Virus record (IMG/VR): IMGVR_UViG_2571042445_000002
Source of the DNA: a virus
Taxonomy: Duplodnaviria; Heunggongvirae; Uroviricota; Caudoviricetes
Length of the DNA: 64,000 bases
Strand: one strand, 5' to 3'
Shown: one piece after another, positions 1-64,000 of the stretch
Layout of the letters: each line of letters begins with the position of its first letter
Position numbering within the stretch: position 1 is the stretch's first letter
The notes under the pieces: generated by a model
Database searches by the model: none
What the model was told of the DNA's origin: nothing
The model's input: only the letters and a program-made list of their open reading frames with translations
Position numbers and translations under genes: made by a program

Positions 1-2
1 AC

Positions 3-1172
3 GGGCGATATATCACTGACGGCCTGTCCTCTAAGGATTTCACACGCGTATTTGAACTCATCAGGAAAGAGCAAAACCGCAAACGCCGCCAGGCGAACAG
101 GACACTCACGCCGGGCAGGCTTAGGAATAAATCAGCCGAAGACATTCTTAAGCTGGGGAAAAAGAAAGGCGGCACGTTCTTTACGCGTGACGATCTGAAA
201 GGCTTCGAAAAGCTGCGAAGCAAAGCTCGCGAAAAATACGACAGCAAGACGGCTGGCATTACATACGCACAACTGGTAGCGTCCAGCCAGGCTATCGATA
301 TTAAGCGAGCAAATAACGCCGTAGACGACGGTTCTGGTATCAAAAGAGCTACGCCCGTATCTCTTCGTCACAATGTGATTAATATCCGCGTGGAAGCGTC
401 CGATATATCCGTTCACCAGCACCACATTGTCCGGGTACGTTTTGAAGAATGGGATCAGATGGTCGATGACATCGCAGAAGACGATAAATCAGCCCTGAAA
501 GTCACAAAATCACTGTGTGCCGGGCGAGTGTCTTTCGATTGTGACTGCGGTCGCCATCAATACTGGTATCGCTACATCGCCACTGCGGGTAACTTTGCCC
601 TGGCCCCGCCAAAAGAATACGCCTATCCAAAAGTTCGCAACCCTAAGCTGCAAGGCGTCGCCTGTAAACATGTGATCCACTCAATGACACGACTACAGTC
701 TGCCAGTTGGCAGATGAGTATTGCTCGTGCGCTACAAAAGGCTGCAACGCAAATTGCATTTGGTGACGATCGCCGCCGTACAACCAAACACTTCTCAAAA
801 GAAGACGAGAAGGAGTTTAATCGCAATCGTAGCAGTAAAACGAACGTTGAAGCCGCCAAACGCGAATGGAGGCTCTATCAGAAGCGCCAGGCAGCTTTAA
901 GTACAAAACTGGCGAAGGACAACGGCAAGATCGACAAGCTACGTGACCAACTGACCAGGGCCAGAAAGTTGTCAGACGCACAGAAAAAACGAGCGGCAGC
1001 AAAAGAAGCGGCCTTGCAACGTGAGAAACAGAAAAACAAGGAGCTTCAGCAACGCCTTGCCGATCAGTTCGCACTGAAGAAGCAGGCGTTCATTGATGCG
1101 CTGGTCATGGCAGGAACGTCACCTGAGCAAGCTGAAAAAATGTTTATGGAGTATGTGAAGAAAGGTTCTTAA
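3..1172 (+). CDS. hypothetical protein, 5' end outside window; SWIM-like CxC...CxH zinc-finger motif and K/E/R-rich coiled-coil C-terminus
   Basis: Frame is open from the window edge to the stop at 1172; motif FDCDCGRHQ...ACKHVIH; followed by hairpin plus T-run at 1181-1206. Confidence 0.5.
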   Translation, partial: GRYITDGLSSKDFTRVFELIRKEQNRKRRQANRTLTPGRLRNKSAEDILKLGKKKGGTFFTRDDLKGFEKLRSKAREKYDSKTAGITYAQLVASSQAIDIKRANNAVDDGSGIKRATPVSLRHNVINIRVEASDISVHQHHIVRVRFEEWDQMVDDIAEDDKSALKVTKSLCAGRVSFDCDCGRHQYWYRYIATAGNFALAPPKEYAYPKVRNPKLQGVACKHVIHSMTRLQSASWQMSIARALQKAATQIAFGDDRRRTTKHFSKEDEKEFNRNRSSKTNVEAAKREWRLYQKRQAALSTKLAKDNGKIDKLRDQLTRARKLSDAQKKRAAAKEAALQREKQKNKELQQRLADQFALKKQAFIDALVMAGTSPEQAEKMFMEYVKKGS

Positions 1173-1180
1173 TTTACAAC

Positions 1181-1206
1181 AAAGGCGGTTATCCCGCCTT
1201 TTATAT
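1181..1206. terminator. hairpin (AAAGGCGG-TTATC-CCGCCTTT) with T-run between convergent genes
   Basis: 8-bp GC-rich stem followed by TTTTATATT on + strand; lies between the stops of 3..1172 (+) and 1206..1955 (-). Confidence 0.55.
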
Positions 1207-1955
1207 TACTTGTCCTTTGATGTCGATTGAGACTCATATATTGTCTCTACGTCATCTATTAGTTTATTAATACCCCACAATCCAGTGTCTTTATAAAAAT
1301 CGCTTTCTTCAATTGCTTTTAATAAATCGGCAAAATCTTCTTGGGTGGAAATTCTTTTCTTTTTTGCTTTATATACATCGACAATTACTTTTATGCCGTG
1401 ATACAGAGCCACTCTGGCACTCTCAGTCTCTCTCTTCTTCTCTTCAATTGCAGACAATAATTTATATTGATCTTCTGTTTGCTTTTCTAGACTTAAAAGC
1501 TTGCTCTCTTTTTGCTTCAAGTTGATCTGCAACTCTTTTATTCTTGCCCTCTCTTCTAAATCAAACTCATAGTCAATGTATCTAATTCTTGCATAGTTCC
1601 TGCCTGTTGCTTTTGATATATACATTGTTATATAAGGCATTACCACTGACGCAGTGGTTCCATATATAAATGGCATAACAAAATGAGCCACAAACGGAGA
1701 TACAATGATGGGGCCAACATAAGGAAAGTGATATTTCTCACCAACCCATACTATAGACAATGTTGTATATATATCGTACTTTGATTTAAATAATATAATA
1801 ATATCCTGCCAATTAACGACAAAAAAAGAAACCACAACATATGCAAACAACTTATTGAATAACTTGTCTCTTATGGCTTCTTCTATTGTGTTCCTGACTG
1901 TGACATTTTCATCTTTATTTTCTAATGATGAATCTTTGCTCATATAAAAATTCAA
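1206..1955 (-). CDS. hypothetical membrane protein with C-terminal coiled-coil; AT-rich cargo gene
   Basis: 249-aa ORF; hydrophobic segments (FAYVVVSFFVV, IVWVGEKYHFPYVGPIIVSPFVAHFVMPFIYG) followed by charged heptad-like region; local AT-richness contrasts with neighbours. Confidence 0.45.
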   Translation of the reverse strand: MNFYMSKDSSLENKDENVTVRNTIEEAIRDKLFNKLFAYVVVSFFVVNWQDIIILFKSKYDIYTTLSIVWVGEKYHFPYVGPIIVSPFVAHFVMPFIYGTTASVVMPYITMYISKATGRNYARIRYIDYEFDLEERARIKELQINLKQKESKLLSLEKQTEDQYKLLSAIEEKKRETESARVALYHGIKVIVDVYKAKKKRISTQEDFADLLKAIEESDFYKDTGLWGINKLIDDVETIYESQSTSKDK

Positions 1956-2004
1956 ACCTTCTTATCTTTATTTTTGGTGAAGGCGGTCTTCCAGACCGCC
2001 AAAC

Positions 2005-2385
2005 TCAAACACCAACCAGGCTTTCAAGAGGAATGCCAAACTGGGAATGTAAACGACGAATCATAGGTAACGTCAAATTTCGCGTGCCATTAAGCACTTC
2101 GTAAACACGGTTTGACTTACCAATTGCCGGTTCCAGATCCTTCACTGTCAGCCCTTGCTGTTCCATACGAAACTTAATGGCTTCAATAGGTGATGGTGGC
2201 TCAATTGGGTAATGCTTTTTCTCGTACTCTTCGATGAGCAGGCACATTACTTCAAAGAAATCGCCTTCCGGTGTGTTCATTTCCGGTTCGTTATCGAACA
2301 TCGGTTCGACCGCACGCAGTGCGGCCTCATAATCTTGTTCTGTACGGATAGGTTTAATGTTCATTAATTCCAAAGGAAAGCCCAC
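2005..2385 (-). CDS. XRE-family HTH protein with HigA-like (N-terminal domain + C-terminal HTH) antitoxin architecture
   Basis: C-terminal Cro/C1-type HTH (GLTVKDLEPAIGKSNRVYEVLNGTRNLTLPMIRRL); 35 bp downstream of the higA-like gene on the same strand. Confidence 0.5.
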   Translation of the reverse strand: MGFPLELMNIKPIRTEQDYEAALRAVEPMFDNEPEMNTPEGDFFEVMCLLIEEYEKKHYPIEPPSPIEAIKFRMEQQGLTVKDLEPAIGKSNRVYEVLNGTRNLTLPMIRRLHSQFGIPLESLVGV

Positions 2386-2420
2386 TTGTTAAGTGGGCTT
2401 TTTGTATGTGTTTAACTATA

Positions 2421-2759
2421 TCAGGCTGCTTTTTTATTCAGGTTCCGCTGAGAAATAAATTTTTCAGCAGTATTGATACGACTTAACTCTTCCTGAACGC
2501 GCATATCATTTTCGACTTCCCACAGGTCTACTGCGGTCTGAAGATTAATCCAAAAATCTACAGAAGTATCGAATGCTTTTGCCAGGCGATATGCCATATC
2601 CATCGTTAGCTTACGATTGTTATTAACAAGAGCACTTACGGTGTTACGATGAACATGAAGTATTTCTGCTAACTCGTTGATCTTAAGCTCTAACGGCTCC
2701 AGGTATTCGTACAGCAGGATATCACCTACAGTCGTCGGTTTTCTGGTTGCCTGTTTCAT
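2421..2759 (-). CDS. higA: HigA-family antitoxin (HTH)
   Basis: 112 aa; HTH segment TVGDILLYEYLEPLELKINELAEILHVHRNTVSALV; directly follows toxin gene (toxin-first order typical of higBA). Confidence 0.6.
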   Translation of the reverse strand: MKQATRKPTTVGDILLYEYLEPLELKINELAEILHVHRNTVSALVNNNRKLTMDMAYRLAKAFDTSVDFWINLQTAVDLWEVENDMRVQEELSRINTAEKFISQRNLNKKAA

Positions 2760-2830
2760 TTTTTGCCCTTACTAGCGTGCGTATTAAGTGGACTCTGGTC
2801 AGTACCCGGCTCATCCGCCGGGTATTTGTT

Positions 2831-3133
2831 TTAGTATTTGTGAGGGTCGAGATACAAGTCCTCGGCCTTTCCGTTAACCCACTTAAAAATTAACCTGTAT
2901 TGCTTATTCACCCTTATTGATGAATAGCCGTTTAGCTTCCCTGACAATTCCTCATACCGATTACCTGGTGGTGATCTCAAGTCCTTCCAAGTAGTTGCAG
3001 CATTGATAATATCCAGCTTCCGCAACAATGTAATCTGAATATCAGAAGGTATCTTTTTGTGTGGTATTGAAAATTCAAAAAAATCATCAAGCCACTCATC
3101 CCTGAAATTCTTTATGTTAATCTTTTTGCTCAT
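2831..3133 (-). CDS. higB: HigB-family toxin (RelE/ParE superfamily mRNA interferase)
   Basis: 100 aa; C-terminal SIRVNKQYRLIFKWVNGKAEDLYLDPHKY resembles HigB/RelE core motifs; ATG at 3133. Confidence 0.6.
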   Translation of the reverse strand: MSKKINIKNFRDEWLDDFFEFSIPHKKIPSDIQITLLRKLDIINAATTWKDLRSPPGNRYEELSGKLNGYSSIRVNKQYRLIFKWVNGKAEDLYLDPHKY

Positions 3134-3296
3134 CGATCATTTTATCCTCCATGATTATTAATGAATGTCATAATGATAGCGCACCGTTGCACCGTGCGCA
3201 AGTGCATATTGTAACAATTCCCCTCCTCCATCCAAAATCACAATCTCCCGAAAATCTTCCTTTCGATACCTGATAAATCGACCTTTGAGGACGCTT

Positions 3297-4088
3297 ATGG
3301 GCCGTTTTGATGAATGGCTTGCTGATGATGCAAGCCTGATGAGAAAGGAAACAGAACATGACAGCACGCAGAGAGAAGAGACAACGACGGTTGAAGCGAA
3401 TGAAGGAAGCACAACGGAAAATGGGAATGTCAGTGCAGGGCCATTCAGTATTCTGGAAGAGCACGCCGCCACCCAATCTAATAGCCATGATAATTGGCCT
3501 GATAATGCTGGTGACTCTGTTACGGAAGTGATTGAACCTGACATCGCTCCCCTACCGGCATCGCTCGCTAACAGAGAACCAAACCAGCAGCTTAAAACCC
3601 GATATAACGGACATAAAGCGTTCAACGACCAGATCCGCGCCGATTGGATGCTCATTATTGAATCAAGCCCTGACGCGTTCGAGGCGCTTTTATACCGCCC
3701 GGCTGATGGCACCTATGGCGTCGTAAACGATGAAACAGGTGAAGAGTCTTTCACGCAACTGGACAACAACCAGCGTGAGCTTACCTATCTGGAACCGGAA
3801 ATCGTATACGTCCTGGATAACCCGGACGGAAGGGATTCGTTTCATGCCATTGATGCCGATGGAGAACAGGATGGTCTTGCTGATGAAGTGCTAATCCTGC
3901 GTATTGCTGCAAACAACGTACCTGTTGGTTCAATCCTGGAATGGAACGAAGAAATGGCGAATGGCCTCGCCCGCCGCTGGTGGTACGTGCATCGAATCTT
4001 CAGCTACGGAACACAACACGTCGGCTCCCTTTATTACTGCATCCCGGCCAGGAACTTTGATACCACTCAAAACGGAGTGATCGAATGA
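3297..4088 (+). CDS. hypothetical phage protein (first gene of a 4-gene overlapping operon)
   Basis: ATG at 3297 preceded by GAGG at 3287-3290; stop overlaps next start (ATGA at 4085). Confidence 0.45.
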   Translation: MGRFDEWLADDASLMRKETEHDSTQREETTTVEANEGSTTENGNVSAGPFSILEEHAATQSNSHDNWPDNAGDSVTEVIEPDIAPLPASLANREPNQQLKTRYNGHKAFNDQIRADWMLIIESSPDAFEALLYRPADGTYGVVNDETGEESFTQLDNNQRELTYLEPEIVYVLDNPDGRDSFHAIDADGEQDGLADEVLILRIAANNVPVGSILEWNEEMANGLARRWWYVHRIFSYGTQHVGSLYYCIPARNFDTTQNGVIE

Positions 4089-4852
4089 CACCCAACAAAA
4101 CTCTCCTGTCCCGCATTGGCGAGTGGCAGACAACGCGTACTGGAAAATTCCAGACAACTGGTCTGGAAAGAGTGGATAACGCTTTTGCTACGCTAATCAG
4201 TGACATTTTTTCTGACGTAACGCTGGTGGAACCAGCAAAAGAAGAAAGGCGCTTTGCATCATTCCTGAGTCGCCCACCAGCGGAGCGTGTTTATGTTGCC
4301 CGTTTTGATAACGCGGTCGAGTTCCTTAAAGCGGTTCGCCGTGCTAATGCCGGGCAAGGGAGAAAGCCAGAGAATCCGAACATTAATCGCGATGCACTCC
4401 CTCTGATTAATATCTCGCGCTCAATGGATATCAGCTATATCAACAATGACCAGCAGATAGACCGCAAAAGCTGTGATCACTTCTGCGAACCTGGCAGCGG
4501 TATGCCTTTAGTAGCCCTGGAATACACCCAGGCAAATCTGACGTATGACGTTACATTAATGGCGACGGATAAGGCGACCATGAGTCTGATGTGTAATTCG
4601 CTAGGAGCACGTCTTCGCTTGATGGCAGGAACGCAGTTTGAAGCAACAACCCCGCTGGTACGAGTACCCGTCCCGCTAATTTGCGCGATTCAGGATGCTA
4701 AAGACATCAGTTTTACTGATGTTTCAGCCCCGATTGGGGAAGAGCGTATTTATGCTGCACAAACGGCAATTAGTGTTATAGCAGACGTGATCACCGCCTG
4801 GGAGCTGGACGCGAAACGAATTATTACTGAAACCTCTCTGAGAATGGGGTAA
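4085..4852 (+). CDS. hypothetical phage protein
   Basis: 255-aa ORF translationally coupled to flanking genes. Confidence 0.45.
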   Translation: MTPNKTLLSRIGEWQTTRTGKFQTTGLERVDNAFATLISDIFSDVTLVEPAKEERRFASFLSRPPAERVYVARFDNAVEFLKAVRRANAGQGRKPENPNINRDALPLINISRSMDISYINNDQQIDRKSCDHFCEPGSGMPLVALEYTQANLTYDVTLMATDKATMSLMCNSLGARLRLMAGTQFEATTPLVRVPVPLICAIQDAKDISFTDVSAPIGEERIYAAQTAISVIADVITAWELDAKRIITETSLRMG

Positions 4853-4855
4853 GCC

Positions 4856-5836
4856 ATGTCCCAGGAGCTACAGCAATACTTTCTACAGTCCGTTACCATC
4901 AACGGAAACAAAGTACCCAGGGAGTGGATATTCACTGCCGTATATGTGGAAAAGGCAAACCTGCGTGCACCATTGCTGAAACTGGAAATTCACGACATTA
5001 CCGGCACCATAATTGATGACTGGAAAACAAAATACGGCGCAGCACTGGTTGCAGAGATGGGAGATCCACAAGGCAATTCAGGCACGTTTAAAACAACTTT
5101 TTTCGTAACATCTGCGGTGCTGGCTGGTGATGTCATCACGGTCATTGCAGTCAGTGAAGACGTTCGGATATTTAAGATCCCCGCCATACGGGCTAACCTG
5201 CATACAAATAAAACGCCTGATACCATTTTCAAGACGTATACCGGTACACTGAAAATCGCCTCCAGCGCATTGAAACGAAGCTGTACGTACCATCTTTCCG
5301 CCGGGGAAAAACCCTCCAAAATGCTATCTGAAATGGCCCGCGATAAAGGCGCTTTATGCTGGGCCTGCCGTGGTCAGTTTAACTTTTATACATTAGCTGA
5401 CCTTATGAAAGCCAAACCATCATTCACCTATGAAGGGAACAACCCCAGGGCGGAATACACGATTTCAAAAATGAGGCTTATACAGCAAGAGTATGCCGTT
5501 ACGGCAAATACTCAGTATCGATTTACCGGCTATTCAATGACTGAAGGCTATGTCGAATATGGCGATAGCTCACTTCCAATACGCTATATATCCGATCCGG
5601 ATATGGAAACTCTGCGCAATATGCAATTGTCGCTCGTACCCAAAATGGATATTGAGGTCGCGGGTAATCCCGACATCACGCCGGGAATGGTTATTGAGAT
5701 CCTCGTGTATCGTTACGACCAGGAAAATAAGCTGGACGAATCGTTGCCTCGTAAGCTGTTGGTGAAAAACGTAGCCCATTTTGAGGACCGGATCGGCTAT
5801 ACAACACGAATGATATTAGGAGTACCCAACCAGTGA
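4856..5836 (+). CDS. hypothetical protein, possibly baseplate hub (gpD/gp27-like)
   Basis: 326-aa ORF immediately upstream of and overlapping the spike-like gene; functional assignment is by position only. Confidence 0.4.
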   Translation: MSQELQQYFLQSVTINGNKVPREWIFTAVYVEKANLRAPLLKLEIHDITGTIIDDWKTKYGAALVAEMGDPQGNSGTFKTTFFVTSAVLAGDVITVIAVSEDVRIFKIPAIRANLHTNKTPDTIFKTYTGTLKIASSALKRSCTYHLSAGEKPSKMLSEMARDKGALCWACRGQFNFYTLADLMKAKPSFTYEGNNPRAEYTISKMRLIQQEYAVTANTQYRFTGYSMTEGYVEYGDSSLPIRYISDPDMETLRNMQLSLVPKMDIEVAGNPDITPGMVIEILVYRYDQENKLDESLPRKLLVKNVAHFEDRIGYTTRMILGVPNQ

Positions 5837-6510
5837 AACGCAGAGCGCAAATCGTAGGGACCAAACACCCTGCCGGACTTATGCGAGCGCAGGTCCGCAT
5901 ACTGCCTGACTGGAACGGTGTACCGGATGAAGACCTCCCATGGGCAGAGTATCAAATGCCTATCGGTAACGCCTTTACACCTACAGTCAGCGGCGATTTA
6001 GTCTGGGTCGAATTTCCTTATCTGGATGCTAAAGGCAGGATAGACACGCGCCGACCTTTAATCGTTGGTGCGGCGCAGGATGCCCCAGGAGGCGTACCAA
6101 ATGTGCCTCCGGAAGCCTCCGGACAAGGAAGTGCATGGTCGCCAGAAGAAGTTGATGGTGCCCCTGCCCGCCCCCAGTTTTCGGCGACTGAAGATTTTGT
6201 TATTCACCGAAACAATATCCTTGAGGTCAGAACGGCTGGCGGTGGCTATGAAATAGCAAACACCGCCGCAGGATCAAGGATAGGGATGAACGAATCCGGC
6301 CAGATTTACATAATCGGCCCGGCGAATATAGTGCTTAATGCTGGAGGTGAGGTTAACGTCAAATCAAGCAGCAAAACCAATGTATCCTCAGATGGAGACG
6401 TTAATGTAAAAGGCAGCAATGTAACCGTCGCAGCTGATGGTGATATAGCCCTGAAAGCTGGTGGCGCGCTAAAAGCAACAGCGAGCAATTTCTCCTTTGT
6501 GAAGGGATAG
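5833..6510 (+). CDS. baseplate central spike protein (gpV/Mu gp45-like)
   Basis: N-terminal OB-fold-like segment (PWAEYQMPIGNAFTPTVSGDLVWVEFPYLD) and C-terminal beta-helix-like G/V/N-rich repeats (NVKSSSKTNVSSDGDVNVKGSNVTVAADGDIALKAGG). Confidence 0.5.
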   Translation: MKRRAQIVGTKHPAGLMRAQVRILPDWNGVPDEDLPWAEYQMPIGNAFTPTVSGDLVWVEFPYLDAKGRIDTRRPLIVGAAQDAPGGVPNVPPEASGQGSAWSPEEVDGAPARPQFSATEDFVIHRNNILEVRTAGGGYEIANTAAGSRIGMNESGQIYIIGPANIVLNAGGEVNVKSSSKTNVSSDGDVNVKGSNVTVAADGDIALKAGGALKATASNFSFVKG

Positions 6511-6516
6511 CAAAAT

Positions 6517-6564
6517 GCAAAACTGTGTTAGATAATTGAGTTTTGTTTTCTAACACAGTTTTGC
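6517..6564. promoter_or_regulatory. perfect 15-bp inverted repeat (GCAAAACTGTGTTAG ... CTAACACAGTTTTGC) containing the dispersed TGTTAGA/TCTAACA operator-like motif
   Basis: Arms at 6517-6531 and 6550-6564, 18-bp spacer; ends 5 bp before the rdgC start. Confidence 0.5.
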
Positions 6565-6569
6565 TAAAC

Positions 6570-7475
6570 ATGAGATTAGTCGCCTTTAAAAACATATACG
6601 TCTATCGCCTTGCCCGCGAAATAAAACTGGACTCAACCACCGTTAGTGATGCCTTAAGCCAATTCACATTCACTCCATGCGCATCACAAGAAATGGCAAA
6701 AGTCGGATGGGTGCCGGTTCTGGCTGACAACCTGATCCATGAATACCACGGTTTTCTACTTCTCCAGCAACAGCGAGAAATTAAGCTCCTGCCCTCTCAT
6801 GTCATTAAGGAGGAAGTGCAGAAAAAAGTGGAAAAGCTCGAAAATGAGCAATCTCGTAAGCTGAAGAAGTCGGAAAAAAACACCCTGAAGGATGAAGTTC
6901 TCCACTCTTTGTTGCCTCGCGCATTCACTCGCAAATCATTGTCGCGAATCCTTATTGATCGCGACAACTATCTGGTCTTCGTAGAAGCTTCCAGCGCCAG
7001 AAAAGCTGAAGAAATGCTGGCGCTCTTACGTAAATCACTTGGCAGCCTGCCAGTGATTCCATTCACGCCGATAGAACCGCTCGAAATGACTATGACCGAA
7101 TGGTTCAAGTCAACATTTCCTCAAGGCTTTAAAGCAGGCGAAGAAGCCATATTGAAATCTCTGTTCGATGACGGCGGCGCAGTTCGTTGCAAGAAAGTAG
7201 ACCTACAGTCAGAGGAAATAATGACTCATATTGAAGCCGGAAAAGTTGCAACAACAGTTGCAATCAACTGGCAGGACCGCGCGACCTTCAGGTTAAACGA
7301 TGACATGAGCATCAAAGCACTGACGTTTTGCGATGATCTCTATGACCAGAACGATGACATCGACCGTGAAGATGTTGCCCAGCGATTTGATGCTGACTTC
7401 ATTCTGTTCACAAGCGAATTATCCGCGATGTTTAGCTCGCTGGTGGAGGCCATTGGCGGTGAAGCAGAGCATTAA
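6570..7475 (+). CDS. rdgC: recombination-associated protein RdgC
   Basis: N-terminus MRLVAFKNIYVYRL, internal LKKSEKNTLKDEVLHSLLPRAF and DIDREDVAQRFDADFIL, C-terminus GGEAEH closely parallel E. coli RdgC as recalled; no obvious SD. Confidence 0.8.
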   Translation: MRLVAFKNIYVYRLAREIKLDSTTVSDALSQFTFTPCASQEMAKVGWVPVLADNLIHEYHGFLLLQQQREIKLLPSHVIKEEVQKKVEKLENEQSRKLKKSEKNTLKDEVLHSLLPRAFTRKSLSRILIDRDNYLVFVEASSARKAEEMLALLRKSLGSLPVIPFTPIEPLEMTMTEWFKSTFPQGFKAGEEAILKSLFDDGGAVRCKKVDLQSEEIMTHIEAGKVATTVAINWQDRATFRLNDDMSIKALTFCDDLYDQNDDIDREDVAQRFDADFILFTSELSAMFSSLVEAIGGEAEH

Positions 7476-7491
7476 TAACCGACCGCTGGCG

Positions 7492-8139
7492 GTGAGTCTT
7501 TGTGATTATACAGGGAATATGGTTTCCCCCTGGCTGGAACACGGCATTGATGCAGTCATTGTCGATCCGCAACACCAGGAGTCCGGCAGCCAATTGATGG
7601 AGTCAGGTGCTGTACTCACACGTATCAGCGCAATTATTGACAGTGATGAGGTCTACAATTTCCTTCGGAAAAATTTGCACAGAGTTGTATTTTTAGCCGG
7701 TTTCCCTCCGTGTACTGACCTGGCTGTATCTGGCGCACGCTGGTTCGCAGATAAAGCGAAAAAAGATCCGGTTTTCCAGTTCAAAGCAATGCAGGTTGTC
7801 TGGCAGTGTTACGACATTGCAAAGATGATTGGTTGCCCGTACATGATTGAAAACCCGGTCAGCCAAATATCGACATTCTGGCGTAAACCTGATCACATAT
7901 TCCATCCTTATCACTTCACTGCATATTGCAAGGAAGACAATTACACCAAAAAAACATGCCTGTGGAGCGGACAAGGATTCATCATGCCAACTCCGCGAAT
8001 CGACGAGTCGTTAGGTGATCCAGACAACCGAATACACAAGGCACCGCCAGGACCTGAAAGAGCGAATTTTCGTAGCGCGACACCTTACGGTTTTGCAAGA
8101 GCTGTATTTGAAGCAAATAAGGAGGGAATCCGTGGCTGA
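7492..8139 (+). CDS. short C5-cytosine DNA methyltransferase-like protein (start uncertain: GTG 7492 or ATG 7519)
   Basis: Motif GFPPCTDLAVSGARW resembles C5-MTase PCQ motif IV; MIENPV resembles ENV motif VI; N-terminal SAM motif degenerate; only ~215 aa. Confidence 0.45.
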   Translation: MSLCDYTGNMVSPWLEHGIDAVIVDPQHQESGSQLMESGAVLTRISAIIDSDEVYNFLRKNLHRVVFLAGFPPCTDLAVSGARWFADKAKKDPVFQFKAMQVVWQCYDIAKMIGCPYMIENPVSQISTFWRKPDHIFHPYHFTAYCKEDNYTKKTCLWSGQGFIMPTPRIDESLGDPDNRIHKAPPGPERANFRSATPYGFARAVFEANKEGIRG

Positions 8140-9049
8140 TATTGGTGCTAAATTTATTTCTTATAGCGACAATCATCGTCCTGCGGCGGAAGCCACTATC
8201 AGCCATATGCGACGTATTCGCTCGGAGGACGAATTTGATCGCCCCGTCTTTAAGTGGGTCGGCGGCAAATTTTCTGCACTGCCCATTATCTTCGAACACC
8301 TGCCCCACGGAAAACGGTTGATAGAACCTTTCGTTGGAGGTGGCGCTGTTTTCACTAATGCCGGATTTAAAAGCAACCTGCTGAACGATATCAATAATGA
8401 CCTGATTAACTTCTATCAGACATTGCAGCGTGAAGGGCATTCTCTTATCACACTGGCATATCGTTTTTTTCAGGATTACAACTCTGCTGATGCATTTTTG
8501 AATGTTCGCAATGCATTCAACAATGGTGCTTATGATTCCCTTCACCATGCAGCGGCGTTCCTGTATCTCAATCGTCATTGTTTTAATGGCGTCACTCGCT
8601 ATAACCGTAAAGGAGAGTTCAACGTCGGATATGGAAAGCAGAAATCCCCCCACTTCCCTCTCGCGGAAATGGAGGCGTTCCTGGCTGACGATATTTCAAA
8701 GTATTCGGAATTTGTGTCCGGCGATTTTGCTGGTGTAATTGAGGCTGCAGGGAATGATGATGTGATTTTCTGCGATCCCCCCTATGAACCATTGCCCGAC
8801 ACTACCGGATTTACAAATTACTCAGGGCATAGCTTTAGGTTTGAAGATCAACAACGGCTGGTGTCACTGCTGGTGGATGCCCACAGACGCGGAGCGAAAA
8901 TTGTGATAACAAACAGTGGTGCGCCTAACATTCGCGAACTTTACGTTGGCAATGGCTTCAAGGTGTATCCTATGCCATCCCGTCGCTCTGTATCCTGTAA
9001 AGCATCAACCCGAATGATAGCTAACGACATTATAGCCACGCTCAATTAA
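8132..9049 (+). CDS. dam: DNA adenine methyltransferase (Dam family, GATC-type)
   Basis: FKWVGGK...EPFVGGGAVF (motif I) and DPPY (motif IV) in Dam order; GTG start at 8132 preceded by AAGGAGGG; alternative ATG at 8207; overlaps previous gene by 8 nt. Confidence 0.8.
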   Translation: MADIGAKFISYSDNHRPAAEATISHMRRIRSEDEFDRPVFKWVGGKFSALPIIFEHLPHGKRLIEPFVGGGAVFTNAGFKSNLLNDINNDLINFYQTLQREGHSLITLAYRFFQDYNSADAFLNVRNAFNNGAYDSLHHAAAFLYLNRHCFNGVTRYNRKGEFNVGYGKQKSPHFPLAEMEAFLADDISKYSEFVSGDFAGVIEAAGNDDVIFCDPPYEPLPDTTGFTNYSGHSFRFEDQQRLVSLLVDAHRRGAKIVITNSGAPNIRELYVGNGFKVYPMPSRRSVSCKASTRMIANDIIATLN

Positions 9050-9051
9050 GA

Positions 9052-9074
9052 AAAGCCCCATATGGGGCTTTATA
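9052..9074. terminator. hairpin AAAGCCCCA-TAT-GGGGCTTT downstream of dam
   Basis: 8-bp GC stem, short U-tract. Confidence 0.45.
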
Positions 9075-9094
9075 ACATCAAATAAACGCCATTA

Positions 9095-9180
9095 CGGTAC
9101 ACTAATAACACCATTCTGGTACTAAAAAGGCATCAAGGTAGTATCAAAATACCACATGGAACCAAAACGGTGTTATTCCG
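9095..9180. repeat. centromere-like repeats downstream of the ParA/ParG-like operon
   Basis: AACACCATTCTGGTACTAAAAAGG and inverted CCAAAACGGTGTT; near-identical copy AACACCGTTTTGGTACTAAAAGAA at 10300-10323 on the other side of the operon. Confidence 0.45.
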
Positions 9181-9183
9181 GCG

Positions 9184-9471
9184 TCATTTTGTATCCTCAG
9201 ACTCTGCAAGCATGAGGATAGCATGGCGGATCATATTCAATTTGCTGCGATTATGCTTTTTGCTTAACGCATCAAGTACCTGGTACTCGTATTCATTGAA
9301 GCCAACACGAATGGATTTAAAATCACGTGGGGCGTCCTTATCGAGCACTTTGTTGTCTTCTGGTTGCTCACCCGGCACCAAATCAGCCTTACTGGCAAAA
9401 TCCTCAATTCGGCGTTCAAGATCGGGGTCTTTTACTTCGGGGGCTTTTACCGATTTACGAGGCTTAATCAC
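9184..9471 (-). CDS. small partition protein, ParG-like (candidate centromere-binding protein)
   Basis: 95-aa ORF overlapping the parA stop by 8 nt; basic N-terminus, C-terminal helical segment; size and position typical of type Ib ParB/ParG. Confidence 0.45.
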   Translation of the reverse strand: MIKPRKSVKAPEVKDPDLERRIEDFASKADLVPGEQPEDNKVLDKDAPRDFKSIRVGFNEYEYQVLDALSKKHNRSKLNMIRHAILMLAESEDTK

Positions 9472-10105
9472 TTAATAACTCCTTAACCAACATCTGGATT
9501 TCACCTTTAGCTTTCCCGTTGTCCATCTCAACAACGCCCTTCCCTTCAGCCATGCAATCGCGGTAAACCTTACGATCACGAATGATGGTTTTCAGCAACT
9601 TCAGTTGCGGATATTCAGCCAGGTACTCTTTGGCCTCATTGGTTTCATTCACAACCGGATTGGATGGGGCCATTGTTAAGACTGCGAACGCCTTAATGCT
9701 AGGATTAGGCATCAGGTCCAAAGCCTCTTCAAACACTTCAACAAAGTGTGCCAGCGTGTCTAAATCTGGTTGAGATGGTCTAAATGGGACCAACACAATA
9801 TCTGCAGCGGTTATGCCTGTACGCATCTCTTTGCTATCGCGCCCGGCTGTATCAACAACTACAAATTCATAACGCTTATCCAGATCGAGAAGTGTTTCTC
9901 GAATATTACCAAACTTCTGGACACAATGAATTACAGGAGAAACCTCTGCCGTGTTACGGTCAGCTGCCCAGCGGGCAGCTGTTCCTTGCTTGTCTGCATC
10001 TAGTAACACTACATCCTTATTTTCGCGGGCAAGCTCCGCACAGATGTTTACGCTTGTGGTTGATTTTCCACAGCCACCTTTTTGGCTGACTACCAATATA
10101 ATCAT
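9464..10105 (-). CDS. parA: ParA-family partition ATPase (small type Ib)
   Basis: Deviant Walker A VVSQKGGCGKSTTS at N-terminus; 213 aa. Confidence 0.8.
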   Translation of the reverse strand: MIILVVSQKGGCGKSTTSVNICAELARENKDVVLLDADKQGTAARWAADRNTAEVSPVIHCVQKFGNIRETLLDLDKRYEFVVVDTAGRDSKEMRTGITAADIVLVPFRPSQPDLDTLAHFVEVFEEALDLMPNPSIKAFAVLTMAPSNPVVNETNEAKEYLAEYPQLKLLKTIIRDRKVYRDCMAEGKGVVEMDNGKAKGEIQMLVKELLSD

Positions 10106-10390
10106 ATCCGTTCCTCGGTGTTATTTTGGTATCAAACTGGTTCCAAACAGAAGCCTTATTGATGCGGTTTTGGCTCTATAGTGGAGTCACTATGCTTTGC
10201 AAAAGTATAACACTAAACACTCTAAATTTACCCTCTGTTGCATCCTGTTTAACACGAAATCAGCCTCAAAGTGGAACCAGACACAAAACAGCACCATAAC
10301 AACACCGTTTTGGTACTAAAAGAACACCAAATTAGAACCATAACAGTATAAAAAAGGCTGCAAATTGCAGCCTTTGAAGATGTAGATTTG
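10106..10390. repeat. repeat-rich region upstream of parA (candidate parS/operator)
   Basis: GGAACCAGA, TGGTTCC, AACACCGTTTTGGTACTAAAAG repeated and inverted relative to 9095-9180. Confidence 0.4.
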
Positions 10391-10756
10391 TTAATCAGGG
10401 AGTGAGTTTGCCAAATTCTGTGCAGAGCGGCTTTTCGAAACGCCAGGTTTTTTAACATCCGCTGAGGCTGAGGGGTTTCCTTCAGGGTTTTCCCGAACTT
10501 CAGGCGAAATTTCAAGAAATGAAACCAGCATTTTTCTGATCACTTCAGGGCTATTATCACCGGATAAAAGCGATGCCAACATGGGAGGTAATCTGCTATC
10601 AACCTCGCCAAGAGCGATACCTGCAAGCATCGCTGTGCGCGCCATATCATTGCGATCTCTTAATGGATGGCCCTCAAGTTTTGCATCAGCATATTGCTCA
10701 CTGGCGTTAAGACCAGGACGAAGATAAAACAATACTTTTCGACGTTCCTGAGACAT
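10391..10756 (-). CDS. parR: ParR/StbB-like partition adaptor
   Basis: 121 aa directly downstream of the ParM-like gene; N-terminal RRKVLFYLRPGLNASEQ resembles R1 ParR ribbon-helix-helix region as recalled. Confidence 0.5.
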   Translation of the reverse strand: MSQERRKVLFYLRPGLNASEQYADAKLEGHPLRDRNDMARTAMLAGIALGEVDSRLPPMLASLLSGDNSPEVIRKMLVSFLEISPEVRENPEGNPSASADVKKPGVSKSRSAQNLANSLPD

Positions 10757-10766
10757 GGCAACCTCA

Positions 10767-11726
10767 TCAACCGATAGATTTTAGACCATAGACAAGAGCA
10801 AGTTGTGGATCATCAGCAACGAAAAACCTATCGTCACGAATGTTTACCTGCTCACGGATAGCATCAGCAACAAGCGGCGCGCCGCCACCAATGACCATAA
10901 CATGCGTGTATCCTTTGAAATCACTGATCACATCCAGTACGCGTGTACGGAGTCGTTCTATGCTTGACGAAATGGCTTTCTTAACATCATCAATAGCAGA
11001 CGGATCGTTAATATTGTCGGTCAAATAATCCTCATCATCACGATTAATGATTAATTGATCGACATTATAATTAGAGGTTTCGGTATTCGCTTTTGCAAGT
11101 GCCTGTCTGACCTCTTTAGTTACCAGCGAAACGCCGAGATTAGAATCGCCAAATACGCGAGAAACGGCGGTCATTTGCCCGGCGACCATCGACACATCCA
11201 GAGTAGTCCCACCAAGATCAACAATAAGCACAGAATGCGCTGGCACAAGGCTGTCGCACAGACCGATCCCTGCGGGTATTGACTCCGGGCGCACAGTCAC
11301 TTTTTTGATAGTAAAAACCTGACCTTTGTTAAGGGTGACTGGGCGCATCAGGCTGGCCTTTTTCCGCTCAATATTTTTCATGTTGTATTGTGCGTCGTCG
11401 TCATAAAACTCTGCCAGTGGCAACGTGACAACTATTTCCACTTCTTGAGGCTCAATGCCACTTGTAAGCAGGGCATGATGAACAGCAAGCACATTAAGCG
11501 GGCTGTATTGCCATTCAACGTTATTCGTCGGCAGCACATCCGGCGAGATCAAGTCATATGAATATTTTTCGTCATCAATGATGTAGTTAAACGGCTTTCC
11601 TGCGCCAAATGTGGCGGACCATCCACGTTTAAAACTGTTCGGACAGATATGGGTTCGAGTTTCCCCGTCCTGTTCCCACAGCATTTTGATATTGGTAGAA
11701 CCATCGTCGATAAAAATGCGCATCAT
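10767..11726 (-). CDS. parM: ParM/StbA actin-like partition ATPase
   Basis: MMRIFIDDGSTNIK... and VIGGGAPLVADAI motifs parallel R1 ParM over full length; start MM at 11726 with GGAG 7 nt upstream. Confidence 0.8.
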   Translation of the reverse strand: MMRIFIDDGSTNIKMLWEQDGETRTHICPNSFKRGWSATFGAGKPFNYIIDDEKYSYDLISPDVLPTNNVEWQYSPLNVLAVHHALLTSGIEPQEVEIVVTLPLAEFYDDDAQYNMKNIERKKASLMRPVTLNKGQVFTIKKVTVRPESIPAGIGLCDSLVPAHSVLIVDLGGTTLDVSMVAGQMTAVSRVFGDSNLGVSLVTKEVRQALAKANTETSNYNVDQLIINRDDEDYLTDNINDPSAIDDVKKAISSSIERLRTRVLDVISDFKGYTHVMVIGGGAPLVADAIREQVNIRDDRFFVADDPQLALVYGLKSIG

Positions 11727-11740
11727 ATTGCTCCACTTCT

Positions 11741-11911
11741 GAGACACATTTGAGAAAGAATTGAATTTTATATGAGAAAACAAAATAAGACCAGAAGTTA
11801 GATAGCGTAGAAAGCATCAAACTAGAGACGTAAGAGAGACACAAAAGAGACTTAGATGATACATGATGTACCCATGATACCCTTTTGAGACAAATCAGAG
11901 ACAAATATGAG
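11741..11911. repeat. parC-like iteron array (GAGACA repeats at ~10-11 bp spacing) upstream of parM
   Basis: GAGACACA at 11741 and 11835, AGAGAC at 11824 and 11846, GAGACAAAT at 11887 and 11898. Confidence 0.5.
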
Positions 11912-11975
11912 AAGTAAGAAATCTGAAGAGTGAAAATCACAAAGTGGAGAAGATTTAAGAAAAAGGAGGTGTTAG

Positions 11976-12260
11976 ATGAGTGCAATAGCGACCAGTGACA
12001 CAGTTTGTTCTGGTCATGGAGGATTCCCTCCGCGACCTGTAGCAGAAACAGTTTCCTGGTTTACCGTAAATGGAAAGCCAGTAGTTGTAGATGGGGGAGC
12101 GTTCCCCAGCCATACAGACGGAAATAGCGCGCACCCCGGATCAGCCGTATCGACGCGCTCATGGTTTGCAATAGGCGGGAAAGGAGTTGTTTGTGTGGGA
12201 GATCCCCTTTCTTGTGGCTCAGTCATCGCCAATGGTGAGGCAATTTTTCAGGTGTCATAA
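11976..12260 (+). CDS. PAAR-like spike-tip protein
   Basis: 94 aa, Gly/Pro/Cys-rich (CSGHGGFP..GGAFPSHTDG..GDPLSCGSV); strong SD AAGGAGG. Confidence 0.5.
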   Translation: MSAIATSDTVCSGHGGFPPRPVAETVSWFTVNGKPVVVDGGAFPSHTDGNSAHPGSAVSTRSWFAIGGKGVVCVGDPLSCGSVIANGEAIFQVS

Positions 12261-13054
12261 TGCTTGATTCAATCGCTGAAGTTAATGCATTCAAAATTCT
12301 AAATGCATCAGGCACAACTACGCCTGCATCTATCACGCTAAGTAAAACAGCGTCATCCAATGCCAGTTCTCTGGAAGAGAATATCCAGGCTCTTATCCTG
12401 AAGGATAAAGCATACCCGGCGTCGGTGGTTTCATGGGTCAATCAGCTTTCTGTCTTTTCAGAACAACTGAAAACTGTCAGTGCAGAAGCAACCAATTTAG
12501 CCGACTCGCTGTCTCCGTATACTTCGCCAACTGAATTACTTCAGATGAAAATTGGCTGGGAATGTTACGTCAAAGGTAATGAGTTATCTCCTGCGCCAGA
12601 ATTTGCTCTCGTAACAGTTATGGGAGATACCCTGCATCCGCAATCGCTTATTGACGCGTTGGCAGCATTTGAACTGGTGCCAATCACTTCAGCCATGACC
12701 GCTATAAATGCAAAAGTTCAGGCGTCAAGCGGGGAGGCTTCAGGCAACGGAAGTTCCACCGGAACAACACAGCAACCAGCACTAACAGAAGAAGAGATCA
12801 AAGCACTAAAAGACGCAGTGGAAGCAGCAACAGAACAAATAAATGCAATAAACAACACGAGCAGTAGTCTCTCAACACTTGTACAGCAAGTTAAGGACTC
12901 TACCGGAAAAGCCAAACAGGGACTGGAGAATGCTGTAGCTATTACGTTAACCGGTTCTCTACTGGGCGATGAAGTAATGAGTCCGGCAATCAGTTTGATC
13001 ATGCCACAAGGTGTGATCGATGCGCTCCAAAGCAACACTAAAAAGGAACCATAA
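12260..13054 (+). CDS. hypothetical protein
   Basis: 264-aa ORF, start overlaps PAAR stop (TAATG). Confidence 0.4.
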   Translation: MLDSIAEVNAFKILNASGTTTPASITLSKTASSNASSLEENIQALILKDKAYPASVVSWVNQLSVFSEQLKTVSAEATNLADSLSPYTSPTELLQMKIGWECYVKGNELSPAPEFALVTVMGDTLHPQSLIDALAAFELVPITSAMTAINAKVQASSGEASGNGSSTGTTQQPALTEEEIKALKDAVEAATEQINAINNTSSSLSTLVQQVKDSTGKAKQGLENAVAITLTGSLLGDEVMSPAISLIMPQGVIDALQSNTKKEP

Positions 13055-13124
13055 CCACACCATTTTAGCCCATAAATGGTTACAAATTGGTACACATATC
13101 ACACCAACAAAAAATCTGAAGAGG

Positions 13125-13583
13125 ATGGTTTTGAAAAAGATAATTTTGATAGTAGTTGCGCTTTTAGCCATTTATGGAATTTACCGTACTACGGCGGCAG
13201 TTATCGATCACATCAGGTATATCCGTTCCCTGGAAGACTCAAAATCACAACTTGAAAGCGAGAACAACACGCTTTCTACCGCATTGCAGTTAAGTGAAAA
13301 ATCGCGATCTGCCATGATGGCTGAAAACGAAAGAATTAAAACACTGGAGAAGGAGTACCAGCGCAAAACAGCAGAACTGAATACCAGCCTGATCAAACAA
13401 CGGGAGGAAAGCCAGAATGAAATTACTCGTCTTGAAACTGCTTTACGCAATGCTGGGGTTAATGATGTGCGTGTGCCTGATGACGTTATCAGGATGCAGC
13501 GGGAACGGGCAAAAGAAATCAATCAGCGTGCCAGTGAAAATTACCGTAGAAGCCACCAGCAAACCGCAGGCAAATCTGATTGA
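13125..13583 (+). CDS. i-spanin (Rz-like), start ATG 13125 or TTG 13131
   Basis: N-terminal signal-anchor KKIILIVVALLAIYGIY followed by long charged coiled-coil periplasmic domain. Confidence 0.5.
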   Translation: MVLKKIILIVVALLAIYGIYRTTAAVIDHIRYIRSLEDSKSQLESENNTLSTALQLSEKSRSAMMAENERIKTLEKEYQRKTAELNTSLIKQREESQNEITRLETALRNAGVNDVRVPDDVIRMQRERAKEINQRASENYRRSHQQTAGKSD

Positions 13584-13749
13584 TTATACCCCTTGCATAG
13601 TGCCAGAGGACACGCCTGTGCTGTTAAACAAGTATCCGGCATACACTGAACAGTTATTCAGCACTATCGATGAATGCAACCAAAGAAACGCACTGAATAA
13701 CCAAAGAAACAGGGAGATTTGGGAAGGGAAGGGGGATCAAGGCTCCTGA
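13417..13749 (+). CDS. o-spanin lipoprotein (Rz1-like), overlapping i-spanin in +1 frame
   Basis: Signal peptide with lipobox LSGC (MKLLVLKLLYAMLGLMMCVCLMTLSGC); Pro-rich mature region; starts inside Rz and extends 166 nt beyond it. Confidence 0.5.
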   Translation: MKLLVLKLLYAMLGLMMCVCLMTLSGCSGNGQKKSISVPVKITVEATSKPQANLIDYTPCIVPEDTPVLLNKYPAYTEQLFSTIDECNQRNALNNQRNREIWEGKGDQGS

Positions 13750-14219
13750 AGCCAGATGTCCTGGCTGTCAGCTTCTTCGAAACCGTGACAGACGTTAAAG
13801 TCACTCAAGCGATACTGGCGCTGACGGCCTCTATTTCGCTCATGCCAATGCATATATCCACCAGCAAATGCCAGCGGACAATCGCTATAGTCGATGTAGC
13901 CAATACCATTACCCAAACGCGCTTCGCGCGCCCCAGCTTTCCAGGACAGCAGAAAAGAGTCACGATCTGCCAGCATGACTACAAAATCATCTGGATCGCC
14001 TATGCAGTGAAGAATGCCTGCCTTGCATAACTGTTTGAGTGCCTTAGACTGACTCAGGATGTCTTCACCGTAATACTGAAAACAATCATCAACAATAGCG
14101 GGATAGCCAGCGGGTGGATTCAGGCTGGTTGGTATAGCTGACGCGATAGCCAGCATTAAACGATATTGTGTTTTCGATGGGTTCGCGTGACTCATGTTTC
14201 CTCTACTCACTGTCTCCAT
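13737..14219 (-). CDS. hypothetical protein
   Basis: 160-aa ORF on minus strand, second gene of a 2-gene leftward operon. Confidence 0.4.
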   Translation of the reverse strand: METVSRGNMSHANPSKTQYRLMLAIASAIPTSLNPPAGYPAIVDDCFQYYGEDILSQSKALKQLCKAGILHCIGDPDDFVVMLADRDSFLLSWKAGAREARLGNGIGYIDYSDCPLAFAGGYMHWHERNRGRQRQYRLSDFNVCHGFEEADSQDIWLQEP

Positions 14220-14599
14220 GCATTTTTCAGCTCCGGAATATCAGCCATTTCCACTAACTTCCGAAGCCCCGCGCTGACCTTCCCATTACCAACCGCAGCA
14301 AGCCAATCCCTTACTGACTTCGGCATATAAAGAGTGGTGGTTACAGGATCTTCCACTCTTACAGGTGTGCCCATTTGAGGCCACTTAACAGATGCCAAAA
14401 CGTCAGAAGGCGGGGTAAGCGCGGGAACATCAAGAATAGCCTTTCCTGAATGCAGAATCACGACTCGTTCAGCCAGGGAAAGAATATCTCTTTCGGTAAG
14501 AATTGATGACAGTTGAGCTTCTACAAGGCATCTGCTGCTTGTATTCAGAGAATGGCTTTTAGCACCATTTTTGTATGAAACGAAGATCTTGTACGCCAT
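14207..14599 (-). CDS. hypothetical protein
   Basis: 130-aa ORF; its upstream region 14600-14758 is AT-rich and carries operator-like motifs. Confidence 0.4.
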   Translation of the reverse strand: MAYKIFVSYKNGAKSHSLNTSSRCLVEAQLSSILTERDILSLAERVVILHSGKAILDVPALTPPSDVLASVKWPQMGTPVRVEDPVTTTLYMPKSVRDWLAAVGNGKVSAGLRKLVEMADIPELKNAWRQ

Positions 14600-14602
14600 T
14601 TG

Positions 14603-14680
14603 TTCTAATGTTATGTGTTAGAAAATTAAGATTAAAACACACCATGACGATTTTGTTAAAGAAAATTATTTTTCTAATGC
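14603..14680. promoter_or_regulatory. divergent control region with three copies of TTCTAAT/TGTTAGAAAATTAA operator-like motif and TTGACT -35-like hexamer
   Basis: GTTCTAAT 14603-14610, TGTGTTAGAAAATTAA 14616-14631, TTTTTCTAATGC 14669-14680, TTGACT 14684-14689. Confidence 0.45.
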
Positions 14681-14758
14681 TATTGACTAAATAACAAAGT
14701 GAGTATTGTCACCTCGTCAAAAGAATCTTCACGCCGCGCCCGAATTTAGGGTTTAACC

Positions 14759-16456
14759 GTGAACAAGAACATTGAGCCAGCTCGTAAGCGCGAGCGCGAG
14801 ATTATGAATCGGGCGGCAAGCGTCATGGCTATGACCGTCGATCCAACCACTGATGCTGCCGGTAACATGATTACCGACAACGAAGTGATGATGGCTAACC
14901 TGGAAAAAGCTATCCAGAAAGAGCCAATGTTTGAAGGCGTTGGACCAGAAGCAGCTCGCCAGATCATTGGTAGCTGGGCCATGTCTATTCATGAATACAA
15001 ACGCCAGCATGGGCATTATCCGGCAAGCGATGTATTAGCCAACGCCCATGTAGCACTTGAGCGCCTGATGATGGAGTCCGCTAAAGAGACGCATGAAGGC
15101 GCTGGCAAAGCCATGTTTGAATCAGTAGCCAAGGACATGCGCACCTCCGATGGTGTAATGAAGGTTGCACAATATGCCGCACTGATCCTGCCTGCTTCTC
15201 TCGGCGCAGCCACCAGCGACGCATGTACGTTTATCCCTTGTGATCGTGATGAAACCAATATTTACGAGCTGACCAACGTTGCTGGTACAAAATTCGGTAC
15301 ATTCGAGCAGGGCGATGAACTGAACATGCAGTCTGCTGGCGTGTATTCGCAGATGAAACGCCTGTACATCCTGACCGAAAAAGGCGATGGCAGCAAAACC
15401 ACCTTCCAGTTTGATATCCAGAACTTCGAAGGCCAGGCCTGCCCGCTGCGCCAGGGCTACAACAAACTGCTGATTAACCGCAAACCGTCCAAAGTAGATG
15501 ATGGTGACGGCAACCTGTATTTCAACGACAAAGACGTCAACGGCAACTCTTTCTCTGCTACAGCAAAAGTTAAATACGATACCGGCGTTATCGATATCAC
15601 CTTTAATGAAGCACCAGCAGAAGGCACAGAAATCGCTGTTCAGGTTGAAATCAACATTGAACGCAATCCGAGCCTGATACCAGTCATTAACCAGTCCATG
15701 CGCAATTACGCCCTGCGCCCGTCGCAGTACGTGATCGCATCCGAACATACGGTTATGACAGCATCTGACCTGAGCCGTGAACACGGACTCGAACTGGCAG
15801 CATTGCAATTCTCCGCAATGCGCAACTGGATTTCCCACGAAATCGATATGATGCGCCTGCGCACTCTGGTATTCCACACAGTTTACGGTCGTGAATTTGA
15901 TGTGGCACTGCCAGAAGCGCAGAACTACGAATCGTGGGTTGGTTTAATTCGCCATGTAGTGAACGCGCTGTCACAGGACATGGCTGACCGCACCCTGACT
16001 ACCGGTATCCGTGGTGGCTTTGCTGGTGGCGATGCTGCTAACTTCCTGCGTTCCTTACCGCCGCAGCACTTCCAGTTGGCACCGGGCTATGTACAGTCGC
16101 CGTACATTCAATACATCGGCACCCTGTTTGGTTCCATTCGTATCTACGAAGTGCCGAAGCCTATCTGCAAACAATTCCAGGAACATGGCTACGACTTTGG
16201 CCTGGACGACATCTACTTCTATGGTCGTGGCGAAGGCATTGGTAAAGCTGGCCTGGTCGCTGGTGATGCTGTGCCTGCTATTCCGTATGTCCACGAAACA
16301 AATCCAGCCCTGGTAAACCGCACCACTCTTTGGGGTACAGCAATCAACGATGTGCATCCGCGCAACGGTGAGAACTATTTCACTCGCCTTCGCCTGACAC
16401 GTTCGAAAGAAGGTGCGATTGACATGTTGAGCGGGCAAATCAACGAAAAAAAGTAG
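14759..16456 (+). CDS. major capsid protein candidate (large, ~62 kDa)
   Basis: 565-aa ORF adjacent to the sheath gene; GTG start at 14759 with AGGG upstream; size matches the P1 major head protein as recalled; assignment by size and position. Confidence 0.45.
   Translation: MNKNIEPARKREREIMNRAASVMAMTVDPTTDAAGNMITDNEVMMANLEKAIQKEPMFEGVGPEAARQIIGSWAMSIHEYKRQHGHYPASDVLANAHVALERLMMESAKETHEGAGKAMFESVAKDMRTSDGVMKVAQYAALILPASLGAATSDACTFIPCDRDETNIYELTNVAGTKFGTFEQGDELNMQSAGVYSQMKRLYILTEKGDGSKTTFQFDIQNFEGQACPLRQGYNKLLINRKPSKVDDGDGNLYFNDKDVNGNSFSATAKVKYDTGVIDITFNEAPAEGTEIAVQVEINIERNPSLIPVINQSMRNYALRPSQYVIASEHTVMTASDLSREHGLELAALQFSAMRNWISHEIDMMRLRTLVFHTVYGREFDVALPEAQNYESWVGLIRHVVNALSQDMADRTLTTGIRGGFAGGDAANFLRSLPPQHFQLAPGYVQSPYIQYIGTLFGSIRIYEVPKPICKQFQEHGYDFGLDDIYFYGRGEGIGKAGLVAGDAVPAIPYVHETNPALVNRTTLWGTAINDVHPRNGENYFTRLRLTRSKEGAIDMLSGQINEKK
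16447..16453 (+). other. candidate -1 frameshift slippery heptamer A AAA AAG at the last two sense codons of the capsid gene
   Basis: A-run 16446-16452 plus G 16453 in X XXY YYZ register relative to capsid frame; -1 frame is open for 33 codons to TAA at 16558-16560. Confidence 0.35.
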
Positions 16457-16597
16457 CAGTGGCGAACGTGTCAGTTTCACCAACGGCAATTGAAGTAAAC
16501 GAAGGTGAAACTATCGCCGCAAGCACTTCAAAGACACGAAAAACACCCAAAAAGAAGTAAGACAAGCCCCTGAATAGGGGGCTATATGGAGGAAAAA

Positions 16598-16876
16598 ATG
16601 GCTGATATTCAGGTAACTATTACCCCACCAAATGCGACAGATAAAACTTTCACTGTCGAATCCGATCATCCGGAAATTGTGAGAGTTGATGGAACCACAT
16701 GCACCGCAGTATCTGCTGGTACTGCGGTACTAACCATCAAAACTACAGATGGAAATAAAACCGCAACGTGCACTGTAACGGTTAATGAAGCCGCAGTAAG
16801 TGTCGACTCTGTCAGCGTTGATCCGTCAACCAAAGAAGTGACGGTAGGTGACAGCTTCACGGTCGGCGAAGCCTGA
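16598..16876 (+). CDS. bacterial Ig-like (Big_2-type) domain protein
   Basis: ITPPNATDKTFTVESDHPEIVRVDGTTCTAVSAGTAVLTIKTTDGNKTATCTVTV is a typical Big_2 pattern; SD GGAGG 5 nt upstream of ATG 16598. Confidence 0.5.
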   Translation: MADIQVTITPPNATDKTFTVESDHPEIVRVDGTTCTAVSAGTAVLTIKTTDGNKTATCTVTVNEAAVSVDSVSVDPSTKEVTVGDSFTVGEA

Positions 16877-16880
16877 TAAA

Positions 16881-16906
16881 AGTCTCCCCATGCAAATGGG
16901 GAGACT
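16881..16906 (+). other. 10-bp perfect hairpin (AGTCTCCCCA-TGCAAA-TGGGGAGACT) between Ig-like gene and sheath gene
   Basis: Perfect stem; no clear U-tract, so terminator function uncertain. Confidence 0.4.
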
Positions 16907-16941
16907 TCTCTCATCCGCTCGATAAAGAGGAAAAGAGCAGC

Positions 16942-18597
16942 ATGAATAAAATTGGTTTTTCTGTTGGTCAGGCGGCGGGCGTTGCGGTAGCGGACGTAAA
17001 TGCCGATGCTACCCTGTCCAACACATCTGGCGGTGCTTCCGTCTTTGCCGGGTTGGTTATTTCCCGCAGAGGGGCACCAGGCAAGGTTTTGCAGGTTACA
17101 GCAGCCAACTATCAGAGCGTGTTAGGTTCACCTCTTCACCCGCGCACCGGGGCCGCATTTGAACCATATCGCCACGTTGAACGCGCAGTAAAAGGCGGCA
17201 CCGGTTATGTGGTTCGCGTATGCGCAAAAGACATGAAAGTACCGGGCATTGCCGTTTCTGTTCAGGCCAGGTCGAAAAGCACCAAGTCAGCAAAAACTCT
17301 GCAAATTGCTCCGACCGAAGCAACGGTAAATATCGGCGATACACTGACCGTTCGTGCCGTTTCTGGAGCCACTTCTCCGGTAACTTTCGCTGCAAGCGAA
17401 ACACCTGAAATTTCCGGCAGTGAACTGGCTATTTTCTACATAAAGGACGGTGATGCTTCGACAAACCGCACGTTATCACTGACCCGTGAGGACGAAGAAA
17501 ATGACCTGTTCACTCTGGAACTGAAAGAGACACAGACCGATGGTTCTGTAGAAACTTTGGAAAGCTACCAGGTTTCTTTCGATCCGGATGCAACGAACGA
17601 TATGGGCCAGCCAGCATGGATTCCTGCGTTGTTAGAAAGTCAGTCCTCCAGGCTTGGAGCTGTACTGGCTGATGGTGCCGAAGACTCCGCTCACTTGCTG
17701 ACTTTCGAAGATGTAGCGTTTGAAGGCGGTACAGATGGCGATCTGTCCTCAATTGACGCTGATGATTATCTGAAAGCGTTAGAGGTTCTCGAAGCGTCAG
17801 AAGTTAATTATACCGCACTGCTTTCTATGGGCTGCTACGACGCATCCGTGCTGGCAAAAATTAATTCGCTGGCAGAAGACGTTCGCGTGGATATGTTCTA
17901 CGACCTGAAATGTGCTCAGACTGGTGATAACGCTATCGCGGAAGCTAAATCACATGGTTTCGGCAAATCCCACCAGGCTGCACGTTATCACTTCCCGTAC
18001 TCATGCCGTGACACTTTCAGCGGTATGAATGTGGTTTACGGAATCAGTTGTGATGCGTTCGTGGCAAAAGCGAAAGGCGTTGCGCTTGTGTCTGATGTAG
18101 GCGGCTGGCATTACGCCCCGGCTGGTCTGTCTCGCGCAATCATTGATCGCCAGAACATCACCAGACTCTCCGGAATTGGCACAATCGATCGTGAAGCGTA
18201 TGTGACCGCTCGTATTAACCCTGTAAGCGTTGCAGCGGATGGTTCTGTCTACATCGACGACTCCCTGACGACATACAGCAAAAATAACTATCTGCGATTC
18301 CAGCACGTTTCATCACTGATGAATGCAATTGCCCGCAATTTCTATGAAGTTGCTCAGGCAATCAAGCATGAACCTGATGGTGTAACGCAGGAAAGTCTGA
18401 CTAACGCACTGACAGATATTCTGGACCGTTTTTATGCGGCTGGTGCGCTGGTTACACCACGCGATGAATCTCAAGGTTCTGACCCTTATGTGGTCAAGGT
18501 AACTCAAAAAGACATCGACTTGTGGGAAGTGGAATGGTCCGTGTGCCCAACAGGCACTGCCCGTCGAATCCTCGGCAAACCAATCCTGATGCGTTGA
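16942..18597 (+). CDS. tail sheath protein (contractile tail) with inserted Ig-like domain
   Basis: 551 aa; internal Big_2-like segment (TLQIAPTEATVNIGDTLTVRAVSGATSPVTFAAS); C-terminal region typical of sheath proteins by general pattern. Confidence 0.5.
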   Translation: MNKIGFSVGQAAGVAVADVNADATLSNTSGGASVFAGLVISRRGAPGKVLQVTAANYQSVLGSPLHPRTGAAFEPYRHVERAVKGGTGYVVRVCAKDMKVPGIAVSVQARSKSTKSAKTLQIAPTEATVNIGDTLTVRAVSGATSPVTFAASETPEISGSELAIFYIKDGDASTNRTLSLTREDEENDLFTLELKETQTDGSVETLESYQVSFDPDATNDMGQPAWIPALLESQSSRLGAVLADGAEDSAHLLTFEDVAFEGGTDGDLSSIDADDYLKALEVLEASEVNYTALLSMGCYDASVLAKINSLAEDVRVDMFYDLKCAQTGDNAIAEAKSHGFGKSHQAARYHFPYSCRDTFSGMNVVYGISCDAFVAKAKGVALVSDVGGWHYAPAGLSRAIIDRQNITRLSGIGTIDREAYVTARINPVSVAADGSVYIDDSLTTYSKNNYLRFQHVSSLMNAIARNFYEVAQAIKHEPDGVTQESLTNALTDILDRFYAAGALVTPRDESQGSDPYVVKVTQKDIDLWEVEWSVCPTGTARRILGKPILMR

Positions 18598-18640
18598 TTT
18601 ATCTTCCCCGCTGAAACGCGGGGATGAATGAGGTTTCCTA

Positions 18641-19387
18641 ATGAAAAACTATTCTGTTGTTGATCCATTCATGCGCGCGCTATTTGCAGGCAAAACAGCC
18701 GATAACGCAGATACAGCCATACTGGAAAGCGCCAAAGATTCTGGTTGTTTTGAAAGTGGCGATAACGCCATCCTGGAAAGTGCCAAGAATGGAACCGATG
18801 GCGCGGATATCGAAGCCGCAATGATGGAAGCGGTGGAATCCCGTGCACAAAGTGACATCCGCAGTCTGGCAGCTTCAATGCTGGCGAGCTGGGTAGAAGA
18901 TGGCGACCCTGAAGCGGATTCATTTGATGCGCTGGCAATCACAATAGCTGGCCTGGCCGACATTGACGAAGACACAGAACTGACCGACGAACAGGTTGAC
19001 GCATATAACGACGCACTCGCGGCGTTGGCTAACGCGGCTGTGGCCCTGGGCGCTGATCAGGACGACGTCACCGAGATGATCGATGACGAAGATGACGCGG
19101 CAGCAGAACGCGTATTTGACGCACTGTCAGAAAGCGATAGCGAAATGATGGAAGAAGCCATTGCGATTTACACCGTTGCTGGTGGCAATGCCGCAATGCT
19201 CGAAGCTGTCAGCAAAAAAGTCGTTCGTGATGGCAAGGTTACTATCATCCGCAAACGCCCGCGCCCGCGTCGCATGACGTCCTTACAAAAGCAGGCGCTG
19301 AAAAAAGCTCGCCTTAAGGCGCATACGTCGATAGCTAACACTCGCCGCCGCAAGTCTATCCGCATTCGCAAAAAACGCGGTCTGTAA
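18641..19387 (+). CDS. hypothetical acidic protein with basic C-terminal tail
   Basis: 248 aa; D/E-rich body, C-terminus RKRPRPRR...RRRKSIRIRKKRGL. Confidence 0.4.
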   Translation: MKNYSVVDPFMRALFAGKTADNADTAILESAKDSGCFESGDNAILESAKNGTDGADIEAAMMEAVESRAQSDIRSLAASMLASWVEDGDPEADSFDALAITIAGLADIDEDTELTDEQVDAYNDALAALANAAVALGADQDDVTEMIDDEDDAAAERVFDALSESDSEMMEEAIAIYTVAGGNAAMLEAVSKKVVRDGKVTIIRKRPRPRRMTSLQKQALKKARLKAHTSIANTRRRKSIRIRKKRGL

Positions 19388-19405
19388 TGATGTAAGCCAC
19401 CTGTA

Positions 19406-20023
19406 ATGGTGGCCTGTTTGGGAGAAATAGCAGTGATTTGCGGCGCTAACGTTGCGGACGGAATCAGTCCGCTAATGAAAGCATACATCATATCAAGCGA
19501 GGATATGGTCATCGGATATATCGGCGAAGGTTCCTCTGCCGAATTAACGTCTCTGTGGCAGTCGCCATTTGAAGATAAAGCGATGGGCAGCATGTTAGGC
19601 GCTATTAGCGAGGCGGCATCATCTCTTGCAGGCATCGTGCAGACATCATCAGGGTACACGAGTAAAAGCCGGTTCAACTCCACCCTCGTGTGGGAAGGGC
19701 AACAACCGCCGGAATTTACCCTTGTACTGGATTTTTTAGCGATGTCCAACGCCAAAACGGAAGTGAATGACGCCATCACGACGTTGCTGAAAATGGCATC
19801 GCCAGAACTAAACGACATTACGCCTTTTGGTCGAGTCCCGGAGGCCGTAACGATAAATATCGGCAGGAACGTGATGTTAACGAACGTTGTGATCAAAAGC
19901 GTCAGCTATCAGCTTGACGCCCCGCGCACATCGGAAGGCTATTTCACCCACAACACGGTCACTCTGCAATGCAGTGGTAACACATCTATTAACCGCAGCA
20001 ATATCTCATCTGTTTTTGTTTAG
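19406..20023 (+). CDS. hypothetical protein (start uncertain, candidates 19406/19432/19474)
   Basis: 205-aa ORF in structural gene block. Confidence 0.4.
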   Translation: MVACLGEIAVICGANVADGISPLMKAYIISSEDMVIGYIGEGSSAELTSLWQSPFEDKAMGSMLGAISEAASSLAGIVQTSSGYTSKSRFNSTLVWEGQQPPEFTLVLDFLAMSNAKTEVNDAITTLLKMASPELNDITPFGRVPEAVTINIGRNVMLTNVVIKSVSYQLDAPRTSEGYFTHNTVTLQCSGNTSINRSNISSVFV

Positions 20024-20031
20024 GAGTAATT

Positions 20032-20523
20032 ATGGCCGGTTTTTCAAACACAAAAGCCGATCTCGCCTTCCTGAAAGCCAGATTCAACAAGAACCTGGCA
20101 GCAGGCGAAAAATTAATTGGCACTGAATATTGGATGACCATTAAGGGATACGAAAATCTGTCAGTGCTGATCCGCACCGCGCAGTTACCGGAAATGACGC
20201 GTGAAGACGTAGAAGATTACGCTCCAGGCGGTATGAAGTTCAACCAACACGGCCCGCTGCGTAACTCAGGTGAATTTCAGGTTACCTGTGCGGAGACGAT
20301 TGAAGGTGTTGTACTCGCTGCCGTCAAAGAGATGGTTTATCAGAAGAAATATCTGGATATCTCTTTCCAGGCTGCCGCTGAATCTAACAGCGGTGACAGC
20401 AAAGGTCTGTCACGTACTTACTCACACTGCAAAGTGTATTCCGATGCCGTTGATTTCTCATCAGAAGATGTAACGGCGGTTGTCAGACCGACCCTGCGTA
20501 TTGTGTACAACTGGGTTGAGTAA
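20032..20523 (+). CDS. hypothetical protein, possibly tail tube
   Basis: 163 aa, size and position downstream of sheath; SD GGAG upstream. Confidence 0.4.
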   Translation: MAGFSNTKADLAFLKARFNKNLAAGEKLIGTEYWMTIKGYENLSVLIRTAQLPEMTREDVEDYAPGGMKFNQHGPLRNSGEFQVTCAETIEGVVLAAVKEMVYQKKYLDISFQAAAESNSGDSKGLSRTYSHCKVYSDAVDFSSEDVTAVVRPTLRIVYNWVE

Positions 20524-20574
20524 TACCGATCCCGCTCAAAAGAGCGGGATTATCCCCCTCCGTCCGGAGTATTT

Positions 20575-21126
20575 ATGACACCTTCTGAACTATTAGAAAG
20601 CGTTAAAGCGCGATTCAATCCTCTTCTTGTACGGGAAGAGGAAACACTGAAAGCATTCCTGCTCAAAGCGTTGACTACTTACCAGGACAGGGCAGGCGTA
20701 GTTAAGGCGTTAAAGCTGGAGAAATCAGACGGCACGGCGATCCCTGTTCCGGATGATTATCTGTCTCTGGTCCACGTCACTGACCACAACGGGCTTCTGG
20801 TTTACGCCGACGAGATTGCCGGTTTTGTCGAACTTGAGCTTACCGGTTCTGAACGCTGGCCTTTCAAGATGCAATACCTTGTAAATCTCCGCGATCGCAA
20901 CCTGGATGAGTGGCAAGTGCCACCTGCGATTATCGGAATGCTTGAGGAATATCTTGAAGCACTTATCAATGTCCGCAACGTTGCCCGCCAGCGAAGGGCG
21001 TCAATTGATGGCAAGTTTGATTACTCCGATCTTCCTGATGAGGCGACGCTCTACGCGCGTGTTCAGGAGATAGAAGAAAAAATGGCAGCCAACCGGGCCA
21101 TTATCCCTGGTGCTACCATTTTTTAA
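20575..21126 (+). CDS. hypothetical protein
   Basis: 183-aa ORF. Confidence 0.4.
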   Translation: MTPSELLESVKARFNPLLVREEETLKAFLLKALTTYQDRAGVVKALKLEKSDGTAIPVPDDYLSLVHVTDHNGLLVYADEIAGFVELELTGSERWPFKMQYLVNLRDRNLDEWQVPPAIIGMLEEYLEALINVRNVARQRRASIDGKFDYSDLPDEATLYARVQEIEEKMAANRAIIPGATIF

Positions 21127-21139
21127 CACGGAGGGCTAC

Positions 21140-21847
21140 GTGAGTATTTTTAGTGCTACAACGCAAACGCTAGCCAGTGCGGTATCGTTTAGCGCGAAAT
21201 CGTTCACCAGCAACCTTATCAGCGACATTCTGGATAGAGCGGTGTCTGGCAGTGGCGTTAGTGGGAGCTACGGCAATGACATCGCTTACGGAAAGAACGT
21301 AGTTGCTACGGCTATGCGTATCCGCTATGCCCAGGGCTGGCAGTGGACGGTAGACGTAGACGGATTAAGCGGCTTTGATATGTTCGTTAAGGACATCACT
21401 TACAGTAGCGGGAATATTGAAACAGAAAGCAAAATCATTGGTAGCGTCGAGTTCAATAAGCCAACGCACGTAACCGCCGGGCCGGTAACAATGACGGTCA
21501 GAGACACAGAAGACGGCAAAATAATGAATTGGTTCAAAGAGCGCCGCGCTCGTGTAACCAATAGCGATGGTACGCTAAACCTGCCGCCAGATTATCTCAT
21601 GAATATCAGGCTATACCGCGTTACACAGGAAGGCGGGAAAGAGCTGGAAGAGGAAATGCGTGTATTTCCGACTCAGATAGGAGAGATCAGCCGCTCACGT
21701 GATCAGGTGTCCGAATTCTTGTCCTATCCGATCACGTTCCAGCGATACACATCTGCCGGTTCCGGCCTGTCCGCATTAGTCAATGGAGCTGCTGGTTTAG
21801 CAACAAGCGCACTTAAAAGCGCCGCCAGCAACGTGATCAAGTTTTGA
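21140..21847 (+). CDS. hypothetical protein
   Basis: GTG start 21140 with GGAGGG 5 nt upstream; 235 aa. Confidence 0.4.
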   Translation: MSIFSATTQTLASAVSFSAKSFTSNLISDILDRAVSGSGVSGSYGNDIAYGKNVVATAMRIRYAQGWQWTVDVDGLSGFDMFVKDITYSSGNIETESKIIGSVEFNKPTHVTAGPVTMTVRDTEDGKIMNWFKERRARVTNSDGTLNLPPDYLMNIRLYRVTQEGGKELEEEMRVFPTQIGEISRSRDQVSEFLSYPITFQRYTSAGSGLSALVNGAAGLATSALKSAASNVIKF

Positions 21848-21890
21848 AATGCAATATTAAAGTGCGAGAAGGAGAGGAAAGGACAAGCTT

Positions 21891-22081
21891 GAGGGCAATT
21901 TTTACACCAGCTATTTACACCAGTGATGGCATTTTTTACACATTCCTTATTAATCAATAAATTACTAATAATGTTAGCCGTTAAAGATCCAACCAACTCA
22001 CTAATGGTGTAAGAATTGCCCTCAATCTCTCATCTTTAAGGGCCAATCCTACACCTACAGAGAGGTGTAGAAATTGCCCTT
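21891..22081. repeat. AGGGCAAT(Y)2-3TACACC repeat family in both orientations, including a 44-bp imperfect palindrome at 22038-22081
   Basis: Copies at 21891-21908 (+), 22006-22025 (-), 22038-22055 (+), 22064-22080 (-); last two separated by 8-bp spacer. Confidence 0.5.
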
Positions 22082-22098
22082 AAGACTGCTGATGGAGA

Positions 22099-22330
22099 AA
22101 TGTTGACTATAGGCGAAATGGCTTACAACTAATGTTGACTGTACTCGATCCCGATCACAAAACATTGACTACACGCGACAAGAAATGAGAAAAGATTGAC
22201 TATAAGCGACAAATACTCAATGAAATAGCTGGTTTATCCATTGATCATGTGAAAAAGCTAATAACTAAATCCGCCAGCGTCAATGTTTGTCGCGTATAGT
22301 CAACGCTTAGAATCGCACACAGTCAATGTT
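22099..22330. repeat. incA-like iteron cluster downstream of repA (iterons in both orientations)
   Basis: TTGACTATAGGCG 22103, TTGACTGTACTCG 22135, TTGACTACACGCG 22166, TTGACTATAAGCG 22196; inverted CGCGTATAGTCAACG 22291, CGCACACAGTCAATG 22315. Confidence 0.55.
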
Positions 22331-23213
22331 ATGGATTTCGTTTATGGATCTGGAAACCTATTTTCCGACCATTCTTTATCTCTGAAAATTTAAGATATTC
22401 AACAGCTTCTAAGTCTTTCATGGCTTTACGAATCACACTGTTCTGAACGCTAACCGAGGACTTGAGGTTCAATCTGGCGCGAAGGCGCTCAATACTCACT
22501 GGCGCAGGGTTTGAAGGTAACGCTTCGAAAAACGTATAAAGCACCTTGGCTGTCTCTTTCCTGCCAAGTTTATCGAGCATTTTGAGCTTCAATATTCGCT
22601 TATAGTCAACGTAGTACAACTCAGACAACTGCTTCTGCGGTTGGATTCTTATAATGTCATTTTCAGTATCAAGTTCACTAAATGCCAATAAATTCATCTG
22701 GATATAACGAACATGTTCTTTGCTGGTGGGCAAGTTGAACTTCAGCAACGTCTGCTGAATACGCGTTAGAGAGTCGCCAATGCTCTTGCGAAAAGCCTTG
22801 GACAGCCGCTTCCTTGGATAACCGCAACGATCCACAAATTCAGAGAATGTTAGGGTGATCACACCATCATTGTCTGGTTTATAGTCAAACAATGCAGATG
22901 TAATGCCTATCCAAACCTTAAAATCAGTATCCATATCCAGGCGTGGCCCATGAATCTCAATACCCTGATACCCTTCCTGCTCTACAATCTTCAGGCTGGA
23001 CAGTTCTTCTGTCGCATCAGTTGAGTTAGTTAAACCGGCGTTCTTGCGACGTAAAGCAACACTGGTAGATTTCAATGTGGGAACAAACACCCCAAGCCGC
23101 AACAAAGCTATCGGCTGAATAGTGCTATTATTGTTAGGCTTTAAGCTGTGGATTTCTCCGGTATTCCCTGATATTTCCTCAACGTTCAGAAAGCCTTTTT
23201 TGTCATCTACCAT
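22329..23213 (-). CDS. repA: plasmid replication initiator RepA (P1 RepA-like)
   Basis: TIQPIALLRLGVFVP, HGPRLDMDTDFKVWIGI and C-terminal RLRARLNLKSSVSVQNSVIRKAMKDLEAVEYL parallel P1 RepA as recalled; flanked by iterons. Confidence 0.8.
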   Translation of the reverse strand: MVDDKKGFLNVEEISGNTGEIHSLKPNNNSTIQPIALLRLGVFVPTLKSTSVALRRKNAGLTNSTDATEELSSLKIVEQEGYQGIEIHGPRLDMDTDFKVWIGITSALFDYKPDNDGVITLTFSEFVDRCGYPRKRLSKAFRKSIGDSLTRIQQTLLKFNLPTSKEHVRYIQMNLLAFSELDTENDIIRIQPQKQLSELYYVDYKRILKLKMLDKLGRKETAKVLYTFFEALPSNPAPVSIERLRARLNLKSSVSVQNSVIRKAMKDLEAVEYLKFSEIKNGRKIGFQIHKRNP

Positions 23214-23261
23214 CCTGTTATTTCCTTGATTGACGGGGCTTTATAGCCAAATGAAAGATAC

Positions 23262-23505
23262 TTATCCACAGCCGTCTGAGGGCTGAGAGAATTATCGCAT
23301 ACAGTCAATGTTTATATCGCATATAGTCAACATTAAATCGCACATAGTCAACATTAAATCGCACATAGTCAACATTAAATCGCACATAGTCAATGTTGAT
23401 CGCCATTTAGGCCAGTGATGGCGCGGCTCGCAGCGATCCGGGATCTTCTTTGGATCTTACTGGTTCTCTTTGGGATCTATTTATTGGATCTACCCTGTGG
23501 ATAAA
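23262..23505. other. oriR-like plasmid origin: DnaA boxes, five 21-bp direct iterons, cluster of six GATC sites
   Basis: TTATCCACA 23262-23270; iterons TCGCAYAYAGTCAAYRTT at 23295, 23317, 23338, 23359, 23380; GATC at 23398, 23435, 23442, 23452, 23473, 23487; TGTGGATAA 23496-23504. Confidence 0.6.
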
Positions 23506-23575
23506 TAGGTTAAAGTCAAAATCACACACTCCCTATCCTCCAGCCAAACGAGTACCGACTTTTCTGGAGGAATCC

Positions 23576-24400
23576 TTGAACATTCCCAAATTCCCATTAC
23601 CTTCACAGCCTGAAATAGAAATTCAGTTTCATGCACCTACTGTGAAAGATGCCCTGAAATATTCAGACATCAATCCGGCAGAAGATGAGGCAACCACAAC
23701 AGAATACCTCAACGCCATGCAAGACGGCGAAATTAACGACAGCTCAAACTGGACAGTTCAGGATCGCAGAACCGCGCTTTGGTGGATCTTTGTCAATTCC
23801 AGACCAGATGCCGTAATGACTTACTCATACGAGTGTGGTCACTGTGGAAACGTTCATCACGCAGATATTAACCTTTCAGACCTTGCCGAAACGGTAGAAA
23901 TCCTGACTGTCCCGCCGTTTATTAAAACTATGGTCCCTATAAACGGAGTACCAACCGAGTGGACGCTTAAACCACTAACAGGGAAAGGAGCTGAATTGCT
24001 TGAGCGTATGCGCGCCACTTTGCCTGATATGAAAACTCCAGAGTACAGTGCTGAGGTTGCTCGTCTCCGCATAGCTGAGTTGGCCTTGTGTACATCTCTG
24101 AACGACGATCCAGAAGACTTCACACAAGCTGCAAACAGACGATTCGATATCATTGAAAACATGGCTCTGGAAACCGAGTTTACCCCTCTGGTAGCTCGCA
24201 TTCAGCTCATGCAGAAAGACCTTCGCCACGGCTTAAAAATGGCTATTGAACGAGGCACAAGCCGCCTGATCCTACCGCCACAACGCTGCAAAAACGCTAA
24301 GGAGGGTGCAGACGTGACTACCACGCTGTACGCCCCATTTCTCAATAGAGAGTTTATCCCATCAATTAGATCTGAATGGATGGCTAACCATTATCAATAA
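23576..24400 (+). CDS. hypothetical protein with CxxC zinc-ribbon-like motif (start uncertain; TTG 23576 has GGAGGA SD)
   Basis: Track ORF 23450 begins inside the origin; first start with SD is TTG 23576; motif YECGHCGN. Confidence 0.35.
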   Translation: MNIPKFPLPSQPEIEIQFHAPTVKDALKYSDINPAEDEATTTEYLNAMQDGEINDSSNWTVQDRRTALWWIFVNSRPDAVMTYSYECGHCGNVHHADINLSDLAETVEILTVPPFIKTMVPINGVPTEWTLKPLTGKGAELLERMRATLPDMKTPEYSAEVARLRIAELALCTSLNDDPEDFTQAANRRFDIIENMALETEFTPLVARIQLMQKDLRHGLKMAIERGTSRLILPPQRCKNAKEGADVTTTLYAPFLNREFIPSIRSEWMANHYQ

Positions 24401-24451
24401 CCTGACGTTATACGGCTACCAGCCAGTTAGTGACGTTGAACAATTACCGCA

Positions 24452-27400
24452 GTGGCGGGCACTCCATATGGAAAAAGCACTGGAAGAGAAATACAAAGCC
24501 CACGCCAAAAAAACAGGGTGATCACCGCCGATGTAAGTGAGGTTATTTTGAACGATAAAAAAGACCGAATAGCGATAATCGACGCAATACAAACGGCAAA
24601 CGCGAAAGAGCTAGCTGCGCTTTCAGAAATAAAAAAAGCACTTGAGTCTTACGGACGCAATCCTGATACCAGCGACGCACCACAAGGACGCGTAAGTCGT
24701 CGCCTGGCCCGAACAGGGAAAGCAGGGGCGCAACGCAACAGTTTCACACAGGGGCCGTATAAAGACCGGCTCCCTACCAGGAAACAGAGATTACGTATAA
24801 ACAACACTAGCGAGATAGATAATCCGCAAAAAGCAGCAGCAGATCACCGCACCGCTCATTCGGAATCAAAAACAGCACCGCTGGCTGAAGGCAAAGCCAC
24901 GAAGTCATCGCCTGAGCGCATTCAGTTGCTCACTCCTGACATTCAGCCTGCAAGGCAAGAACAACCAGTTAGAGAAAGCCAGAGCACCTCTGGTGCACCG
25001 TTACGGGATAGCAACGGACGATTTGCCTCTCAGAAAAAAAACGAGGATCTCGCACGCCAGAATGAGCTACGCGCACAGGCAAAACTACAGGTTGGGTTCC
25101 TGCGAAAACTCGGTTCCATTATGGGGGTTGATGGTTCAGGGAAAGCCGACGATGGAGCTGTAACCGATGCTGCCGGGGTAGGGGCTGGTGGTCCACTATG
25201 GATGGCAGCACGGGGCGTATTTGATATCTGCCGCGAGATTACTGGTAAGGCTAAATCATTGAAAGAATGGATAGATAATGGCAACGACAAGGCGGCTGGC
25301 GCACCGGTGGTCGCAAAAGCCCCCGCCATTACTTACCCGGCACCTGACAATGAAAGGAAGACTCCAGATAACGCGCCCGGTTCAGCAAAGGCATTTACTG
25401 AAGCCGTTAAAGAAAAATCTGTGCGTGCGATCGAAGAACAAACGAAAGTTCTTCAACGCAACGACAGCCAGATAATTGATGAGCTGGAAACTGTATCCGA
25501 AGAGATCCGGAAGCTACGAAAGTCCCAGGAGAGTGGGCTAAAACTGAGCGACCTCCTCGGCGGTGGCAGATTACGTACCAAAATATCCCCTACACGCGGT
25601 CGTAGCAGTGCACGTGGTGGCAACACGGGCCGCACTGGAGACAGTAAAGAAAACAAGGGCAAGAAGGGAAAAAACACCAGCAAACCTACTGAGACGGGCA
25701 GGAGTCAGGAAGGCAAAGAGGGGAAAAAAAATCAGCCAGGCAAAAACAACAGTGCGGGCGAGGAAAAAAATCGGACAAAAAATGCTGGTGGGAACGAGGG
25801 TAGTACCTCACCAAAATCATCGGGTGATAAATCTTCAGTTAAAACCAGAGCAGGTAAGGTCACTGAAGAAAGCGTAGCCAAAACGGCGGCTGGTGGAGCG
25901 GCAGGGAAAGACGCTGGTAAAGCGGCAACTTCCGCTGGGGAAAGCCTTACCAGGAAAGAGGCGGGTAAGGTTGCCGTTGCCACTGGTGAAAACATCGCGA
26001 AAAAAGAAGCTGGAAAAGTGGCTCTCAAAGCTGCCGGAGGTGTTGCCGCAAGGGCCGGATTCAGGGCGATTCCAGTCATCGGCCAGGTGGCTATGGTTGG
26101 TTATGATGCCGTAGACGGCTACAGCGACACAGAAGCGCAGAGGGCGACTTATAACCTGAAGGAAGGGCAGGACGTTACAACACAGCAAAAGAGCGCCTAC
26201 GCCGCTGCTAACGTCCTGGATATGGGCGGTCTGGTGACGGGAGCGGCTAACCTCATTGGCGAGGGGATGTCCGCGCTAGGCTTTGAAGGTGTCGGACAAA
26301 AACTTCAGAGTCTTGATACCAGCAATATTGCTCGCGGCATAAATAGTTCTATCGACGCGTCGAAGAACGCATTCAGCAGCCTAAAAGAATCGTTCTCATC
26401 AAGCAGCGAAGGCACTGCGCAGGTTAAGAAAGCCGTTGAAGATGGCACCAAGCAAACGGTAGCCGCAATTAATGATCTGGCCCGACAGCTACAGGGCGGG
26501 CGCAGAGGTGAGGATGGCGTGGGTGAACACGGCTACAAATCGCCAGACGAATTTAAAGCGCCTGAAAAAAATACAATAACGACTGATCTGAATATAGGCG
26601 GAAGCAACGCCAAGAACAGGAATTACCGGAATAACAACCTGGGGAACCTAGTTTTTGCAAATCAGGAGGGGGCGGTACTGGAAGCGCCGAACGCGAAAGG
26701 CGAACAGCGTTTTGCGCGGTTTAATACGCCCGAAGAAGGGATTCGGGCATTGGCAAACCAGGTATCGAGTTATTACAACGGTACAAGTGCTGCCGCTGGG
26801 TATCAGAAGCTGCAAACAGTATCCAGCATCATTTCAAAATGGGCACCACCAACAGAGAACAACACCAATCAGTACATTGAAAACGTCAGCAAATATCTAG
26901 GGGTATCCCCCAACGATAAAATAGACGTTAGCAACCCTGAAGTTATGACGCACCTTGTTCGCGCTATTGCGACGAAGGAGGGGGGTAACCCGGCGGTTAA
27001 CAACAATTTCATCAAAACAGCTCTTGGTTCATTCAACGCTAAAACTGGGCGTTGGGAAGGGCAATTCAATGATGAAACGCTGGAACACATTAATAAAATC
27101 CAGAAGGAAAAGGGCGGTCCTCTAATCGCTCGCAACTCCCAATATAGTGTCGGTAGCAAAGTCAAATACGCCAACGGCTCATCTTCTGCTATTCCTGCGT
27201 CAAGCGTAGCCCAGGCTGTAATGCCTAGCCCTACTGACGTGGTTCAACACGCACAGGCAGCTAAAAAACCGAAGGCAGCTCAACAGGAAAATGCCCAAGC
27301 GATCAGCCACGCGAAAGCTAGTGGCAATTCTTCCGCCGCAGCCGGATTGACGGAGCGGTTAATGAGTGCAGACGGTGTTGGGGGCGTCATCGCCGGGATA

Positions 27401-28315
27401 GTTGGGGGAGATCCCAATATGGGGCTAAATCTCGGCCCTGTCAGTTCTCCGGAAGAGATGTCCTCGTTAGCAGCAAAAGCCAAGCAATTGGATAAGTTTC
27501 TTGTTGAAAAAATATCCAGAGCAACGGGCAAAAACTTTAGTTTCCAGAAGGCGGAACAGATCGCCGATATCACTACGGCTATACAGCAAAAGCGCAACGT
27601 TAACCGCGATACAGAAACCATTGGCCTGCTTCCGGAGAGTCCGGCAACCATCAGCGAGAAGCGTGCCACATCGACACCGGCGGGTGTGCAGATGTACGAC
27701 AACGGCTACAAGGTGGTTGAAGGTGAGGACAGGGGCTTCTTTGGCTCGCTATTTGATTCAACTGTGTCAGGGCTTAACCAGGTAGGCTCCGCCGTCCTCC
27801 CCGCCGTTGGAGATAACCTCTCGCGACTTGTGGGCGGTATTGATAGCACCGGAATGTTAAATGACTTTGTATTGCAGTCCTCTGGACAGAATACCGATGT
27901 TGCTCGCGCTATTAGTCCGTTAACAAGGAGTGTTGGCGGTTGGCTGAATGGTGGCATACAGAAAACGGCGGATACGATCAGGGACACAACTGGCGCAATC
28001 AATCAAAGCCTGTTTGCTTCGGGCGTGGCTGCTAAAGAACCGTTCCTTGCAATGCCTCCGCAGCTACCAATCGTCACGGACCTCGCACGAAGCGGAATAA
28101 GGCAGATGCTAACAACAGATACCGCAAATAACGATCCGGCTATGTTGAAAGCACTGGAGAACGTTTATTCCGTTCTTAAAGAGATTCTTGGCGTAAGCAA
28201 AGACAACCGCAAAGGCGATCAGGACAAAGTTGTGAACACATCACAACCACAACCTCGTCAGCGTGCCAGCACGACTATCAATGACCCATCTCTTGACAAA
28301 TTACTGGAGGATTAA
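24452..28315 (+). CDS. tape measure / injection protein candidate (Sit-like) with low-complexity K/G/A-rich region
   Basis: 1287-aa ORF; long basic low-complexity stretch (residues ~350-520), coiled-coil segments; start uncertain (GTG 24452 or 24521). Confidence 0.5.
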   Translation: MAGTPYGKSTGREIQSPRQKNRVITADVSEVILNDKKDRIAIIDAIQTANAKELAALSEIKKALESYGRNPDTSDAPQGRVSRRLARTGKAGAQRNSFTQGPYKDRLPTRKQRLRINNTSEIDNPQKAAADHRTAHSESKTAPLAEGKATKSSPERIQLLTPDIQPARQEQPVRESQSTSGAPLRDSNGRFASQKKNEDLARQNELRAQAKLQVGFLRKLGSIMGVDGSGKADDGAVTDAAGVGAGGPLWMAARGVFDICREITGKAKSLKEWIDNGNDKAAGAPVVAKAPAITYPAPDNERKTPDNAPGSAKAFTEAVKEKSVRAIEEQTKVLQRNDSQIIDELETVSEEIRKLRKSQESGLKLSDLLGGGRLRTKISPTRGRSSARGGNTGRTGDSKENKGKKGKNTSKPTETGRSQEGKEGKKNQPGKNNSAGEEKNRTKNAGGNEGSTSPKSSGDKSSVKTRAGKVTEESVAKTAAGGAAGKDAGKAATSAGESLTRKEAGKVAVATGENIAKKEAGKVALKAAGGVAARAGFRAIPVIGQVAMVGYDAVDGYSDTEAQRATYNLKEGQDVTTQQKSAYAAANVLDMGGLVTGAANLIGEGMSALGFEGVGQKLQSLDTSNIARGINSSIDASKNAFSSLKESFSSSSEGTAQVKKAVEDGTKQTVAAINDLARQLQGGRRGEDGVGEHGYKSPDEFKAPEKNTITTDLNIGGSNAKNRNYRNNNLGNLVFANQEGAVLEAPNAKGEQRFARFNTPEEGIRALANQVSSYYNGTSAAAGYQKLQTVSSIISKWAPPTENNTNQYIENVSKYLGVSPNDKIDVSNPEVMTHLVRAIATKEGGNPAVNNNFIKTALGSFNAKTGRWEGQFNDETLEHINKIQKEKGGPLIARNSQYSVGSKVKYANGSSSAIPASSVAQAVMPSPTDVVQHAQAAKKPKAAQQENAQAISHAKASGNSSAAAGLTERLMSADGVGGVIAGIVGGDPNMGLNLGPVSSPEEMSSLAAKAKQLDKFLVEKISRATGKNFSFQKAEQIADITTAIQQKRNVNRDTETIGLLPESPATISEKRATSTPAGVQMYDNGYKVVEGEDRGFFGSLFDSTVSGLNQVGSAVLPAVGDNLSRLVGGIDSTGMLNDFVLQSSGQNTDVARAISPLTRSVGGWLNGGIQKTADTIRDTTGAINQSLFASGVAAKEPFLAMPPQLPIVTDLARSGIRQMLTTDTANNDPAMLKALENVYSVLKEILGVSKDNRKGDQDKVVNTSQPQPRQRASTTINDPSLDKLLED

Positions 28316-28320
28316 GACCG

Positions 28321-28695
28321 ATGCTTTATGAGATTGATGCCCGCCTTCAGACAAACGAGAGCGGGGTGGTGATCGCTGAAGGCGACACAAACGCCTGGAT
28401 AGCCCGACTCGATGAATGGCTACGGACACCAAATGGCAGCGTTTACGGATTGCCGTCATGGGGGAATCCGATGGAGGAGTTCAAACACGAACCCTTCGGT
28501 TCTGATACGTCACACATTGTTGAAGTGGCGATTGAAGCGCGAATGATGACGAAGCTACAGCAGGACTTACCAGGGCTTGGACTCCAGGCGATCCGCTGCG
28601 CGACTGTCTCTGAAGACCAGTTACTAATTAGCTTCCAGGCAAAAGGAGGCACCGTGAATGTTGTTATGCAGAAAGATAGCGGAGATACAGCGTGA
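28321..28695 (+). CDS. baseplate protein, gpW/gp25-like candidate
   Basis: 124 aa, immediately upstream of and overlapping the J-like gene. Confidence 0.4.
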   Translation: MLYEIDARLQTNESGVVIAEGDTNAWIARLDEWLRTPNGSVYGLPSWGNPMEEFKHEPFGSDTSHIVEVAIEARMMTKLQQDLPGLGLQAIRCATVSEDQLLISFQAKGGTVNVVMQKDSGDTA

Positions 28696-30122
28696 GTATT
28701 ACCGAATTACTGGACAAGTTTAATGCCAAGCTGAACGAAAACCCCTGGTGGGCGCGATTTGTAAACAGCCAGTTTATTCAAATGCAGTCCGTTTTGGGCG
28801 CGCAGATTGTTTATATTGCGCGTACATTTGCAAGCCGTGCACTTACAGAAGGATTCATTTCCACCGCGACGCGTAGAGCAAGTATTCTCGCGGCAGCGGA
28901 AGACCGTGGCTATGTCGGTCGTTTGGTCGATGCGTCATACGGCACTGTTTCCATCACCAACAAAACCGACAGGGATATTACTCTACCCGGAGGGGCTGAA
29001 TTACTGACAAGTGACCAGACACCAATTGCAACCAGCAGTAGTGTTGTTATCCCTGCTGGTGAAACAGTACCCGGCATAGAAGTAAAACAGCATGAAGCAG
29101 TCAGCGTAACGTTCGACGTGGTGCAAGAAACACCATTCTTGACGCTGTTACTTTCCCGTGAGTTAACAGCAGAAGTCGCCAGCCTGGAAGTTGTCGTGAT
29201 AACTAATGGTGTCGAGGAAAAATGGACACATAACCCCCTGTTCCGCATGTCCAGGGATAACAGTAAACATTATGTGTTGGTTTATAAGCCGACAGAACAG
29301 ATCGGCGTGCGCTTCGGTGATGGATCAATGGGGATGATGCCAGCGGCAGGGAGTCAGGTACGCATTGATATTATGGCAAGCCTCGGTGATTACACGCTGG
29401 CTGAAGGCCAGAAACTTGAACCAGCAGGGAACATCTCCGGGTATGTCGAATCACTGGAAGTAAAAACCGATTCGATCATTTCTGGCGGTGGTGGCATGGA
29501 AACTACCGAGGAAACCCGAAACAGGGCGCAGTATTATGTGGCCTACGATGAGCAGGTTGTTTGGGGCGGTGATTACCGCCAGTTCATTCAGAACGTGGTC
29601 AGTGGCACGTCATGGCTTAACGTGTGGGGGGAGGCGCTACAGGAGAAAATCACGGGCTTTGATGTGCGTAATATCAACAAAATTTTCTTTTGTGGGCACA
29701 AGCCCGGCGTAACACAGGAAGCTCTGAAAACAGAGATATTATCAGCCCTTGAGAGTATCCCTAATGAGCTGAATAAGAAGTTCGAATACGTCGCCACCAA
29801 TGAACAGCCGTTCAACATCAAATTTACCGGTATCGTAAAAAAGAGTGTGCTGGTGGATGACGCGCTAACTGCAATTAAAGCGGCACTGGAGGAGAACTTC
29901 GGTAAAGACTCCATGTCATTTAGCCAGCTATTGCAGAGTGATGACGATTCACAGCAATGTTATGCACAGGTCAAAGTAAAAGATATCTGGCGAGTAATCG
30001 AATCGCTGGATATGTTCCTGTCTTATGACGTGGCTACGCAGAACATGAAAGAAGCTGTGTACTTTAATGATTTTGTTTATCTGGACGTGGAATCATCAAC
30101 GTTCAGCATAACCTATCCGTAA
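28692..30122 (+). CDS. baseplate wedge protein (gpJ/gp6-like)
   Basis: 476 aa; position between W-like and I-like genes; N-terminal region resembles Baseplate_J family by general pattern. Confidence 0.45.
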   Translation: MSITELLDKFNAKLNENPWWARFVNSQFIQMQSVLGAQIVYIARTFASRALTEGFISTATRRASILAAAEDRGYVGRLVDASYGTVSITNKTDRDITLPGGAELLTSDQTPIATSSSVVIPAGETVPGIEVKQHEAVSVTFDVVQETPFLTLLLSRELTAEVASLEVVVITNGVEEKWTHNPLFRMSRDNSKHYVLVYKPTEQIGVRFGDGSMGMMPAAGSQVRIDIMASLGDYTLAEGQKLEPAGNISGYVESLEVKTDSIISGGGGMETTEETRNRAQYYVAYDEQVVWGGDYRQFIQNVVSGTSWLNVWGEALQEKITGFDVRNINKIFFCGHKPGVTQEALKTEILSALESIPNELNKKFEYVATNEQPFNIKFTGIVKKSVLVDDALTAIKAALEENFGKDSMSFSQLLQSDDDSQQCYAQVKVKDIWRVIESLDMFLSYDVATQNMKEAVYFNDFVYLDVESSTFSITYP

Positions 30123-30131
30123 GAGGTCACA

Positions 30132-30974
30132 ATGCAGAATAACTGGCTAAAAGAGCGTCTGACGCAATTTAAACAGGATTCTAAATTGTGGGCCGCCTTT
30201 GTTGATACGATTCAGGACGTGTGGAATGAATCGGTTGAACCTATTCTCACGCGAATAAGCAACCGTAAATCGTTTTTCACAATGGCAAGGGAGGATATGG
30301 ACACTCGCATTGCTGAATATGGTCGTTTCTTTGTTATCACAGAAACGGACAAAACACGCAGGCCAATGCTATTAGCTCAACGACTGGATGAGGTGCACTT
30401 CAAAGGAACAGTAAGGCCGATAGAGCAAACGTTCTGGCGTGAATTTGGCACAATCCCCGTCTCATGGGAACCTTTGTATGCGCCTGTCGATACAGAAAAA
30501 CATCCCTATGGTTCATTCTTCGCGACTGCAAATGAAATACCGACTGCTCAGGCACAATATGGTGAGTTTTTCCTGACATCCAGAGGGCTGGTTGTCGTCA
30601 ACCAAAATAAGCTGTATCGAGCTTATGATAGCGATGACAGAGACGTTGCTGTACAGAAGCTACTTGCTGATTTTGATACGGTTATAGCGCCGCTATTGCC
30701 ATTGCATATCGTGTTTGATGGTGTTTCTTTCCAGTTGAGCGCAACATTGCCGGAAATGGCGGAGATCCTGAATTGCTTATCTGCGGAAGTGTCCTTTATT
30801 GAGGGGGTGTACACGACGCAAGAGATGGTCGATGAACTATCTATTAGCGATACGATCATTCAATTAGACGGCATCCAGTTCGCAGGAAGGCCAGACCGGA
30901 CGACGGAAAGAGTGCTTCATCTCGATGAACTCCCGCTCGACGCCTGGGCGCTGGATTATAATTTTGCACCTTAG
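30132..30974 (+). CDS. tail protein, gpI-like candidate
   Basis: 280 aa following J-like gene. Confidence 0.35.
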   Translation: MQNNWLKERLTQFKQDSKLWAAFVDTIQDVWNESVEPILTRISNRKSFFTMAREDMDTRIAEYGRFFVITETDKTRRPMLLAQRLDEVHFKGTVRPIEQTFWREFGTIPVSWEPLYAPVDTEKHPYGSFFATANEIPTAQAQYGEFFLTSRGLVVVNQNKLYRAYDSDDRDVAVQKLLADFDTVIAPLLPLHIVFDGVSFQLSATLPEMAEILNCLSAEVSFIEGVYTTQEMVDELSISDTIIQLDGIQFAGRPDRTTERVLHLDELPLDAWALDYNFAP

Positions 30975-31090
30975 CAAACCAGGCCCCACCAACCTGGGTG
31001 GGGCCATTTCTCAAAACAAAAGACCACTGGAAATCACAAACTGAACATACTGCCCTTCGATTTATTGCTTGTTAAAGGGGCTATGTTCGT

Positions 31091-31537
31091 ATGGCTGAAA
31101 CTTTAAAATCCCAAAGCGATTCAAGTATTTACAAGGCGCAACTCCTTTCTTACTACTACTCTCGCCGTGCAGAGTCTGCAATCGGCAGGGGTGAGCGTTT
31201 TGTTATGACAAAGGCTTATTGGTGCAAGTCCGATCTTGTGACGGTAAATAGTGCTGGTGGCTGGACTATTTCTGATATTCCGCTCGACTTCAAGTTAAGT
31301 GATGCACAGCATTTTGCTGAATCCAATCTCATTCTTTCCAGCCTCGATGGTGTCATTACGATTAATGCCGCTTTTCCACAAGAAACGATGCCGGACGATA
31401 CACCTTACGATTTCAATACGCTGGTTCTCGTAGATGCAGAGGATCAGGCTTTTGGGGTTGTTTGTACTCAACAGGACACCTTATTCAAAGGTAAGCGATA
31501 CAGCTTGCTCATGACCATTGAACAGGTCGAGGGATAA
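31091..31537 (+). CDS. hypothetical protein
   Basis: 148-aa ORF immediately upstream of tail fiber gene. Confidence 0.4.
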   Translation: MAETLKSQSDSSIYKAQLLSYYYSRRAESAIGRGERFVMTKAYWCKSDLVTVNSAGGWTISDIPLDFKLSDAQHFAESNLILSSLDGVITINAAFPQETMPDDTPYDFNTLVLVDAEDQAFGVVCTQQDTLFKGKRYSLLMTIEQVEG

Positions 31538-31539
31538 TT

Positions 31540-34500
31540 ATGTGCGCAGATAAAGTAAAGAATATTGTCACCTTATCTTCGGACATTTCCGCTCCACTAA
31601 TTGCAGACATGCAATACTTTGAGCTGTATAGCACCGAAGCTCTAAACAGGAAGATGAAAAATATCGTTCTGCCCGGAGTGTACTGTGGGTTTGAACCGGT
31701 GCCAGGGGATGGTCTGTTTGTGCGTATTACATCCGAGAAAACAGAGGGAAGAGGGGCGGCTTCAATTGACGTGGGTAAATGTCAGATATCCGTGCAGCAA
31801 GTCAGTGATGTTCTTGTTCCTGTAGAAGCTGGTGTAACGACAATCATCGTTCTTGAAGCTAATTACGAACATGGAGTGAAAACCAGCCAGGTAGATAGCT
31901 CATCGGATATTAGCGCAGCGAGAATTATTGCTCTCGTTGATGAGGAAATAGCATCTAACCAGATTGAGCTATGCCGCGTGATCGTGCCTGACAATGCTCA
32001 AGCCGTTACCGCAGATATGATTAGCACTGAATATCGTGCTAATCGTGCTGTTGGTGTTGAGTTTTCCAGTGCTTTGGATAGTGACGAAGAATATAAAGCC
32101 GCAACACCTCTTGCTATCAGCACGTTAAACAAACTAAAAGCTCCGGTTGATAGCCCGGAGTTTATTGGTATACCTAAATCTCCAACTCCGGAACAAGGTA
32201 CAAACAGTACACAAATCGCAAACACTGCCTTTGTTCAGGCCGCAATAACCGCCCTTATTGATGGTTCTCCTTCGGCGTTGGATACGCTGAAAAAAATTGC
32301 AGATGCAATTAACAATGATCCTCAGTTTAGCCAGACGATTAATGCTGCTTTAGCTCTTAAAGCACCGTTATTAAGCCCGGCATTTACAGGGGTGCCAACA
32401 GCGCCTACAGCGTCACAAGGTACGAACAACACTCAGATTGCAACAACCGCTTATGTTCGTGCCGCTATTTCTGCATTGGTCGGCTCATCACCAGAAGCTC
32501 TTGATACTCTTAATGAGCTTGCTGCGGCGCTGGGCAATGACCCGAACTTTGCGGCTACAATGACAAATGCCCTGGCAGGTAAGCAGCCTCTCGACGCAAC
32601 CTTAACCGCGCTCGCTGACCTGGCGACGGGGGCAAATAAATTACCGTACTTTACCGGAACAGACACTGTAGCCCAGACTGATTTAACGTCAGTCGGTCGC
32701 GATATTCTTGCTAAAACAAGCACACTGGCTGTTATCCAATACCTTGGTTTAAGAGAACTCGGAACCAGCGGAGAAAAGCTCCCCCTGTTGAGCACAGCTA
32801 ATACCTGGAGTGCACGCCAGACTTTCAGCGCGGGGATCACTGGTACGCTGACCGGGAACGCCGATACTGCGACGAAATTAAAAACAGCCAGAAAGATTAA
32901 CGGTGTGGCATTTGATGGGTCGGCAGATATTACTCTGACCCCTGAAGATCTTGGCTTAACGGATATTGCTTCTCAAGCTGGTAACGCAGTTCAGCGTTCT
33001 GGCGACACAATGGGGGGGCAGCTAAAAATTGGCACAATAAATGCCCTTCGAATATTTAACCAGGACTTTGGCCTTATCTTCAGGAGATCCGAGGAATATC
33101 TTCATCTTATCCCGACAAATGAAGGGGAGGGTGAAAATGGTGACATCGGGCCATTAAGACCATTTTCTATAAACTTAAGAACTGGGTTGGTGTCCATCGG
33201 TAACGGCGTAAAAGTTGGCGGTGGTATTACTGGTAATTTGACGGGAAACGCAGATACTGCCACAAAGCTCAAGATAGCTCGAACGATCGGCGGAGTGTCA
33301 TTTGATGGCAGCGCCAATATCGACCTGCCTGGCGTGAATAAAACAGGTAATCAGAGCACTACCGGCAATGCTGCAACCGCAACGAAACTTCAGACGGCAC
33401 GCACAATCGGCGGAGTGTCATTTGATGGCAGCGCCAATATCGACCTGCCTGGCGTGAATAAAACAGGTAATCAGAGCACTACCGGCAATGCTGCAACCGC
33501 AACGAAACTTCAGACGGCACGCACAATCGGCGGAGTGTCATTTGATGGCAGCGCCAATATCGACCTGCCTGGCGTGAATAAAACGGGTAATCAGAGCACT
33601 ACCGGCAATGCTGCAACCGCAACGAAACTTCAGACGGCAAGAACAATCGGCGGGGTGGCATTTGATGGCACTGCCAATATCAACCTGCCGGGTGTGAACA
33701 TTGCTGGTAACCAGAACACAACAGGTAATGCTGCAACCGCTACAAAACTGCAAACAGCCCGCACAATCAACGGTGTTAAGTTTGATGGTTCTGCGAACAT
33801 TTCGATACCAACAATTACGTCCAGAGGGCGTGTTACTGCGCTCACCAGTACAACGCAAGGTGCTACTACTGGATTGCAGATGTATGAGGCGTACAACAAC
33901 GGCTATCCTTCTGCTTACGGGAATGTGCTTCATCTTAAGGGCGCAACTGCCGCTGGTGAAGGCGAGTTGTTCATAGGTTGGAGCGGCACAAGTGGTGCTC
34001 ATGCGCCTGTACATGTACGTTCGCGACGAGATACTGATACAGCCAGTTGGTCTGAGTGGGCGCAGGTCTACACATCGAAGGATTCCATCCCTGGTGTAAA
34101 TACAACAGGCAACCAGAACACAACCGGAAACGCGGCGTCTGCAACGAAATTACAAACGGCAAGAACTATTGGTGGTGTTTCATTTAATGGCACCGCAAAC
34201 ATCGACCTGCCGGGCGTGAATAAAACAGGTAATCAGAGCACTACCGGCAATGCTGCAACTGCAACGAAACTACAAACAGCGCGCACAATAGGCGGGGTTT
34301 CGTTTGATGGTACAGCAAACATCAATCTTCCGGGCGTTAATATTGCCGGAAATCAAAATACAAGTGGTAATGCAGCTACAGCGACAAAGTTAAAAACTGC
34401 CAGAAAAATAAGTGGAGTGGCTTTTGATGGTTCTGCAGACATCACATTAACGGCAAGTCATGTTGGTGCGTTACCAACAACAGGTGGTACTGTTACCGGT

Positions 34501-35049
34501 GAAATTATATCCAGCAGCCAAAATGCTATACGCCTAACTTATAATAATAACTATGGATTCCTAATAACTAATACTGGATATAGTTTCCAGATATCAACCA
34601 CTGGGCAAAATGTTAATGGTGATGTCGTTTACACTCCATTAAAGATAGATGGCGGTGATGGTCGCGTAGAATTAGGACGTGCTGATGGTCATGTAAGGGT
34701 TATGGGGAATTTATCTGCCGCTGGTCAGATTACCCCTGGTAACTATAGTAATTTCAACACGAAATATCAGGCTAAAAACACAGCATATGCCAACATTCAT
34801 GGATGGCATAAGGATACATCAACTAAGGTGATGATGCAGTGGGGGTTTATAACAAATTTAACTCCAGGAAGCGTGGTTAAATTTCCGACTACTTTTCCTG
34901 AGGCGTGTGCGGTAGTTGTGATTTCGCCTCACAGCGGGAATGCTGTCAATTCAATTCTTTATACATACAACCACTCAGTCACTGGTTTTACAGTGAAAAG
35001 TAGCTCCACTGATAAAATATATGCACAGTATGTTGCTTATGGTTATTAA
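31540..35049 (+). CDS. tail fiber protein with internal tandem repeats
   Basis: 1169 aa; conserved fiber motifs (PEFIGIPKSPTPEQGTNSTQIANTAFV, SPAFTGVPTAPTASQGTNNTQIATTAYV); repeated 40-aa units GNAATATKLQTARTIGGVSFDGSANIDLPGVNKTGNQSTT; SD GAGGG. Confidence 0.75.
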   Translation: MCADKVKNIVTLSSDISAPLIADMQYFELYSTEALNRKMKNIVLPGVYCGFEPVPGDGLFVRITSEKTEGRGAASIDVGKCQISVQQVSDVLVPVEAGVTTIIVLEANYEHGVKTSQVDSSSDISAARIIALVDEEIASNQIELCRVIVPDNAQAVTADMISTEYRANRAVGVEFSSALDSDEEYKAATPLAISTLNKLKAPVDSPEFIGIPKSPTPEQGTNSTQIANTAFVQAAITALIDGSPSALDTLKKIADAINNDPQFSQTINAALALKAPLLSPAFTGVPTAPTASQGTNNTQIATTAYVRAAISALVGSSPEALDTLNELAAALGNDPNFAATMTNALAGKQPLDATLTALADLATGANKLPYFTGTDTVAQTDLTSVGRDILAKTSTLAVIQYLGLRELGTSGEKLPLLSTANTWSARQTFSAGITGTLTGNADTATKLKTARKINGVAFDGSADITLTPEDLGLTDIASQAGNAVQRSGDTMGGQLKIGTINALRIFNQDFGLIFRRSEEYLHLIPTNEGEGENGDIGPLRPFSINLRTGLVSIGNGVKVGGGITGNLTGNADTATKLKIARTIGGVSFDGSANIDLPGVNKTGNQSTTGNAATATKLQTARTIGGVSFDGSANIDLPGVNKTGNQSTTGNAATATKLQTARTIGGVSFDGSANIDLPGVNKTGNQSTTGNAATATKLQTARTIGGVAFDGTANINLPGVNIAGNQNTTGNAATATKLQTARTINGVKFDGSANISIPTITSRGRVTALTSTTQGATTGLQMYEAYNNGYPSAYGNVLHLKGATAAGEGELFIGWSGTSGAHAPVHVRSRRDTDTASWSEWAQVYTSKDSIPGVNTTGNQNTTGNAASATKLQTARTIGGVSFNGTANIDLPGVNKTGNQSTTGNAATATKLQTARTIGGVSFDGTANINLPGVNIAGNQNTSGNAATATKLKTARKISGVAFDGSADITLTASHVGALPTTGGTVTGEIISSSQNAIRLTYNNNYGFLITNTGYSFQISTTGQNVNGDVVYTPLKIDGGDGRVELGRADGHVRVMGNLSAAGQITPGNYSNFNTKYQAKNTAYANIHGWHKDTSTKVMMQWGFITNLTPGSVVKFPTTFPEACAVVVISPHSGNAVNSILYTYNHSVTGFTVKSSSTDKIYAQYVAYGY
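33285..33660. repeat. three tandem 120-bp repeats inside the tail fiber gene (first two identical)
   Basis: 33301-33420 and 33421-33540 are identical; 33541-33660 differs at a few positions; diverged copies continue to ~33780 and recur at ~34150-34440. Confidence 0.8.
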
Positions 35050-35080
35050 AAATATAGTTAATTAGAATGAAGGTGCTTAA

Positions 35081-35503
35081 ATGGCAAAGTATTACAGCAA
35101 AGAGACTGGTGGTTTCTACGACGACAGACTAAAAGAAGATTACGATAAAAACGGTTCATGGCCGTCCGATACTGTACATATACCTGATGACTTATATGAT
35201 GAATTGTTATCAGGGTATGGCAATGGGAAAATAATAATTGCAAATGGCGATGGTTATCCAATGTTATCTGACCCACAACCTATGAGCTTAGAGGATAGAG
35301 TCAGCATTGCTGAAAACACCAAAAGTAGTCTTATGAATGATGTGAGCATAAAAATATCAACGCTTCAGGATGCTGTTGATATGGATATTGCCACTGATGA
35401 GGAAATAGAAATGTTGACAAAGTTAAAGAGGTATAGAGTTCTTCTTAATAGAGTTGACACTTCTGTTGATGCAGATATCTCATGGCCTGAGATGCCTGTA
35501 TAA
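35081..35503 (+). CDS. tail fiber assembly chaperone (Tfa-like)
   Basis: 140 aa; C-terminal EEIEMLTKLKRYRVLLNRVDTSVDADISWPEMP typical of Tfa proteins; directly downstream of fiber gene. Confidence 0.6.
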   Translation: MAKYYSKETGGFYDDRLKEDYDKNGSWPSDTVHIPDDLYDELLSGYGNGKIIIANGDGYPMLSDPQPMSLEDRVSIAENTKSSLMNDVSIKISTLQDAVDMDIATDEEIEMLTKLKRYRVLLNRVDTSVDADISWPEMPV

Positions 35504-35546
35504 ACAATCATAACAATCCAATCAGCACTGCTTTTTTGATATTTCA

Positions 35547-35575
35547 AGCCCTCTTTTGTTGAGGGCTTTATTAGT
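35547..35575 (+). terminator. rho-independent terminator after tail fiber assembly gene
   Basis: AGCCCTC-TTTTGTT-GAGGGCT followed by TTATTAGT. Confidence 0.55.
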
Positions 35576-35963
35576 GAGTGCTTTTGTGACCTTTTTTAGT
35601 AATACAATCCTTTGGTACAAAAAAGCCGCCGTCCAGTCAATGACGGCGGGCAAAATGAACACTCAGTTAGTGGTATCTGAGAGGGGGGCATTATATTCAC
35701 TGAATGACGCTTGTGAAGACTCACATGTCATCATTTTGTCCTCAAGAATCAGCTCACATCTTGCGCATTCAAGCGTATTTCTCTTTAAAGCCGTGTTTGG
35801 ACCATTTTGTTGATACGCGAATTTGGCATCCTCCACGCTCTGAGTGACGAGGTTTACGGACCACCGGGCCATCATATGCATCCATTTTGTGTGAATGGCA
35901 TTTAGTCGGGAAATAACAAACTGGATAAGTTGAAGCCGCGTTAAACGTCATTTCTGGAGGGGT

Positions 35964-36290
35964 ATGTTTGCAGATTATGAAAATCTGGCTGTAGCAGTCA
36001 TAACATCCCTGCTGAGTGGAACCGGCGTATTCCTTCTCGGAGTTAGAGACGGGCGCATTTCTGCGTCACTGCTCAACCTCGCGAGTGAATTGTTTACTGC
36101 GGTAACTGCCGGGCTTGCGGGGTTTTGGGTGGCTGATAGCTATGAATGGCCGGAAGGCATCATTTACTGCGTTGTTCTGATTGCCAGTAACAACGGAAGT
36201 GAAATTTTACAGGGCTTGAAGTCCAGAGCTAGTAACGTCTTGAATCTCTTAAGCGTAATAGCGAGTGGGGGAAAAGGTGGAGAGAAGTAA
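35964..36290 (+). CDS. holin-like small membrane protein (LydA-like candidate)
   Basis: 108 aa with ~3 hydrophobic segments and charged C-terminus; SD GGAGGGG; first gene of operon that includes the DarA-like gene. Confidence 0.4.
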   Translation: MFADYENLAVAVITSLLSGTGVFLLGVRDGRISASLLNLASELFTAVTAGLAGFWVADSYEWPEGIIYCVVLIASNNGSEILQGLKSRASNVLNLLSVIASGGKGGEK

Positions 36291-36736
36291 TGGGTGACTT
36301 TGGAAATTATTTCATTTTTATCATGGCATTTGTTGCCGTTATTGACCGTTTCTTATTTCGTCGCAAGAGTGTTGATATTTTGAGCATTGGCGAAGCTGTA
36401 GTGAAAGAGTCTGCTATAGCGTTTCCCGTGTCGCTTCGCGTTAAGCGAAGCTGGGTAAGCAATGCACAAATCGAATATTGGTTGCAGGACTTGAAAAATC
36501 CATCTGTGGTTATTTCGGGGAAAACAAGACCAGTTGACGCATCAAAACGCGGTGAGAGAGAAGAATATTTGCTCATCGACACGAAATATCTTGAGCCAGC
36601 GAAGTGGGATCTAAAGGTCACATTGACTAACGGTAATTGCCGCCTGAATCCGCTTTATCGCATTTTCCCTATCAATGACTGCATAGAACGCCAGTTTATG
36701 ATTGAAAAGTGTGAAGGAGACTGGAATGTCAAATAA
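36290..36736 (+). CDS. hypothetical membrane-anchored protein
   Basis: N-terminal hydrophobic segment FGNYFIFIMAFVAVI; overlaps flanking genes. Confidence 0.35.
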   Translation: MGDFGNYFIFIMAFVAVIDRFLFRRKSVDILSIGEAVVKESAIAFPVSLRVKRSWVSNAQIEYWLQDLKNPSVVISGKTRPVDASKRGEREEYLLIDTKYLEPAKWDLKVTLTNGNCRLNPLYRIFPINDCIERQFMIEKCEGDWNVK

Positions 36737-37343
36737 GTCTAATTATGTTCTTCTTAATTATGATGAGTTAAACGAAAAGGGGCTGGCAAAACTCGTCAAA
36801 GAAATCGGTAAAGGAGGCTACAAGATAGCGAGGGTGATCCCCGCCAGTAATGGCAGGAAGAAAGACGGGATCATGACGCGCACGTTTACCCTTATCGGAA
36901 TCGATGAGCAGACGATGGACGTTCAGGTTAATGATACTGGTGATATTTCTGGTGTAAAACTGAACGGAAAAATTGTTCCTTTCAAGCCAGTTAAAACGCT
37001 GATGGCTTTAGGGCAATCACTGGCTGCTTTATTTAATAAAGGCGCATCATCATTTCAGAAATCATTGGCGCGTAAGTTAGCTCGTGCGGCGAAAGATATT
37101 GATGATGGGAATAAGAAAATAAAAGGCGTTAAGTCCAATGCGCAGAAACTAGCAGAGGCAAAGGAATCTCGCGATGCGATCCGCGAGGATATTGAAAGGG
37201 CCAAAGAAAAATTAAATCAGGTGCAAGGTAATTCAGACCGCGCAACAAGAGAAACTGAAATCATTAGAACCGAGATGGCGCAGGAACTGGCGAAAACTCG
37301 CGTATTGAAAGAAGAAATAGCGCGCCTGGAGGAAGATGCATGA
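36726..37343 (+). CDS. hypothetical protein with C-terminal coiled-coil
   Basis: ATG 36726 with AAGGAG SD; 205 aa. Confidence 0.4.
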   Translation: MSNKSNYVLLNYDELNEKGLAKLVKEIGKGGYKIARVIPASNGRKKDGIMTRTFTLIGIDEQTMDVQVNDTGDISGVKLNGKIVPFKPVKTLMALGQSLAALFNKGASSFQKSLARKLARAAKDIDDGNKKIKGVKSNAQKLAEAKESRDAIREDIERAKEKLNQVQGNSDRATRETEIIRTEMAQELAKTRVLKEEIARLEEDA

Positions 37344-39292
37344 TAAAGAAACCTATTCGAATAAATATCCAGTCCACTTTTGCAGATACGCTCACTGGAT
37401 ATACGCCTAATCGTTGGGTGGCGGAGGATATCACCGAGGATGATTTACTTATCGAGCCTGCGACGCTGGAAGATATCGAGCTGGCCTATATGGGCAACGA
37501 AATTTTGGTAACTACCAATGAGGCAATGTTCGAAGCTATAACCACAACAAAATTGCGGTTAGCGCAAACAATGCGAGCATTTGTCCGGGCGCTTAATCGC
37601 GGCCTGAATGGCACTGACATTGCTGCGGGTACGGATGAGGCAGGTGAATATGAAGACGGACGTAATAGTATCGGTGGGGCAATCATTGGGCGCGTGCGCC
37701 GGGTTGCTAATATCCCTGTTGTAACAGCACAAATACCTCTAACCGATGGACAAACGACAAGCATAATTTTCCATTCTCCAACCGCAGACGGCACAAGAAT
37801 TAAAGGGGATGACGAGCTGGTTGCGTTTCAGTTTCTTCTTAACAAAAGAAACGTTACGCATGTTGTTGCGCCAATCGGTGGGCGTGATGTATCTCTGAGC
37901 CAGGTGTGTCAGGCGCTTTCTAACCTCATTGAGCGTAACAGTGCAAAATTCAAAAAAGCAAAGGAGCGCCAGGACAAAATGAAGGCTGATATTGAGGGGT
38001 ATCTCAATGAAGCCGACAAGCTGGCAGAAGAACGTTCTGTGCTGATTGAGCAGGTTGAAGACGCACAGCGGGGGCTGGCAGAGAAACGCTCAACACTCAA
38101 TGATATGCAGAATAAATTAGACGCACAAAAAGCCCTTAACGCGGAATTGCAGGCTAAGCGCGATAATTTATTGTCAGCTAAGAGCCAAGGAACTAAAGAG
38201 CGAGCCTTCAATGATCAACTGCGACACATAAAACATAATCTTGCTACAGAAGGCCAAACAACGCTGGATAATGGTGCTGTAGTTAAGTATGTCACGTCAG
38301 GCAGTGATAGCTTTGTCACGATTGAGGCACCAGAAGGCAATTTCAGTATTGATGTCAGTGCTGTTAAAGGTGGGAGTTCAGCGGACGCTGCAACCAAATT
38401 ACTTAAAGCCTATCGTGAACATAATGCTGATCAATACAAAGTGGATGTGTTGCCGGGCCAGCCTGAGCCAACTGATCAGCCGCAGCCTGAACAGGAGCCA
38501 CAACCAGCATCACATCCTGATCCCCTGGAGGTTGGTAAATATCGCTATGCGCTCCAATCTCGCCCGGCGGGTGTTGGTGCGGTTCCTGAAGGAAATAAAG
38601 CTGTACTTGACCGTCCTGATCAGGCTGATCCGTATTACGAATATGCTCGTCACGGAATCATTACGTATGACCGCAAACTGACAGATGAAGAAGTCAGTCA
38701 GTACGAGTTGCTATATCTCCCTGGTGACGATGAATTGAAAGAGATTGCAGGCGAATTGGTTGCGTCCAGTATGTCGAACCATATTGATGGCTACGTTGAT
38801 CTGTTTGGAAGCGACTTGAAAACCTTTAAGGCGCAGATAAAAATCCTCTTCCGCAAAGCATTTCCTAACGTCGCTTATCCACTTGGAGATGGGGAGAACC
38901 TTTTTATAATGGATATCTATAACGCGCTTCAGAATCAATCAGAAGTAGTCGAAGCTGAACAGACATTAGATCAGGCGCCGGAAGCAGTACAAGAACCAGA
39001 ACCTGAGTCTGAACCTGAATCCCCCCAAGAGTCTGATACAGGTTCAGATGGGCCAGTAGTTAGTGAGGCTGATCAGGAGGCGGACAGTGCGCTGGAATAT
39101 CTGAAATCCGTGCCGTTGCAGTTTACGTCCCGTGATTTGACGGTGATTAGAGCGGAGTTTGATCGCATTCAGGAGGCAGCTAATGTTCTTATCAACGCAG
39201 GTCGATATGATGAGAACGAGTCACTTGTTGGTGCGGCAGCCGATCACCTGATCAACATTCTGGCAGAGATACAACAAGGGGGCGTGTGGTGA
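37340..39292 (+). CDS. large hypothetical protein, possible DarA-like virion internal protein
   Basis: 650 aa; size and operon context (after holin-like genes, as in the P1 lydA-lydB-darA arrangement recalled); central coiled-coil, acidic Pro-rich linkers. Confidence 0.4.
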   Translation: MIKKPIRINIQSTFADTLTGYTPNRWVAEDITEDDLLIEPATLEDIELAYMGNEILVTTNEAMFEAITTTKLRLAQTMRAFVRALNRGLNGTDIAAGTDEAGEYEDGRNSIGGAIIGRVRRVANIPVVTAQIPLTDGQTTSIIFHSPTADGTRIKGDDELVAFQFLLNKRNVTHVVAPIGGRDVSLSQVCQALSNLIERNSAKFKKAKERQDKMKADIEGYLNEADKLAEERSVLIEQVEDAQRGLAEKRSTLNDMQNKLDAQKALNAELQAKRDNLLSAKSQGTKERAFNDQLRHIKHNLATEGQTTLDNGAVVKYVTSGSDSFVTIEAPEGNFSIDVSAVKGGSSADAATKLLKAYREHNADQYKVDVLPGQPEPTDQPQPEQEPQPASHPDPLEVGKYRYALQSRPAGVGAVPEGNKAVLDRPDQADPYYEYARHGIITYDRKLTDEEVSQYELLYLPGDDELKEIAGELVASSMSNHIDGYVDLFGSDLKTFKAQIKILFRKAFPNVAYPLGDGENLFIMDIYNALQNQSEVVEAEQTLDQAPEAVQEPEPESEPESPQESDTGSDGPVVSEADQEADSALEYLKSVPLQFTSRDLTVIRAEFDRIQEAANVLINAGRYDENESLVGAAADHLINILAEIQQGGVW

Positions 39293-39657
39293 AAATATCA
39301 GTAACGGAGCGCCTTAGCTTAGGCAAAGAACTGTCTGAGCTGATGTCTGCGCAAAAAAGCGCGACTGCGGTACAACGTGTCACTATTGGCGTGCGGATAG
39401 TTGAAGTGATGATGAAGCTGGGGCTTGGTTCATCGAATAATCCAGCACAACAGCAAGAAGAGGAAGTGCAACCGGCGGCACAAGAAACGCCTAAAATTGT
39501 TGCTGACTTCCTTAGTGGTGCATTTACTAAATCATCACAAATGGAGTTCATCGATGCTTTGAGAGGCATATCTCAATATGTTGGTGAATTTTTGACACTC
39601 GACCAGGCCAAAGAACAGACCGTAAACTGGGTTTCAGCTAACGGGTATGCAGCGTAA
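39286..39657 (+). CDS. hypothetical protein
   Basis: 123-aa ORF overlapping previous stop. Confidence 0.4.
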   Translation: MVKISVTERLSLGKELSELMSAQKSATAVQRVTIGVRIVEVMMKLGLGSSNNPAQQQEEEVQPAAQETPKIVADFLSGAFTKSSQMEFIDALRGISQYVGEFLTLDQAKEQTVNWVSANGYAA

Positions 39658-39748
39658 AAGAGAGGGGCAGAATGCCCCTTTCTTCTTAAAATAGTCACCG
39701 AAATAACACACTTTTTACACTGCCTTTTTTACAGAAAGGTGGTTAATT

Positions 39749-41134
39749 GTGACTCAAAACGTAACATCAGCACTTCTGGCCGCAGCGAACATTGAGGGGG
39801 TTATCGCTGTGGTGTCATCTCTTGAAAAGCAAGAGACGAAGTTGGGGCGTAGCAGCTATGTCGTCACCAGCAAAGGCGACGAAGTTAAAACAGCGTTCAA
39901 GGTTATTGATGCCAAAAAGCTCATCATTTCTAACAACCTGGACGGAAGTATAAATCCGTCATTTCCGGAGGAACTCCAGCCTCGCGATCGCACCCGACTG
40001 TCAAGTAAGCTCCAGGTTAACCGTATCGCCGCCAATTTACGCCCGGCACAACTCACTGATTCGGGTATGAGTAGTCATGGTTCCCCGATTGTTGGTCCGG
40101 ATAATGTCGTTGAGTCTGGTAATGGTCGAAGCATGGGAATCTGGCGTGCTTATGAACAAGGGCAGGCTGAAGATTACCGACAATATCTTATCGATCACGC
40201 TAAAGAGTTTGGCCTTAATCCCGAAGACGTCAGGGCAATGGTGATGCCTGTACTGGTTCGCGAGCGCCTCACTGACGTTGATCGTGCTCAATTTGCACGC
40301 GACTCAAACATCAGCGATCTGCAAGAGATGGCTGCAAGTGAGAAAGCGTATGCGGATGCGCAATTTCTCACTGAGAGCGTCATGGCGCTATTTAATCCTT
40401 CAGATGATGGAAATCTACTGGCGCGGTCCAATGATGCGTTTATTCGTGCGTTTTTGCACGAAATAGGTGATACCGCGACGGCAGGTTTGCTTACAGCCGA
40501 TGGACGTCCAACGAAACAGCTTATCGATCGCATTCAGAATGCGATTTTTGCCAAAGCCTATAAGGATGAGCGACTTGTTCGGCTTGTGGCGGAAGAACCG
40601 GATCCGGAAATGCGCAATATCCTGACCGCGCTTAATACAGCGGCCAGTGACTTTGCGCAAATGCAGTCGATTTCTGGCGATGCACATCATGATGCTGTAA
40701 CTGGTCTGGTTGATGGTATAGAGCAGGTGAACGGTCTGGATAAACAGGCTATAGCAGCACTCCAGGACGCGATTAACCTTGTTCGTGAAGCCAAAGACAA
40801 CGGTCAGGCAGTGGAAGAGGTGATAGCCCAGCGCGGACTCTTCGGTGATAGCACGCCGGAAGCTGAGGCGTTGGCGCTATTCATCGTGGCAAATAATCGA
40901 AGCGCGAAGCGCATGGGGGCTGCATTCAAAAAAATGGCACAAAAAATCAACGACGAACTGATTCATAAACAGCAGGCGTTGGGCGATATGTTCGGCGGTG
41001 GAGATGTCGATCTACGTAGTATTTTGACCGCTGTTTCTAATGAGATTGAACTGGAACATGGAGAGGGGAAAGGGCTTAACTTCACGATGTTCGAAGCCAA
41101 AACAGAACAAAGCGATTTTGGGCTGGAAACCTGA
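39749..41134 (+). CDS. hypothetical protein with ParB/Srx-like N-terminal region
   Basis: Segment IDAKKLIISNN...LQPRDR...SPIVGPDNVVESGNGRSMG resembles ParB N-terminal box pattern; GTG start with AAGGTGG SD. Confidence 0.4.
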   Translation: MTQNVTSALLAAANIEGVIAVVSSLEKQETKLGRSSYVVTSKGDEVKTAFKVIDAKKLIISNNLDGSINPSFPEELQPRDRTRLSSKLQVNRIAANLRPAQLTDSGMSSHGSPIVGPDNVVESGNGRSMGIWRAYEQGQAEDYRQYLIDHAKEFGLNPEDVRAMVMPVLVRERLTDVDRAQFARDSNISDLQEMAASEKAYADAQFLTESVMALFNPSDDGNLLARSNDAFIRAFLHEIGDTATAGLLTADGRPTKQLIDRIQNAIFAKAYKDERLVRLVAEEPDPEMRNILTALNTAASDFAQMQSISGDAHHDAVTGLVDGIEQVNGLDKQAIAALQDAINLVREAKDNGQAVEEVIAQRGLFGDSTPEAEALALFIVANNRSAKRMGAAFKKMAQKINDELIHKQQALGDMFGGGDVDLRSILTAVSNEIELEHGEGKGLNFTMFEAKTEQSDFGLET

Positions 41135-41149
41135 CCTGGCGACCGGACA

Positions 41150-41185
41150 CCCCGGATAACCTCCGGGGGATTCGGTATTTCTTCT
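41150..41185 (+). terminator. hairpin CCCCGG-ATAACCT-CCGGGG with U-rich tail
   Basis: Located 16 nt after the stop at 41134. Confidence 0.45.
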
Positions 41186-41245
41186 TTGAATAGAGCGTTT
41201 TTAACAAATACCCCGTAAATCCTCGCCCAGCAGGGCGGGGAGCAG

Positions 41246-41677
41246 TCACCGCATTGGTGTGACAGATACGACGATATTTTTATTCAGTTGATGCAGTGCC
41301 AGCTCGACAGTTTCAACTTTCGATGAATGTTCGACGTCGAGAAGCCGATCAATCTGAGTTCCATTTTTTCCGAGTTTGCGCGCCAACTCTGCTTTGCGTG
41401 TGCCGGTTTCTATCATCGCGTTGTGGAGTGCAGCCTTCATTGCTGGTAGCACTGGCAAAGAGACAACGTACTCACCTTCTTTTGGCTCGCTACCAGTGGG
41501 AACAGGTCGGCGTTCTTCAATCTCAATCGCAACCGCTGCGACCAATCCATAACCAGCCTCAAGCAACGCTTCTTCAACTGAGTCACCCACGGAATTAAAC
41601 AATGGTAGGTCGCGGCATGATACGACATACGCGCCGGTTTTGTCGTCGCGCTCCAGTTTTACCGGATAGTTAAACAT
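41246..41677 (-). CDS. hicB: HicB-family antitoxin
   Basis: MFNYPVKLERDDKTGAYVVSCRDLP N-terminal fold segment and C-terminal HTH (RKAELARKLGKNGTQIDRLL) parallel E. coli HicB as recalled. Confidence 0.7.
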   Translation of the reverse strand: MFNYPVKLERDDKTGAYVVSCRDLPLFNSVGDSVEEALLEAGYGLVAAVAIEIEERRPVPTGSEPKEGEYVVSLPVLPAMKAALHNAMIETGTRKAELARKLGKNGTQIDRLLDVEHSSKVETVELALHQLNKNIVVSVTPMR

Positions 41678-41707
41678 AGAGAAGCTCCTAGTGAAAAAGG
41701 CTGGGGC

Positions 41708-41890
41708 TTAAAGCCCCAGGTCCTTCATTATTTTCTTGCGTAGCGGTTCAGGCATTTCCTTTGAACCGTGGTCCGGGAAAACCGACCGCTTTCCGTTCAG
41801 GTTCACTTTCTGATGACTGCCGCCACCAGGCGCTTTCCTGAACTCTGCCCCTTGCTGGATTAACCAGCGTTTGAACTCTGAATACTTCAC
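41708..41890 (-). CDS. hicA: HicA-family toxin
   Basis: 60 aa; KYSEFKRWLIQQGA...GGSHQKVNLNGKRSVFPDHGSKEMPEPLRKKIMKDLGL parallels HicA; GTG start with AAGGAAA SD. Confidence 0.7.
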   Translation of the reverse strand: MKYSEFKRWLIQQGAEFRKAPGGGSHQKVNLNGKRSVFPDHGSKEMPEPLRKKIMKDLGL

Positions 41891-41962
41891 AAGTTTCCTT
41901 ATGCAATTTATCCATCATGGGCGATAAGAATAGTAACACAAAAGATATAAAACACAACAAAA

Positions 41963-41976
41963 ATGTTTATAAACAT
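41963..41976. promoter_or_regulatory. perfect 14-bp palindrome ATGTTTATAAACAT upstream of the 42123 operon
   Basis: Self-complementary; followed by direct repeats GCATATGG(A/T)GAAAAACA at 42019 and 42037. Confidence 0.35.
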
Positions 41977-42122
41977 AACTTCCTTGTTTGGTGGTTGCGT
42001 TTTTGGAAAAGCATTTCCGCATATGGAAAAACATCAGCATATGGTGAAAACAACGAAAAATTACTGATGAAATCACACACTGGATAAGCTGCCACGAAAT
42101 CGGAAACCTTTTGCGGTGAATC

Positions 42123-43808
42123 ATGGCAACGAAAGACAAAAACAAGGGCTTTCTGTCGGCATTGAAGAAAGCCTTCAGCGGTGGTGATGTTACGCCTGCC
42201 GATCCGGTCGTATTTGCGAGCGGGCATAGCGTCGTTGCTCGTTCTGGCCTGTCCGCCTTGCGTCCTGGCATCCTGGGGAGCAATAGCGATGGCATGACAA
42301 GCGCGGCGGATACTGTATCTATATCGGCAGAATTACCGAGTGACCGCCTGCAAAAATACAACATACTGGAGACGATGGCGAAAAGTCCGACTATCTCCAC
42401 AGCATTAAACATTCACATTGCGCATTCTCTGGCTCCATCAAAAAAAACAGGCCTCGCATTTATTCTCTCTCCGAAAAATGGGGCGGATAAGGAGGCTGTA
42501 AGTCGATGTGAGGAATTGACCGCTGATTTAAGCTCAATGATTAATGATGGCCTGCCATCGTGGGCCATGATCATGGCTATTTTCGGTGTGTCGTATATCC
42601 GTCCATATGCAGAGCAAGGGAAGGGGATAACTGGAATTGAGTCGAGCTATTACACGCTCCCTCATTTCGTTCAGGAGTTTTATCGCGGTAGCCAACTTGT
42701 CGGATTCAGCGGTGATTATATTCTGGATACGCATACTTTGCGCAGAGTTATAACCGAACCGTGGAATCTGGTTTCCATGAAAAACCCGTACTGGACGCCT
42801 CAGCATAAAGTAATGCCAGTAACTTACGGCACTAAAGGCTATTCCTTGCTTAGTGAACAGCAGGACAAGCCGTTAATGGAGACGCAGAACTACGGTACGT
42901 CGTTTCTTGAATACAGTTATGAACCCTACCTGAATTTATGTGCCGCGCTTGCTGCGCTGAAAGCAACGCGAAACAACGCTGCAAAAATTGATCGCCTGAT
43001 TGCACTCACAACGAACACGATAGATCCGGTAAACGCGGCGAATTATACGCGCGGGATCAGCCAGGCACTGAAGCGTCATAGCGACCTCGTAGCGCAACGG
43101 TCGATTAATTCTAATGCTCTCCCATCTGTACTTAACCATCTGATACCCGTCATGGGGGATGGGAAGAACGGGATCACCATTGATACGCAATCTATACCCG
43201 CAGATATCAGTGGTATCGAAGACGTTATGTTTCATCTCCGACAGCTCGCGGCAAGCCTCGGTATTGACGCAACAATGCTTGGCTGGGCTGATCAGATGAG
43301 TGGTGGACTTGGAGAAGGCGGTTGGCAGCAAACAGCTATCCAGGCCGCCTTACGCGCGAACTGGATCAGGCAGGCCGCCCAGCGGACTATTTATCGGCTT
43401 CATGACATTCACCTCGCTTATAAATACGGGAAGGTTTACACCGAAAAAAACCGTCCTTATGACGTGCAATTCAACTCAATGAACACAGCTATCCAGGAAG
43501 AGGAAAACCGAGAGCTGGATGCGCGCGCCAACTTCGTAGCTGTCATCTCGCAAATAATGGACCAGATCCAGAACAACCCGAAACTGGCGGGTAGCGACGC
43601 GTTTATGCGTTATCTGTTCACCGAACAGCTTCGTATCGACGATGACACTCTCAACGTAATGATCCAAGAGTTTAAGGCGAATGAATCAGAGCAAAACAAC
43701 GAGCATGGTATGTACGAATCCGCGCCGTTGTCGTCCGGTGACGATCCGGAAAACTGGACGCAAGAACAATTAATCAACTTTGCAAAATTTGTGATGAGCA
43801 ATAATTAA
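42123..43808 (+). CDS. hypothetical virion protein, possible portal
   Basis: 561 aa, precedes a gene with a coiled-coil C-terminus; assignment by size and context only. Confidence 0.4.
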   Translation: MATKDKNKGFLSALKKAFSGGDVTPADPVVFASGHSVVARSGLSALRPGILGSNSDGMTSAADTVSISAELPSDRLQKYNILETMAKSPTISTALNIHIAHSLAPSKKTGLAFILSPKNGADKEAVSRCEELTADLSSMINDGLPSWAMIMAIFGVSYIRPYAEQGKGITGIESSYYTLPHFVQEFYRGSQLVGFSGDYILDTHTLRRVITEPWNLVSMKNPYWTPQHKVMPVTYGTKGYSLLSEQQDKPLMETQNYGTSFLEYSYEPYLNLCAALAALKATRNNAAKIDRLIALTTNTIDPVNAANYTRGISQALKRHSDLVAQRSINSNALPSVLNHLIPVMGDGKNGITIDTQSIPADISGIEDVMFHLRQLAASLGIDATMLGWADQMSGGLGEGGWQQTAIQAALRANWIRQAAQRTIYRLHDIHLAYKYGKVYTEKNRPYDVQFNSMNTAIQEEENRELDARANFVAVISQIMDQIQNNPKLAGSDAFMRYLFTEQLRIDDDTLNVMIQEFKANESEQNNEHGMYESAPLSSGDDPENWTQEQLINFAKFVMSNN

Positions 43809-43821
43809 CCGGAGGGAAATA

Positions 43822-44820
43822 ATGCAATCACTGAATACCGTTACGGATCGCTTCTCCCTGGTAGAGAAAATCCGCAAACACACACCTCAGAACAATCGCA
43901 ATTACGTTATCCAGTCGGTACGAGACACATTCAACTCGCCAGAAACAAAAGAGCGTATCGCACTGGGTGAGATGTATGGTTATTACGGTCATGGTCGCCG
44001 GGCGATGCACTATAACAAAACGAAAAGCCTGGACTTGCCGGAAGTCTCTGTTGTGATGGTAGATGGGAAGCCTGTTGTATTGGAGAACGTGCCGTCAAAC
44101 AGGACTATCGACATTTCAATTGACGACAACGGCATTGTTACCCATACACAGGAAATACTGGATACGGACACCGGACGTATTGTTCAGGGTATGATTAATT
44201 CTGGCGCAGGTGGTTGGTCATGGGCTACATCTGGTCCAGATTACTCTGTATCCCTGGTAAAGTCTTTTCACGGTTTTGATTACGTAACTGTGCCTAACTA
44301 TATCAGCCTCGACAAGAAAAGCCTGATGCTTGAATCAGCAGAAGAACGCGACGCGGCGATTCATGCGGCACTTATCGAACAAGGTTTTACCGATAATGCT
44401 GCTACGGATCTGGTTCACCACTTTTCAGCAATGAAGAGTCAGCAAGCCATATTCGAATCAGCACAACGTGAAGTTCTGGAGTCGGAACTGATACATCTTG
44501 AAGTGGAAAATATGCAGCTTCGCGACAAACTACGCGACCAGGCCGCGATGATGGAAAGCCAGGGGGAGAACGCGAAGAAATGCCGCCGTATTTTGCGTGA
44601 TGCTATCCAGGAAATGCCTGTTTTTATCAGCGCAGAACAGCGCCGGGCGCTCTGCCGTATGCAGTCAGAGGATGATGCACGCATTGTCGCAGCGATGCTT
44701 GAATCCCTGGGGGCTAATGCCACTTATGGTCTGCCAATATCAGCCAATAAACAACAAGAAATACCGGTGAAAGAGAACAAGACGGTGACTCCGCTGATCT
44801 TTGTGTCTAAGAGGATGTGA
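43822..44820 (+). CDS. hypothetical protein, possible prohead protease/scaffold
   Basis: 332 aa; C-terminal coiled-coil segment; context only. Confidence 0.35.
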   Translation: MQSLNTVTDRFSLVEKIRKHTPQNNRNYVIQSVRDTFNSPETKERIALGEMYGYYGHGRRAMHYNKTKSLDLPEVSVVMVDGKPVVLENVPSNRTIDISIDDNGIVTHTQEILDTDTGRIVQGMINSGAGGWSWATSGPDYSVSLVKSFHGFDYVTVPNYISLDKKSLMLESAEERDAAIHAALIEQGFTDNAATDLVHHFSAMKSQQAIFESAQREVLESELIHLEVENMQLRDKLRDQAAMMESQGENAKKCRRILRDAIQEMPVFISAEQRRALCRMQSEDDARIVAAMLESLGANATYGLPISANKQQEIPVKENKTVTPLIFVSKRM

Positions 44821-44945
44821 GCTAAAAGCTAGCTTAATTTTCTAACACAGTGTGTTTTTATACACTGTTGATCCGACGGCACGTGATCGAGTAGGATCGC
44901 GGTCACTGCTCCGGTAGCGACTGCCAAAAAAAGCAAAAGCCGCTG

Positions 44946-44970
44946 AGTAGCGGCTTTTGGGTGTATAAAT
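44946..44970 (+). terminator. rho-independent terminator AAAGCCGCT-GAGT-AGCGGCTTT
   Basis: 9-bp stem followed by TTGGGTG. Confidence 0.5.
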
Positions 44971-45019
44971 CCACTGGCATAGATTTATACGGTAGATAGA
45001 TTTTTCACGGAACTATCTG

Positions 45020-45652
45020 GTGAGTATTTTAAATTCAGTTTCAGTTACTTTCAACACTTCTGAGTATAAAAACAACACTGAATACCACAAAAAAATCAAA
45101 GGTCATCAGTTGAGTTTTTTTGCTCGTCATAGCGGTTTTCTTTCCCCTTCACATAGCGCCATTATTGCCGAGTTCGCCAACCTGGCAGGAGCTACCGATG
45201 AATACATGATCCGTCGCTCATATGCGGATATGTCCGAGATTACAGGACGCAGTATTTCTACTGTGCGCCGGGCATTTGCCGAAGCGACGAAGTGCGGAAT
45301 GCTTGTTAAGCAGCATCAGGTAGCGAATAACAATGCTCAGGTGTGTAACGTGTACCGGTTTACAACACAATTTCTCCACTTCATTCATGTAGCAATGGAG
45401 ATAGGGAGTAAGCAGGGCATCAAATTTGCCAACGCCACAAAACTGGTTAAGCAGTTGATTTCAAAGGTTCGTTATTTTTTTGAAACTGGGAACCCCCTGT
45501 TCAAATTGAACAAGTCCCCCCATGTTCAAAATGAACAGCCAATAGAAAATAAGAGTCACTCTATAGCCAAAAGAAGAGAAAGATCATGCGCGGTTCAGCC
45601 AAAGGCTTCACCAGCAGATAGTTCTCAAGCGGATAATGGGGGGGCTGGATAA
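45020..45652 (+). CDS. hypothetical protein with winged-helix-like DNA-binding segment (start uncertain)
   Basis: Segment ITGRSISTVRRAFAEATKCGMLVK; 210-aa ORF. Confidence 0.35.
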   Translation: MSILNSVSVTFNTSEYKNNTEYHKKIKGHQLSFFARHSGFLSPSHSAIIAEFANLAGATDEYMIRRSYADMSEITGRSISTVRRAFAEATKCGMLVKQHQVANNNAQVCNVYRFTTQFLHFIHVAMEIGSKQGIKFANATKLVKQLISKVRYFFETGNPLFKLNKSPHVQNEQPIENKSHSIAKRRERSCAVQPKASPADSSQADNGGAG

Positions 45653-46036
45653 AAAACCAGTAATCAGGGAAGAACATACCAACCACTGCCTGGCGGCGGC
45701 AAAAGCGAGAGCTGCAAAGCGTCGTTCAGATGAGGGGCACGCAAAACGGCAGGCTCTGTATCGTACCGCTGAAAAGCTGGCAAAAAAATTTGCATGGATA
45801 CGTAGTGCCGCTACAGCAGTGAATAAGCCTAAACAATCCAGTGCCCTGGATTTCTCAATGGATTATTCTGGCTCCCAGGGGTGTGCAACCATTGGTGAAG
45901 CCTTTGACCTGATGAAACAGCGTGGCTATCGGTCTGAATTTGACCGGGAAGACTGGTCAATTCCGGAGGGCTTTCGGGGATGATGTTGCGATTGACTGTA
46001 CAATAACCGTGCGGCGGGAATTTCATCGCTCGAAAA

Positions 46037-46081
46037 TGTATGTTAGAAAATTAAATTGATGTTTCTAATCAAGAATGTATG
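46037..46081. promoter_or_regulatory. operator-like inverted motif TGTTAGAAAATTAAATTGATGTTTCTAAT
   Basis: Half-sites TGTTAGAAA and TTTCTAAT in inverted orientation; additional TTTCTAATG at 46131. Confidence 0.5.
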
Positions 46082-46399
46082 ATTTATATCGTCACTAAAA
46101 AACAGCATCTGATAAAAATTCTGTTGATCTTTCTAATGTTCAGGCTTATATTCATGCCGTCGTAGCAAATTCTGCGACCGGGTTTAGCAGCCTGAATGTT
46201 AGTGCGGACAACCGCAGATATCCGATATTGCGGTATTTTTGTGTCCGTAAAACCGCGTTACGCCCAAATTATGGTGGGGCGTGATGGGGAGGCTTCGGCC
46301 TGCTGGTTTCACTAACGCCAGTCTGCTAACCCCGTCACGTCCTGCCACCTGTTTAGCAGCGGGTAGCAGGTTGTTAAACCTGTTAGTGAGGCCGTAACT

Positions 46400-46624
46400 A
46401 TGGTTAATGCCAATCCTTGCTCACGTCCAGAATTCATCTGGCGTTTTCACTCCCTGCAAAAACACTGCGATCACTTCGCAATTGCCGCAACTGAAAAAGA
46501 AGCCCGTTCTCTGATCCCTGATCAGTATGGCGTTCTCACTGGTCGTTTCTCTACTTCCCCACAACCAAACACCAATCCCTGGTATCGCAATATTACCAAT
46601 CCCGGCATTGCGGAGGCTCACTGA
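46400..46624 (+). CDS. small protein translationally coupled to antirepressor (icd-like position)
   Basis: 74 aa; ATG 46400 with GTGAGG SD; stop overlaps ant start (ATGA). Confidence 0.4.
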   Translation: MVNANPCSRPEFIWRFHSLQKHCDHFAIAATEKEARSLIPDQYGVLTGRFSTSPQPNTNPWYRNITNPGIAEAH

Positions 46625-47331
46625 TGGATATCTGCATTCTCGAAAAGCCATCAATGACCAGCATTGAGATCGCGGAGCTGGTGGGAAAACGTCATGACAA
46701 TGTGAAACGCACTATTGAGACATTAGACAAAGGTGGCGTTATTGTTCGTCCTCAAATTGAGGTTTTCGAAAAAATCAATAACTTAGGACTACGACGTAGT
46801 GTTGAGGCTTACGTCTTCGAAGGCGAGCAAGGCAAGCGCGATAGCATTATCGTCGTCGCGCAGCTCTCTCCCGAATTCACCGCCCGGCTGGTGGACCGCT
46901 GGCGCGAACTGGAAGAACAAGTACGCCAGCCGTTGACCGAAATAGAGATGATCGCTGCAATGGCTGCAAATGCAGTTCAGCAGCAAAAGCGGCTTCATGT
47001 TGTTGAGTCAAAGGTTAGCCAGGTTGCTGAAACCGTCGAGCAGATCAAGAAGGGCAACATGCCAGAAGGTTACATTGGCTATCGTCAGTTAGCGGCGAAA
47101 TGTGGCCTGACTGAAGCCAAATGCCGTAACCTGGTCAACGCTAACCGGATTCCCACAGATACGCATGAGTTTTTGACGCCAGAGGGGGTATTGTCGCGTC
47201 GTACTATTGTGGCCTTATCTCCCTTCATGAATGCCTTTACCCTGATGATGTCGGAGGCTGAACACCGAGGAAAACGCTGGTATCACCCAAGGATGGGACA
47301 ATTCCAGGTGATCGGTTGGGGAGGCGAGTGA
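46624..47331 (+). CDS. phage antirepressor (Rha/Ant-like N-terminal domain)
   Basis: N-terminus ILEKPSMTSIEIAELVGKRHDNVKRTIETL matches Rha-family pattern; SD GGAGG 9 nt upstream. Confidence 0.6.
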   Translation: MDICILEKPSMTSIEIAELVGKRHDNVKRTIETLDKGGVIVRPQIEVFEKINNLGLRRSVEAYVFEGEQGKRDSIIVVAQLSPEFTARLVDRWRELEEQVRQPLTEIEMIAAMAANAVQQQKRLHVVESKVSQVAETVEQIKKGNMPEGYIGYRQLAAKCGLTEAKCRNLVNANRIPTDTHEFLTPEGVLSRRTIVALSPFMNAFTLMMSEAEHRGKRWYHPRMGQFQVIGWGGE

Positions 47332-47559
47332 TGGACATCATGCAGGCGGTAAAAAAAATCAGGGAAGGACAGGCTGAAGTGTGCCGCCGTAAAGCATGGA
47401 GTGTTGGTATATGGATCTGGCCTGATAATTGCTCTACTACCGGATGGTTTTGTATTAATGGATGCCAGATCCGGGAAGTCGATTTATCGACGGCGGATGC
47501 AGTCGGTAATGATTGGATCGTAACTTGAAGTGTGATGCCCCGGCCTGGCCGGGGCTTTT

Positions 47560-48051
47560 TCATGCCTCATTAGTTGAGGTTGCTGCGTCGCCGACAGGTA
47601 ACAGAACTGTATTGCGTGGTTCGCCAGCAGGCCAGCGATAGCCAGACACTCTTGATGTTGGGAATGCGCGAATATTAACAGCATCCCCCTGGTTCCCACC
47701 CAAGACAAGCAGATCGCCATTGGCGCGGCGTCCGACAACAAAGCCTACATGCCCACCGCCTGCGCGAGTAAATACAACGATACATCCGTATGCCGGTGTA
47801 TCTAATTTCTCGCCCCAATCCAGATAGGATTTTGCCGACTCAAATCTTGTTGAGCGGATGCCTACACGTTCCAGCATTGCACCGACAAATGCTGCGCACC
47901 ACGGCGTTTCATCGTCTTTAATTCCACCGCGCTTAATATCCCGCCAGAACTGGACGATCTCAGGATTGTGTTTCGCTCCTTTTATTTCGGTGACTCCAAT
48001 ATTTTTACGGGCTTCAATAAGCCAGCGAGGTTCATTATTGATCATAATCAT
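47560..48051 (-). CDS. peptidoglycan hydrolase candidate (papain-like Cys/His cell-wall peptidase)
   Basis: 163 aa; ETPWCAAFVGAMLER (Cys) and GGGHVGFVVG (His) arrangement typical of CHAP/NlpC-P60-like small phage hydrolases. Confidence 0.45.
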   Translation of the reverse strand: MIMINNEPRWLIEARKNIGVTEIKGAKHNPEIVQFWRDIKRGGIKDDETPWCAAFVGAMLERVGIRSTRFESAKSYLDWGEKLDTPAYGCIVVFTRAGGGHVGFVVGRRANGDLLVLGGNQGDAVNIRAFPTSRVSGYRWPAGEPRNTVLLPVGDAATSTNEA

Positions 48052-48238
48052 GCTCCGAATGAAAAAAGAGCAATAACTATGTTGAGAATGTGATTTCTAT
48101 TACACCAAACATTATTAAACGGCATTCATCTTTAACTTTATTCAATGTATTATCTAACAGAAAAGTTAAGTTGCGCTAAGTTAATGATAACACTGGTTAT
48201 TATTGGTTTGCGTTATTTATTTGAGAAAAGAGAAAGTT

Positions 48239-48736
48239 ATGAAAAAAGCAATATTAGCGACTATTGTTTGTGCATTTGCATTATCAGGATGCGCTCCGGT
48301 TCAGACATACAACAAGCCTCAGCAAGTAAAACAGTTTGTTAAACGCCCAGCATTCCCTGTAGAGGAATATCAGGCATTGCCGAAAAAAGGCACAGGTAAG
48401 GTTAAGGGGGAATTATTTGGAGTAACTCGCGGAGGGGATGTGAAGATTGGTGCTGGCTCCAATATCATACTGCGTCCGTATACTTCATATATCAAAAATA
48501 CCCCCAAAATTGATTACGACACTCAGACCTTAGAAATAATCGACGGCAGGGTTGCGGAATATGACAGAACTGTCCTGACTGATGCTCAAGGCAAATTTGA
48601 GTTCGAAAACGTACCACCAGGCCAGTATGAAGTGATTGGTTCGTTCAGTTGGTATGCTGGAAATTTCCCGCAAATCGTTCTTCTGAACAAAATCATTACC
48701 GTTAAGAACGGTGATGTTATCCAGGTTCAACCATGA
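48239..48736 (+). CDS. lipoprotein (possible carboxypeptidase-regulatory-like beta-sandwich domain)
   Basis: Signal peptide MKKAILATIVCAFALSGC with lipobox LSGC; C-terminal GKFEFENVPPGQYEV motif; AT-rich. Confidence 0.55.
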   Translation: MKKAILATIVCAFALSGCAPVQTYNKPQQVKQFVKRPAFPVEEYQALPKKGTGKVKGELFGVTRGGDVKIGAGSNIILRPYTSYIKNTPKIDYDTQTLEIIDGRVAEYDRTVLTDAQGKFEFENVPPGQYEVIGSFSWYAGNFPQIVLLNKIITVKNGDVIQVQP

Positions 48737-48848
48737 TCCCCTTTTGAGTAAGAACCTTCGGGGTGTGATTCTGCGAAATTAACACACTCCATACCCTCTC
48801 AAACCGTACCGCTTAAGGCGGATTTAACGGTTTTGAGGGGGGCTTCCT

Positions 48849-51800
48849 TTGGACAAAATAATTGATTCAATTAGCCAGGCCACCAGCATTGGGGCGCTGA
48901 TTGAAATTGTTAGTCGGTTGCATAAACCGCGAGCTGTAGTGACCTTTGGCGTTAAGAAAGTCGATGGCGTCAGTATTCAGAAAACACGCCGGGCAGCAAA
49001 CAACGCCGCAGTAAATCTTCTTAATTCCCTTCCGCCTGGCTTCGATGGGGCGAAATTAACTGACGAACAGCGCCAGATTCTTGCCGGGTATACCGGTGAA
49101 GGCGGCCTGACAGATGGTGAGGGCAGCCAATACGAATACTATACGCCACAGTTTATGGCAGAAGGTATATGGGATCTCTTCGGCGACTACGGTATTGATA
49201 GCGGTCACGTACTGGAACCGTCAGCAGGCACAGGTATTTTCCAGGAGACAAAACGGCAGGGCATGATAATGACCAGTGCCGAACTGTCTCCGATCTCCGG
49301 TCGAATAAACCAGCTTTTGCACCCGGAAGATGATGTGAATATCGGGGCGTTTGAGGCGCTGGCGGCGAAAGATGCAATGTATGACCACGCAGTTGGTAAC
49401 GTACCGTTTGGCGAAGGGCGTTCCGGCGTCGCCGGGCTTGATCCGGCATATGCAAACGAGAAGAACGTTGGCAATTATTTTGTGCTGCGCACGATCGACA
49501 AGGTTAAGCCTGGTGGACTAATTGTATTGGTGGTGCCGAATGGCATGACCGATGGTACGAAATACAAAAAATTGCGCGATAAAGTCAGCCGTAAAGCGGA
49601 ATTTTTGGGCGCGCATCGTATGCCTTCTGGTACGTTCAGCGAATCCGGTACAGATACCGTGGTGGACGTATGGGTATTGCGTAAACACCCGGAAACCTTC
49701 CTGGAGATGATCCCCGACACGGATGATGCAACGCTCAAATCGGCAAACGTCCTTTGGGATACCTTCCTCAAAGGGAAATGGTTTACAACCGAAGGGAAGC
49801 GATTTGTTTACGGCGACATGGAACGCACCAGCTTCCGCAATACCCTGGTGGTGAAAAAGGACGGTCGTGTATCCAATGAGTCGATGAAAACCGCGTTATC
49901 ATGCCGCTTTGAAAGCCGTATTAATTGGGATTTGCTCGGAGTAACTACCCAGGCATGGCAGGGCGCAAAAGTAGGGGATAAGCGTCTTGTAGGCGGTATC
50001 TGGCATGAGTTTGATGGCCTGAAATGGGTTAAGGACACGACAACCAAATCCTCCGCGCTTGATGTAAGTCGATATGGTGTTTCGACGTTTGGCGATCTGC
50101 AGATCGCGTTCCAGTCAACAAACGGGATTCTGGCTTTGTCATGGGACCAGATATCGGCGATCGCGTCCGACTATCCATCGGTTGTCAGTGATGAAGTGGC
50201 AGCAATGATTCGCTTTGCTGGCAAACAGCGAGAAAAAGACAGGGAGCGCGTTATGCGCGGTGCGTTGATAGGGCAGTTGATCAACAAGGCACTTGATTTG
50301 CGTAACCTGGGGGTGAACGTTGATGACAAACTGGCAGATGCATCCCGCCTGGCGGCAGCAGAAGTTGCGAAGTATGGACCACCGCACGCGATTAAGCTGA
50401 ATGGGCTTGCTGAAGCTGGCGCTAAAAACTGGATGACGTTCACTGGCAATGTGAAACAGGATGGTTCCACTTCTGACCTTCTGGCAGGGCGACTTGATGT
50501 AACGGATGGTGCTGCCGGTATTGACTTTACACGTCCGGAACAAGTGATAGCACATCTTTTCAGTGATGTAGCCCTTAATCCTATAACGCTGGGCGACTTT
50601 CGTGAGGCGTTTGCTGGTGAACTGCCAGAGGACGACGACGCGGCCCTTGAATACCTGGCGAAATTTGATGATATCGCTATTGATGGGTATGGCTGCCTGC
50701 TGCCGATGGACCGCGCCACCAGCGGCGATATTGTAACCAAAACAGCATTGCTGGTGGGCTGGCGTGATGCATCAACAGGTGAGCAGAAAGCGAACTTTGA
50801 GCGTCAGTTGGCGAAAATCGAAGAGAAACGCATTTTCACGCCACTAAATAAAGTCACCGTTAATCTGAACGCCCGCTGGCTGGATCGCCGCTTGATAAAA
50901 GAGTTCCTGGCAGAGCAGGGCTATGACGAGTTTAAGTACACTGAACCTGATCTGAAGGTCGTCGATGGCATTCTGGTATCTCCGGACGATTACGAAGGTA
51001 AGGACGGGGTATTTACCGGCTATCAGCTACGAACCGTAAACGGCAAAAACGGGAATGAGTTCAAGAAGGCCAACAATAAAGACGGCTTCCTGAACCAGTT
51101 AGAAAACTACCTGAACGGTGTTAAACCGCGTGGGCAGAACGCTAACGAGTACCTGGATAAAATTGCTCAACTGGAAGTTAGCTTTAACGACTGGTTACGC
51201 ACCCACCCGCAGGCGGATCAGATAGCCCGTGACTATAACGACGCATTCAATGGCTTCATTCCGTTCACGCACTCTAACGCACCGCTTGGCCTGGAAGGGA
51301 TTAGTGGAAAGCGCATTCCTCTGACTTATCAGAATGAAGAAGTTCGTCGCTTGTCAGAAGATGGGCGCGGCATCATGGGATTTGGTACCGGGCTGGGTAA
51401 AACCACGACCGCGCTTGCGCTTGAGGCGTATAACTTCGAAACAGGTCGTACTAAACGCACGTGTATTGTTGTTCCGAAGGCGGTTTATCAGAACTGGTAT
51501 CACGAGGCACAGAGCTTCTACAGTGCTGATGCCTTCGCCAATATGATGTTTATCGGTCTGGATGAAGTTCGTGATGACAGCGGAAATATTCTGACCGCTC
51601 CGGTGCTTGATGAAAATGGCGAACCCCGCCTCGACAGTAACGGGCAGCCTCTTACCAGAAATGTTGTGAAAGAGTCCGCCAGCGCCGTTATCGTTCAGCG
51701 CATGAACATGATCCCGTCGTCAAATTGGCGAACGGTCATCATGACAAAAGAACAATTCGCGTCTATCCCGCTACGAGAAAAAACCATCGAGGAGAACTCA

Positions 51801-54800
51801 CAGCAAGCTGTCTTTAATGCTGTGGAAATGGGGCGTCTTGACCTGGCGTCTGGTAAACACCGTGATGCGCAGAAGAAGAACAAGATTAAGGATCAGGCCG
51901 CGAATACCGGTACAACGAAGAAGCAGAATATCCCGTACTTTGAGGATATGAACTTCGATAGCGTGATAGCCGACGAGGGGCATAACTACCGCAACTCCTT
52001 TAATGCCGGGCGTGAAGCGGGACAACTGGCATATTTGCCTAACCCGGCAGTATCCAAGATGGCCCGCGACATGGCTGTAAAAGCTGCGTACATGATGAAA
52101 CGCAACAACGGGCGTGGTGTAGTCATGCTGACGGCAACACCGCTGGTGAACAGTCCGATTGATGCCTTCAACATGCTGTCTACTGTCATTCCGCAGGAAG
52201 AGTGGATGCGCATGGGCATCATTACGCCTGATGATTTCGTTCGTGTGTTTGGTAAAACAGCCACAGTTCAGGTCCAGAAAATTTCCGGGGAAGTGGAAGA
52301 GAAGCAGGGGCTGGTTGGCTTCCAGAACCTTGATGGCCTGCGTGGTATTTTCCATCGCTGGACTACTCTGAAGACTGCTGCGGACGTCGGGGCGACGGTT
52401 AAAATCCCTGATATTGTCGAGAATACCTTGCAGATCCCGATGACAGGGGAGCAGGAGGCTGCTTATGAAGAGCTTCGTAAGCGTGCACAGGAGTTAAGTA
52501 GTAAAGATGCGCTGACGGTTGATGAAAACGGGCATATCACAAACGAAAAACCGGATGATTTCATCTTCTCCATCATCCGCGACATGGATAAGGTTGCTAT
52601 AGATCCGGATCTGTATGCCAGTGCGATTACATTCCAGTTCCCCGTTGAGCTTGCAGACAAGGTAAAAGCTATTGCTGATGCCCTGCCAAAAGTAGCTGGC
52701 GGTAAAGTGGCAGATGATGCAGACGAGGCCGAAGAAGACGGCGCTGGTGGGCTGGTTAGTACGCGCACCAGTAAGGTAGTGAAGACCACCTTTAGTGAAC
52801 ATCCGGCGCATGTTGAAATACGTGCCAGCATTGAACTGGAAGCTGAAATACTGAAGGCCATTGCTGCCGCCGGGATTGATATGCAGCAGGTATCACACCC
52901 AATCCCGCCGAAGTATGCCGCGCTGATCGAAAACCTTCGTGAAGGTCTGAAGAACGGTAAACAAATTGTCTTCATTGATGAAAAAGCCCAGCACCAGAAG
53001 CTGCGCCGTATTATCGCCAGTGCACTGCAAATGCCGGAGCAGGAGATAGGCATTATCAATGCGACGACCGTTAGCCAGGCTGGCGGCATCAAGCTGAAGA
53101 AGGTGAATAAGCCGACTGAACCTACTCCGAATAAAAATGGTGAATACAAAGAAGGGGCATGGGAAACCTACTACAGCAAACTTGCCCAATATGAGGATTA
53201 TCTCTCAGCTAAAAATGATGCTGGCCTTGAGGGTATGGAAGGCATTGCCGCCGACTATAACGAAGGGCGCACGCGCATAATTATCTGTAACAAGAAGGCT
53301 GAAGTAGGTATTAACCTGCATATCGGGACAACCGATATCCACCACCTGACACTACCCTGGACACCAGCCAGTATCGACCAACGAAATGGGCGCGGTGCGC
53401 GCGTAGGTTCACCGCAAGAGAAGGTCAATGTTCACTACTATTGTGGCAAAGGCACATTCGACGACTTCCGTCTGGATACGCTGAAACGTAAGAAAGACTG
53501 GATCAAGATGGTGATGACCTCCGACATGTCAGAGATCGCCAATGGTGATGCGGATGATGCTGATGAACGCGCCATTATGCTGGCGGCAAACCCGGAAGAA
53601 CGCCGCGCAATCATGGCTCGCCAGGCGCAAGAGCGTGAAGAACGTCTGAAACTGAAAGCACAGCGCGAGGCCAACAATGCTCTCGATATCTACCTGAAAG
53701 CGGCAAACGCCGCTGGAAAAGATATCGGCATGATGGAGACAGAACTGAAAAGCGCGATGGAACAGATAGAGTATTACCAGCGAAATCTTGACGACCTGAT
53801 AAAAGCGGGTACGAACAGGAATGGGCAAAAATTCGCGCTTGAGCAGTTGAGTAGCTACAGAAAACGTGCGCGGGTGCTGCGGTTTGCGATCACCAGGGCA
53901 AAAGACGCGGATACCATAATGAAACGCTCTCGTGGTGATGTGGAGCGCGCTATTAAGTCTGGTGTGCTGGATATCAGTATCGATGTTATTCAGAACCCAC
54001 AGGAATATATGCGCACTGACAAGAATATCCTGTTGCATAAAGGTAGTTATTACCGTGCAGTCATTGATGATCGCGAAACAACAGCGATTGTCCGGGTGGA
54101 AAAAATTGACGGTGAAAAAGCACAATACCTCTGCCGTATCGCCTGGCTGGATAGAGCAAGTCGTTACGCTCGAGCACCGGGGTCAATCGTTACATTGCCG
54201 TTTGACTCTGTGATTGAAGCGGTAACTTTTGAAGAGGGGGTAGCTGAATCGCGCGCAACGGCTGCGCGTGGTGTTCAGTGCCACCAGCTATCAACAATAC
54301 TTACTCGCGATCAGTTCTATGATGCTATTCGCAATGGGGTAATGAATGTTATTGCTGGTAAACCTGGTAATGCATGGGGCGGTGGGTCAGCTATTAAATA
54401 CTGGGCATATCGCACAGATGATGGTCAGATCGCGCTGTCATCGGCCTATGATGGCGTGATAGGCCAAAAAATCGGGCGAGCATCGGATATAGCACCTGAA
54501 CGATGGATATATCCAGATGGCAACGATGAGGCGCTGAAGCGTGAAGTGGCAAAAATACAAGCCAGTGATAACCCGCTGAATATCGTGGACGGCGAGGGAT
54601 TCCTCCAGGCATTGTATGGGTATGATTACATCCAGGGAATGCAGGCATGGGGCGCACAGGCAACGATGGATGATGTTGTCCAGGAGTTCGAAAACTGGAT
54701 GGCTGGGCGTGGTCTGTCAGGTCGTTCGCTTAATAAAGTCACTTCTGAAGATATTCTTAGCTTGTTCCGCAAACCGTCCGGAGAAGGTCTGGAATCATTC

Positions 54801-55685
54801 TGGAGGACCGTGCTGGCATACCGTTTATTCAAGGGCAGAATGAAAGCCTTTAGCAATATCGATGATATTGAACGGATGTTTAATCAGGTCAAGATCGCCA
54901 AAATTAAGACGAAGATCGAAAAAACACGTTCTGCGCTGGTGGCCTGGCGCGATGCATTGTTTGAGCAATATAAATCACTCAGTGATGCAGATGGATGGGC
55001 GGCATTGGAACAGTTGGCGAATAATGGGGTAGATGGAGCGAAACTCGCCATAGTCCAGGCTGATAACCCCCTGGAATCACCGGCAGCACAGTGGATTAAG
55101 GTGGGGGCTGTCATCAATGCATTTGATGAAAAACACATTAGTAAGGACGATTTTGCTGATGCTGTTTCTGTTAATCGCCTGGTAGAAATGGCTACCCGCC
55201 GCGCCCGTGAGTTGAAAGACGGTGACTATGTGAATGAGTTGCCGGATGCGCTCAAATCAGCAACGTGGCAAGACTATGTATCGCTGAAAAACGGCGGGGC
55301 CACCGAATCAGAGATCGCGGAAAGGCTTGAACAGGCTGAAAGCAAAAGAGAAGAGCAGGCGGCAGTGGCTGAAGCCAGAGCTGATGAAGCGGCGAATGAT
55401 GACTATATCATTGTGGTTAATGATAAGCCGATTCGCGCTAAGGCGCGTGTTCGCGGGCGCTGGTGGAGTGTCAGCGAGGACGTCGGTGCGGTTTATCTCA
55501 TTGCCGACCAACCAGGTTCCTCGACAATACGGAACGCCAAAGACGCGATTAAGAAGATTGGCGGGCGTTTCTGGAATTTTGAAGCAAACCCGGTTGCTGA
55601 TGTGAACTTTGACCGTCCTGCATGGATGGTATCTACGCGTTACTCGGTAGATGAACTGCGTAAAATAATCGCCGATGCGGCCTAA
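48849..55685 (+). CDS. darB: DarB-like giant N6-adenine methyltransferase / SF2 helicase fusion (anti-restriction candidate)
   Basis: 2278 aa; MTase motif I VLEPSAGTGIF and motif IV-like GNVPFG near N-terminus; helicase motifs GFGTGLGKTT (Walker A), VIADEGHNYRN (DExH), LTATPLVNS, RNGRGARVG; size matches P1 DarB as recalled; TTG start. Confidence 0.7.
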   Translation: MDKIIDSISQATSIGALIEIVSRLHKPRAVVTFGVKKVDGVSIQKTRRAANNAAVNLLNSLPPGFDGAKLTDEQRQILAGYTGEGGLTDGEGSQYEYYTPQFMAEGIWDLFGDYGIDSGHVLEPSAGTGIFQETKRQGMIMTSAELSPISGRINQLLHPEDDVNIGAFEALAAKDAMYDHAVGNVPFGEGRSGVAGLDPAYANEKNVGNYFVLRTIDKVKPGGLIVLVVPNGMTDGTKYKKLRDKVSRKAEFLGAHRMPSGTFSESGTDTVVDVWVLRKHPETFLEMIPDTDDATLKSANVLWDTFLKGKWFTTEGKRFVYGDMERTSFRNTLVVKKDGRVSNESMKTALSCRFESRINWDLLGVTTQAWQGAKVGDKRLVGGIWHEFDGLKWVKDTTTKSSALDVSRYGVSTFGDLQIAFQSTNGILALSWDQISAIASDYPSVVSDEVAAMIRFAGKQREKDRERVMRGALIGQLINKALDLRNLGVNVDDKLADASRLAAAEVAKYGPPHAIKLNGLAEAGAKNWMTFTGNVKQDGSTSDLLAGRLDVTDGAAGIDFTRPEQVIAHLFSDVALNPITLGDFREAFAGELPEDDDAALEYLAKFDDIAIDGYGCLLPMDRATSGDIVTKTALLVGWRDASTGEQKANFERQLAKIEEKRIFTPLNKVTVNLNARWLDRRLIKEFLAEQGYDEFKYTEPDLKVVDGILVSPDDYEGKDGVFTGYQLRTVNGKNGNEFKKANNKDGFLNQLENYLNGVKPRGQNANEYLDKIAQLEVSFNDWLRTHPQADQIARDYNDAFNGFIPFTHSNAPLGLEGISGKRIPLTYQNEEVRRLSEDGRGIMGFGTGLGKTTTALALEAYNFETGRTKRTCIVVPKAVYQNWYHEAQSFYSADAFANMMFIGLDEVRDDSGNILTAPVLDENGEPRLDSNGQPLTRNVVKESASAVIVQRMNMIPSSNWRTVIMTKEQFASIPLREKTIEENSQQAVFNAVEMGRLDLASGKHRDAQKKNKIKDQAANTGTTKKQNIPYFEDMNFDSVIADEGHNYRNSFNAGREAGQLAYLPNPAVSKMARDMAVKAAYMMKRNNGRGVVMLTATPLVNSPIDAFNMLSTVIPQEEWMRMGIITPDDFVRVFGKTATVQVQKISGEVEEKQGLVGFQNLDGLRGIFHRWTTLKTAADVGATVKIPDIVENTLQIPMTGEQEAAYEELRKRAQELSSKDALTVDENGHITNEKPDDFIFSIIRDMDKVAIDPDLYASAITFQFPVELADKVKAIADALPKVAGGKVADDADEAEEDGAGGLVSTRTSKVVKTTFSEHPAHVEIRASIELEAEILKAIAAAGIDMQQVSHPIPPKYAALIENLREGLKNGKQIVFIDEKAQHQKLRRIIASALQMPEQEIGIINATTVSQAGGIKLKKVNKPTEPTPNKNGEYKEGAWETYYSKLAQYEDYLSAKNDAGLEGMEGIAADYNEGRTRIIICNKKAEVGINLHIGTTDIHHLTLPWTPASIDQRNGRGARVGSPQEKVNVHYYCGKGTFDDFRLDTLKRKKDWIKMVMTSDMSEIANGDADDADERAIMLAANPEERRAIMARQAQEREERLKLKAQREANNALDIYLKAANAAGKDIGMMETELKSAMEQIEYYQRNLDDLIKAGTNRNGQKFALEQLSSYRKRARVLRFAITRAKDADTIMKRSRGDVERAIKSGVLDISIDVIQNPQEYMRTDKNILLHKGSYYRAVIDDRETTAIVRVEKIDGEKAQYLCRIAWLDRASRYARAPGSIVTLPFDSVIEAVTFEEGVAESRATAARGVQCHQLSTILTRDQFYDAIRNGVMNVIAGKPGNAWGGGSAIKYWAYRTDDGQIALSSAYDGVIGQKIGRASDIAPERWIYPDGNDEALKREVAKIQASDNPLNIVDGEGFLQALYGYDYIQGMQAWGAQATMDDVVQEFENWMAGRGLSGRSLNKVTSEDILSLFRKPSGEGLESFWRTVLAYRLFKGRMKAFSNIDDIERMFNQVKIAKIKTKIEKTRSALVAWRDALFEQYKSLSDADGWAALEQLANNGVDGAKLAIVQADNPLESPAAQWIKVGAVINAFDEKHISKDDFADAVSVNRLVEMATRRARELKDGDYVNELPDALKSATWQDYVSLKNGGATESEIAERLEQAESKREEQAAVAEARADEAANDDYIIVVNDKPIRAKARVRGRWWSVSEDVGAVYLIADQPGSSTIRNAKDAIKKIGGRFWNFEANPVADVNFDRPAWMVSTRYSVDELRKIIADAA

Positions 55686-55721
55686 CAGATAAGGAGCGGC
55701 CCCAACCGGGGCCGAATTTGA

Positions 55722-56156
55722 ATGACGACATTAATTGACACTGTAAAACCGACGGAATCCTACCTTGAGGACATTTTGCCGCAGGCGCTCAATGGCAGGA
55801 GTGAAGAGGCGTTTCTGGATGCATATCTGGATGGCATGGCGGAAAGGCTGAAAAGAGATCCACAGCTTTATCATCTTTATGGGCCGTGGTGGCCTGCGCT
55901 TAAAACGTTATTGCTGGAGCGTGGCGACATATCATTTGGACAAGTTGTAGATAGTGATGTGGCAGAAATCTACAAAATGAGTCGCCCGGCGCTTACGGTT
56001 TTAGCCGGGCATCTGTATTCGAGCGATCGCCTGGAAAATGACGCGGTATACAATCCCGTTCATGCTCTGGAAGTCGCGCCTTATGCTGATGATACAGAGC
56101 CATACGTATACACAAGTTACGACGAGTCTATAGAGAAATATCGAATCGTGGGGTAG
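55722..56156 (+). CDS. hypothetical protein
   Basis: 144-aa ORF after GC hairpin 55697-55714. Confidence 0.4.
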   Translation: MTTLIDTVKPTESYLEDILPQALNGRSEEAFLDAYLDGMAERLKRDPQLYHLYGPWWPALKTLLLERGDISFGQVVDSDVAEIYKMSRPALTVLAGHLYSSDRLENDAVYNPVHALEVAPYADDTEPYVYTSYDESIEKYRIVG

Positions 56157-56158
56157 CC

Positions 56159-56419
56159 ATGCGGAAGAATCGTAGGTTTACGATCGACGACTTAAAAGCG
56201 TACTCACAAGGGAAGGGATACGCCCTTGAATACCACCGTTATAAGCGGGTATTTACCCTGCGGCATATAGAAAACCCTTCGAAATGGGGATGGATTTATT
56301 TTCCGCACACTGACGATAAGCTGGTGGGACTTGTTGATGATTTATCCTATGAAGGATGGATGATTGCTATCGACAAGGCGGTTACGGAAATTAACGAACC
56401 TGATAAAATAAACCATTAA
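56159..56419 (+). CDS. hypothetical protein
   Basis: 86-aa ORF, 2-nt gap from previous gene. Confidence 0.4.
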   Translation: MRKNRRFTIDDLKAYSQGKGYALEYHRYKRVFTLRHIENPSKWGWIYFPHTDDKLVGLVDDLSYEGWMIAIDKAVTEINEPDKINH

Positions 56420-56593
56420 AAATAACAAGTTGGGTAAATGACATACAATTTACCCGGCTTGTTGACCCGCATCACCATTTACTCTAAAAACAAGTCCGAC
56501 CTGTTGCATCCGCCTATCTCTTCAGTAGTATTCCCCTCGGTTTTGATAAAACTAACGCTCTTGTTATTATCGTGTTCATGATTTCAGGAAGTT

Positions 56594-56609
56594 TGTGTTA
56601 GAAATTTGA
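56594..56609. promoter_or_regulatory. operator-like motif TGTGTTAGAAATTTGA abutting the VRR-NUC start codon
   Basis: Motif ends at the ATG 56609; no SD present. Confidence 0.45.
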
Positions 56610-57052
56610 TGCGAAGACGCAGGCATCATAGTGCGTATTCTGAAATATCCCCGCACGCTGCTGCACTGAGAGAGTTAGAAAGAAATCCTGACTTATTAAA
56701 ACGGAATTACGAACATTACGAACAGGTTCGCGTTCTGGATTGGCTGTATCGCAACATGCGATACGTGTATGAGCACACACACTCAACACCGAACGGCGGC
56801 CTGAGAGGCAAAAGGACAGCCATTAAGATGGTGGCAGAAGGTCAGAAGAAGGGCTATCCGGACCTTTCTATTGACCTTGCTCGTGGTGGGTATCACGGAA
56901 TGCGCATTGAGATGAAGCACGGGAGAAACCGTCTGACTCCCGAACAGCTCGTCTGGATGACTCGCCTCACGGAAGCAGGCTATTACTGCTTTGAGGCGCG
57001 CAGTGCCGATGAAGCCATAAAAGCTATCACTGAATATGTAAATCTTGATTAA
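56609..57052 (+). CDS. VRR-NUC domain nuclease
   Basis: YEHYEQVRVLDWL ... GYPDLSIDLARGGYHGMRIEMKHGRNRLTPEQ matches VRR-NUC (PD-(D/E)xK) pattern. Confidence 0.55.
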   Translation: MRRRRHHSAYSEISPHAAALRELERNPDLLKRNYEHYEQVRVLDWLYRNMRYVYEHTHSTPNGGLRGKRTAIKMVAEGQKKGYPDLSIDLARGGYHGMRIEMKHGRNRLTPEQLVWMTRLTEAGYYCFEARSADEAIKAITEYVNLD

Positions 57053-57066
57053 ACGGAGAAATCGTT

Positions 57067-57267
57067 TTGCGTTTACTTAACGTGGCTGAACTTATCCCTG
57101 CCAGTGCTAACGTTGTTGCTCGTCGCTGCTCATGGCCTCATTCTTTCTGTATAGAGCTTAAAAAGATGGATGATGGGGCATTAGAAGCCCGAAACATAGT
57201 TACCGGCGACAAGGTATGCATTACCCCGGAAAGCGCGAAAGCCAATGATTGGGAGTTTGTTCATTGA
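57067..57267 (+). CDS. hypothetical small protein
   Basis: 66-aa ORF. Confidence 0.3.
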   Translation: MRLLNVAELIPASANVVARRCSWPHSFCIELKKMDDGALEARNIVTGDKVCITPESAKANDWEFVH

Positions 57268-57575
57268 GCAGAAAACACCACGTAAATCTGACGTTTGCTG
57301 ATGACGCCGGAAGAACCAGAAGCATAACCATGAAAGTTGCTTCCAGGAAAGTAACCGCGCCACTTATACGAGAGGCCGTAAGTGAACTTGATATGAGTGA
57401 GAATGCAGCTCTGTTATCGGTAAGCTGGCTGGGGAAAATGACGGATCAGGAATACTCGGATGGTATACCCCACGGTGAGCGGCAGATAGTAAAGCGCGCG
57501 TTTAGAATTTCAGAGGTAGTTGTCGTACTGATAGCTTTGATTTATATGGCATACATGCTACTCCAACACGTCTAA
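57249..57575 (+). CDS. hypothetical protein with C-terminal transmembrane helix
   Basis: C-terminus VVVVLIALIYMAYMLL. Confidence 0.3.
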   Translation: MGVCSLSRKHHVNLTFADDAGRTRSITMKVASRKVTAPLIREAVSELDMSENAALLSVSWLGKMTDQEYSDGIPHGERQIVKRAFRISEVVVVLIALIYMAYMLLQHV

Positions 57576-57646
57576 ACGGTCATAAACCCGCCAGTTGGCG
57601 GGTTTTTTGTTGCCTGAGTCTTTTTATTGAAATTGCATACTAATAA

Positions 57647-57670
57647 AATATGTTAGAAAACTAATTTCAA
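57647..57670. promoter_or_regulatory. operator-like motif AATATGTTAGAAAACTAATTTCAAG upstream of 57685 gene
   Basis: Core TGTTAGAAAA 57651-57660. Confidence 0.45.
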
Positions 57671-57684
57671 GAAAGGGAACAAAC

Positions 57685-58893
57685 ATGAGTCAGCAAGTAG
57701 AATCATCAAGCCTGGAGATCATCTCAACCGCAATTGAAACGCTGCGGACACAAATCGCGCTTATACAGAAACGAAATCCGGGCGATGACCTGTCAAAGCG
57801 ACTGCATGAGAGCGTCATTGCCACTACAGATAACCTGGTGGCGGAAATCAACCAGCTCCTTGATGATGGGGCAGTTGATTACAATAAGCTGGTGGATCAG
57901 TTTGAGGAATATCAGCAAGCCGTTAATGATGGCTTGATCCGTTTTTCTCAAGTCACTGGTGTATCAGCGACAGTTGAAAGCCTGGGGGATGCAGTTAATC
58001 AATTTGCCGCGAATATGCGTAATGAGATCGGCAATCTGGAGGCGCGTCTTGAGCAGGCAAATACACTGCGCAAATCTGCTGAAGTCGATTTGAGTCGTTA
58101 CAAAAAAGACTATCCGCCAAGCCTGACAAAACGACTGGATGTTGCGGAGAAAGATAACCGCACGCTGAAAAGAGAGCGTCGGGAACTAAAAGAGCGTTTA
58201 ACCAAGCTAAATCAGCAATGCGTTGAGTATCAAGGCGAACTCGTCACACTGCGTAAAAAGTTAGCAGCGGCGCAGAGCATTATTGAAACATTGAAACGAG
58301 AGTGCTCAGAGCTTGGTCATGATCTGAATCGCGCCTGTGGCATGGGGCAAAGGCCAGAGACATTCCCGCTAATGTATGACGGAAGAGAAGCTATTGCCTA
58401 TATCCATGAGTTTCCGCATGGTCTGGTCGCGGAGACTGGGCAACGTGGCGAAGCGTTGCTGACGGCAAATTACCATCAGCAAATCAGAACCAGCCGCCTG
58501 CTGACGATGGATGTGATCCCGTCAGTATGGGGAACGCCGCTTTACTACCGAATTCCTGGCTTCGAAACTGACTGGAATACCGACATAGACGAATGTCTGG
58601 CAGATAAAATTATGGCGTACCTTGAAACGGATTTTCCACGCTTGCATCGCCGGATTATGGACTCTAAGGATGCACCGATCGACGAATTGAAAATGCGTCC
58701 AGAGACGTTGGAGGCAATCAAGCAGACTGAGTTTGATACAGTGTTCAGTGTGGCCTGCATTCCAAGCAGCTTTCATGAAAGCATTCCGTTCATGCAGGGC
58801 GATCGCCGTCAGGAAATAATTGATGCTTGCCGGGTATGGGCGAACGAGTGGGATAAGAAGAACGGTGGAGTTGAAAATCTTTACGGGAAATAA
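57685..58893 (+). CDS. hypothetical protein with N-terminal coiled-coil
   Basis: 402 aa; SD AAAGGGAAC. Confidence 0.45.
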   Translation: MSQQVESSSLEIISTAIETLRTQIALIQKRNPGDDLSKRLHESVIATTDNLVAEINQLLDDGAVDYNKLVDQFEEYQQAVNDGLIRFSQVTGVSATVESLGDAVNQFAANMRNEIGNLEARLEQANTLRKSAEVDLSRYKKDYPPSLTKRLDVAEKDNRTLKRERRELKERLTKLNQQCVEYQGELVTLRKKLAAAQSIIETLKRECSELGHDLNRACGMGQRPETFPLMYDGREAIAYIHEFPHGLVAETGQRGEALLTANYHQQIRTSRLLTMDVIPSVWGTPLYYRIPGFETDWNTDIDECLADKIMAYLETDFPRLHRRIMDSKDAPIDELKMRPETLEAIKQTEFDTVFSVACIPSSFHESIPFMQGDRRQEIIDACRVWANEWDKKNGGVENLYGK

Positions 58894-58930
58894 TGTATTA
58901 GAAAATTAAAATTGTTTTTCTAACATATTG
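58893..58930. promoter_or_regulatory. operator-like palindrome ATGTATTAGAAAATTAAAATTGTTTTTCTAACATATTG
   Basis: Half-sites ATTAGAAAA and TTTTCTAAC inverted around AATTAAAATTG; second copy AGTGTTAGAAAGTAAATTTT at 59044-59063. Confidence 0.5.
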
Positions 58931-58981
58931 ATTATGTAGTTAACTTAACATAGAATTTTTCGTGCTGGTGGGGAGCTTCCC

Positions 58982-59044
58982 ATGTCGCTTGCGGGTTTGA
59001 TAGTCACTTCATTGTCTTTCCCCACCAGCATCAAACAATTTTAA
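58982..59044 (+). CDS. 20-codon hydrophobic small ORF (MSLAGLIVTSLSFPTSIKQF) enclosed by an 11-bp hairpin; candidate type I toxin-like peptide
   Basis: Stem 58964-58974 / 59019-29 sequesters the GGGGAG SD-like element; not in ORF track (below 60 aa). Confidence 0.25.
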   Translation: MSLAGLIVTSLSFPTSIKQF

Positions 59045-59553
59045 GTGTTAGAAAGTAAATTTTAAGGTAAGGGAAAGCTCCGGCACCGTGCAAATACATG
59101 CCCGGCAGGTTTAGTGCGTAAAGTGGTTTCAGCGAGAGCATTTTACGGAGTAAACGACAGTGACTTGAGCCACGGAAGGTCTTTTTATGGTGTTCATTGA
59201 TGATGATCTGGCAGTGAGTATGTTAAGTGGGCCAGGCTGCATCGGGTCATCATCAGTGCACATCCTCAACGTTAAGGAGGCGCAGAGTTGGGTTTTCCTC
59301 TTATTTTGCTGACTCTGAGTCTCCTTAACGTTGCGGTAATGCACCTATGCGGATGTGGCCTTGCATTGTGTCTTGAAAGAATGGGGTAAGGCCGGGGATA
59401 TCCTCAGGGGGAGGCACCCCCGCTGCAACGAACAGCCACAGACGGCAGTCGAGTGATGGAAACGTGCAAAGACTTTAAACCTCGTTACGGCTGGCGTGGC
59501 AAACGCGACAACCGAGACAGAGCGGTGACGGGCGGAGAGAGAGCCGCTTCAAG

Positions 59554-59628
59554 ATAAAAGCCGACTATGGATTCCTTTCTGCGGGCCTTTGAAAGTGAAT
59601 CTTGCTCAGGCAGTCGGCTTTTATGTTG
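59554..59628 (+). terminator. hairpin ATAAAAGCCGACT ... AGTCGGCTTTTAT (13-bp stem, large loop) with U-tract
   Basis: Perfect 13-bp complementarity 59554-59566 / 59612-59624. Confidence 0.4.
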
Positions 59629-59753
59629 ATACGTAGCGATAACCGCGACAGGCGCGGCGGTAAGTATGGCGGGGTTATTCCTTCCCCGTTGAGGACACCG
59701 AGTTGCCAGGTTGACCATACGCCTAAGTGGCAATACCGCGAGTGGGATATTTG

Positions 59754-59776
59754 CCCACCTTCGGGTGGGTGTTTTT
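59754..59776 (+). terminator. rho-independent terminator CCCACC-TTCG-GGTGGG + TGTTTTTT
   Basis: UUCG tetraloop hairpin followed by T6 run; implies a + strand transcript across the ORF-poor region. Confidence 0.65.
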
Positions 59777-60238
59777 TCAGTGTTTTCGTCATGGTTAGCG
59801 ACTTTGCGGCGGTTTAGAACCCGACCATTAAAGTAAATGCAAACGATGATCTGATGATGGTAGCGGCCTAAGAAGCCTGACGCCACGGGGTATGAGTCGT
59901 CCCCCGTCAAAAAATCGACCGCAGAGTGTCCCCGTCTGTGTATTAGGGAACGGGGAGGCATAACAGGCAAGGGCGCTGGTGTGATTAACCAGATGAATGA
60001 GAAGGGTCAGGTCTTTCTGGTCAGCGCCCTTACCTGTTACGTCCCTCCCGCGTAACAGCCATTGGTTAATGGCTTTCTGGGATAATGTCTTGTAACGGGT
60101 ATATCCCGTCATGCTGAAGGCGCTAATCACGCTGGAAGCCAGGGTTATGCATCCCCTGTTACCGAATTGCAGCCAGGGCGCGGTGCGCCGAAAAGCATAC
60201 GGAGGTGGAAGCCCTCGCCGGAGACGTACCCGGCAAGT

Positions 60239-60313
60239 GATGGTGTAGCTCAGTGGTAGAGCAGTTGGCTGTTAACCAACTGGTCGGTGGTTCGAATCCA
60301 CTCACCATCGCCA
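60239..60313 (+). tRNA. tRNA-Asn (anticodon GTT)
   Basis: Cloverleaf parsed manually: acceptor GATGGTG/CACCATC, D-arm GCTC-AGTGGTA-GAGC, anticodon loop CTGTTAA, T-loop TTCGAAT, 3' CCA encoded. Confidence 0.8.
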
Positions 60314-60315
60314 AT

Positions 60316-60391
60316 GCCGGTTTAGCTCAGTTGGTAGAGCGCCTGCCTTGTAAGCAGGATGTCAGCGGTTCGAGTCCGTTAACCGGCACCA
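60316..60391 (+). tRNA. tRNA-Thr (anticodon TGT)
   Basis: Acceptor GCCGGTT/AACCGGC, anticodon stem CCTGC/GCAGG with loop CTTGTAA, T-loop TTCGAGT, CCA encoded; 2 nt after tRNA-Asn. Confidence 0.8.
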
Positions 60392-60392
60392 A

Positions 60393-60479
60393 CACAACAG
60401 GTAAGGGTATTTTGCGACGTCGGAGATCGCCGAGCTTGGCAGAGGGTTCGAATCCCTACGAAGTACCCTTACCGTTGTG
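60393..60479 (+). other. tRNA-like element: canonical T-loop (GGTTCGAATCC) and D-arm-like hairpin enclosed by a 16-17 bp inverted repeat; lacks anticodon arm (pseudo-tRNA or structured RNA)
   Basis: IR CACAACAGGTAAGGGTA 60393-60409 / TACCCTTACCGTTGTG 60464-60479; cannot be folded into a full cloverleaf. Confidence 0.3.
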
Positions 60480-60579
60480 ATGAATGCACAGGCTGATGTG
60501 CCGCAACTACAGTAGTGCGCGCTTTGCGGGGCTTGCTACAACCCTGTGTCGGAGTTCAGCACCGACCATCACAATCACT

Positions 60580-60666
60580 GGAGAGTAGGGAGCATGGTGC
60601 TCAAGCGGTCTTGAAAACCGTCCCATTGCGCAAGCGATGATGGTTCGATTCCATTACTCTCCGCCA
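60580..60666 (+). tRNA. atypical tRNA-like gene, possibly tRNA-Ser(TGA) with long variable arm and unusual D-arm
   Basis: Acceptor GGAGAGT/ACTCTCC + G + CCA; anticodon arm GCGGT-CTTGAAA-ACCGT; T-arm GATGG-TTCGATT-CCATT; D-arm atypical (5-bp stem, 3-nt loop). Confidence 0.35.
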
Positions 60667-60922
60667 GCGCAACGTTAAGAGTATTTGGCTAATTAAGCGA
60701 ATGCCGGAAGCAGAACCGGATCACCAAATGCTCTTACCATTGCGGTGAATGCGGCTAAGCGCACGCGGAACAGTTAAAACAGTAAAGGTGGTCTTTTTAC
60801 TGGCGTAACGAGAATCCATAAGTGATCCGGCGTTAATTGTTAACTGGTTAACGTCACCGGGAGGCACCCGGCACCGCAACCTAACAGCAATGGCGTTTTG
60901 TCTTAAAAGGTGGCTGCAAGTG

Positions 60923-61051
60923 ATGGATTTTTGGGCGTTTGCCGATAAAAACCCGGAGTGGACATTATTGTTTCTGCTGGTGGTTGCATACGGGGTAGAG
61001 CAAGCGGCAAAAGCCTTACGCGGTTCTGGCAAAAAGCGTAAGCGTAATTAA
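60923..61051 (+). CDS. 42-aa small membrane protein candidate (MDFWAFADKNPEWTLLFLLVVAYGVEQAAKALRGSGKKRKRN)
   Basis: Single hydrophobic helix plus basic C-terminus; SD AAGGTGG; located between tRNA-like genes; below ORF-track size cutoff. Confidence 0.3.
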   Translation: MDFWAFADKNPEWTLLFLLVVAYGVEQAAKALRGSGKKRKRN

Positions 61052-61060
61052 CAGTAATCT

Positions 61061-61136
61061 GGCCCTTTAGCTCAGTGGTTAGAGCGGGCGACTCATAATC
61101 GCACGGTCACCGGTTCAAGTCCGGTAGGGGCCACCA
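61061..61136 (+). tRNA. tRNA with CAT anticodon, ileX-like (tRNA-Ile2/lysidine type or elongator Met)
   Basis: GGCCCTTTAGCTCAGTGGTTAGAGCGGGCGACTCATAATCGC...GGTTCAAGTCCGGTAGGGGCCACCA closely resembles E. coli ileX as recalled. Confidence 0.8.
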
Positions 61137-61588
61137 CATTTGGTTGTAACACGGCGTATGGCACATGCGTCGTTAGCGGTCTGGTGTAGCTGTTAGGTAC
61201 CTTTTACTAACACTGCATGGGCACACCAGGTAGCCGGAATGTGCAAGCCCCGTTCATAGCGTCGGACTGCGGATTCACCATCCTGGCGATTCGGTGTGAC
61301 AGCCGGAAGAGCACGGCGTACAACAGGAAAAGGCGTTTAATTAGCGTGAGCGCCGTTTCCGTTGTGGTAATTGCGGCTATGCGCTCGTGACGAAGCCATT
61401 TTCATTCACTACGTTCTGATAAGTGTCGTCGCCGGGCGTGGCTAACCTGGCAGGTGGAGGCACCACCGCCACAACTCCTTTCAATTCATCATATAGCCGC
61501 TCAGGCTGTAACCCTTAATTAATACGAAGTTACGACGTCACTACCGGTTCAGCCGGGGGATAGTCGCGCGTGTAAAAAAGGAGACGTT

Positions 61589-62164
61589 ATGTTAACGGCG
61601 AACGATAACGCGTATTCAGAAGATGATCTCGTTTTGAGTGACTTTATAGGGCGACGAGAATGCTGGACGCAAAAGCGCGAGGAGCTTTATGCAGCGTTAG
61701 TTCGTAAAGGCGTCAACATCGAAACCGCACAGAACGGTGATATGACAGTGGTAAGTGTTGGACTGCACGGCGTAAGTGTGTCAGCAATCAATCATGAGCC
61801 GTACATTGCGTTATCCGAGTCGATGGTAAGGTTAGTTAAGTTCCTGAAGTACACAGAAGCGAATAACGTGATCATCGCCAAAAAGAACATCCCGTTCTCA
61901 TCGGCCTTTTACTGGATGATGAAGGGGCTTGATGCCCGGCGAACATCATGGCCTAAAGGGAGCTATATATCGATGCTCCGTGGCAGTGTTGGTAGCAAAG
62001 AAAAGCTCGTCGAATTCCTGCCGGAAGAGGCATTCGATATTGTTGAAGGTTGTGATGTGATGGTTATGCCTCGCCTGGTAATGATGAATGGGGATTTACA
62101 GGCGCAGACAGACTGGTTTGCAACTGGAGTTGATATTATCGCTACTGACTGGGAGGTTTTTTGA
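61589..62164 (+). CDS. protein with C-terminal DUF2829/Tad2-like domain (candidate anti-defence signal sponge)
   Basis: C-terminal half SAFYWMMKGLDARRTSWPKGSYI ... NGDLQAQTDWFATGVDIIATDWEVF fits the recalled DUF2829 pattern (ARRxxW ... DWEV); start may be internal. Confidence 0.4.
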   Translation: MLTANDNAYSEDDLVLSDFIGRRECWTQKREELYAALVRKGVNIETAQNGDMTVVSVGLHGVSVSAINHEPYIALSESMVRLVKFLKYTEANNVIIAKKNIPFSSAFYWMMKGLDARRTSWPKGSYISMLRGSVGSKEKLVEFLPEEAFDIVEGCDVMVMPRLVMMNGDLQAQTDWFATGVDIIATDWEVF

Positions 62165-62544
62165 TGTACGAGGCTACTAAATTACGCACTGAGGATGCGA
62201 TGCACATTGGTTGGGACATCATCACCTGCAAGATAACATCATGCAAGGCTACACGCACAGACGCCGGACACAAGAGCACAATATCAGGTTATGTCGTGAT
62301 GTCAGTCAGGAGTGTGCGCATACGCTTCAGATGGAAAGCCTGCCAGGTTACATCATCAATGCCGCTTACCGTCGAGCAGGATTATTTATGCTTACCCGAA
62401 ATAGACGGAGCGTTGCTGGTGGGCAATAGTGGTCGAAAAGCCGATTTTGAAGCCAGTCTGAAGATGGCGCAGGCGGTGATCAACAAACATAAAGGGAAGT
62501 GGGAGGCAAAAGTTAAGCATGTTGTTCGTTTATCCCGCTGGTAG
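62161..62544 (+). CDS. hypothetical protein
   Basis: 127-aa ORF overlapping previous stop. Confidence 0.35.
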   Translation: MMYEATKLRTEDAMHIGWDIITCKITSCKATRTDAGHKSTISGYVVMSVRSVRIRFRWKACQVTSSMPLTVEQDYLCLPEIDGALLVGNSGRKADFEASLKMAQAVINKHKGKWEAKVKHVVRLSRW

Positions 62545-62577
62545 TGTTAGCAAATTGATATTAATTTTCTAATACAT
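62543..62577. promoter_or_regulatory. operator-like motif AGTGTTAGCAAATTGATATTAATTTTCTAATACAT
   Basis: Inverted half-sites GTTAGCAAA / TTTTCTAAT; TTTTCTAATACAT resembles the P1 C1 operator core (CTCTAATAAAT) as recalled. Confidence 0.5.
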
Positions 62578-62651
62578 CATGTTTTTGACAGTCTTCTCAG
62601 TATTAACAAGCTGATTATCATCCCCTCGGTCTTTTTCTATCCGGGGGATAA

Positions 62652-63044
62652 ATGGAGCAAATCAGTAGCGCCGAAATAGCGGATATCATGATCAGGGCTA
62701 ACTGCTATCTGACGGTCACCGAAATCACCAGCCGTGCAAAAGCACAATATCCTCACCTTCATGTGTCGCGCGTAAACGTAAATAACATCATACGTTTTTT
62801 TGTTCGTTCCAGTCGTGCCATTTGCGAAATAGACGACCGCGTATACCCCCGGAAATATTGGTTACATGGCCTGAATGGATACCAGTTCAAGGTGCGCGGG
62901 CGCACTCCTGAATTCGGTCGGCTGTTGGTGAAAAACACCAACCGAAAGATAGAAGCTCAATTACGAAAGGAGCAGCGTCAGTTGGTGGCGATGACTAACC
63001 AGCTATGGAACGCCGCTGTGAAAAAACGTGAGGCTTCCCTATGA
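62652..63044 (+). CDS. hypothetical protein, possible late-promoter activator (Lpa-like position upstream of pacA)
   Basis: 130 aa; directly upstream of and overlapping the PacA-like gene, as lpa is in P1 (recalled); functional call by synteny only. Confidence 0.35.
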   Translation: MEQISSAEIADIMIRANCYLTVTEITSRAKAQYPHLHVSRVNVNNIIRFFVRSSRAICEIDDRVYPRKYWLHGLNGYQFKVRGRTPEFGRLLVKNTNRKIEAQLRKEQRQLVAMTNQLWNAAVKKREASL

Positions 63045-64000
63045 CGTTAATTAACTGGGAAGCGCATCGAGCTAAGTTCCTGGAGTTAAGAGAAGAAACC
63101 GGGATCACCATAAAAGAATATTGCGAGCAGCATGACCTCAGCTTTAACACCGCCAGAAAGCATCTCAATATGAAAAAAAATGAGGTTAAGGCGAAAGCTA
63201 AGGCTACCGGGAAAAGTACAAAACAGCGCGCAAAAAGCAGTGCCACCGGCTCAAAAAAAGAGCAAAAAAAGGCTAATAAAAGCACAGAATTTACAAAAAC
63301 TGACAAATCGTTGGCTGGTGGACGGTTCCGCGCCATGCCGCAAAAACAAAATGCGGATCACAAAGAAAAGCCAAGTAATAACAACAAGATACACAAGGAT
63401 GTGAAGGGATCATTTTGTGATGAAATGGGAGAAATGATCCCTAAAAGCAGCGATAAAGCCCAACGAAACAAGGGATCATTGCAAATGATCCCTGATTCAT
63501 CAGCTCAAAGCACCACTTTGCCTGCCACCAACGTCGCCCGTGAGATGATGAAGAACGGCGCGACTGAACATTTACGACTTGCGATACAGATGGCGCAGGA
63601 ACGAGCAATTCAGTATCAGGCTATCGTTGACCAGGAAGCGGAGCGACTACAGGAAGAGATTGACGCTCTCGGTGATACACAGCCAGAGGGGATGCACCCA
63701 GGGCAGCGTCTTCTCGGACTGATCAGCGATGCGGCCTACTACATGAATGACTTTATCACCAGGCTGGCAGCCATCTATCAGAACGAGCAGAAGCTACGCC
63801 AGGGGGATGAAAAACTTGCGCAGGGCGCGCGTCAGCAGGCATTCAGGGAGGCTGAGGCCAGAGAAAAACTGGCGATTGCCCGCCTACAAGCCGAGCAGCG
63901 TGGCAAGGAGATTGAGTATCGCATTGGCGCTGACGCACGCGCCGCCAGGGTTATCGCCGCCGCTATACGTATGCGTGAGCGCGAGGAGCTGGATGATATA
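63041..64000 (+). CDS. pacA: PacA-like terminase small subunit / pac-recognition protein, 3' end outside window
   Basis: Open frame from ATG 63041 to window end (not in ORF track because unterminated); N-terminus MTLINWEAHRAKFLELREETGITIKEYCEQHDLSFNTARKHL parallels P1 PacA N-terminus as recalled. Confidence 0.5.
   Translation, partial: MTLINWEAHRAKFLELREETGITIKEYCEQHDLSFNTARKHLNMKKNEVKAKAKATGKSTKQRAKSSATGSKKEQKKANKSTEFTKTDKSLAGGRFRAMPQKQNADHKEKPSNNNKIHKDVKGSFCDEMGEMIPKSSDKAQRNKGSLQMIPDSSAQSTTLPATNVAREMMKNGATEHLRLAIQMAQERAIQYQAIVDQEAERLQEEIDALGDTQPEGMHPGQRLLGLISDAAYYMNDFITRLAAIYQNEQKLRQGDEKLAQGARQQAFREAEAREKLAIARLQAEQRGKEIEYRIGADARAARVIAAAIRMREREELDDI
63406..63491. other. pac-like site: four TGATCCC/GGGATCA elements (GATC-containing) in alternating orientation inside the pacA 5' region
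   Basis: GGGATCA 63406-63412, TGATCCC 63434-63440, GGGATCA 63472-63478, TGATCCC 63485-63491. Confidence 0.45.

Follow-up and report, generated by a model that had tools for sequence, protein, structure and literature searches.

How should a phage-plasmid be classified when it has the replication, packaging and immunity functions of P1 but a different set of partition and addiction genes? The window analysed here, a stretch of 64,000 nt of the viral genome IMGVR_UViG_2571042445_000002 covering about two thirds of an element of ~90-94 kb, poses this question, and a preliminary description had answered it by proposing a divergent, modularly rearranged relative of P1. We estimate a probability of about 90% that the window represents ~64 kb of a D6-type (subgroup P1-g2) myovirus phage-plasmid of Escherichia. 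The element belongs to a known lineage of P1 relatives, that of phage D6, and is ordinary except for a swapped plasmid replicon; Pfam and Rfam support every module of the window. Its importance beyond correct classification is small, as E. coli and Salmonella commonly carry D6-like phage-plasmids, which have already been described.

Collinear with D6 positions 3206-70634, the window aligns over ~85% of its length at a nucleotide identity of ~82% and contains 62 of the 72 D6 genes in conserved order. Its proteins are mostly 75-100% identical to those of D6 in amino acid sequence, compared to 22-69% for P1, and only 6,963 of 64,000 nt (11%) align to P1, at 76% identity. The broader claim of a P1-like phage-plasmid holds, given that the best phage matches of RepA, PacA and a 2,278-aa protein all fall within P1-like phages, and P1-type morphogenesis genes (gene 23, gene 22, prt, pro, sit, bplA and tub) are full length and 41-54% identical to P1 at the amino acid level. 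The reading nearest to the preliminary description would make the element a form of P1 proper (Punavirus, P1-g1) with partition and toxin-antitoxin modules of foreign origin, for which the 85% identity of RepA to the P1-g1 phages SJ46 and RCS47 and the 88-90% identity of the tRNA region to P1 and P7 could be cited. We consider this extremely improbable and reject it on the grounds of the collinearity with D6, the 11% alignment to P1 and protein identities that favour D6 (structural proteins ~40-50% identical to P1 versus 75-95% to D6); furthermore, the par and Hig modules are D6's own, no site in the window fits the P1 C1 operator consensus and P1-type late promoters are not enriched.

Every feature listed in the preliminary description was found in the window; as a set, these features constitute the published signature of the D6 lineage (P1-g2) rather than that of a new divergent P1 relative. 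The traits regarded as divergent, namely ParM/ParR with a small ParA, HigBA and replication set apart from partition, are already annotated in D6 and described for D6-like plasmids (PMC6799933, PMC7969092). One partition locus on the minus strand (10391-11912) comprises ParM (10767-11783), ParR/StbB (10391-10756) and parC-like GAGAC repeats at 11-bp spacing (11825-11912), with Pfam matches to StbA_N (2e-69), ParM_N (1e-55) and Plasmid_stab_B (3e-14). A second partition system, also on the minus strand (9184-10105), is formed by a small ParA ATPase (9464-10105; Pfam AAA_31/CbiA/MipZ) and a downstream partner of 95 aa (9184-9471), which are 100% and 98% identical to D6 orf60 and orf61 and lie in an operon flanked by inverted AATAACACC repeats. 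No window ORF matched P1 parA or parB (tblastn against P1), in agreement with the earlier view that partition in the window relies on ParM/ParR and a small ParA rather than on a P1-type ParAB. About 15 genes separate the partition genes (9184-11912) from repA (22329-23213), and ParM/StbB with a small ParA, set apart from the replicon by structural genes, is the layout of subgroup P1-g2 (PMC7969092).

Addiction genes were likewise identified correctly, though the conclusion drawn from them has to be revised. HigB toxin (2831-3133), HigA antitoxin (2421-2759) and a second HTH protein (2005-2385) occupy 2005-3133 on the minus strand (Pfam HigB-like_toxin, 1e-34, and HTH_3) and are 89%, 100% and 98% identical to D6 orf70-72. 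HicA toxin (41708-41890; Pfam HicA_toxin, 1e-9) and HicB antitoxin (41246-41677; HicB-like_2, 6e-13), on the minus strand at 41246-41890, take the place of D6 orf23 and orf24, both of which are absent from the window. No phd/doc genes were found within the 64 kb of the ~90-94 kb covered by the window, but the inference that addiction depends on HigBA/HicAB rather than on phd/doc is an effect of the window boundary and unsupported, because D6 and the close relatives carry phd/doc outside the covered region: in D6 and the near-identical plasmid NZ_CP085065.1, phd/doc, cre and c1 are encoded in the ~30 kb beyond it, together with pacB in NZ_CP085065.1. The window shows only two thirds of the element; judging from these relatives, the remainder should carry c1, cre/lox, pacB and phd/doc.

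The one real modular exchange was missed by the preliminary description, which had nonetheless correctly recognised a RepA/iteron replicon. The plasmid replicon cassette (22099-23505, minus strand) contains repA (22329-23213), encoding a RepA with Rep3 WH1/WH2 domains, an origin of five iterons at 21-bp spacing (23294-23400), six further incA-like iterons downstream of repA (22099-22333) and, beside the origin iterons, a five-GATC cluster (23436-23490) and two DnaA boxes (23263 and 23497). RepA is 41% identical to its P1 counterpart and has no match in D6; conversely, the D6-type Rep initiator (D6 orf42) has no similarity anywhere in the window. The sister plasmid LR890273 carries the D6-type Rep at 98% identity, and comparison with it places the breakpoints at ~22094 and ~23519. 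A 1.4-kb cassette has thus been exchanged, with a RepA of the p0111 family, the type found in P1-g1 phages, in place of D6's own Rep. The missing D6 Rep does not disqualify the element from D6-like membership, because the replicon is a variable cassette. Replicon-based plasmid typing would group this element with P1-g1/p0111 despite its D6-like backbone, and the fact that the replicon can be swapped as a unit, at breakpoints placed precisely between backbones that are otherwise almost the same, bears on phage-plasmid incompatibility and coexistence. We also considered a combined scenario of a recent, clean whole-cassette swap between P1 subgroups at a tub/pmgB hot spot and a homopolymer in repL (see below) acting as a genuine slippage-prone switch that turns lytic growth on and off. 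This scenario is rather unlikely, but if true, exchange of control iterons, repA and origin would change the incompatibility group and could allow coexistence with D6-type elements.

By homology to P1 and D6 modules, plasmid replication would start at this RepA/iteron origin, organised like P1 oriR/incA, while ParMRC and the small ParA with its 95-aa partner would segregate the plasmid, HigBA and HicAB would stabilise it, and phd/doc and cre/lox probably add stability from the part of the element outside the window. Alternatively, the element might be a D6-like prophage integrated in a chromosome; integrative P1-like prophages are on record (PMC10879196), and circularity cannot be read from the window alone. 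We consider this very unlikely given intact replication and two intact partition systems, 64 kb in which no junction, integrase or att site was found, and the fact that every close relative is a circular plasmid of 89-95 kb. The absence of a chromosomal junction follows from both window termini falling within phage genes.

Lysogeny control follows D6 rather than P1. A dispersed 16-bp motif, TGTGTTAGAAAATTAA, occurs at 12 sites versus 0.76 expected by chance in the window, spanning 6524-62576, with copies (no strand assigned) at 6524, 6542, 14614, 44834, 46039, 56594, 57649, 58894, 58912, 59044, 62543 and 62561; there are 17 copies in D6, 19 in CP085065 and none in P1. The dispersed operator motif noted previously is thus real, but it is not the P1 operator: a search for the P1 C1 operator consensus at up to three mismatches found nothing in the window, D6 or CP085065, and the window accordingly lacks the ATTGCTCTAATAAATTT operators that are a feature of Punavirus P1/P7. 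Lysogeny would be maintained by a C1 repressor of the D6 type, with its gene outside the window; it would bind these 16-bp operators, which precede repL, c4/icd/ant, lpa, the hrdC-dam operon, gene 23 and pmgS. An immI-type module on the plus strand (46146-47331; Rfam RF03163, 53.9 bits, and RF01695, 70 bits) extends the icd/ant-like pair reported earlier, with a1b1 target sites and a C4 antisense RNA (46267-46352) upstream of icd (46400-46627), which is 100% identical to D6, and of a Rha-type antirepressor (46624-47331) with a Phage_pRha domain; the C4 RNA probably keeps the antirepressor silent. The late-promoter activator gene lpa (62652-63044, plus strand; Pfam BPP1_LPA, 2.5e-50) would turn on late operons bearing a conserved AAATCACA box, which was found at six sites versus 0.29 expected, each of them preceding a late operon in sense orientation, an enrichment inflated by the pattern having been defined after the sites were seen. 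The P1 late-promoter pattern is not enriched in the window (two matches versus 4.7 expected). We infer operators, late promoters and the pac site described below from position, enrichment and analogy to P1; the operator and late-promoter sequences, which are particular to the D6 lineage, lend themselves to testing.

RepL would drive lytic replication, but repL (45020-45983, plus strand) is split as sequenced by a +1 frameshift, one surplus G in a G7 tract (45638-45644), evident from alignment with D6 and CP085065. The gene is in frame in all ten compared relatives, eight of them from IMG/VR, and a genome contig scan with the G-tract region returned no match. As sequenced, the frameshift leaves lytic competence uncertain and marks a possible defect. 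It is also an argument for a defective or domesticated D6-like plasmid that replicates and segregates but cannot finish the lytic cycle, together with the shrinkage of cin and the invertible tail-fibre segment to a remnant: a Cin invertase fragment of 24 aa (35735-35806, minus strand; tblastn with D6 Cin residues 11-34) and a single cix-like site at 32735. Although the invertible segment (cin/C-segment) is indeed lost, loss of cin fixes host range without disabling the phage, and a single extra homopolymer base is a common assembly error. Moreover, the remaining D6 genes for morphogenesis, lysis, Dar and regulation that the window contains are all full length, and we therefore hold a defective plasmid to be unlikely, albeit the least implausible alternative to a D6-type phage-plasmid.

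These virion and lysis genes all lie on the plus strand. A homologue of tail gene 25, its 5' end cut by the window start (1-1172), is 97% identical to D6 gp25 residues 10-397, and tail and baseplate genes 7, 24, 6 and 5 (3285-6510) are 77-85% identical to D6 and 23-45% to P1 in amino acid sequence. RdgC/HrdC, a DNA methyltransferase-like protein and a Dam methylase follow (6570-9049; Pfam RdgC, 1e-100, and MethyltransfD12, 2e-53; PHROG DNA methyltransferase). Major capsid protein, an Ig-like protein, sheath, gene 21, pmgG, bplB, pmgC and tail tube (14759-21847) are 75-90% identical to D6 and 42-54% to P1. The block at 23576-35503 encodes pmgB, the sit transglycosylase, pmgA, bplA, gene 16, R, tail fibre S (31540-35049, containing 120-bp repeats) and assembly protein U; lydA, lydB, hdf, darA, ddrA and ddrB (lysis and anti-restriction head proteins; 35964-41134) are 64-94% identical to D6, with a Pfam ddrB-ParB match in ddrB, and the portal protein (prt) and head-processing protease (pro; 42123-44820) are 94% and 92% identical. 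PADLOC returned nothing for the accessory ORFs at 1206-1955, 48203-48736, 61589-62164 and 62161-62544.

Packaging, anti-restriction and tRNA genes, also on the plus strand, had been recognised correctly. The pacA gene starts at 63041 and its 3' end is cut by the window end at 64000; its product matches a PHROG terminase family (2e-97) and is 70% identical to D6 PacA, with likeness to P1 PacA confined to the first 47 residues. Inside pacA, a candidate pac site has five GATC in 132 bp (63356-63490) versus a window mean of 3.8 per kb, at positions identical in D6, and PacA/PacB would cut at this Dam-sensitive site to begin headful packaging. DarB and Ulx (48849-56156) are 98% identical to D6 and 43-46% to P1; DarB, the 2,278-aa protein (48849-55685), combines N6-methyltransferase and SNF2/helicase domains (Pfam) and is itself 98% identical to D6 DarB and 43% to P1 DarB. 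Head-packed Dar proteins would shield incoming DNA from restriction. To the tRNA-Asn, tRNA-Thr and tRNA-Ile set reported before, ARAGORN and Rfam add a tRNA-Ser(UGA) (60580-60666), so that four tRNAs, all present in D6, lie at 60239-61136; the CAT-anticodon tRNA agrees with P1 tRNA-Ile2 (trnI) in 75 of 76 positions. Scanned permissively against Rfam, this region gave only sub-threshold matches (the tRNA-Sec model on the Ser tRNA, and STnc100) and no DicF.

Among known elements, the closest records are circular plasmids of 89-95 kb from E. coli and E. marmotae at 97-99.9% identity, with the best relative varying along the window (CP104667 for 1-25 kb, LR890273 for 29-50 kb). The E. coli plasmid NZ_CP085065.1 (94,191 bp, strain P31_YH1_02.21) and its relatives CP165739 and OZ121093 share 97-99.9% nucleotide identity across the window; the RepA cassette of this group is identical to that of the window at 99.9%, and nearly all ORFs that NZ_CP085065.1 has in common with the window are 94-100% identical, two small ORFs being lower. 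Unlike the window, NZ_CP085065.1 has a TnpB insertion adjoining hicA and an intact repL. Escherichia phage D6 (MF356679/NC_050154) and D6-like plasmid prophages (P1-g2) have the gene order of the window, and D6 shares ParM/StbB with the small ParA, the HigB/HigA/HTH trio, the four tRNAs, the c4-icd-Rha antirepressor module, Dar genes, a D6-type PacA with identical GATC positions, the 16-bp operator motif and structural genes between replication and partition. Compared to D6, the window has an unrelated, p0111-family replicon cassette, has lost cin and the S'/U' segment, lacks glnS, tciA/B and orf23/24, has gained HicAB, differs in the variable parts of sit and the tail fibre, and carries a frameshifted repL. 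The p0111-type replicons of the P1-g1 phage-plasmids SJ46, RCS47, JL22 and phi456 are 85% identical in RepA and 77% in nucleotides across repA and origin. The window replicon is a distinct allele (MOB-suite rep_cluster_2164); unlike those replicons, which lie beside parAB, it is embedded in a D6 backbone with tub and pmgB on either side. P1 and P7 (Punavirus, P1-g1) share with the window their lifestyle, a RepA with iterons, Dam sites and DnaA boxes, repL, c4/icd/ant, Lpa, a pac site internal to pacA, Dar, tRNA-Asn/Thr/Ile2 and homologous virion genes, but their proteins are mostly only 22-69% identical, D6 C1 and P1 C1 are 21% identical, operator and late-promoter sequences differ, and, relative to P1 and P7, the window is without ParAB/parS and has its blocks in a rearranged order.

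The 64,000-nt window is a further member of the D6-like (P1-g2) phage-plasmids, one whose replicon has been exchanged. The preliminary description had viewed it as a divergent, modularly rearranged relative of P1, and whole-window megablast searches of phage records, covering P1, P7 and D6, returned Escherichia phage D6 (MF356679/NC_050154) as the single strong collinear relative, at 81% identity over window positions 1-24591 and 89% over 39-64 kb, whereas matches to P1, P7, RCS47 and SJ46 were confined to the repA and tRNA regions. By blastn against the full D6 genome, 54,572 of the 64,000 nt aligned to D6 positions 3206-70634 as one reversed collinear series with 72-96% identity (weighted ~82%), compared with only 6,963 nt at 76% identity for P1. 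The matching D6 interval holds 72 genes, 62 of which occur in the window in unchanged order. At the protein level, nearly all ORFs share 75-100% identity with D6, versus 22-69% with P1; the window lacks glnS, tciA, tciB and D6 orf23/24.

The records closest to the window, with 97-99.9% identity, are E. coli and E. marmotae plasmids that are circular, non-mobilizable and 89-95 kb long; they include NZ_CP085065.1, CP165739, OZ121093, LR890273, CP104667 and CP098883. The best relative differs between window segments, and the sequence is therefore a recombinant within a D6-like plasmid sublineage. Recombination within the lineage is likewise indicated by the uneven gene-by-gene identity to D6, which falls from 100% (small ParA, HigA, icd) to 36-59% (orf73, pmgR, ParR, upfB). 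The window contains no chromosomal junction; it begins within gene 25 and ends within pacA, both of them phage genes.

The window is genuinely mosaic in its replicon, its tail-fibre switch, its gene content and its uneven divergence from D6. RepA (22329-23213, minus strand; Rep3 WH1/WH2 domains) is preceded by five origin iterons at 21-bp spacing (23294-23400), a cluster of five GATC (23436-23490) and two DnaA boxes (23263 and 23497), and is followed by six further iterons (22099-22333), two of them direct and four inverted, a layout that equals oriR/incC/incA in the P1 annotation. The protein shares 85% identity with its counterparts in the p0111-type P1-g1 phages SJ46, RCS47, JL22 and phi456, 45% with SSU5-type RepA and 41% with that of P1/P7, and has no similarity to D6 Rep. 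In contrast, the sister plasmid LR890273 carries a D6-type Rep (98% identical to D6 Rep) between flanks that are 99.5% and 98.3% identical to the window. Homology to LR890273 breaks cleanly at two points, the first control iteron (~22094) and the late box of pmgB (23519); the control iterons, repA and the origin were thus exchanged together as a single 1.4 kb piece (22094-23518). At ≥95% identity, this replicon allele occurs in only four plasmid records.

The pacA gene (from 63041, cut by the window end) was matched to a PHROG terminase family, and its product is 70% identical to D6 PacA and resembles P1 PacA only in the first 47 residues. Five GATC sites lie within 132 bp of pacA (63356-63490) in partly inverted GGGATCAT/ATGATCCC pairs, and because their positions are exactly the same in D6, although the two pacA genes are only ~79% identical in nucleotide sequence, the cluster is, by analogy with P1, a credible candidate for a Dam-sensitive pac site. 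DarB (2278 aa), with N6-methyltransferase and SNF2/helicase domains, is 98% identical to D6 DarB. The predicted Asn, Thr and Ile tRNA set was recovered as Asn, Thr and a CAT-anticodon tRNA matching P1 tRNA-Ile2 at 75/76 bases; there are four tRNAs rather than three, the same four as in D6. The additional tRNA-Ser(UGA) (60580-60666, ARAGORN) is conserved in D6 and NZ_CP085065.1, and in Rfam matched only the tRNA-Sec model at a sub-threshold 44.6 bits (cut-off 47). Beside lpa, a 191-aa protein (61589-62164) is 93% identical to D6 orf6 and carries a domain resembling Thoeris anti-defence 2, Tad2 (Pfam, 4e-10), making it a possible anti-defence gene.

A possible defect lies in repL (45020-45983), which a single additional G in a run of seven (45638-45644) breaks into two ORFs, 210 aa and 115 aa long; the gene is in frame in D6, NZ_CP085065.1 and eight IMG/VR relatives, one of which has six G. 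The additional base reflects either an assembly error in the homopolymer or a genuine mutation, inactivating or slippage-related. In the tail-fibre region, a 24-aa cin remnant (35735-35806) and a sole cix-like site (32735) remain; the invertible S'/U' segment has been lost, so that a single tail fibre is fixed, and with it the host range. Tail-fibre gene S contains 120-bp (40-aa) tandem repeats, with four copies at 33286-33768 and two at 34099-34342.

In the immunity module, Rfam detects a C4 antisense RNA (70 bits) immediately ahead of icd, along with the a1b1 targets of this RNA (53.9 bits); icd is 100% identical to that of D6, and the antirepressor belongs to the Rha family. Sites fitting the P1 C1 operator consensus number 17 in P1, and there are none in the window, D6 or NZ_CP085065.1. 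K-mer counting instead yielded a dispersed motif, TGTGTTAGAAAATTAA, with 12 window sites at ≤3 mismatches versus 0.76 expected, all intergenic and several forming convergent pairs offset by 18 bp. It precedes repL, c4, lpa, pmgS and the hrdC-dam operon, all at positions that match P1 C1 operators, as well as gene 23 and pmgM. D6 carries 17 copies, including just upstream of c1, and NZ_CP085065.1 carries 19, whereas P1 has none; C1 of D6 and P1 share only 21% identity. We infer that TGTGTTAGAAAATTAA is the D6-type C1 operator and reflects an immunity specificity unlike that of P1. Late promoters may also be of D6 type: AAATCACA followed by seven bases and a -10-like hexamer (NANNNT) occurs six times (3235, 11934, 23519, 31031, 42070 and, on the minus strand, 48076) versus 0.29 expected, a generous statistic because the pattern was defined after the sites were seen. 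All copies are sense-oriented, 40-60 nt upstream of the late operons of gene 7, upfC, pmgB, R, prt and a CHAP hydrolase. The box is similar to the complement of the -22 box in P1 and is a candidate Lpa-dependent promoter; Lpa itself was confirmed (Pfam BPP1_LPA, 2.5e-50).

Pfam also confirmed ParM, StbB/ParR, a 213-aa ParA, HigB, HigA, HicA and HicB. Every feature listed in the preliminary description was borne out. GAGAC repeats at 11-bp spacing upstream of parM (11825-11912) look like a parC centromere, and inverted AATAACACC motifs flanking the small parA operon (9104-9177 and 10116-10307) are candidate centromere or operator sites. After HigBA, a second HTH protein (2005-2385, minus strand) matches PADLOC PD-Lambda-2_B (145 bits, N-terminal 119 of 402 profile positions); HigB and HigA gave no match to the PADLOC PD-Lambda-2 system. 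HicAB sits at the D6 orf23/24 position. In the closest plasmid, NZ_CP085065.1, an IS200/IS605-type TnpB gene (57859-59028) is inserted beside hicA, and the window is without it.

The proposal that HigBA/HicAB replace phd/doc is not supported, since phd/doc, cre, c1 and pacB of D6 and NZ_CP085065.1 all lie in the genome part beyond the window, and phd/doc is missing because of where the window ends; it is conserved in both P1 subgroups (PMC7969092). The P1-like lifestyle was correctly recognized, whereas unusual divergence is unsupported. The D6 record annotates StbA/ParM, StbB, the ParA-like orf60 and a RelE/HigA/HigA trio at the same positions, D6-like plasmids have been described with parA, stbB, parM, higA-higB and phd-doc (PMC6799933), and subgroup P1-g2, defined around D6, has 14 persistent genes between replication and partition (PMC7969092). 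The traits that appeared divergent relative to P1 are therefore hallmarks of the D6 lineage.

Follow-up and report, generated by a model that had tools for sequence, protein, structure and literature searches.

In a D6-like phage-plasmid, a mosaic cargo slot probably combines a HigB-HigA module, a stranded HigA-type antitoxin gene and an independent membrane protein gene

The closest described relatives of the toxin-antitoxin (TA) genes considered here are modules of the HigBA/GraTA type (Rts1 HigBA, P. putida GraTA, E. coli YbaQ), the HigB-HigA pair of E. coli K-12 (PDB 5IFG and 5YCL) and the PD-λ-2 system. Antitoxin genes that stand without a toxin are covered in the TA literature by the concept of orphan antitoxins and anti-addiction modules, and P22 SieA, T4 Imm and λ RexB are prophage-encoded inner-membrane exclusion or abortive-infection (Abi) proteins. 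In PD-λ-2, a HigB-like gene comes first, and PD-λ-2B is a HigA-like HTH protein fused to an ImmA/IrrE peptidase, the fusion being the toxic component (Vassallo et al. 2022; PMC9519451). Homologues in phage D6 of the HigB and HigA described below have already been annotated as a toxin/antitoxin pair and discussed as a post-segregational killing system (PMC6799933).

The window analysed here, a 64-kb stretch of DNA (64,000 nucleotides), shares 83.5% identity with phage D6 and 98.9% with the E. coli plasmid NZ_CP104667; judged from these similarities, its host element is a D6-like phage-plasmid. Four genes, all on the minus strand and opposite in direction to the late tail operon, occupy positions 1206-3133 between tail genes that resemble genes 25 and 7 of P1 (Table 1). 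Because genes 25 and 7 are contiguous in P1 itself, the interval between them in the D6-like element is an insertion slot, and the region is a mosaic cargo slot between the gene-25-like and gene-7-like genes. Scanning the cassette for Rfam families and tRNAs gave no meaningful match. About 2% of complete E. coli genomes contain D6-like phage-plasmids.

Table 1. Features of the cargo slot, in positions of the 64-kb window
Feature	Position	Strand	Remarks
Promoter/operator region of the swapped-in higBA cassette	3134..3234	-	breakpoint 3234/3235; putative operator
higB	2831..3133	-	100 aa; PF05015, phrog_3066 'toxin of TA system', GraT 6F8S_B
Hairpin in the higB-higA spacer	2801..2826	-	-16.2 kcal/mol, z = -4.65
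higA	2421..2759	-	112 aa; TIGR02607, PDB 2EBY
Terminator-like hairpin ending the higBA cassette	2375..2403	-	-15.7 kcal/mol, then UUUCCUUUGG
Segment replaced relative to sister plasmids	2365..3234	-	870 nt
Orphaned K-12-type HigA antitoxin gene	2005..2364	-	119 aa; PDB 5IFG_B/5YCL_A
Hairpin 3' of the orphan antitoxin gene	1982..2000	-	-16.1 kcal/mol, z = -3.4
AT-rich membrane protein gene	1206..1943	-	245 aa; phrog_8191
Bidirectional terminator where the membrane gene and the gene-25-like tail gene converge	1181..1201	.	-15.4 kcal/mol, z = -4.56

The preliminary description of this locus had placed four minus-strand open reading frames here, and their coordinates hold with the exception of two start codons. 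The second HTH gene, listed as 2005-2385, most likely starts at ATG 2364 and encodes 119 aa, as in phage D6 (orf72) and all relatives; the listed start, GTG 2385, sits within the hairpin 2375-2403. Similarly, the membrane gene, listed as a 249-aa frame at 1206-1955, most likely starts at ATG 1943. A comparable hairpin lies 3' of each of the four genes (2801-2826, 2375-2403, 1982-2000 and 1181-1201), so that the one noticed earlier between the second HTH gene and the membrane gene (1982-2000) is one of four. This last hairpin is followed by a T-run in most relatives and by TTCACC here, and the T-run of the relatives suggests that it was the terminator of an old TA operon. In a promoter scan, sites were no commoner than in shuffled sequence, and we therefore claim no promoter for the membrane gene.

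The higB-higA pair was correctly recognised from the outset. HigB matches PF05015 (E = 1.2e-34; 119 bits against a cut-off of 27), GraT of P. putida (6F8S_B; E = 7e-14) and also phrog_3066. HigA matches TIGR02607 (E = 7.9e-30; 102.5 bits against a curated cut-off of 47.7) and is about 80% identical to YbaQ of E. coli K-12 (PDB 2EBY; E = 1e-53). Its HTH is N-terminal and its gene lies directly downstream of the toxin gene, an inverted gene order that can be read from the sequence. Upstream of higB, at 3179-3199, a near-perfect 21-bp palindrome, GCGCACCGT-TGC-ACCGTGCGC, is a candidate operator. Judged by its sequence, the segment 2365-3234 is a complete HigB/HigA cassette, equipped with a palindromic promoter region and a terminator of its own. 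It resembles the HigBA/GraTA type in having the toxin gene first, a RelE-fold toxin of about 100 aa, an antitoxin of about 110 aa with an N-terminal HTH, a palindrome in the promoter region and a plasmid location; the sole distinction is the 71-nt spacer between toxin and antitoxin genes with its stable hairpin, which has no T-run on the coding strand. HigB, a RelE-fold toxin of PF05015, is predicted from its family to be a ribosome-dependent mRNase, while the YbaQ-like HigA would repress the palindromic operator. The module is likely to act by post-segregational killing, which would keep the plasmid prophage in the lineage.

The second HTH protein had been described as antitoxin-type, and its full-length homology to K-12 HigA bears this out: residues 6-112 align with 5IFG_B and 5YCL_A in a distant match (E = 2e-8), with HTH_3 (Pfam) at the C-terminus and a toxin-binding-type domain at the N-terminus. 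Ten sister loci encode a PF09907 HigB directly upstream of the 119-aa antitoxin gene, at a distance of 3 nt and with GGAG within the end of the toxin gene. The toxin that the antitoxin follows in the sister plasmids is homologous to K-12 HigB, a further resemblance to K-12 HigBA. Unlike K-12 HigBA, the window has neither the toxin nor its promoter, which leaves the K-12-type module incomplete. The absence of a visible toxin partner, reported before for the locus, extends to the whole 64-kb window, in which neither a PF09907-type toxin (best tblastn E = 0.38) nor any other second toxin was detected.

Comparison with the sister plasmids shows where the toxin gene had been. Positions 1-2364 and 3235-4200 of the window are, respectively, 98.3% and 98.9% identical to the locus L013 and to NZ_LR890273, whereas the segment between them is unrelated: 870 nt (2365-3234) stand in place of the 390 nt that carry the promoter and the PF09907 higB gene in the sister plasmids, this gene lying at 67078-67380 of the NZ_LR890273 record. 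The recombination breakpoints are at 2364/2365, at the antitoxin start codon, and at 3234/3235. The antitoxin allele of the window is nucleotide-identical to those of L013 and L014, both of which are toxin-bearing loci. Since flank-identical sisters have the cognate PF09907 HigB exactly where higBA now sits, the extra HTH protein is an orphaned antitoxin, stranded when the higBA cassette recently replaced the toxin of an older module. The exchange was a clean replacement, through recombination, of the PF09907 toxin gene and its promoter by higBA. The orphan gene has lost its original promoter and Shine-Dalgarno sequence and sits behind the terminator-like hairpin 2375-2403.

The fate of the antitoxin gene differs between the two architectures. 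It is intact in all 10 toxin-bearing loci and in 9 of 24 orphan-type loci; the remaining 15 copies are broken by truncation, frameshift or nonsense mutation, three independent lesion types (Fisher p = 7e-4, a value that is only indicative, the loci being related). Orphan-type plasmids are also the more numerous in PLSDB (87, versus about 21 toxin-bearing ones), and most of their antitoxin copies are truncated. Apart from one shared S/A106 polymorphism, all amino-acid changes are on orphan alleles. The orphan antitoxin has the appearance of a fresh relic, partnerless, promoterless and intact here yet probably dispensable, that is decaying in most relatives; a residual function may persist where the copy is intact, as in the window and roughly one in three orphan-type loci. 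Because the membrane protein served as query for retrieving most loci of this census, the apparent constancy of the membrane gene at the site is inflated.

The membrane gene is AT-rich, as had been described, with a GC content of 0.33 at 1206-1943 compared with 0.50 for the tail genes on either side and 0.48 for the window as a whole. The proposed membrane and coiled-coil character of its product also stood: hydrophobic peaks near residues 42 and 85 of the 249-aa frame are followed by a single long helix, 83-193. We predict an inner-membrane protein with two TM segments, a cytoplasmic coiled coil of about 85 residues and a small C-terminal helical bundle. The protein matches phrog_8191 over its full length (E = 3.5e-115) and has the membrane-domain signature N44-W45, S54, P91 and P103. 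It belongs to an unnamed 2TM-coiled-coil family that comprises phrog_8191, phrog_4780 and phrog_13369 and for which 72 cluster representatives were recovered at E <= 1e-3, the majority about 200-290 aa long and matched over nearly their full length; 36 of 38 family members match phrog_8191, and a profile re-search of a 5.8-billion-protein database added almost no further relatives. A profile search for Abi families, suggested in the preliminary description, yielded no Abi or defence profile for the membrane protein: PADLOC assigned it to none of its families and gave only sporadic coiled-coil matches for its relatives, Pfam returned only a sub-threshold match to DUF6947, and fold searches gave no informative match, with nothing found in BFVD.

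The distribution of this gene is its own. It occurs alone at the same site in distant D6/P1-like phages, with tail-protein identities of no more than 50-62%, and homologues stand alone in an Enterobacter chromosome, a P2-like prophage, an integrase island and elsewhere. It is intact at loci with a broken orphan antitoxin gene. It is missing from P1, and its absence from one D6-like plasmid marks it as accessory. The gene is under purifying selection and has deeply divergent alleles (dN/dS 0.11-0.36, with dS saturated between allele classes). Positive selection on the C-terminus was considered and set aside, since dN/dS values of 0.2-0.36 speak against it; the diversity rather resembles long-standing allele classes that recombination has exchanged. 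At least three times, HigBA-type modules have been acquired immediately upstream of the membrane gene and in its orientation, which might point to a functional tie and not just to a site that tolerates insertions. The gene appears to be the older resident of the slot, independent of both TA modules, and its product is probably a lysogeny-expressed accessory (moron) protein of the inner membrane, in which the divergent cytoplasmic part may set specificity.

On this evidence, the slot probably holds three functionally independent modules: a self-contained higBA, an orphaned K-12-type HigA and an older, unrelated membrane gene. The preliminary description had implied instead a single Abi/exclusion locus. 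In such a system, for which tripartite TA systems and PD-λ-2 would be analogues, the second HTH protein would act as regulator or additional antitoxin, and the TA module would control the membrane protein as Abi or exclusion effector. The genes are indeed close together on one strand, HigBA-type modules recur upstream of the membrane gene, and the 119-aa protein matches positions 1-119 of the 402 positions of the PADLOC profile PD-Lambda-2_B (E = 7e-43), being clearly homologous to the HigA-like domain of PD-λ-2B. The match, however, is limited to that domain, with no peptidase domain in the 119-aa protein, and neither HigB nor the membrane protein matches any PADLOC profile at E <= 1, those of PD-λ-2 A (HigB-like) and C (P4-antitoxin-like) included, so that membership in PD-λ-2 was rejected. 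In addition, a hairpin or terminator follows every gene, the membrane gene is found without any TA genes, a Pantoea plasmid carries the PF09907 HigB and 119-aa antitoxin pair without the membrane gene, and the HTH gene is a decaying remnant of a different HigBA module, all of which makes a single system very improbable. An antitoxin-toxin pair made up of the second HTH protein and the membrane protein was likewise rejected, because the membrane gene is intact beside broken HTH genes and also occurs alone. A different role for the orphan would be that of an anti-addiction or immunity gene, kept against the PF09907 HigB of competing same-replicon D6-like plasmids and permitting their displacement without post-segregational killing. 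As in orphan or anti-addiction antitoxins, the gene is intact, has no toxin in cis and has its cognate toxin circulating on competing replicons; in E. coli, Salmonella and Shigella, plasmids of one and the same replicon cluster circulate with either architecture, and since the allele of the window is identical to toxin-serving alleles, the 119-aa protein, if made, should bind PF09907 HigB. Unlike selected anti-addiction genes, the orphan shows relaxed constraint, with amino-acid changes accumulating on orphan alleles only, and repeated pseudogenisation by three independent kinds of inactivating lesion, most orphan-type plasmids carrying a truncated copy; it also lacks a promoter and Shine-Dalgarno sequence of its own behind the terminator hairpin. 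The relaxed constraint and repeated pseudogenisation favour a by-product of cassette exchange over a selected immunity gene, which we consider unlikely.

For the membrane protein, the third of these modules, a part in superinfection exclusion or anti-phage defence is plausible and seems the likeliest role. Like P22 SieA, T4 Imm and λ RexB, it would be a small inner-membrane protein of a temperate element, encoded on the strand opposite to the late genes by an AT-rich, accessory gene with highly diverse alleles; its predicted long cytoplasmic coiled coil with a C-terminal helical bundle is not known from those proteins, and it resembles none of the three, nor any PADLOC family, in sequence, profile or fold. 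The broader proposal that the 2TM-coiled-coil family represents new single-gene exclusion or abortive-infection effectors of prophages, phage-plasmids and islands, with the coiled coil and C-terminal part setting phage specificity and the upstream HigBA modules supplying stress- or infection-responsive transcription, is a speculative one to which we give little credence. Alternatively, the protein could serve the life cycle of the element itself (lysis timing, membrane tethering in the plasmid state or tail-related assembly) or alter host envelope physiology, with no part in defence or exclusion. The conserved position in the tail cluster across D6/P1-like phages with tail proteins about 50-60% identical, the purifying selection and the lack of any PADLOC defence match are consistent with such a role, which nevertheless seems doubtful given that the gene is AT-rich, runs opposite to the tail genes and has a terminator to itself, that P1 and at least one D6-like plasmid lack it, that homologues are found in non-phage islands and a chromosome, and that its allele classes are very deep within otherwise 84-99% identical elements.

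The orphaning of an antitoxin could here be traced to a precise replacement of the toxin module, with near-identical plasmids from before and after the exchange both still circulating, and its decay through truncation, frameshift, nonsense mutation and relaxed constraint is traceable within a natural population of plasmids. The case cautions against taking neighbouring TA-like genes too readily for a multi-component defence system. The comparison also defines a cargo slot between tail genes 25 and 7 in clinically common D6-like phage-plasmids and draws attention to an unnamed membrane-protein family, conserved in this slot and dispersed among other mobile elements. Current understanding is not overturned by these findings.

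Weak matches of the membrane protein family profile to PDB sequences (E ~1e-3) cover the S6 helix and the C-terminal coiled coil of bacterial sodium channels and are taken as a compositional or architectural lead only.

Positions 1-7000 of the window belong to a D6-like phage-plasmid: identity is 98.9% to the E. coli plasmid NZ_CP104667 and 83.5% to Escherichia phage D6. The region is found in 101 of the 5,426 complete genomes of E. coli, plasmid-borne in every case. Around the cassette, the plus strand carries homologues of the P1 tail/baseplate genes 25, 7, 24, 6 and 5 and then rdgC. Only 3 nt separate genes 25 and 7 in P1; in D6-like elements a minus-strand cassette lies between them (1206-3234 in the window), whose counterparts in D6 are annotated as a toxin, an antitoxin, a transcriptional regulator and a hypothetical protein. 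Because a YjaZ gene is the sole occupant of this slot, without toxin-antitoxin (TA) or membrane gene, in one D6-like plasmid, L035 (NZ_CP099353), and a gene for a YjaZ-family 'stationary phase growth adaptation protein' is added after the membrane gene in the related loci L005-L008, the slot serves D6-like phage-plasmids as a general hotspot for cargo.

All four open reading frames of the preliminary description were found. The listed start of the second HTH gene, GTG 2385, falls within a hairpin and all relatives encode 119 aa, so translation should start at ATG 2364; the membrane gene should start at ATG 1943. The AT-richness ascribed to the latter was borne out (GC 0.33 vs 0.50 in the flanking tail genes), a stable hairpin lies 3' of each of the four genes (-15 to -16 kcal/mol, z -3.4 to -4.7), and the description of the product as a membrane-anchored coiled-coil protein agrees with its two hydrophobic segments and one long predicted helix. 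The hairpin in the higB-higA spacer lacks a T-run on the coding (minus) strand; read on the plus strand, where no gene ends, it is a canonical terminator followed by TTTGTTTTAG.

Features of the cassette and of related loci (coordinates are those of the window unless a locus is named)
Feature	Position	Strand	Remarks
higB	2831-3133	minus	PF05015, E = 1.2e-34; GraT homologue
higA	2421-2759	minus	TIGR02607 above cut-off; ~80% identity over 108 residues to E. coli K-12 YbaQ (PDB 2EBY)
Second HTH gene	start ATG 2364	minus	119 aa; HigA-type antitoxin
Membrane gene	1206-1943	minus	245 aa; phrog_8191
higB leader region	3120-3152		GGAGGA Shine-Dalgarno
higB-higA spacer hairpin	2801-2826
rdgC-type gene	6543-7475		PF04381, E = 1.3e-100
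YjaZ gene, sole occupant	L035 1907-2446
YjaZ gene after membrane gene	L005-L008 6823-7311
K-12-like higB/higA	L019 5200-6000
Split membrane gene	L018 6001-6728		two frames
Partial membrane gene	L033 3859-4248		match limited to residues 1-124
Second PF05015 HigB/HTH_3 pair	L005 and L007 9157-9728; L030 near 8457-8687

HigB and HigA form a standard HigBA module, which, from what is known of the family, would serve the plasmid prophage in post-segregational killing. The chromosomal ybaQ of E. coli K-12 is not known to have an adjacent toxin, and host YbaQ might cross-neutralise the plasmid HigB, blunting addiction in some hosts. A role in post-segregational killing has already been proposed for HigB/HigA of D6-like elements (PMC6799933). 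The distance from the strong Shine-Dalgarno upstream of higB is 11 nt to the higB ATG and 5 nt to another ATG, out of frame at 3140, which opens a 7-codon mini-ORF (MIDEQKD, then stop) overlapping the higB start at 3133; this could encode a leader peptide or provide translational coupling that tunes toxin synthesis.

The 119-aa protein resembles the neighbouring HigA in the HTH motif alone (28% over 54 residues), and its whole length can be aligned with the solved HigA of E. coli K-12 (5IFG, 5YCL; E = 2e-8); RefSeq labels the protein a "HigA family antitoxin" in some plasmids. In ten relatives (L002, L003, L004, L009, L013-L015, L017, L018 and plasmid NZ_LR890273) the gene of a 98-100% identical protein begins 3 nt after that of a 100-aa PF09907 HigB homologous to K-12 HigB, and the same pair is found alone on a conjugative Pantoea plasmid. 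These gene contexts are decisive: together with the homology of the toxin and the stand-alone pair, they identify the 119-aa protein as the antitoxin cognate to a PF09907 HigB. Such a toxin is missing from the window, in keeping with the earlier remark that the second HTH protein has no visible toxin partner.

The toxin module has been replaced. Window segments 1-2364 and 3235-4200 are 98.3% and 98.9% identical, respectively, to the toxin-bearing L013 and NZ_LR890273, while the DNA between 2364 and 3235 is unrelated. On the window side, 870 nt comprise a promoter with a GCGCACCGT-TGC-ACCGTGCGC palindrome, the PF05015 higB, a hairpin, higA and a terminator; on the sister side, 390 nt hold a promoter with CCCAnnnTGGG palindromes and the PF09907 higB. 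The right breakpoint is the ATG of the 119-aa gene, which in toxin-bearing relatives is preceded by GGAG within the toxin 3' end and in the window by the terminator hairpin and TTGGAATTA. Since the window allele does not differ by a single nucleotide from those of L013 and L014, which bear the toxin, orphaning is very recent in this lineage. Identical copies of the membrane protein occur behind either toxin type, and therefore the TA end of the slot recombines freely.

Once orphaned, the antitoxin gene decays in most relatives. It is intact in all ten toxin-bearing loci fetched, as against nine of the 24 that carry the PF05015 cassette (Fisher p = 7e-4, only indicative as the loci are related). 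Of the 15 broken copies, nine are cut short after roughly residue 65 through recombination, which brings in a different allele of the membrane gene as well; a +1 frameshift accounts for five and a nonsense codon for one. PLSDB contains ~21 toxin-bearing plasmids and 87 with the PF05015 cassette, most of which match the orphan gene only to about nt 183. Alleles from toxin-bearing loci differ at a single amino-acid site (S/A) despite pS of up to ~0.27, and all remaining amino-acid changes lie on orphan alleles, which is the signature of relaxed constraint. The orphan gene is a relic, of which the window copy is still intact.

The membrane gene also occurs independently of TA modules. More distant D6/P1-like phages, whose gene 7, 24 and 6 products are only 50-62% identical to those of the window, carry a lone distant homologue in the equivalent position, encoded on the opposite strand and without TA. 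Other homologues lie after gpD of a P2-like prophage, beside a P4-type integrase and Ser/Thr kinase, beside an AAA_21/AAA_15 ATPase and C5 methylase, beside UmuC and Bro-N genes, or alone in an Enterobacter chromosome. Because of these TA-free and unrelated contexts, and the slot holding YjaZ only, the gene is autonomous, accessory, associated with mobile elements and the earlier occupant of the slot. Three kinds of HigBA-type module were captured upstream of it later: PF09907 HigB with the 119-aa HigA, a K-12-like pair in L019, and PF05015 HigB with YbaQ-like HigA. The gene is occasionally damaged, as in L018 and L033, consistent with its being accessory.

The preliminary description thus stands as to the antitoxin-type HTH protein; the functional link that it implies between TA, regulator and membrane protein is not supported, as the membrane gene is found elsewhere without TA. 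The 119-aa protein matches PADLOC PD-Lambda-2_B (E = 7e-43) over profile positions 1-119 of 402, the HigA-like N-terminal third; PD-λ-2 was rejected because the defining HigA-peptidase fusion is absent. Nor is this a demonstrated tripartite TA system. The locus comprises a standard HigBA, an incomplete K-12-type HigBA of which only the antitoxin is present, and one gene of a membrane-protein family that has no name; this modular account with its orphan antitoxin is probable, and the finding is largely ordinary, now explained. The phenotype of the membrane-protein family is the one loose end of interest. Its context suggests an inner-membrane accessory protein that would be expressed in lysogeny; exclusion or defence is the most plausible role, though a doubtful one.

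The membrane protein falls in a PHROG of unknown function; no fitting family was found in Pfam or PADLOC and no informative match in a fold search. Hydrophobic segments are centred near residues 42 and 85, and the AlphaFold model (pLDDT 86.6, confident) predicts a single helix at 83-193, with a small bundle of helices at the C-terminus. Close relatives fall into no more than 18 clusters, every one from E. coli or Salmonella, and most lie on ~90 kb contigs; an exhaustive profile search gave 72 cluster representatives, most alike in length and architecture and spread over several unnamed PHROGs. Of 51 invariant columns, 46 lie within residues 1-124, the membrane domain; N44 and P91 are invariant superfamily-wide, S54 and P103 nearly so. 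Among the D6-like elements compared, about the N-terminal third of the gene is recognisable in DNA and the remainder is beyond blastn detection. A fast, positively selected tail was rejected, dN/dS being 0.11-0.36 in both halves. With dS saturated between allele classes, the variants are probably old functional alleles shuffled by recombination.

The family profile has weak matches (E ~1e-3) to bacterial voltage-gated sodium channels (NavAb/NavMs-type chains) in the pore-lining S6 helix and C-terminal coiled coil, corresponding to the second transmembrane helix of the membrane protein as it continues into its coiled coil. Composition may account for this; a genuine match would be a hint of an oligomeric helical-bundle pore.

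The RdgC-family recombination-associated gene comes after the baseplate genes, as the P1 hrdC-like orf65 does in D6, and in relatives DNA methyltransferase genes adjoin it. In L019, a D6-like contig further removed from the window (67% identity in the gene 7 product), the HigB/HigA is much nearer the E. coli K-12 chromosomal pair and has a longer antitoxin. A second, divergent PF05015 pair in L005, L007 and L030, whose antitoxin has ~30% identity to the window HigA, occupies the next intergenic slot past the gene-26-like gene, outside the window's left end.

Follow-up and report, generated by a model that had tools for sequence, protein, structure and literature searches.

The DNA analysed here is related to phage P1, which carries 22 dispersed, asymmetric 17-bp operators through which repL, lpa and other genes are repressed (PMC8546580); as P1 operator positions we took the C1 operators annotated in AF234172. 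The DNA itself, a stretch of 64,000 nucleotides referred to as the window, belongs to a D6-like phage-plasmid of the P1 family, with 99.7% identity to the E. coli plasmid NZ_LR890273.1 and approximately 90% nucleotide identity to phage D6 (MF356679). A plasmid search gave 1,115 matching records, P1/P7-type relatives included, and the relatives compared below were obtained by protein search and contig look-ups, while a C1 protein scan of genome contigs gave no relatives. The D6 GenBank record MF356679 annotates orf1 as a prophage repressor similar to C1 and has no annotated operators, and full-text literature searches for the motif, for D6 with C1 repressor and for Tus with C1, a scope outside which the D6 and P1 genome papers lie, returned nothing relevant. 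As argued below, the window most likely carries a C1 regulon of the ordinary kind, but written in a DNA word other than that of P1.

An original prediction had proposed that an operator-like motif recurs at dispersed intergenic places, and the repeated motif, TGTTAGAAAAT, is genuine. With at most one mismatch, it matches 15 times in the whole window versus 1.72±1.30 expected from dinucleotide shuffles (maximum 5), and the exact word TTTTCTAAC occurs 7 times versus 0.64 expected. The intergenic part alone (8,452 bp, 13.2% of the window, GC content 0.448 versus 0.482 in coding DNA) holds 13 matches versus 0.33±0.59 in 500 dinucleotide shuffles (maximum 3), an enrichment that AT-rich intergenic background, named beforehand as a possible refutation, does not produce. 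The full site is an asymmetric word of 17-19 bp, tgTGTTAGAAAATtAAnnT, with information across positions -2 to +16 and conservation that extends beyond the search word (A at +13 in 21/21 sites, T at +16 in 17/21), T0, T2, T3, A4, G5 and A13 being invariant. It is used either alone or in inverted pairs whose cores start at a constant distance of 19 bp, orientation and offset being identical in 5/5 strong pairs, three in the window and two in the rest of the plasmid. Matches at 17630, 21118 and 51098 lie within or at the edge of coding DNA; the first two lack the extended consensus and were rejected as operators, being taken as chance. Scanning the window with a position weight matrix gave 14 half-sites of at least 16 bits versus 0.27 expected, which, with 8 more outside, amount to about 22 half-sites per genome. 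Those in the window, given below, form three pairs and eight single sites, of which two are weak and one has a degenerate partner.

6524-6557: bivalent candidate operator, half-sites 6524-6542 (+) and 6539-6557 (-), core distance 19 bp, between baseplate gene 5 (end 6510) and rdgC (hrdC, ATG 6570), which is followed by dcm and dam; the pair is also present in D6 (64116/64132).
14614-14632, + strand: monovalent candidate operator, 27.8 bits, conserved in D6, in the divergent region that separates the capsid gene (14759) from an orf52 homologue on the - strand (start 14599).
14663-14681, - strand: weak candidate half-site, AGCATTAGAAAAATAATTT, 16.0 bits, degraded in D6 and doubtful.
44831-44849, - strand: monovalent candidate operator between pro (end 44820) and repL (45020); D6 equivalent at 22467.
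46039-46072: candidate operator upstream of c4-icd-ant, with a strong half-site 46039-46057 (+) and, at the canonical 19-bp spacing, a degenerate partner (core 46060-46070); the D6 equivalent, an exact 14-mer, is at 21263.
48143-48161, - strand: weak candidate site, 16.1 bits, flanked by the peptidoglycan hydrolase-like orf16 (- strand, start 48045) and by the gene at 48239, upstream of darB; the corresponding D6 region is non-homologous.
56594-56612, + strand: monovalent candidate operator at the 5' edge of the pmgM (VRR-NUC) homologue; D6 equivalent at 11361.
57649-57667, + strand: monovalent candidate operator 18 bp upstream of pmgS (57685); counterparts at 10318 in D6 and 17988 in relative L008.
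58894-58927: bivalent candidate operator, half-sites 58894-58912 (+) and 58909-58927 (-), directly 3' of pmgS; counterparts at 9069 in D6 and 16575/16700 in L008.
59044-59062, + strand: extra monovalent candidate operator, 23.1 bits, 117 bp 3' of the bivalent site; D6 equivalent at 8913.
62543-62576: bivalent candidate operator, half-sites 62543-62561 (+) and 62558-62576 (-), between orf5 (end 62544) and lpa (62652); counterparts at 4632 in D6 and 14475 in L008.

All loci named in the original prediction were thereby recovered, but 46128-46140 is a mere degenerate CATTAGAAAGA, and the weak sites at 48143 and 14663 lack conservation in D6. D6 carries the same motif at orthologous places (16 matches); from this phage the window differs by local indels (an extra gene at 48239-48736, tciAB absent) and in the weak sites. 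At corresponding places the motif is also found in relatives L007, L008 and L009; in L007 the VRR-NUC gene, too, is preceded by a site.

The arrangement of the sites follows that of the P1 operators. The pair at 6524 is the positional analogue of Odmt (Op68), located upstream of uhr-hrdC-dmt in P1, the site at 44831 that of OrepL (Op53), and the site at 46039 that of Oc4 (Op51) by both position and geometry; a C4 RNA (Rfam) spans 46267-46352, and the a1b1 targets of this RNA lie at 46146-46198. Further along, 56594 corresponds to O26/pmgL-pmgM (Op82), 57649 to OpmgR (Op86) and 62543 to Olpa (Op94), while 58894 is the analogue of the bivalent Oban (Op72ab) at the head of the P1 tRNA/tci/ban operon and itself heads a 2.7-kb region with tRNA-Asn, -Thr, -Ser and -Met(CAU); an Rfam E-value scan of 58800-61650 for a dicF-like RNA gave tRNAs and sub-threshold matches only. 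The rest of the plasmid has sites before ref, at the ref stop codon, where P1 has Omat, after ppp and, twice, upstream of c1, and thus adds positional orthologues of Oref, Omat and Oc1. Common to both systems are the targets hrdC-dmt, repL, c4-icd-ant, pmgL/M, pmgR/S, the tRNA/ban operon, lpa, ref and c1, an asymmetric word of approximately 17 bp that occurs singly or in inverted pairs, and the number of sites, about 22 half-sites here and 22 in P1.

On the other hand, the operator words themselves are unrelated save for a TCTAA pentamer. A partial resemblance to the P1 C1 operator core had been part of the original prediction and was not borne out, as the best ungapped alignment reaches 9/17 matches, a value attained by 73% of shuffles. 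The geometry of the pairs is different as well, since the paired half-sites here do not overlap and have cores starting 19 bp apart, whereas those of P1 Oban overlap with an 11-bp offset and have the TCTAA cores in the opposite relative order. The site in the capsid/orf52 divergent region is extra with respect to P1; it may serve either the orf52 homologue or the capsid gene, and a late-promoter-like motif (14690-14700) is found between the site and the latter.

A candidate for the binding protein is encoded a short way beyond the end of the window, where its gene follows pacA-pacB and faces a lox/cre-like site, so that a candidate repressor gene outside the window, as had been foreseen, is indeed found. 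The c1 gene of P1/P7 occupies the same place, adjoining pacB and lox-cre, and the repressors are homologous: the 345-aa product, encoded at 37223-38260 of NZ_LR890273.1, aligns with P1 C1 over 241 aa (21% identity, E 1e-7), shares phrog_1678 with it and is assigned to PF27008 (Phage_P7_repressor_C1) in precomputed tables, although a local Pfam scan assigned no family. Its match to NF041318 is weak, 24 bits against an equivalog cut-off of 500 bits, and the protein is therefore to be regarded as a C1 homologue and not as an equivalog. The D6-type C1 has a helical C-terminal extension of about 70 aa which is missing in P1-type C1. Of the P1 accessory regulators, a counterpart of Lxc is not seen in the orf13 homologue at the lxc position (56159-56419), which has zero similarity to P1 Lxc, and no coi-like ORF is present upstream of c1.

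Motif type and repressor type go together among the relatives. Five lineages with a D6-clade C1 (43-100% identity) have the D6-type motif, and its places are kept even in relatives with a C1 of just 43-50% identity. In the c1-upstream alignment of the five lineages, with a mean column identity of 47%, TTTTCTAA.A and TGTTAGAAA stand out as invariant islands, and TTTTCTAA is likewise the conserved island when the region of 62543-62576 is aligned for five lineages. P1 has no D6-type sites and, conversely, the window has no P1-type operators (ATTGCTCTAATAAATTT, up to 3 mismatches) versus 14 in P1 48001-94800, while a P1-clade element with a 53% identical C1 has kept P1-type operators and is devoid of D6-type sites. 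Across the relatives compared, motif type thus co-varies with repressor type.

Promoter-like hexamers lie at or near several of the sites. They abut or overlap the sites at 46039, 57649, 58894 and 59044: the first adjoins TTGATG-16-TATGAT (46056-46083), the second overlaps the -10-like hexamer of TTGAAA-16-TATGTT (57627-57654), and the bivalent site at 58894 adjoins TTGATT-17-TAGAAT (58928-58956). At 44831, 48143, 56594 and 62543 the hexamers are 18-38 bp distant. For repL, lpa and pmgM, the best promoter-like match is located 18-24 bp from the site and not over it; the repL site is followed next by the GATC-rich TTGATC...TAGGAT (44868-44897), and TTCTCA-16-TATCAT (62594-62621) lies 18 bp downstream of the lpa site. 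A strict sigma-70 scan at 6524 and 14614 gave no good match.

The late operons carry a separate motif, AATMACAMACT, always on the + strand, with 13 matches versus 4.7 expected, 9/13 of them upstream of the late operons g7, upfC, capsid, pmgB, R, lydA, ddrB, prt and darB, the last with its motif at 48778. Matches to the P1-type late promoter AAGTGACTT-N-TANNNT were not found at these operons.

Because the sites occupy P1 operator positions, a C1 homologue with conserved upstream sites is encoded nearby, the motif changes with the C1 clade and the late operons have a motif of their own, the sites very probably serve as operators for the C1-type prophage repressor that the element itself encodes, with binding and repression inferred from sequence comparison. 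The same orthology, homologue, clade tracking and late motif uphold the earlier proposal of a single repressor that, like P1 C1, acts on many dispersed operators. The 345-aa protein would bind the 17-19 bp word, one molecule per half-site and two on inverted half-sites with core starts exactly 19 bp apart, and in the lysogen would shut off the promoters that overlap or flank the sites. Silenced in this way would be repL, and with it lytic replication, the c4-icd-antirepressor operon, rdgC with the methylases, pmgM, pmgS, the tRNA operon, the late activator gene lpa and c1 itself. As the late genes for heads, tails, lysis, packaging and darB carry the different, Lpa-type promoter motif, they would be silenced indirectly. 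The original prediction had placed anti-defence, lytic and packaging operons under such control; the units controlled would be mainly early and immunity ones (rdgC-dcm-dam, repL, c4-icd-ant, pmgM, pmgS, the tRNA operon and lpa), and packaging and structural genes would be reached indirectly via lpa. As darB and the capsid gene have late-type motifs of their own, direct control of anti-defence genes is no more than a possibility.

Another regulator conserved in D6-type elements, such as an antirepressor-like protein of the Rha/Roi type, an early activator or a small HTH protein, could in principle be the binder, as the connection of C1 with the motif is deduced, the site word is unlike the P1 operator, and a Rha-family gene is present at 46624-47331, with a 'DNA-binding protein' in relative L004. 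Such a binder would, however, have to occupy the P1 C1 operator positions, among them the ones in front of c1 and the bivalent site at the head of the tRNA operon, and to switch its motif along with the C1 clade; moreover, the two c1-upstream islands are invariant across lineages with differing accessory genes, which makes this alternative unlikely. The word also contains -10-like strings (TAGAAAAT, GATAAT), and several sites overlap promoter-like hexamers, as would be expected if the repeats had no binder of their own and were shared sigma-70 elements, copies of a small mobile repeat or AT-rich sequence recurring by chance. Yet promoter sequence as such hardly accounts for a 40-fold enrichment over shuffled intergenic DNA, for information spread over 17-19 bp with a fixed pair spacing, for invariant islands inside otherwise diverged DNA and for the absence of the motif in P1, which uses the same host polymerase; we consider this explanation highly improbable.

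It is even harder to credit that the motif forms part of Lpa-activated late promoters, comparable to the P1 -22 box, a possibility we regard as extremely remote. Late-type genes do have a few sites in their vicinity, namely at the capsid gene, at pmgS and upstream of darB, but the -22 box, AAGTGACTT, is dissimilar to the motif, and the late operons of the window share AATMACAMACT instead. TGTTAGAAAAT, in addition, is found before c1, c4-icd-ant, repL, ref and lpa and thus before early genes, in both orientations and as inverted pairs, all features at odds with an Lpa-dependent late promoter.

As the probable C1 operators, the set of sites would determine immunity specificity in the D6 group, P1-like phage-plasmids that are common in E. 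coli, and predicts which promoters stay silent in the lysogen. The differing operator words would explain why elements of the D6 and P1 types, alike in architecture, can be heteroimmune, and would offer a natural example of a repressor that has changed specificity in concert with about 22 operators, all of which stayed in place.

How a C1-type protein might recognize such a word is suggested by structure prediction. At the sequence level, a link of C1 with the replication terminator protein Tus had to be rejected as none is detectable: C1 has no Pfam match to the Tus family PF05472, an hmmsearch with a C1 profile against PDB sequences did not find Tus, and hhalign of C1 versus Tus gave a probability of 6.8%, with retrieved Tus homologues too alike for a useful profile. 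Neither is a Ter-like consensus present, and the roles differ, as C1 would repress transcription whereas Tus arrests replication forks. For AlphaFold models of both the D6-type and the P1-type C1, in contrast to the sequence searches, Tus-DNA complexes are the only significant PDB match, and the predicted models have the Tus fold. It is quite possible, though put forward here tentatively, that the C1 family, P1- and D6-type alike, is related to Tus and acts as a monomer which clamps an asymmetric word, and that the D6 lineage replaced about 22 operator words with their positions kept and added the helical C-terminal domain, which may couple two C1 molecules on the inverted pairs of fixed spacing. 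If true, this would connect the otherwise isolated Tus fold with a repressor of phage immunity and explain the unusual biology of P1 C1, a monomer with asymmetric operators; a confirmed Tus-like fold would show in structural terms how a monomer can recognize operators that are long and asymmetric. Long asymmetric DNA sites are a feature that the C1 and Tus-Ter systems have in common.

Position, repressor homology and co-variation support the interpretation of one repressor acting at dispersed operators, as put forward in the original prediction, with the sites being candidate operators of a D6-type C1 repressor regulon; such a regulon would be of the C1 type of P1-like phages, with its own and so far unannotated operator word. 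With about 90% nucleotide identity of the window to Escherichia phage D6 and 99.7% to the E. coli plasmid NZ_LR890273.1 (92.8 kb), the element is therefore, as judged by its sequence, a plasmid prophage of the P1 family and of D6 type. The D6 record holds no operator annotation.

The dispersed motif is enriched in the whole window and in intergenic DNA alone. Fifteen matches to TGTTAGAAAAT with at most one mismatch compare with 1.72±1.30 (maximum 5) in dinucleotide-preserving shuffles, and the 9-mer TTTTCTAAC occurs seven times versus 0.64 expected. With shuffling restricted to intergenic segments (8,452 bp, 13.2% of the window, GC 0.448; 500 shuffles), as delimited by the PGAP annotation of the 99.7% identical plasmid and D6 proteins, 13 matches were counted where 0.33±0.59 (maximum 3) are expected, a frequency that AT-rich intergenic background does not explain. 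Alignment of 21 half-sites, 13 from the window and eight from the remainder of the 99.7% identical plasmid (L004), gave the consensus tgTGTTAGAAAATtAAnnT. Positions beyond the search word are conserved as well: all 21 half-sites have A at +13, 17 have T at +16 and 15 have A at +12. A PWM scan of the window recovered 14 half-sites of at least 16 bits versus 0.27 expected and none between 12 and 16 bits. The matches at 17630 and 21118 fall within or border on coding DNA and do not show the consensus extension, and were therefore taken as chance; the 51098 match likewise lies within coding DNA. At 46128-46140, where a site had been proposed, a copy is present, but only a degenerate one.

Both single half-sites and inverted pairs are present. 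The five strong pairs (6524, 58894 and 62543 in the window, 19468 and 24586 in L004) all have the identical orientation, + then -, with core starts 19 bp apart, a degenerate partner of the c4-upstream site keeps this spacing, and no pair in reverse order (- then +) was found among the sites of the window and L004. The half-sites of P1 Oban, in contrast, overlap with an 11-bp offset, while D6-type pairs do not overlap.

Together, window and L004 hold about 22 half-sites; the operator number reported for P1 is 22 (PMC8546580). Compared with every C1 operator annotated in the P1 record AF234172, and with window genes named via D6 proteins, the sites are placed as follows.

Candidate operators and their P1 equivalents
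6524-6557, bivalent, before rdgC/hrdC-dcm-dam; Odmt
44831, before repL; OrepL
46039, before c4-icd-ant, abutting a -35-like hexamer as in P1; Oc4
56594, pmgM; O26/pmgL-M
57649, pmgS; OpmgR
58894-58927, bivalent, heading the tRNA operon; Oban (bivalent)
62543-62576, bivalent, before lpa; Olpa
L004, perfect pair before ref; Oref
L004, site at the stop codon of ref, the position of Omat in P1
L004, pair after the ppp homologue
L004, site after cre
L004, two sites between the lox-like site and the c1-position gene

A candidate repressor gene is located outside the window, at the c1 position (L004:2724-3761, minus strand). Over 241 residues, its 345-aa product can be aligned with P1 C1 at 21% identity (E 1e-7); the product shares phrog_1678 with P1 C1 and has the precomputed Pfam family PF27008 (Phage_P7_repressor_C1), the match to NCBIfam phage_rep_C1 being weak (24 bits, cut-off 500); orf1 of D6 is annotated as 'prophage repressor, similar to P1 C1'.

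Across relatives, the motif type tracks the C1 clade, as motif content and reciprocal exclusivity indicate. D6 has 16 matches to TGTTAGAAAATTAA (at most two mismatches; about 1.2 expected) at orthologous positions, and in three metagenomic or assembly contigs with C1 proteins 50%, 48% and 43% identical, TGTTAGAAAA occurs at equivalent positions: upstream of c1 and, depending on the contig, near lpa, pmgS, the VRR-NUC gene or cre. In an alignment of the c1-upstream region from five lineages (mean column identity 47%), the sole invariant islands are a lox-like palindrome and the half-sites TTTTCTAA.A and TGTTAGAAA; upstream of lpa the conserved island is again TTTTCTAA. D6-type sites are missing from P1, no P1-type operator turns up in the window even with three mismatches allowed (half of P1 has 14), and a P1-clade element (C1 53% identity) has retained sites of the ATTRCTCTAATMAATT type and lacks D6-type ones, so that the two operator words are, as observed, mutually exclusive. 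The resemblance to the P1 C1 operator core put forward in the original prediction is no evidence: the consensus sequences have a TCTAA pentamer in common, and their best alignment, 9/17, is attained by 73% of shuffles.

That plain promoter similarity or chance produced the motif is highly improbable in view of the statistics, the information span of 17-19 bp, the constant geometry of the pairs and the lack of the motif in P1. Scarcely any credence is left for the motif as part of Lpa-type late promoters: promoters of the type of the P1 -22 box, AAGTGACTT, are absent from the late operons of the window, which share a different motif, AATMACAMACT plus a downstream -10-like element, always on the + strand (13 matches in the window versus 4.7 expected, nine at late operons).

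AATMACAMACT motifs at late operons
3236, +, upstream of g7
11935, +, upstream of upfC
14690, +, upstream of the capsid gene
23520, +, upstream of pmgB
31032, +, upstream of R
35912, +, upstream of lydA
39702, +, upstream of ddrB
42071, +, upstream of prt
48778, +, upstream of darB

The motif probably represents the Lpa-dependent late promoter of D6-type elements, unlike the P1 box, and its presence sets a late regulon apart from the operator regulon. The capsid gene and darB, as members of the late regulon, are probably controlled only indirectly, via lpa. Another phage regulator as the binder is unlikely.

For the D6-type C1 regulon, promoter occlusion or roadblock by C1 would be the most likely mechanism. 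Sigma-70-like hexamers at 46056-46083, 57627-57654, 58928-58956 and 59065-59038 abut or overlap sites, and those at 44868-44897, 48227-48199, 56543-56570 and 62594-62621 lie 18-38 bp from a site; the loci 6524 and 14614 have no strict sigma-70 match. C1 may autoregulate at c1, and repression could, as in P1, be relieved via the antirepressor operon that c4 controls (PMC8546580 and P1 annotation). Neither an Lxc nor a Coi homologue was found.

A more surprising lead than the regulon itself is the predicted fold. When a D6-type C1 modelled with AlphaFold2 (P0002; 80% identity to the L004 protein; mean pLDDT 85.7) was compared with the PDB by Foldseek, the sole significant match was the E. coli Tus-Ter DNA complex (probability 1.00, E 1.4e-7 to 6e-6; next best E 0.13), and a P1-type model (P0012, pLDDT 79.2) gave the identical outcome (E 6e-8 to 1e-7, TM 0.44-0.48, full-length alignment). 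No link between C1 and Tus was detected at the sequence level, and a literature search found no paper connecting them. Tus binds a long asymmetric site as a monomer; a Tus-like fold, as modelled, would fit operator words that are likewise long and asymmetric. A helical C-terminal extension of ~70 aa, present in D6-type but not in P1-type C1, could, speculatively, couple two molecules.

Rfam places a C4 antisense RNA at 46267-46352 and its a1b1 targets at 46146-46198; these precede icd and a gene for a Rha/Roi-type antirepressor and form a P1-like immI module, and L004 encodes a second icd-like gene (26051-26266). Beside the repL operator, 44845-44905 contains the inverted repeat ACACAGTGTGTTTTTATACACTGT, followed by three GATC sites in a promoter-like stretch, recalling the Dam-methylation sites annotated in the P1 PkilA/P53 region. 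The 2.7 kb of 58894-61588, ~130 bp shorter than in NZ_LR890273.1, are nearly devoid of protein-coding genes and lack tciA/tciB of D6; ARAGORN predicts four tRNA genes there (60239-61136; Asn, Thr, Ser(UGA) and Met(CAU)), and an STnc100-like Rfam match (60741-60878) is below threshold (40.8 bits vs 47). Adjoining a RepB-family gene (- strand, about 22329-23087), the 21-bp unit TTAAATCGCACATAGTCAACA is repeated 3.9 times in tandem at 23312-23393; these copies are probably plasmid-replicon iterons. Inserted among tail and head genes, the - strand carries two toxin-antitoxin pairs, one HigB/HigA-like and the other HicA/HicB-like (2487-3152, 41246-41890). Between orf16 and darB, the gene at 48239-48736, coding for a protein with a 'carboxypeptidase-like regulatory domain', has no D6 counterpart there and shares a non-conserved stretch with a weak operator-like site at 48143.

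Follow-up and report, generated by a model that had tools for sequence, protein, structure and literature searches.

Identity of the gene and its protein

The stretch of viral DNA analysed here, referred to below as the window (64,000 nucleotides), carries at 6570-7475 on the + strand a gene for an RdgC-family protein of 301 amino acids. The gene corresponds to hrdC of phage P1 and orf65 of phage D6, and is called hrdC here. Its open reading frame occupies 6543-7475; the start which aligns with RdgC is the ATG at 6570, and the stop is at 7475. A preliminary description of the sequence had taken the product to be a full-length RdgC. The matches to Pfam RdgC (PF04381, E=1e-100, 337 bits against a cut-off of 25, model positions 3-298 of 298), to the NCBIfam equivalog NF001462 (375.6 bits, above the cut-off of 330) and to the E. 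coli RdgC structure 2OWL (E=1e-104) all support this, and PHROG 724 is matched with E=1e-119.

HrdC is 77% identical to the D6 orf65 product and 52% identical to P1 HrdC. Alignment with host RdgC, which had been proposed as a check, gave 57% identity to the chromosomal E. coli protein over its full length. Nine of the ten RdgC residues defined by mutagenesis (PMC2965237) are kept in the 2OWL alignment. In E. coli RdgC the fingertip residues R97, K98, K100 and K101 are required for loading onto circular DNA, and the dimer interface consists of a gate (R118/F120) and a horseshoe (Q212/E218/H222/K227) (PMC2965237). The basic fingertip is retained in the window protein as RKLKK, as are five of the six interface residues (R118, F120, E218, H222 and K227); the exception is Q212, which is replaced by V. 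The window gene also differs from the chromosomal one in lying on a plasmid-phage, under predicted repressor control.

Operon context and distribution

Homologues of the P1 genes 5, 6, 24 and 7 lie upstream of hrdC, with the baseplate gene 5 adjoining it, and a dcm-like gene followed by a dam gene lies downstream, so the reported position between baseplate and methylase genes is correct. The second gene (7459-8139, +) encodes a DNA methyltransferase 84% identical to the product of D6 orf64, which is annotated as a putative cytosine methylase. The gene starts at a GTG codon with GGAGG 9 nt upstream and shares its first 17 nt with the end of hrdC. It matches PHROG 757 'DNA methyltransferase' (E=3e-78), and searches of Pfam and NCBIfam gave no match. 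The third gene (8207-9049, +) encodes a Dam-family N6-adenine methyltransferase (Pfam PF02086, E=2e-53), which scores 232 bits against TIGR00571 (cut-off 115; model positions 2-265 of 267) when started at ATG 8207; its start codon is uncertain, the reading frame being open from 8015. A terminator-type hairpin, AAAGCCCC-ATAT-GGGGCTTT (9052-9071), closes the operon, and a parA-like operon converges on it from the opposite side.

In D6 (MF356679) orf65-orf64-orf63 have the same gene order and the same place, after the P1-gene-5 homologue orf66; glnS follows dam in D6 and not in the window. In three other phages whose RdgC neighbourhoods were inspected, the gene lies among early or replication functions (integrase, exonuclease, SSB) with no methylase linkage, and the RdgC-methylase link therefore appears specific to P1 and D6.

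The window belongs to a D6-like phage-plasmid with a complete set of morphogenesis genes. The 3.3 kb that was tested is identical to the E. coli plasmid NZ_CP104667.1, in which the gene is annotated as rdgC. Megablast of the gene against 5,426 complete E. coli genomes gave 71 matches, at 74-100% nucleotide identity, in 70 genomes; all are on plasmids and none is chromosomal, which agrees with the phage-plasmid origin originally proposed. A protein search of genome contigs returned a single, unrelated MAG locus at 40% identity.

The preliminary description had named a host-derived passenger as the finding that would overturn it. A host-derived rdgC with no role in the element might be argued from the identity to E. 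coli RdgC, to which the protein is no more distant than to P1 HrdC, and from the non-essentiality of hrdC in P1 (PMC10695390). Against it stand the 71 of 71 plasmid-borne matches, a dN/dS of 0.05-0.13 between lineages that have reached saturation at synonymous sites, and the conservation of the hrdC control region. D6-like elements keep the gene in the same position and translationally overlapping the methylase gene, and the hrdC-dmt linkage is kept in P1. A recent transfer from the host does not fit the plasmid-only distribution, the low dN/dS and the synteny in D6 and P1, and we consider the passenger explanation extremely improbable.

The inverted repeat and the start region

Between gene 5 and hrdC lies an inverted repeat (6517-6564), the longest at close range in the 64-kb window. 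Its left arm, GCAAAACTGTGTTAGA (6517-6532), pairs perfectly with 6549-6564, and when extended to 19 bp the arms are 95% complementary and are separated by 10 nt. The perfect repeat described earlier is thus real, but it is 16 bp long and not 15. Its reported distance from the gene holds, as the repeat ends at 6564, 5 nt before the ATG at 6570. The absence of a Shine-Dalgarno sequence is also correct for this lineage, the best anti-SD duplex at the hrdC start (+0.8 kcal/mol) being the weakest of 33 starts tested (median -6.9). The D6 lineage has GGUGA at this position (-7.4 kcal/mol), partly within the stem. The D6 locus has the same inverted repeat and operator cores as the window but a different outer stem, CCATT/AATGG(TG) compared to GCAAAAC/GTTTTGC.

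Of 27 related loci in IMG/VR, 26 retain the repeat; the exception is L027, in which the left arm has decayed. A search of IMG/VR with the exact repeat pattern returned the same 26 hrdC loci and nothing else, which suggests that the precise architecture is specific to hrdC. A metagenome scan with the looser pattern TTAGATAAT-N10-TTTCTAA gave at least 120 loci, and none of the 120 listed encodes RdgC or gene 5. These are chance matches, and L079, for example, is an unrelated high-GC locus.

From the 27 IMG/VR loci, D6 and the window, 15 distinct sequence variants were drawn. The outer stem covaries between lineages, with six pairs changed on both sides and a covariation score of 0.246 compared to 0.089 for shuffles (0 of 500). 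The repeat folds into a predicted hairpin of -29.9 kcal/mol (z=-4.4). Opening of the region from -15 to +13 is calculated to cost 18-21 kcal/mol in RNA that reads through from upstream, against 5-7 kcal/mol in RNA started internally. A search of Rfam at the gathering threshold found no match at the repeat.

A dispersed motif and the C1 repressor

Both arms of the repeat are strong copies of a 19-bp motif, A-N2-TTAATTTTCTAACACA, which is dispersed through the window. The preliminary description had noted a dispersed motif in the repeat, and counting shows the motif to be real: TTCTAAYAYA occurs nine times against 0.54 expected, and none of 100 shuffles reached nine. In D6, 15 sites match the motif core with at most one mismatch; two of these were judged chance matches and excluded from a position weight matrix (PWM) built from 25 sites of the window and D6. 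Shuffled windows contain 0-2 sites of at least 12 bits, and the window contains eleven of at least 22 bits. The consensus holds no information 3' of ACACA.

At hrdC the left copy, AACTCAATTATCTAACACA (6524-6542, - strand), scores 24.8 bits and the right copy, AGTTTTGTTTTCTAACACA (6539-6557, + strand), which falls in the predicted 5' leader, scores 26.2 bits. They are divergent and overlap by 4 bp, with the geometry TTAGA-N16-TCTAA. The right copy is conserved in all 27 loci, including L027. A second bivalent site at 58894-58927 (30.6 and 24.4 bits), between pmgS and the tRNA operon (tRNA genes at 60239-61136), has the same geometry, ie divergent with cores 24 bp apart, but no extended palindrome. 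A third pair of this geometry at 62543-62576 (17.4 and 28.9 bits) lies upstream of a TTGACA hexamer and lpa (62652). Single copies are found ahead of repL (44831-44849, +), ahead of c4 (an antisense RNA), icd and the antirepressor gene (46039-46057, -), and in the region from which the orf52 homologue and gene 23 diverge (14614-14632, -). In D6 there are additional copies upstream of c1 and ref, and beside cre.

The c4-icd-ant genes of P1 are under C1 control. P1 C1 binds 22 dispersed, asymmetric 17-bp operators (PMC8546580); repL, kilA and ref are under its control (PMC8546580, PMC4713147), and dmt is induced along with other C1-controlled genes (PMC4713147). Copies of the motif are found ahead of hrdC/dmt, the tRNA operon, lpa and c1, whose P1 counterparts have C1 operators annotated in the P1 record (Odmt, Obanab, Olpa and Oc1). 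In the parent plasmid the gene for a C1 homologue (WP_029701835.1) lies 1.2 kb past the end of the window, at record positions 58547-59584, and a copy of the operator is found 20 bp upstream of it. The protein shares 80% identity with D6 C1 (orf1), which in turn is 21% identical to P1 C1 over 240 amino acids (E=2e-8). The P1 operator consensus ATTGCTCTAATAAATTT has no match in the window at up to three mismatches, and its overlap with the D6-type motif is confined to a (C/T)TCTAA(T/C) core. This suggests an operator specificity different from that of P1 (heteroimmune), as expected at 21% repressor identity. Since the similarity between the P1 and D6-type operator sequences is too weak, the case for operators rests on their position. 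The description of the inverted repeat as operator-like is upheld by the strength of both arms as motif copies and by the occurrence of the motif at counterparts of C1-controlled operons, and the phage C1 repressor most probably has two binding sites in the repeat.

The late-promoter box

The tail and baseplate operon which runs into the inverted repeat (genes 7-24-6-5) is headed by a late-promoter-type box, AAATCACAATCT, at 3235-3246 (+), upstream of gene 7. The pattern AAWYMACAMWCT has seven matches in the window against 0.31 expected, all on the + strand and all upstream of late operons (those of g7, pmgB, R, lydA, ddrB, prt and darB). It was derived from six of the seven sites, the match at ddrB being independent. 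Searches for P1-like late boxes (TGTGAC and similar) were uninformative, and the box came from direct inspection of the upstream regions.

A candidate promoter enclosed by the proposed operator pair

The candidate -35 hexamer, TAGCAA (6508-6513, +), overlaps the TAG stop codon of gene 5, and the candidate -10 hexamer, GATAAT (6531-6536, +), lies inside the left operator copy. They are 17 bp apart in the window and in L027; D6 has TAGAAA and a spacing of 18 bp. The columns TAG-AAA are invariant across the 15 variants. GATAAT is likewise invariant in 15 of 15, including L027 with its decayed left arm, and its T departs both from the operator consensus and from the complementarity of the hairpin. 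The proposed -35 is weak (3/6), and a strict sigma-70 scan of 6300-6700 found no promoter in the intergenic region. The scan region also holds TTTACA-16-TATAGT (6305-6332) within gene 5, a chance-level match which was rejected. We infer from the sequence that TAGCAA-17-GATAAT is a promoter enclosed by the bivalent operator.

On balance we think it probable that the locus is the early, C1-controlled hrdC-dcm-dam operon of a D6-like phage-plasmid of the P1 family, and that the repeat is a bivalent operator enclosing its promoter. Transcription would start near 6543. In the lysogenic plasmid state C1 bound to the left copy would cover the -10, C1 bound to the right copy would cover the early leader, and the operon would be off; on infection or induction it would fire, and HrdC would be made together with two methyltransferases which modify the phage DNA. 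The early leader of approximately 27 nt would lack the left arm and be unstructured, with no Shine-Dalgarno sequence. Transcripts reading through from the late tail operon would contain both arms and could form a hairpin of 16-19 bp ending 5 nt before the AUG, in which case translation of hrdC is expected to be blocked. Because of that expected block, the repeat may also insulate the early gene from late read-through. The hairpin is missing from L027, and neither of the other two bivalent sites extends into a palindrome, so an RNA function, if real, would be specific to the lineage. The operator model does not demand the covariation of the outer stem, which templated (quasi-palindrome) mutation could produce.

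Other readings of the repeat and the motif

The repeat could be primarily an RNA or DNA hairpin at the boundary between operons, its resemblance to the motif being secondary. It might then act as a terminator or 3'-end stabiliser of the late gene 7-5 transcript, or as an intrinsic terminator on the minus strand, where the conserved A-tract upstream of the left arm would supply a U-tract. The fold is stable, the repeat begins 7 nt past the gene 5 stop codon, the outer stem covaries (including changes that are G-U compatible on the + strand), and the A-tract directly 5' of the left arm (GCAAAAT, GAAAAT or GAAAAAAT) is conserved. However, the + strand has no U-tract (its 3' flank is UAAACAUG) and a terminator scan of 6300-6700 was negative; with an AU-rich stem, a loop of 10-16 nt and a U-tract on the - strand only, the repeat does not resemble a Rho-independent terminator. 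Transcription of the minus strand from the parA-like operon would already be stopped by the hairpin at 9052-9071. Both arms are strong PWM matches, their spacing recurs at two sites which have no extended palindrome, and in L027 the hairpin is lost although GATAAT and the right operator copy are retained. A repeat that is mainly a hairpin is in our judgement distinctly unlikely. Somewhat less doubtful, but still rather unlikely, is that only the operator cores are functional and that the outer stem is a by-product of template switching, which homogenises the arms of a quasi-palindrome. Such correction of quasi-palindromes is well established as a source of mutations in E. coli; here the arms change together between lineages, and the outer flank is uninformative in the operator PWM. 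Homogenisation cannot have gone unopposed, since the one mismatch within the stem, where the T of GATAAT faces another T, is invariant in 15 of 15 variants. The other two bivalent operators have not been homogenised, and the single-sided changes mostly keep G-U compatibility on the + strand (approximately five cells against three mismatches outside L027, numbers too small to be decisive).

The motif itself could be read as an Lpa-dependent late promoter, which would make hrdC a late gene. A P1 late promoter consists of a 9-bp -22 box followed, after a gap of 4 nt, by a -10 hexamer, the geometry annotated for P1 LPpac. When the motif is read in the TGTG orientation, six of 11 sites have TAAnnT exactly 4 nt after TGTGTTAGA, as in LPpac, and there are copies before gene 23, pmgS and pmgM. 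Yet copies also precede early or immunity functions that in P1 are controlled by C1 (c1, repL, ref, c4-icd-ant and lpa itself), and no copy of at least 12 bits precedes g7, g22, pmgB, R, lydA, prt, darB or pacA. Seven late operons carry a different box instead, AAATCACACACT followed by TAnnCT and restricted to the + strand, and the operator motif, absent from such operons, does not belong with the P1-type Lpa late promoters. We regard a late hrdC as very improbable.

Comparison with P1 and lambdoid phages

The early C1-controlled operon favoured here has a close counterpart in P1. In uhr-hrdC-dmt (GenBank AF234172) an RdgC-family gene lies directly upstream of a DNA methyltransferase gene, as in the window, and the operon is early and C1-controlled, with a copy of the dispersed operator, Odmt (Op68), at its promoter Pdmt (PMC4713147); the record annotates the two as overlapping. 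In contrast to the window, the P1 operon is served by a single monovalent operator, which lies upstream of the -35, and hrdC is preceded there by an additional gene, uhr; one fused protein, Dmt, takes the place of the two methyltransferases of the window, and the operon does not lie behind the baseplate operon. P1 also contains inverted pairs of the asymmetric operator which embrace a promoter, Obanab (Op72ab) and Oc1ab (Op99ab), like the pairs in the window, one of which precedes the tRNA operon as Obanab does in P1. The P1 pairs are convergent, overlapping by 6 bp with the TCTAA cores facing inward over a 28-bp span, whereas in the window the cores face outward, 24 bp apart, over a 34-bp span, and only the hrdC pair is extended to a palindrome of 16-19 bp.

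The rdgC gene behind an operator is the D6-lineage version of the P1 C1-controlled hrdC-dmt operon and not a new acquisition; it is real and largely ordinary. The novelty implied in the preliminary description does not stand, as P1 hrdC and D6 orf65 are already annotated in GenBank and the P1 operon is annotated as controlled by a C1 operator. The details that look to be new are the covariation of the outer stem and the predicted hairpin masking the start codon on read-through late transcripts.

Lambda RexA and the RdgC homologues of lambdoid phages are likewise phage-encoded, with an RdgC-like fold and non-specific DNA binding (PMC11077077, PMC12315714). Those genes adjoin cI, and their expression in lysogens is believed to come from the repressor transcript; for the window hrdC, silence in lysogens is predicted from its position behind a repressor operator.

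Possible function

By analogy with E. coli RdgC, HrdC would be a ring-shaped dimer which binds double-stranded DNA non-specifically and restrains RecA, inhibiting both strand exchange by RecA and cleavage of LexA. An effect on host recombination or SOS, as first suggested, is inferred only from the biochemistry of the E. coli protein. In P1, hrdC was non-essential in a CRISPRi screen and is dispensable for lytic growth (PMC10695390), and the literature searched yielded no phage RdgC homologue with a demonstrated function. A more speculative proposal, to which we give little credence, combines a dual use of the repeat, as C1 operator and as a hairpin silencing read-through, with an early operon that serves as a DNA-protection module. 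HrdC would then be made in the early window only and, together with the two methylases, would shield the replicating phage-plasmid DNA from RecA filaments. Such shielding might protect it from the RecA-dependent nuclease Ref of the element itself, from SOS signalling, or from host defences triggered by RecA.

The working definition of a D6-type C1 operator and of a late-promoter box should allow the early and late regulons to be read from sequence in approximately 100 phage-plasmids of clinical E. coli and Salmonella. The hrdC repeat also offers a testable case of a repressor operator extended to an RNA hairpin, which could uncouple an early gene from the late operon upstream. A tightly regulated hrdC in a tractable E. 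coli system is a reasonable place to ask what phages gain from RdgC, homologues of which are present in more than 300 phage genomes.

Identity, element and operon of hrdC

The open reading frame spans 6543-7475, and its sensible start is the ATG at 6570, giving MRLVAFKNIYVYRL, which aligns with MLWFKNLMVYRL of the E. coli protein. The 301-aa product, HrdC (named after the RdgC homologue of P1), is RdgC along its full length, as the preliminary description had it. It matches Pfam PF04381 (E = 1e-100, model positions 3-298 of 298) and PHROG 724, passes the NCBIfam equivalog NF001462 with 375.6 bits against a cut-off of 330, and aligns at E = 1e-104 with 2OWL, the structure of the E. coli protein. 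Identity is 77% to orf65 of phage D6 (MF356679), 57% to E. coli RdgC and 52% to P1 HrdC. Ten RdgC residues were probed by mutagenesis by Briggs et al. (fingertip R97/K98/K100/K101, gate R118/F120, horseshoe Q212/E218/H222/K227; PMC2965237); in the 2OWL alignment nine are kept, the exception being Q212, which is V. Between D6-like lineages synonymous sites are saturated (dS at least 1.8) and the dN/dS of hrdC is 0.05-0.13. Judged by these rates and the residues kept, hrdC is a maintained gene and not the host-derived passenger considered beforehand.

Over the 3.3 kb around hrdC, identity is 100% to NZ_CP104667.1, an E. coli plasmid of 91,750 bp, and 74% to D6. When D6 proteins are mapped by tblastn, the window is collinear with that phage throughout (tail, baseplate, head, lysis, dar, repL, c4/icd/ant, lpa and pacA blocks). 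The gene was present in 70 of 5,426 complete E. coli genomes, plasmid-borne every time. It is named rdgC by PGAP in the parent plasmid, orf65 is annotated in D6 as 'RdgC family, similar to P1 gene hrdC', and the P1 record (AF234172) places hrdC between uhr and dmt. Given these annotations, and homologues in 315 of 50,697 phage records, a phage-borne RdgC is not new. Novelty is low, C1 control of hrdC-dmt also standing in the P1 record; what the analysis adds is modest: a consensus for the D6-type operator, a late-promoter box, and the covarying hairpin that extends the operator of hrdC.

Downstream, the homologue of D6 orf64, a methyltransferase gene (PHROG 757), starts at GTG 7459, preceded by GGAGG and overlapping the last 17 nt of hrdC. 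A Dam-family methylase gene comes third, and a terminator-type hairpin (9052-9071) closes the unit. In D6, dam and orf61 are separated by a gene for glutaminyl-tRNA synthetase (59925-61586); the window counterpart (9049-9184) is a 135-bp spacer only, with the hairpin inside it.

The dispersed motif and a probable late-promoter box

The left arm of the repeat before hrdC, GCAAAACTGTGTTAGA (6517-6532), is perfectly complementary to 6549-6564. The preliminary description was right about the repeat and its 5-nt gap to the ATG, and one short on its length, which is 16 bp rather than 15; with one mismatch it extends to 19 bp. The whole (6517-6564) is the longest close-range inverted repeat of the 64-kb window. 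The reported lack of a Shine-Dalgarno sequence also held: no anti-SD complementarity was found in the 20 nt upstream of hrdC, the best duplex (+0.8 kcal/mol) being the weakest of 33 starts tested (median -6.9 kcal/mol). The orf52 homologue (start 14599, minus strand; 14585-14632) is likewise without one (-0.3 kcal/mol), and its start follows an operator copy of matching orientation at 14 nt, an arrangement like that of hrdC.

Both arms do contain the dispersed motif (TTCTAACACA; left-arm version ATCTAACACA), for whose degenerate core, TTCTAAYAYA, the window has 9 matches where 0.54 would be expected. A weight matrix built from 25 window and D6 sites has the consensus A-N2-TTAATTTTCTAACACA, with zero information 3' of ACACA; the hrdC arms score 24.8 and 26.2 bits, and in shuffled windows 0-2 matches reach 12 bits. 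The strongest window sites (at least 22 bits) are found at or between genes. They precede hrdC, repL (site ending at 44849), pmgM, pmgS and lpa, as well as, at 46039-46057, the c4 antisense RNA with icd and ant; two further locations are the intergenic region shared by orf52 and gene 23 and the one between pmgS and the tRNA operon. D6 has extra copies in front of c1 (20 bp away) and ref, and another beside cre. Rfam places a C4 antisense RNA and its a1/b1 target sites at 46146-46198 and 46267-46352, a P1-type immI module between the 46039-46057 copy and icd/antirepressor. The repL copy is followed by a small hairpin, ACAGTGT-N8-ACACTGT (44849-44880), which reuses the operator 3' CACAG and may be due to chance.

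P1 C1 binds 22 dispersed asymmetric 17-bp operators (PMC8546580), and the P1 record annotates operators at dmt (uhr-hrdC-dmt operon), ban (followed by tRNA genes), lpa and c1. This positional correspondence is the main argument for reading the dispersed motif as a D6-type C1 operator. P1 dmt is induced together with other C1-controlled genes (PMC4713147). Just past the window end the parent plasmid encodes a C1 homologue (80% identity to D6 C1), and 20 bp ahead of its start lies a motif copy. The C1 proteins of D6 and P1 are distant homologues (21% identity, E = 2e-8); the P1 operator consensus is absent from the window, and the operator specificity would therefore differ from that of P1.

On the other strand the motif has a layout reminiscent of P1 late promoters, with a 9-bp box, 4 nt and TAnnnT. 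This reading was rejected, however, as the late operons of the window have an element of their own, AAATCACACACT with TAnnCT 3-4 nt further on, and the operator motif is absent from these regions. The element occurs 7 times against 0.31 expected, always on the plus strand and only upstream of late operons: 3235-3246 (g7), 23519-23530 (pmgB), 31031-31042 (R), 35911-35922 (lydA), 39701-39712 (ddrB), 42070-42081 (prt) and 48777-48788 (darB). The pattern was derived from six of the seven sites, the ddrB match being independent. It is probably the D6-type Lpa-dependent late promoter, and since one copy lies at 3235, genes 7-24-6-5 would form a late operon running into the repeat.

Control region of hrdC

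The two 19-bp operator copies (6524-6542, minus; 6539-6557, plus) are divergent, with a 4-bp overlap and cores 24 bp apart, whereas P1 bivalent operators have a 6-bp overlap and inward cores. The same geometry recurs at 58894-58927 before the tRNA operon, an arrangement resembling P1 Obanab and the tRNA genes after it, and, with one weak copy, at 62543-62576 before lpa. The tRNA cluster (60239-61136, plus strand) comprises Asn, Thr, Ser and a CAT-anticodon tRNA. ARAGORN places the three tRNA genes of D6 (7145-7850) on the minus strand, matching the window; their plus-strand listing in GenBank is a probable annotation error.

Control regions from 27 related IMG/VR loci and D6 gave 15 distinct variants. 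The cores, GATAAT (6531-6536), a TAG-AAA 17-18 bp upstream of it, the variable loop's spacing of 8 nt and the distance to the ATG show little or no variation. The T of GATAAT breaks both the operator consensus and the hairpin complementarity, and GATAAT is kept even in a divergent locus (64% protein identity) whose left arm has decayed. From this conservation we propose a promoter, TAGCAA-17-GATAAT, with transcription starting near 6543; a strict sigma-70 scan did not call it. One operator copy would then cover the -10 and the other lie in the early leader.

Only at hrdC does a bivalent operator form a long, perfect palindrome. Beyond the cores, 5-7 bp vary by lineage with complementarity kept: GCAAAAC/GTTTTGC in the window lineage, CCATT/AATGG plus CA/TG across a bulge in D6, and elsewhere CCAAT/ATTGG and TTCAA/TTGGA (one U-G pair). 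Changes on both sides are seen in six pairs, and covariation scores 0.246; shuffles score 0.089 (none of 500 reached the observed value) and slid controls at most 0.09. As RNA the region folds at -29.9 kcal/mol (z = -4.4). Opening -15 to +13 around the AUG would cost 18-21 kcal/mol in a read-through transcript versus 5-7 in one started in the loop; in the D6 lineage a GGUGA Shine-Dalgarno sequence lies inside the right outer arm. It is plausible from this folding that hrdC would stay untranslated on late read-through mRNA, its start masked by the hairpin, and that the operator-controlled internal promoter would supply an open leader. Two other accounts may hold: a boundary or terminator hairpin, against which stands the absence of a U-tract on the plus strand, and neutral homogenisation of a quasi-palindrome, which would explain the extended stem.

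Possible function of HrdC

The E. coli homologue, RdgC, forms a ring-shaped dimer with non-specific DNA-binding activity, and RecA strand exchange, RecA ATPase and LexA cleavage are all inhibited by it (PMC2965237; see the summary in PMC11077077). In the literature searched no demonstrated function was found for a phage homologue. P1 hrdC is non-essential by CRISPRi (PMC10695390); a P1vir preprint reports weaker induction of hrdC and dmt in a Δhfq host than in the wild type, implying that both are induced in the course of infection (10.64898/2025.12.28.696737). The rdgC neighbourhoods examined in three other phages are early or replication regions, with an integrase, exonuclease or SSB gene alongside and no methylase link. 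D6 and P1 also encode the RecA-dependent nuclease Ref (PMC4713147), which may be relevant. The best available inference, a speculative one, casts HrdC as a RecA antagonist that binds DNA and is produced early, along with the phage methylases. The preliminary description stands on RdgC identity and the operator-like repeat, and its role in recombination or SOS stays a suggestion.

Other features of the element

The window lacks a homologue of D6 RepA; the slot between tub and pmgB holds a 294-aa ORF instead (22329-23213, minus strand), probably a different plasmid replication initiator. The PLSDB type of the plasmid is rep_cluster_1704. Of the cin invertase only a 24-aa remnant match was seen (35735-35806), and the tail-fibre region S/S'/U is arranged differently from that of D6; here the invertible segment may have become fixed. 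An 18-bp inverted repeat at 16874-16913 (89% complementary, 4-nt loop), with orf49 on one side and the tail-sheath gene 22 on the other, looks like an intra-operon hairpin or terminator.
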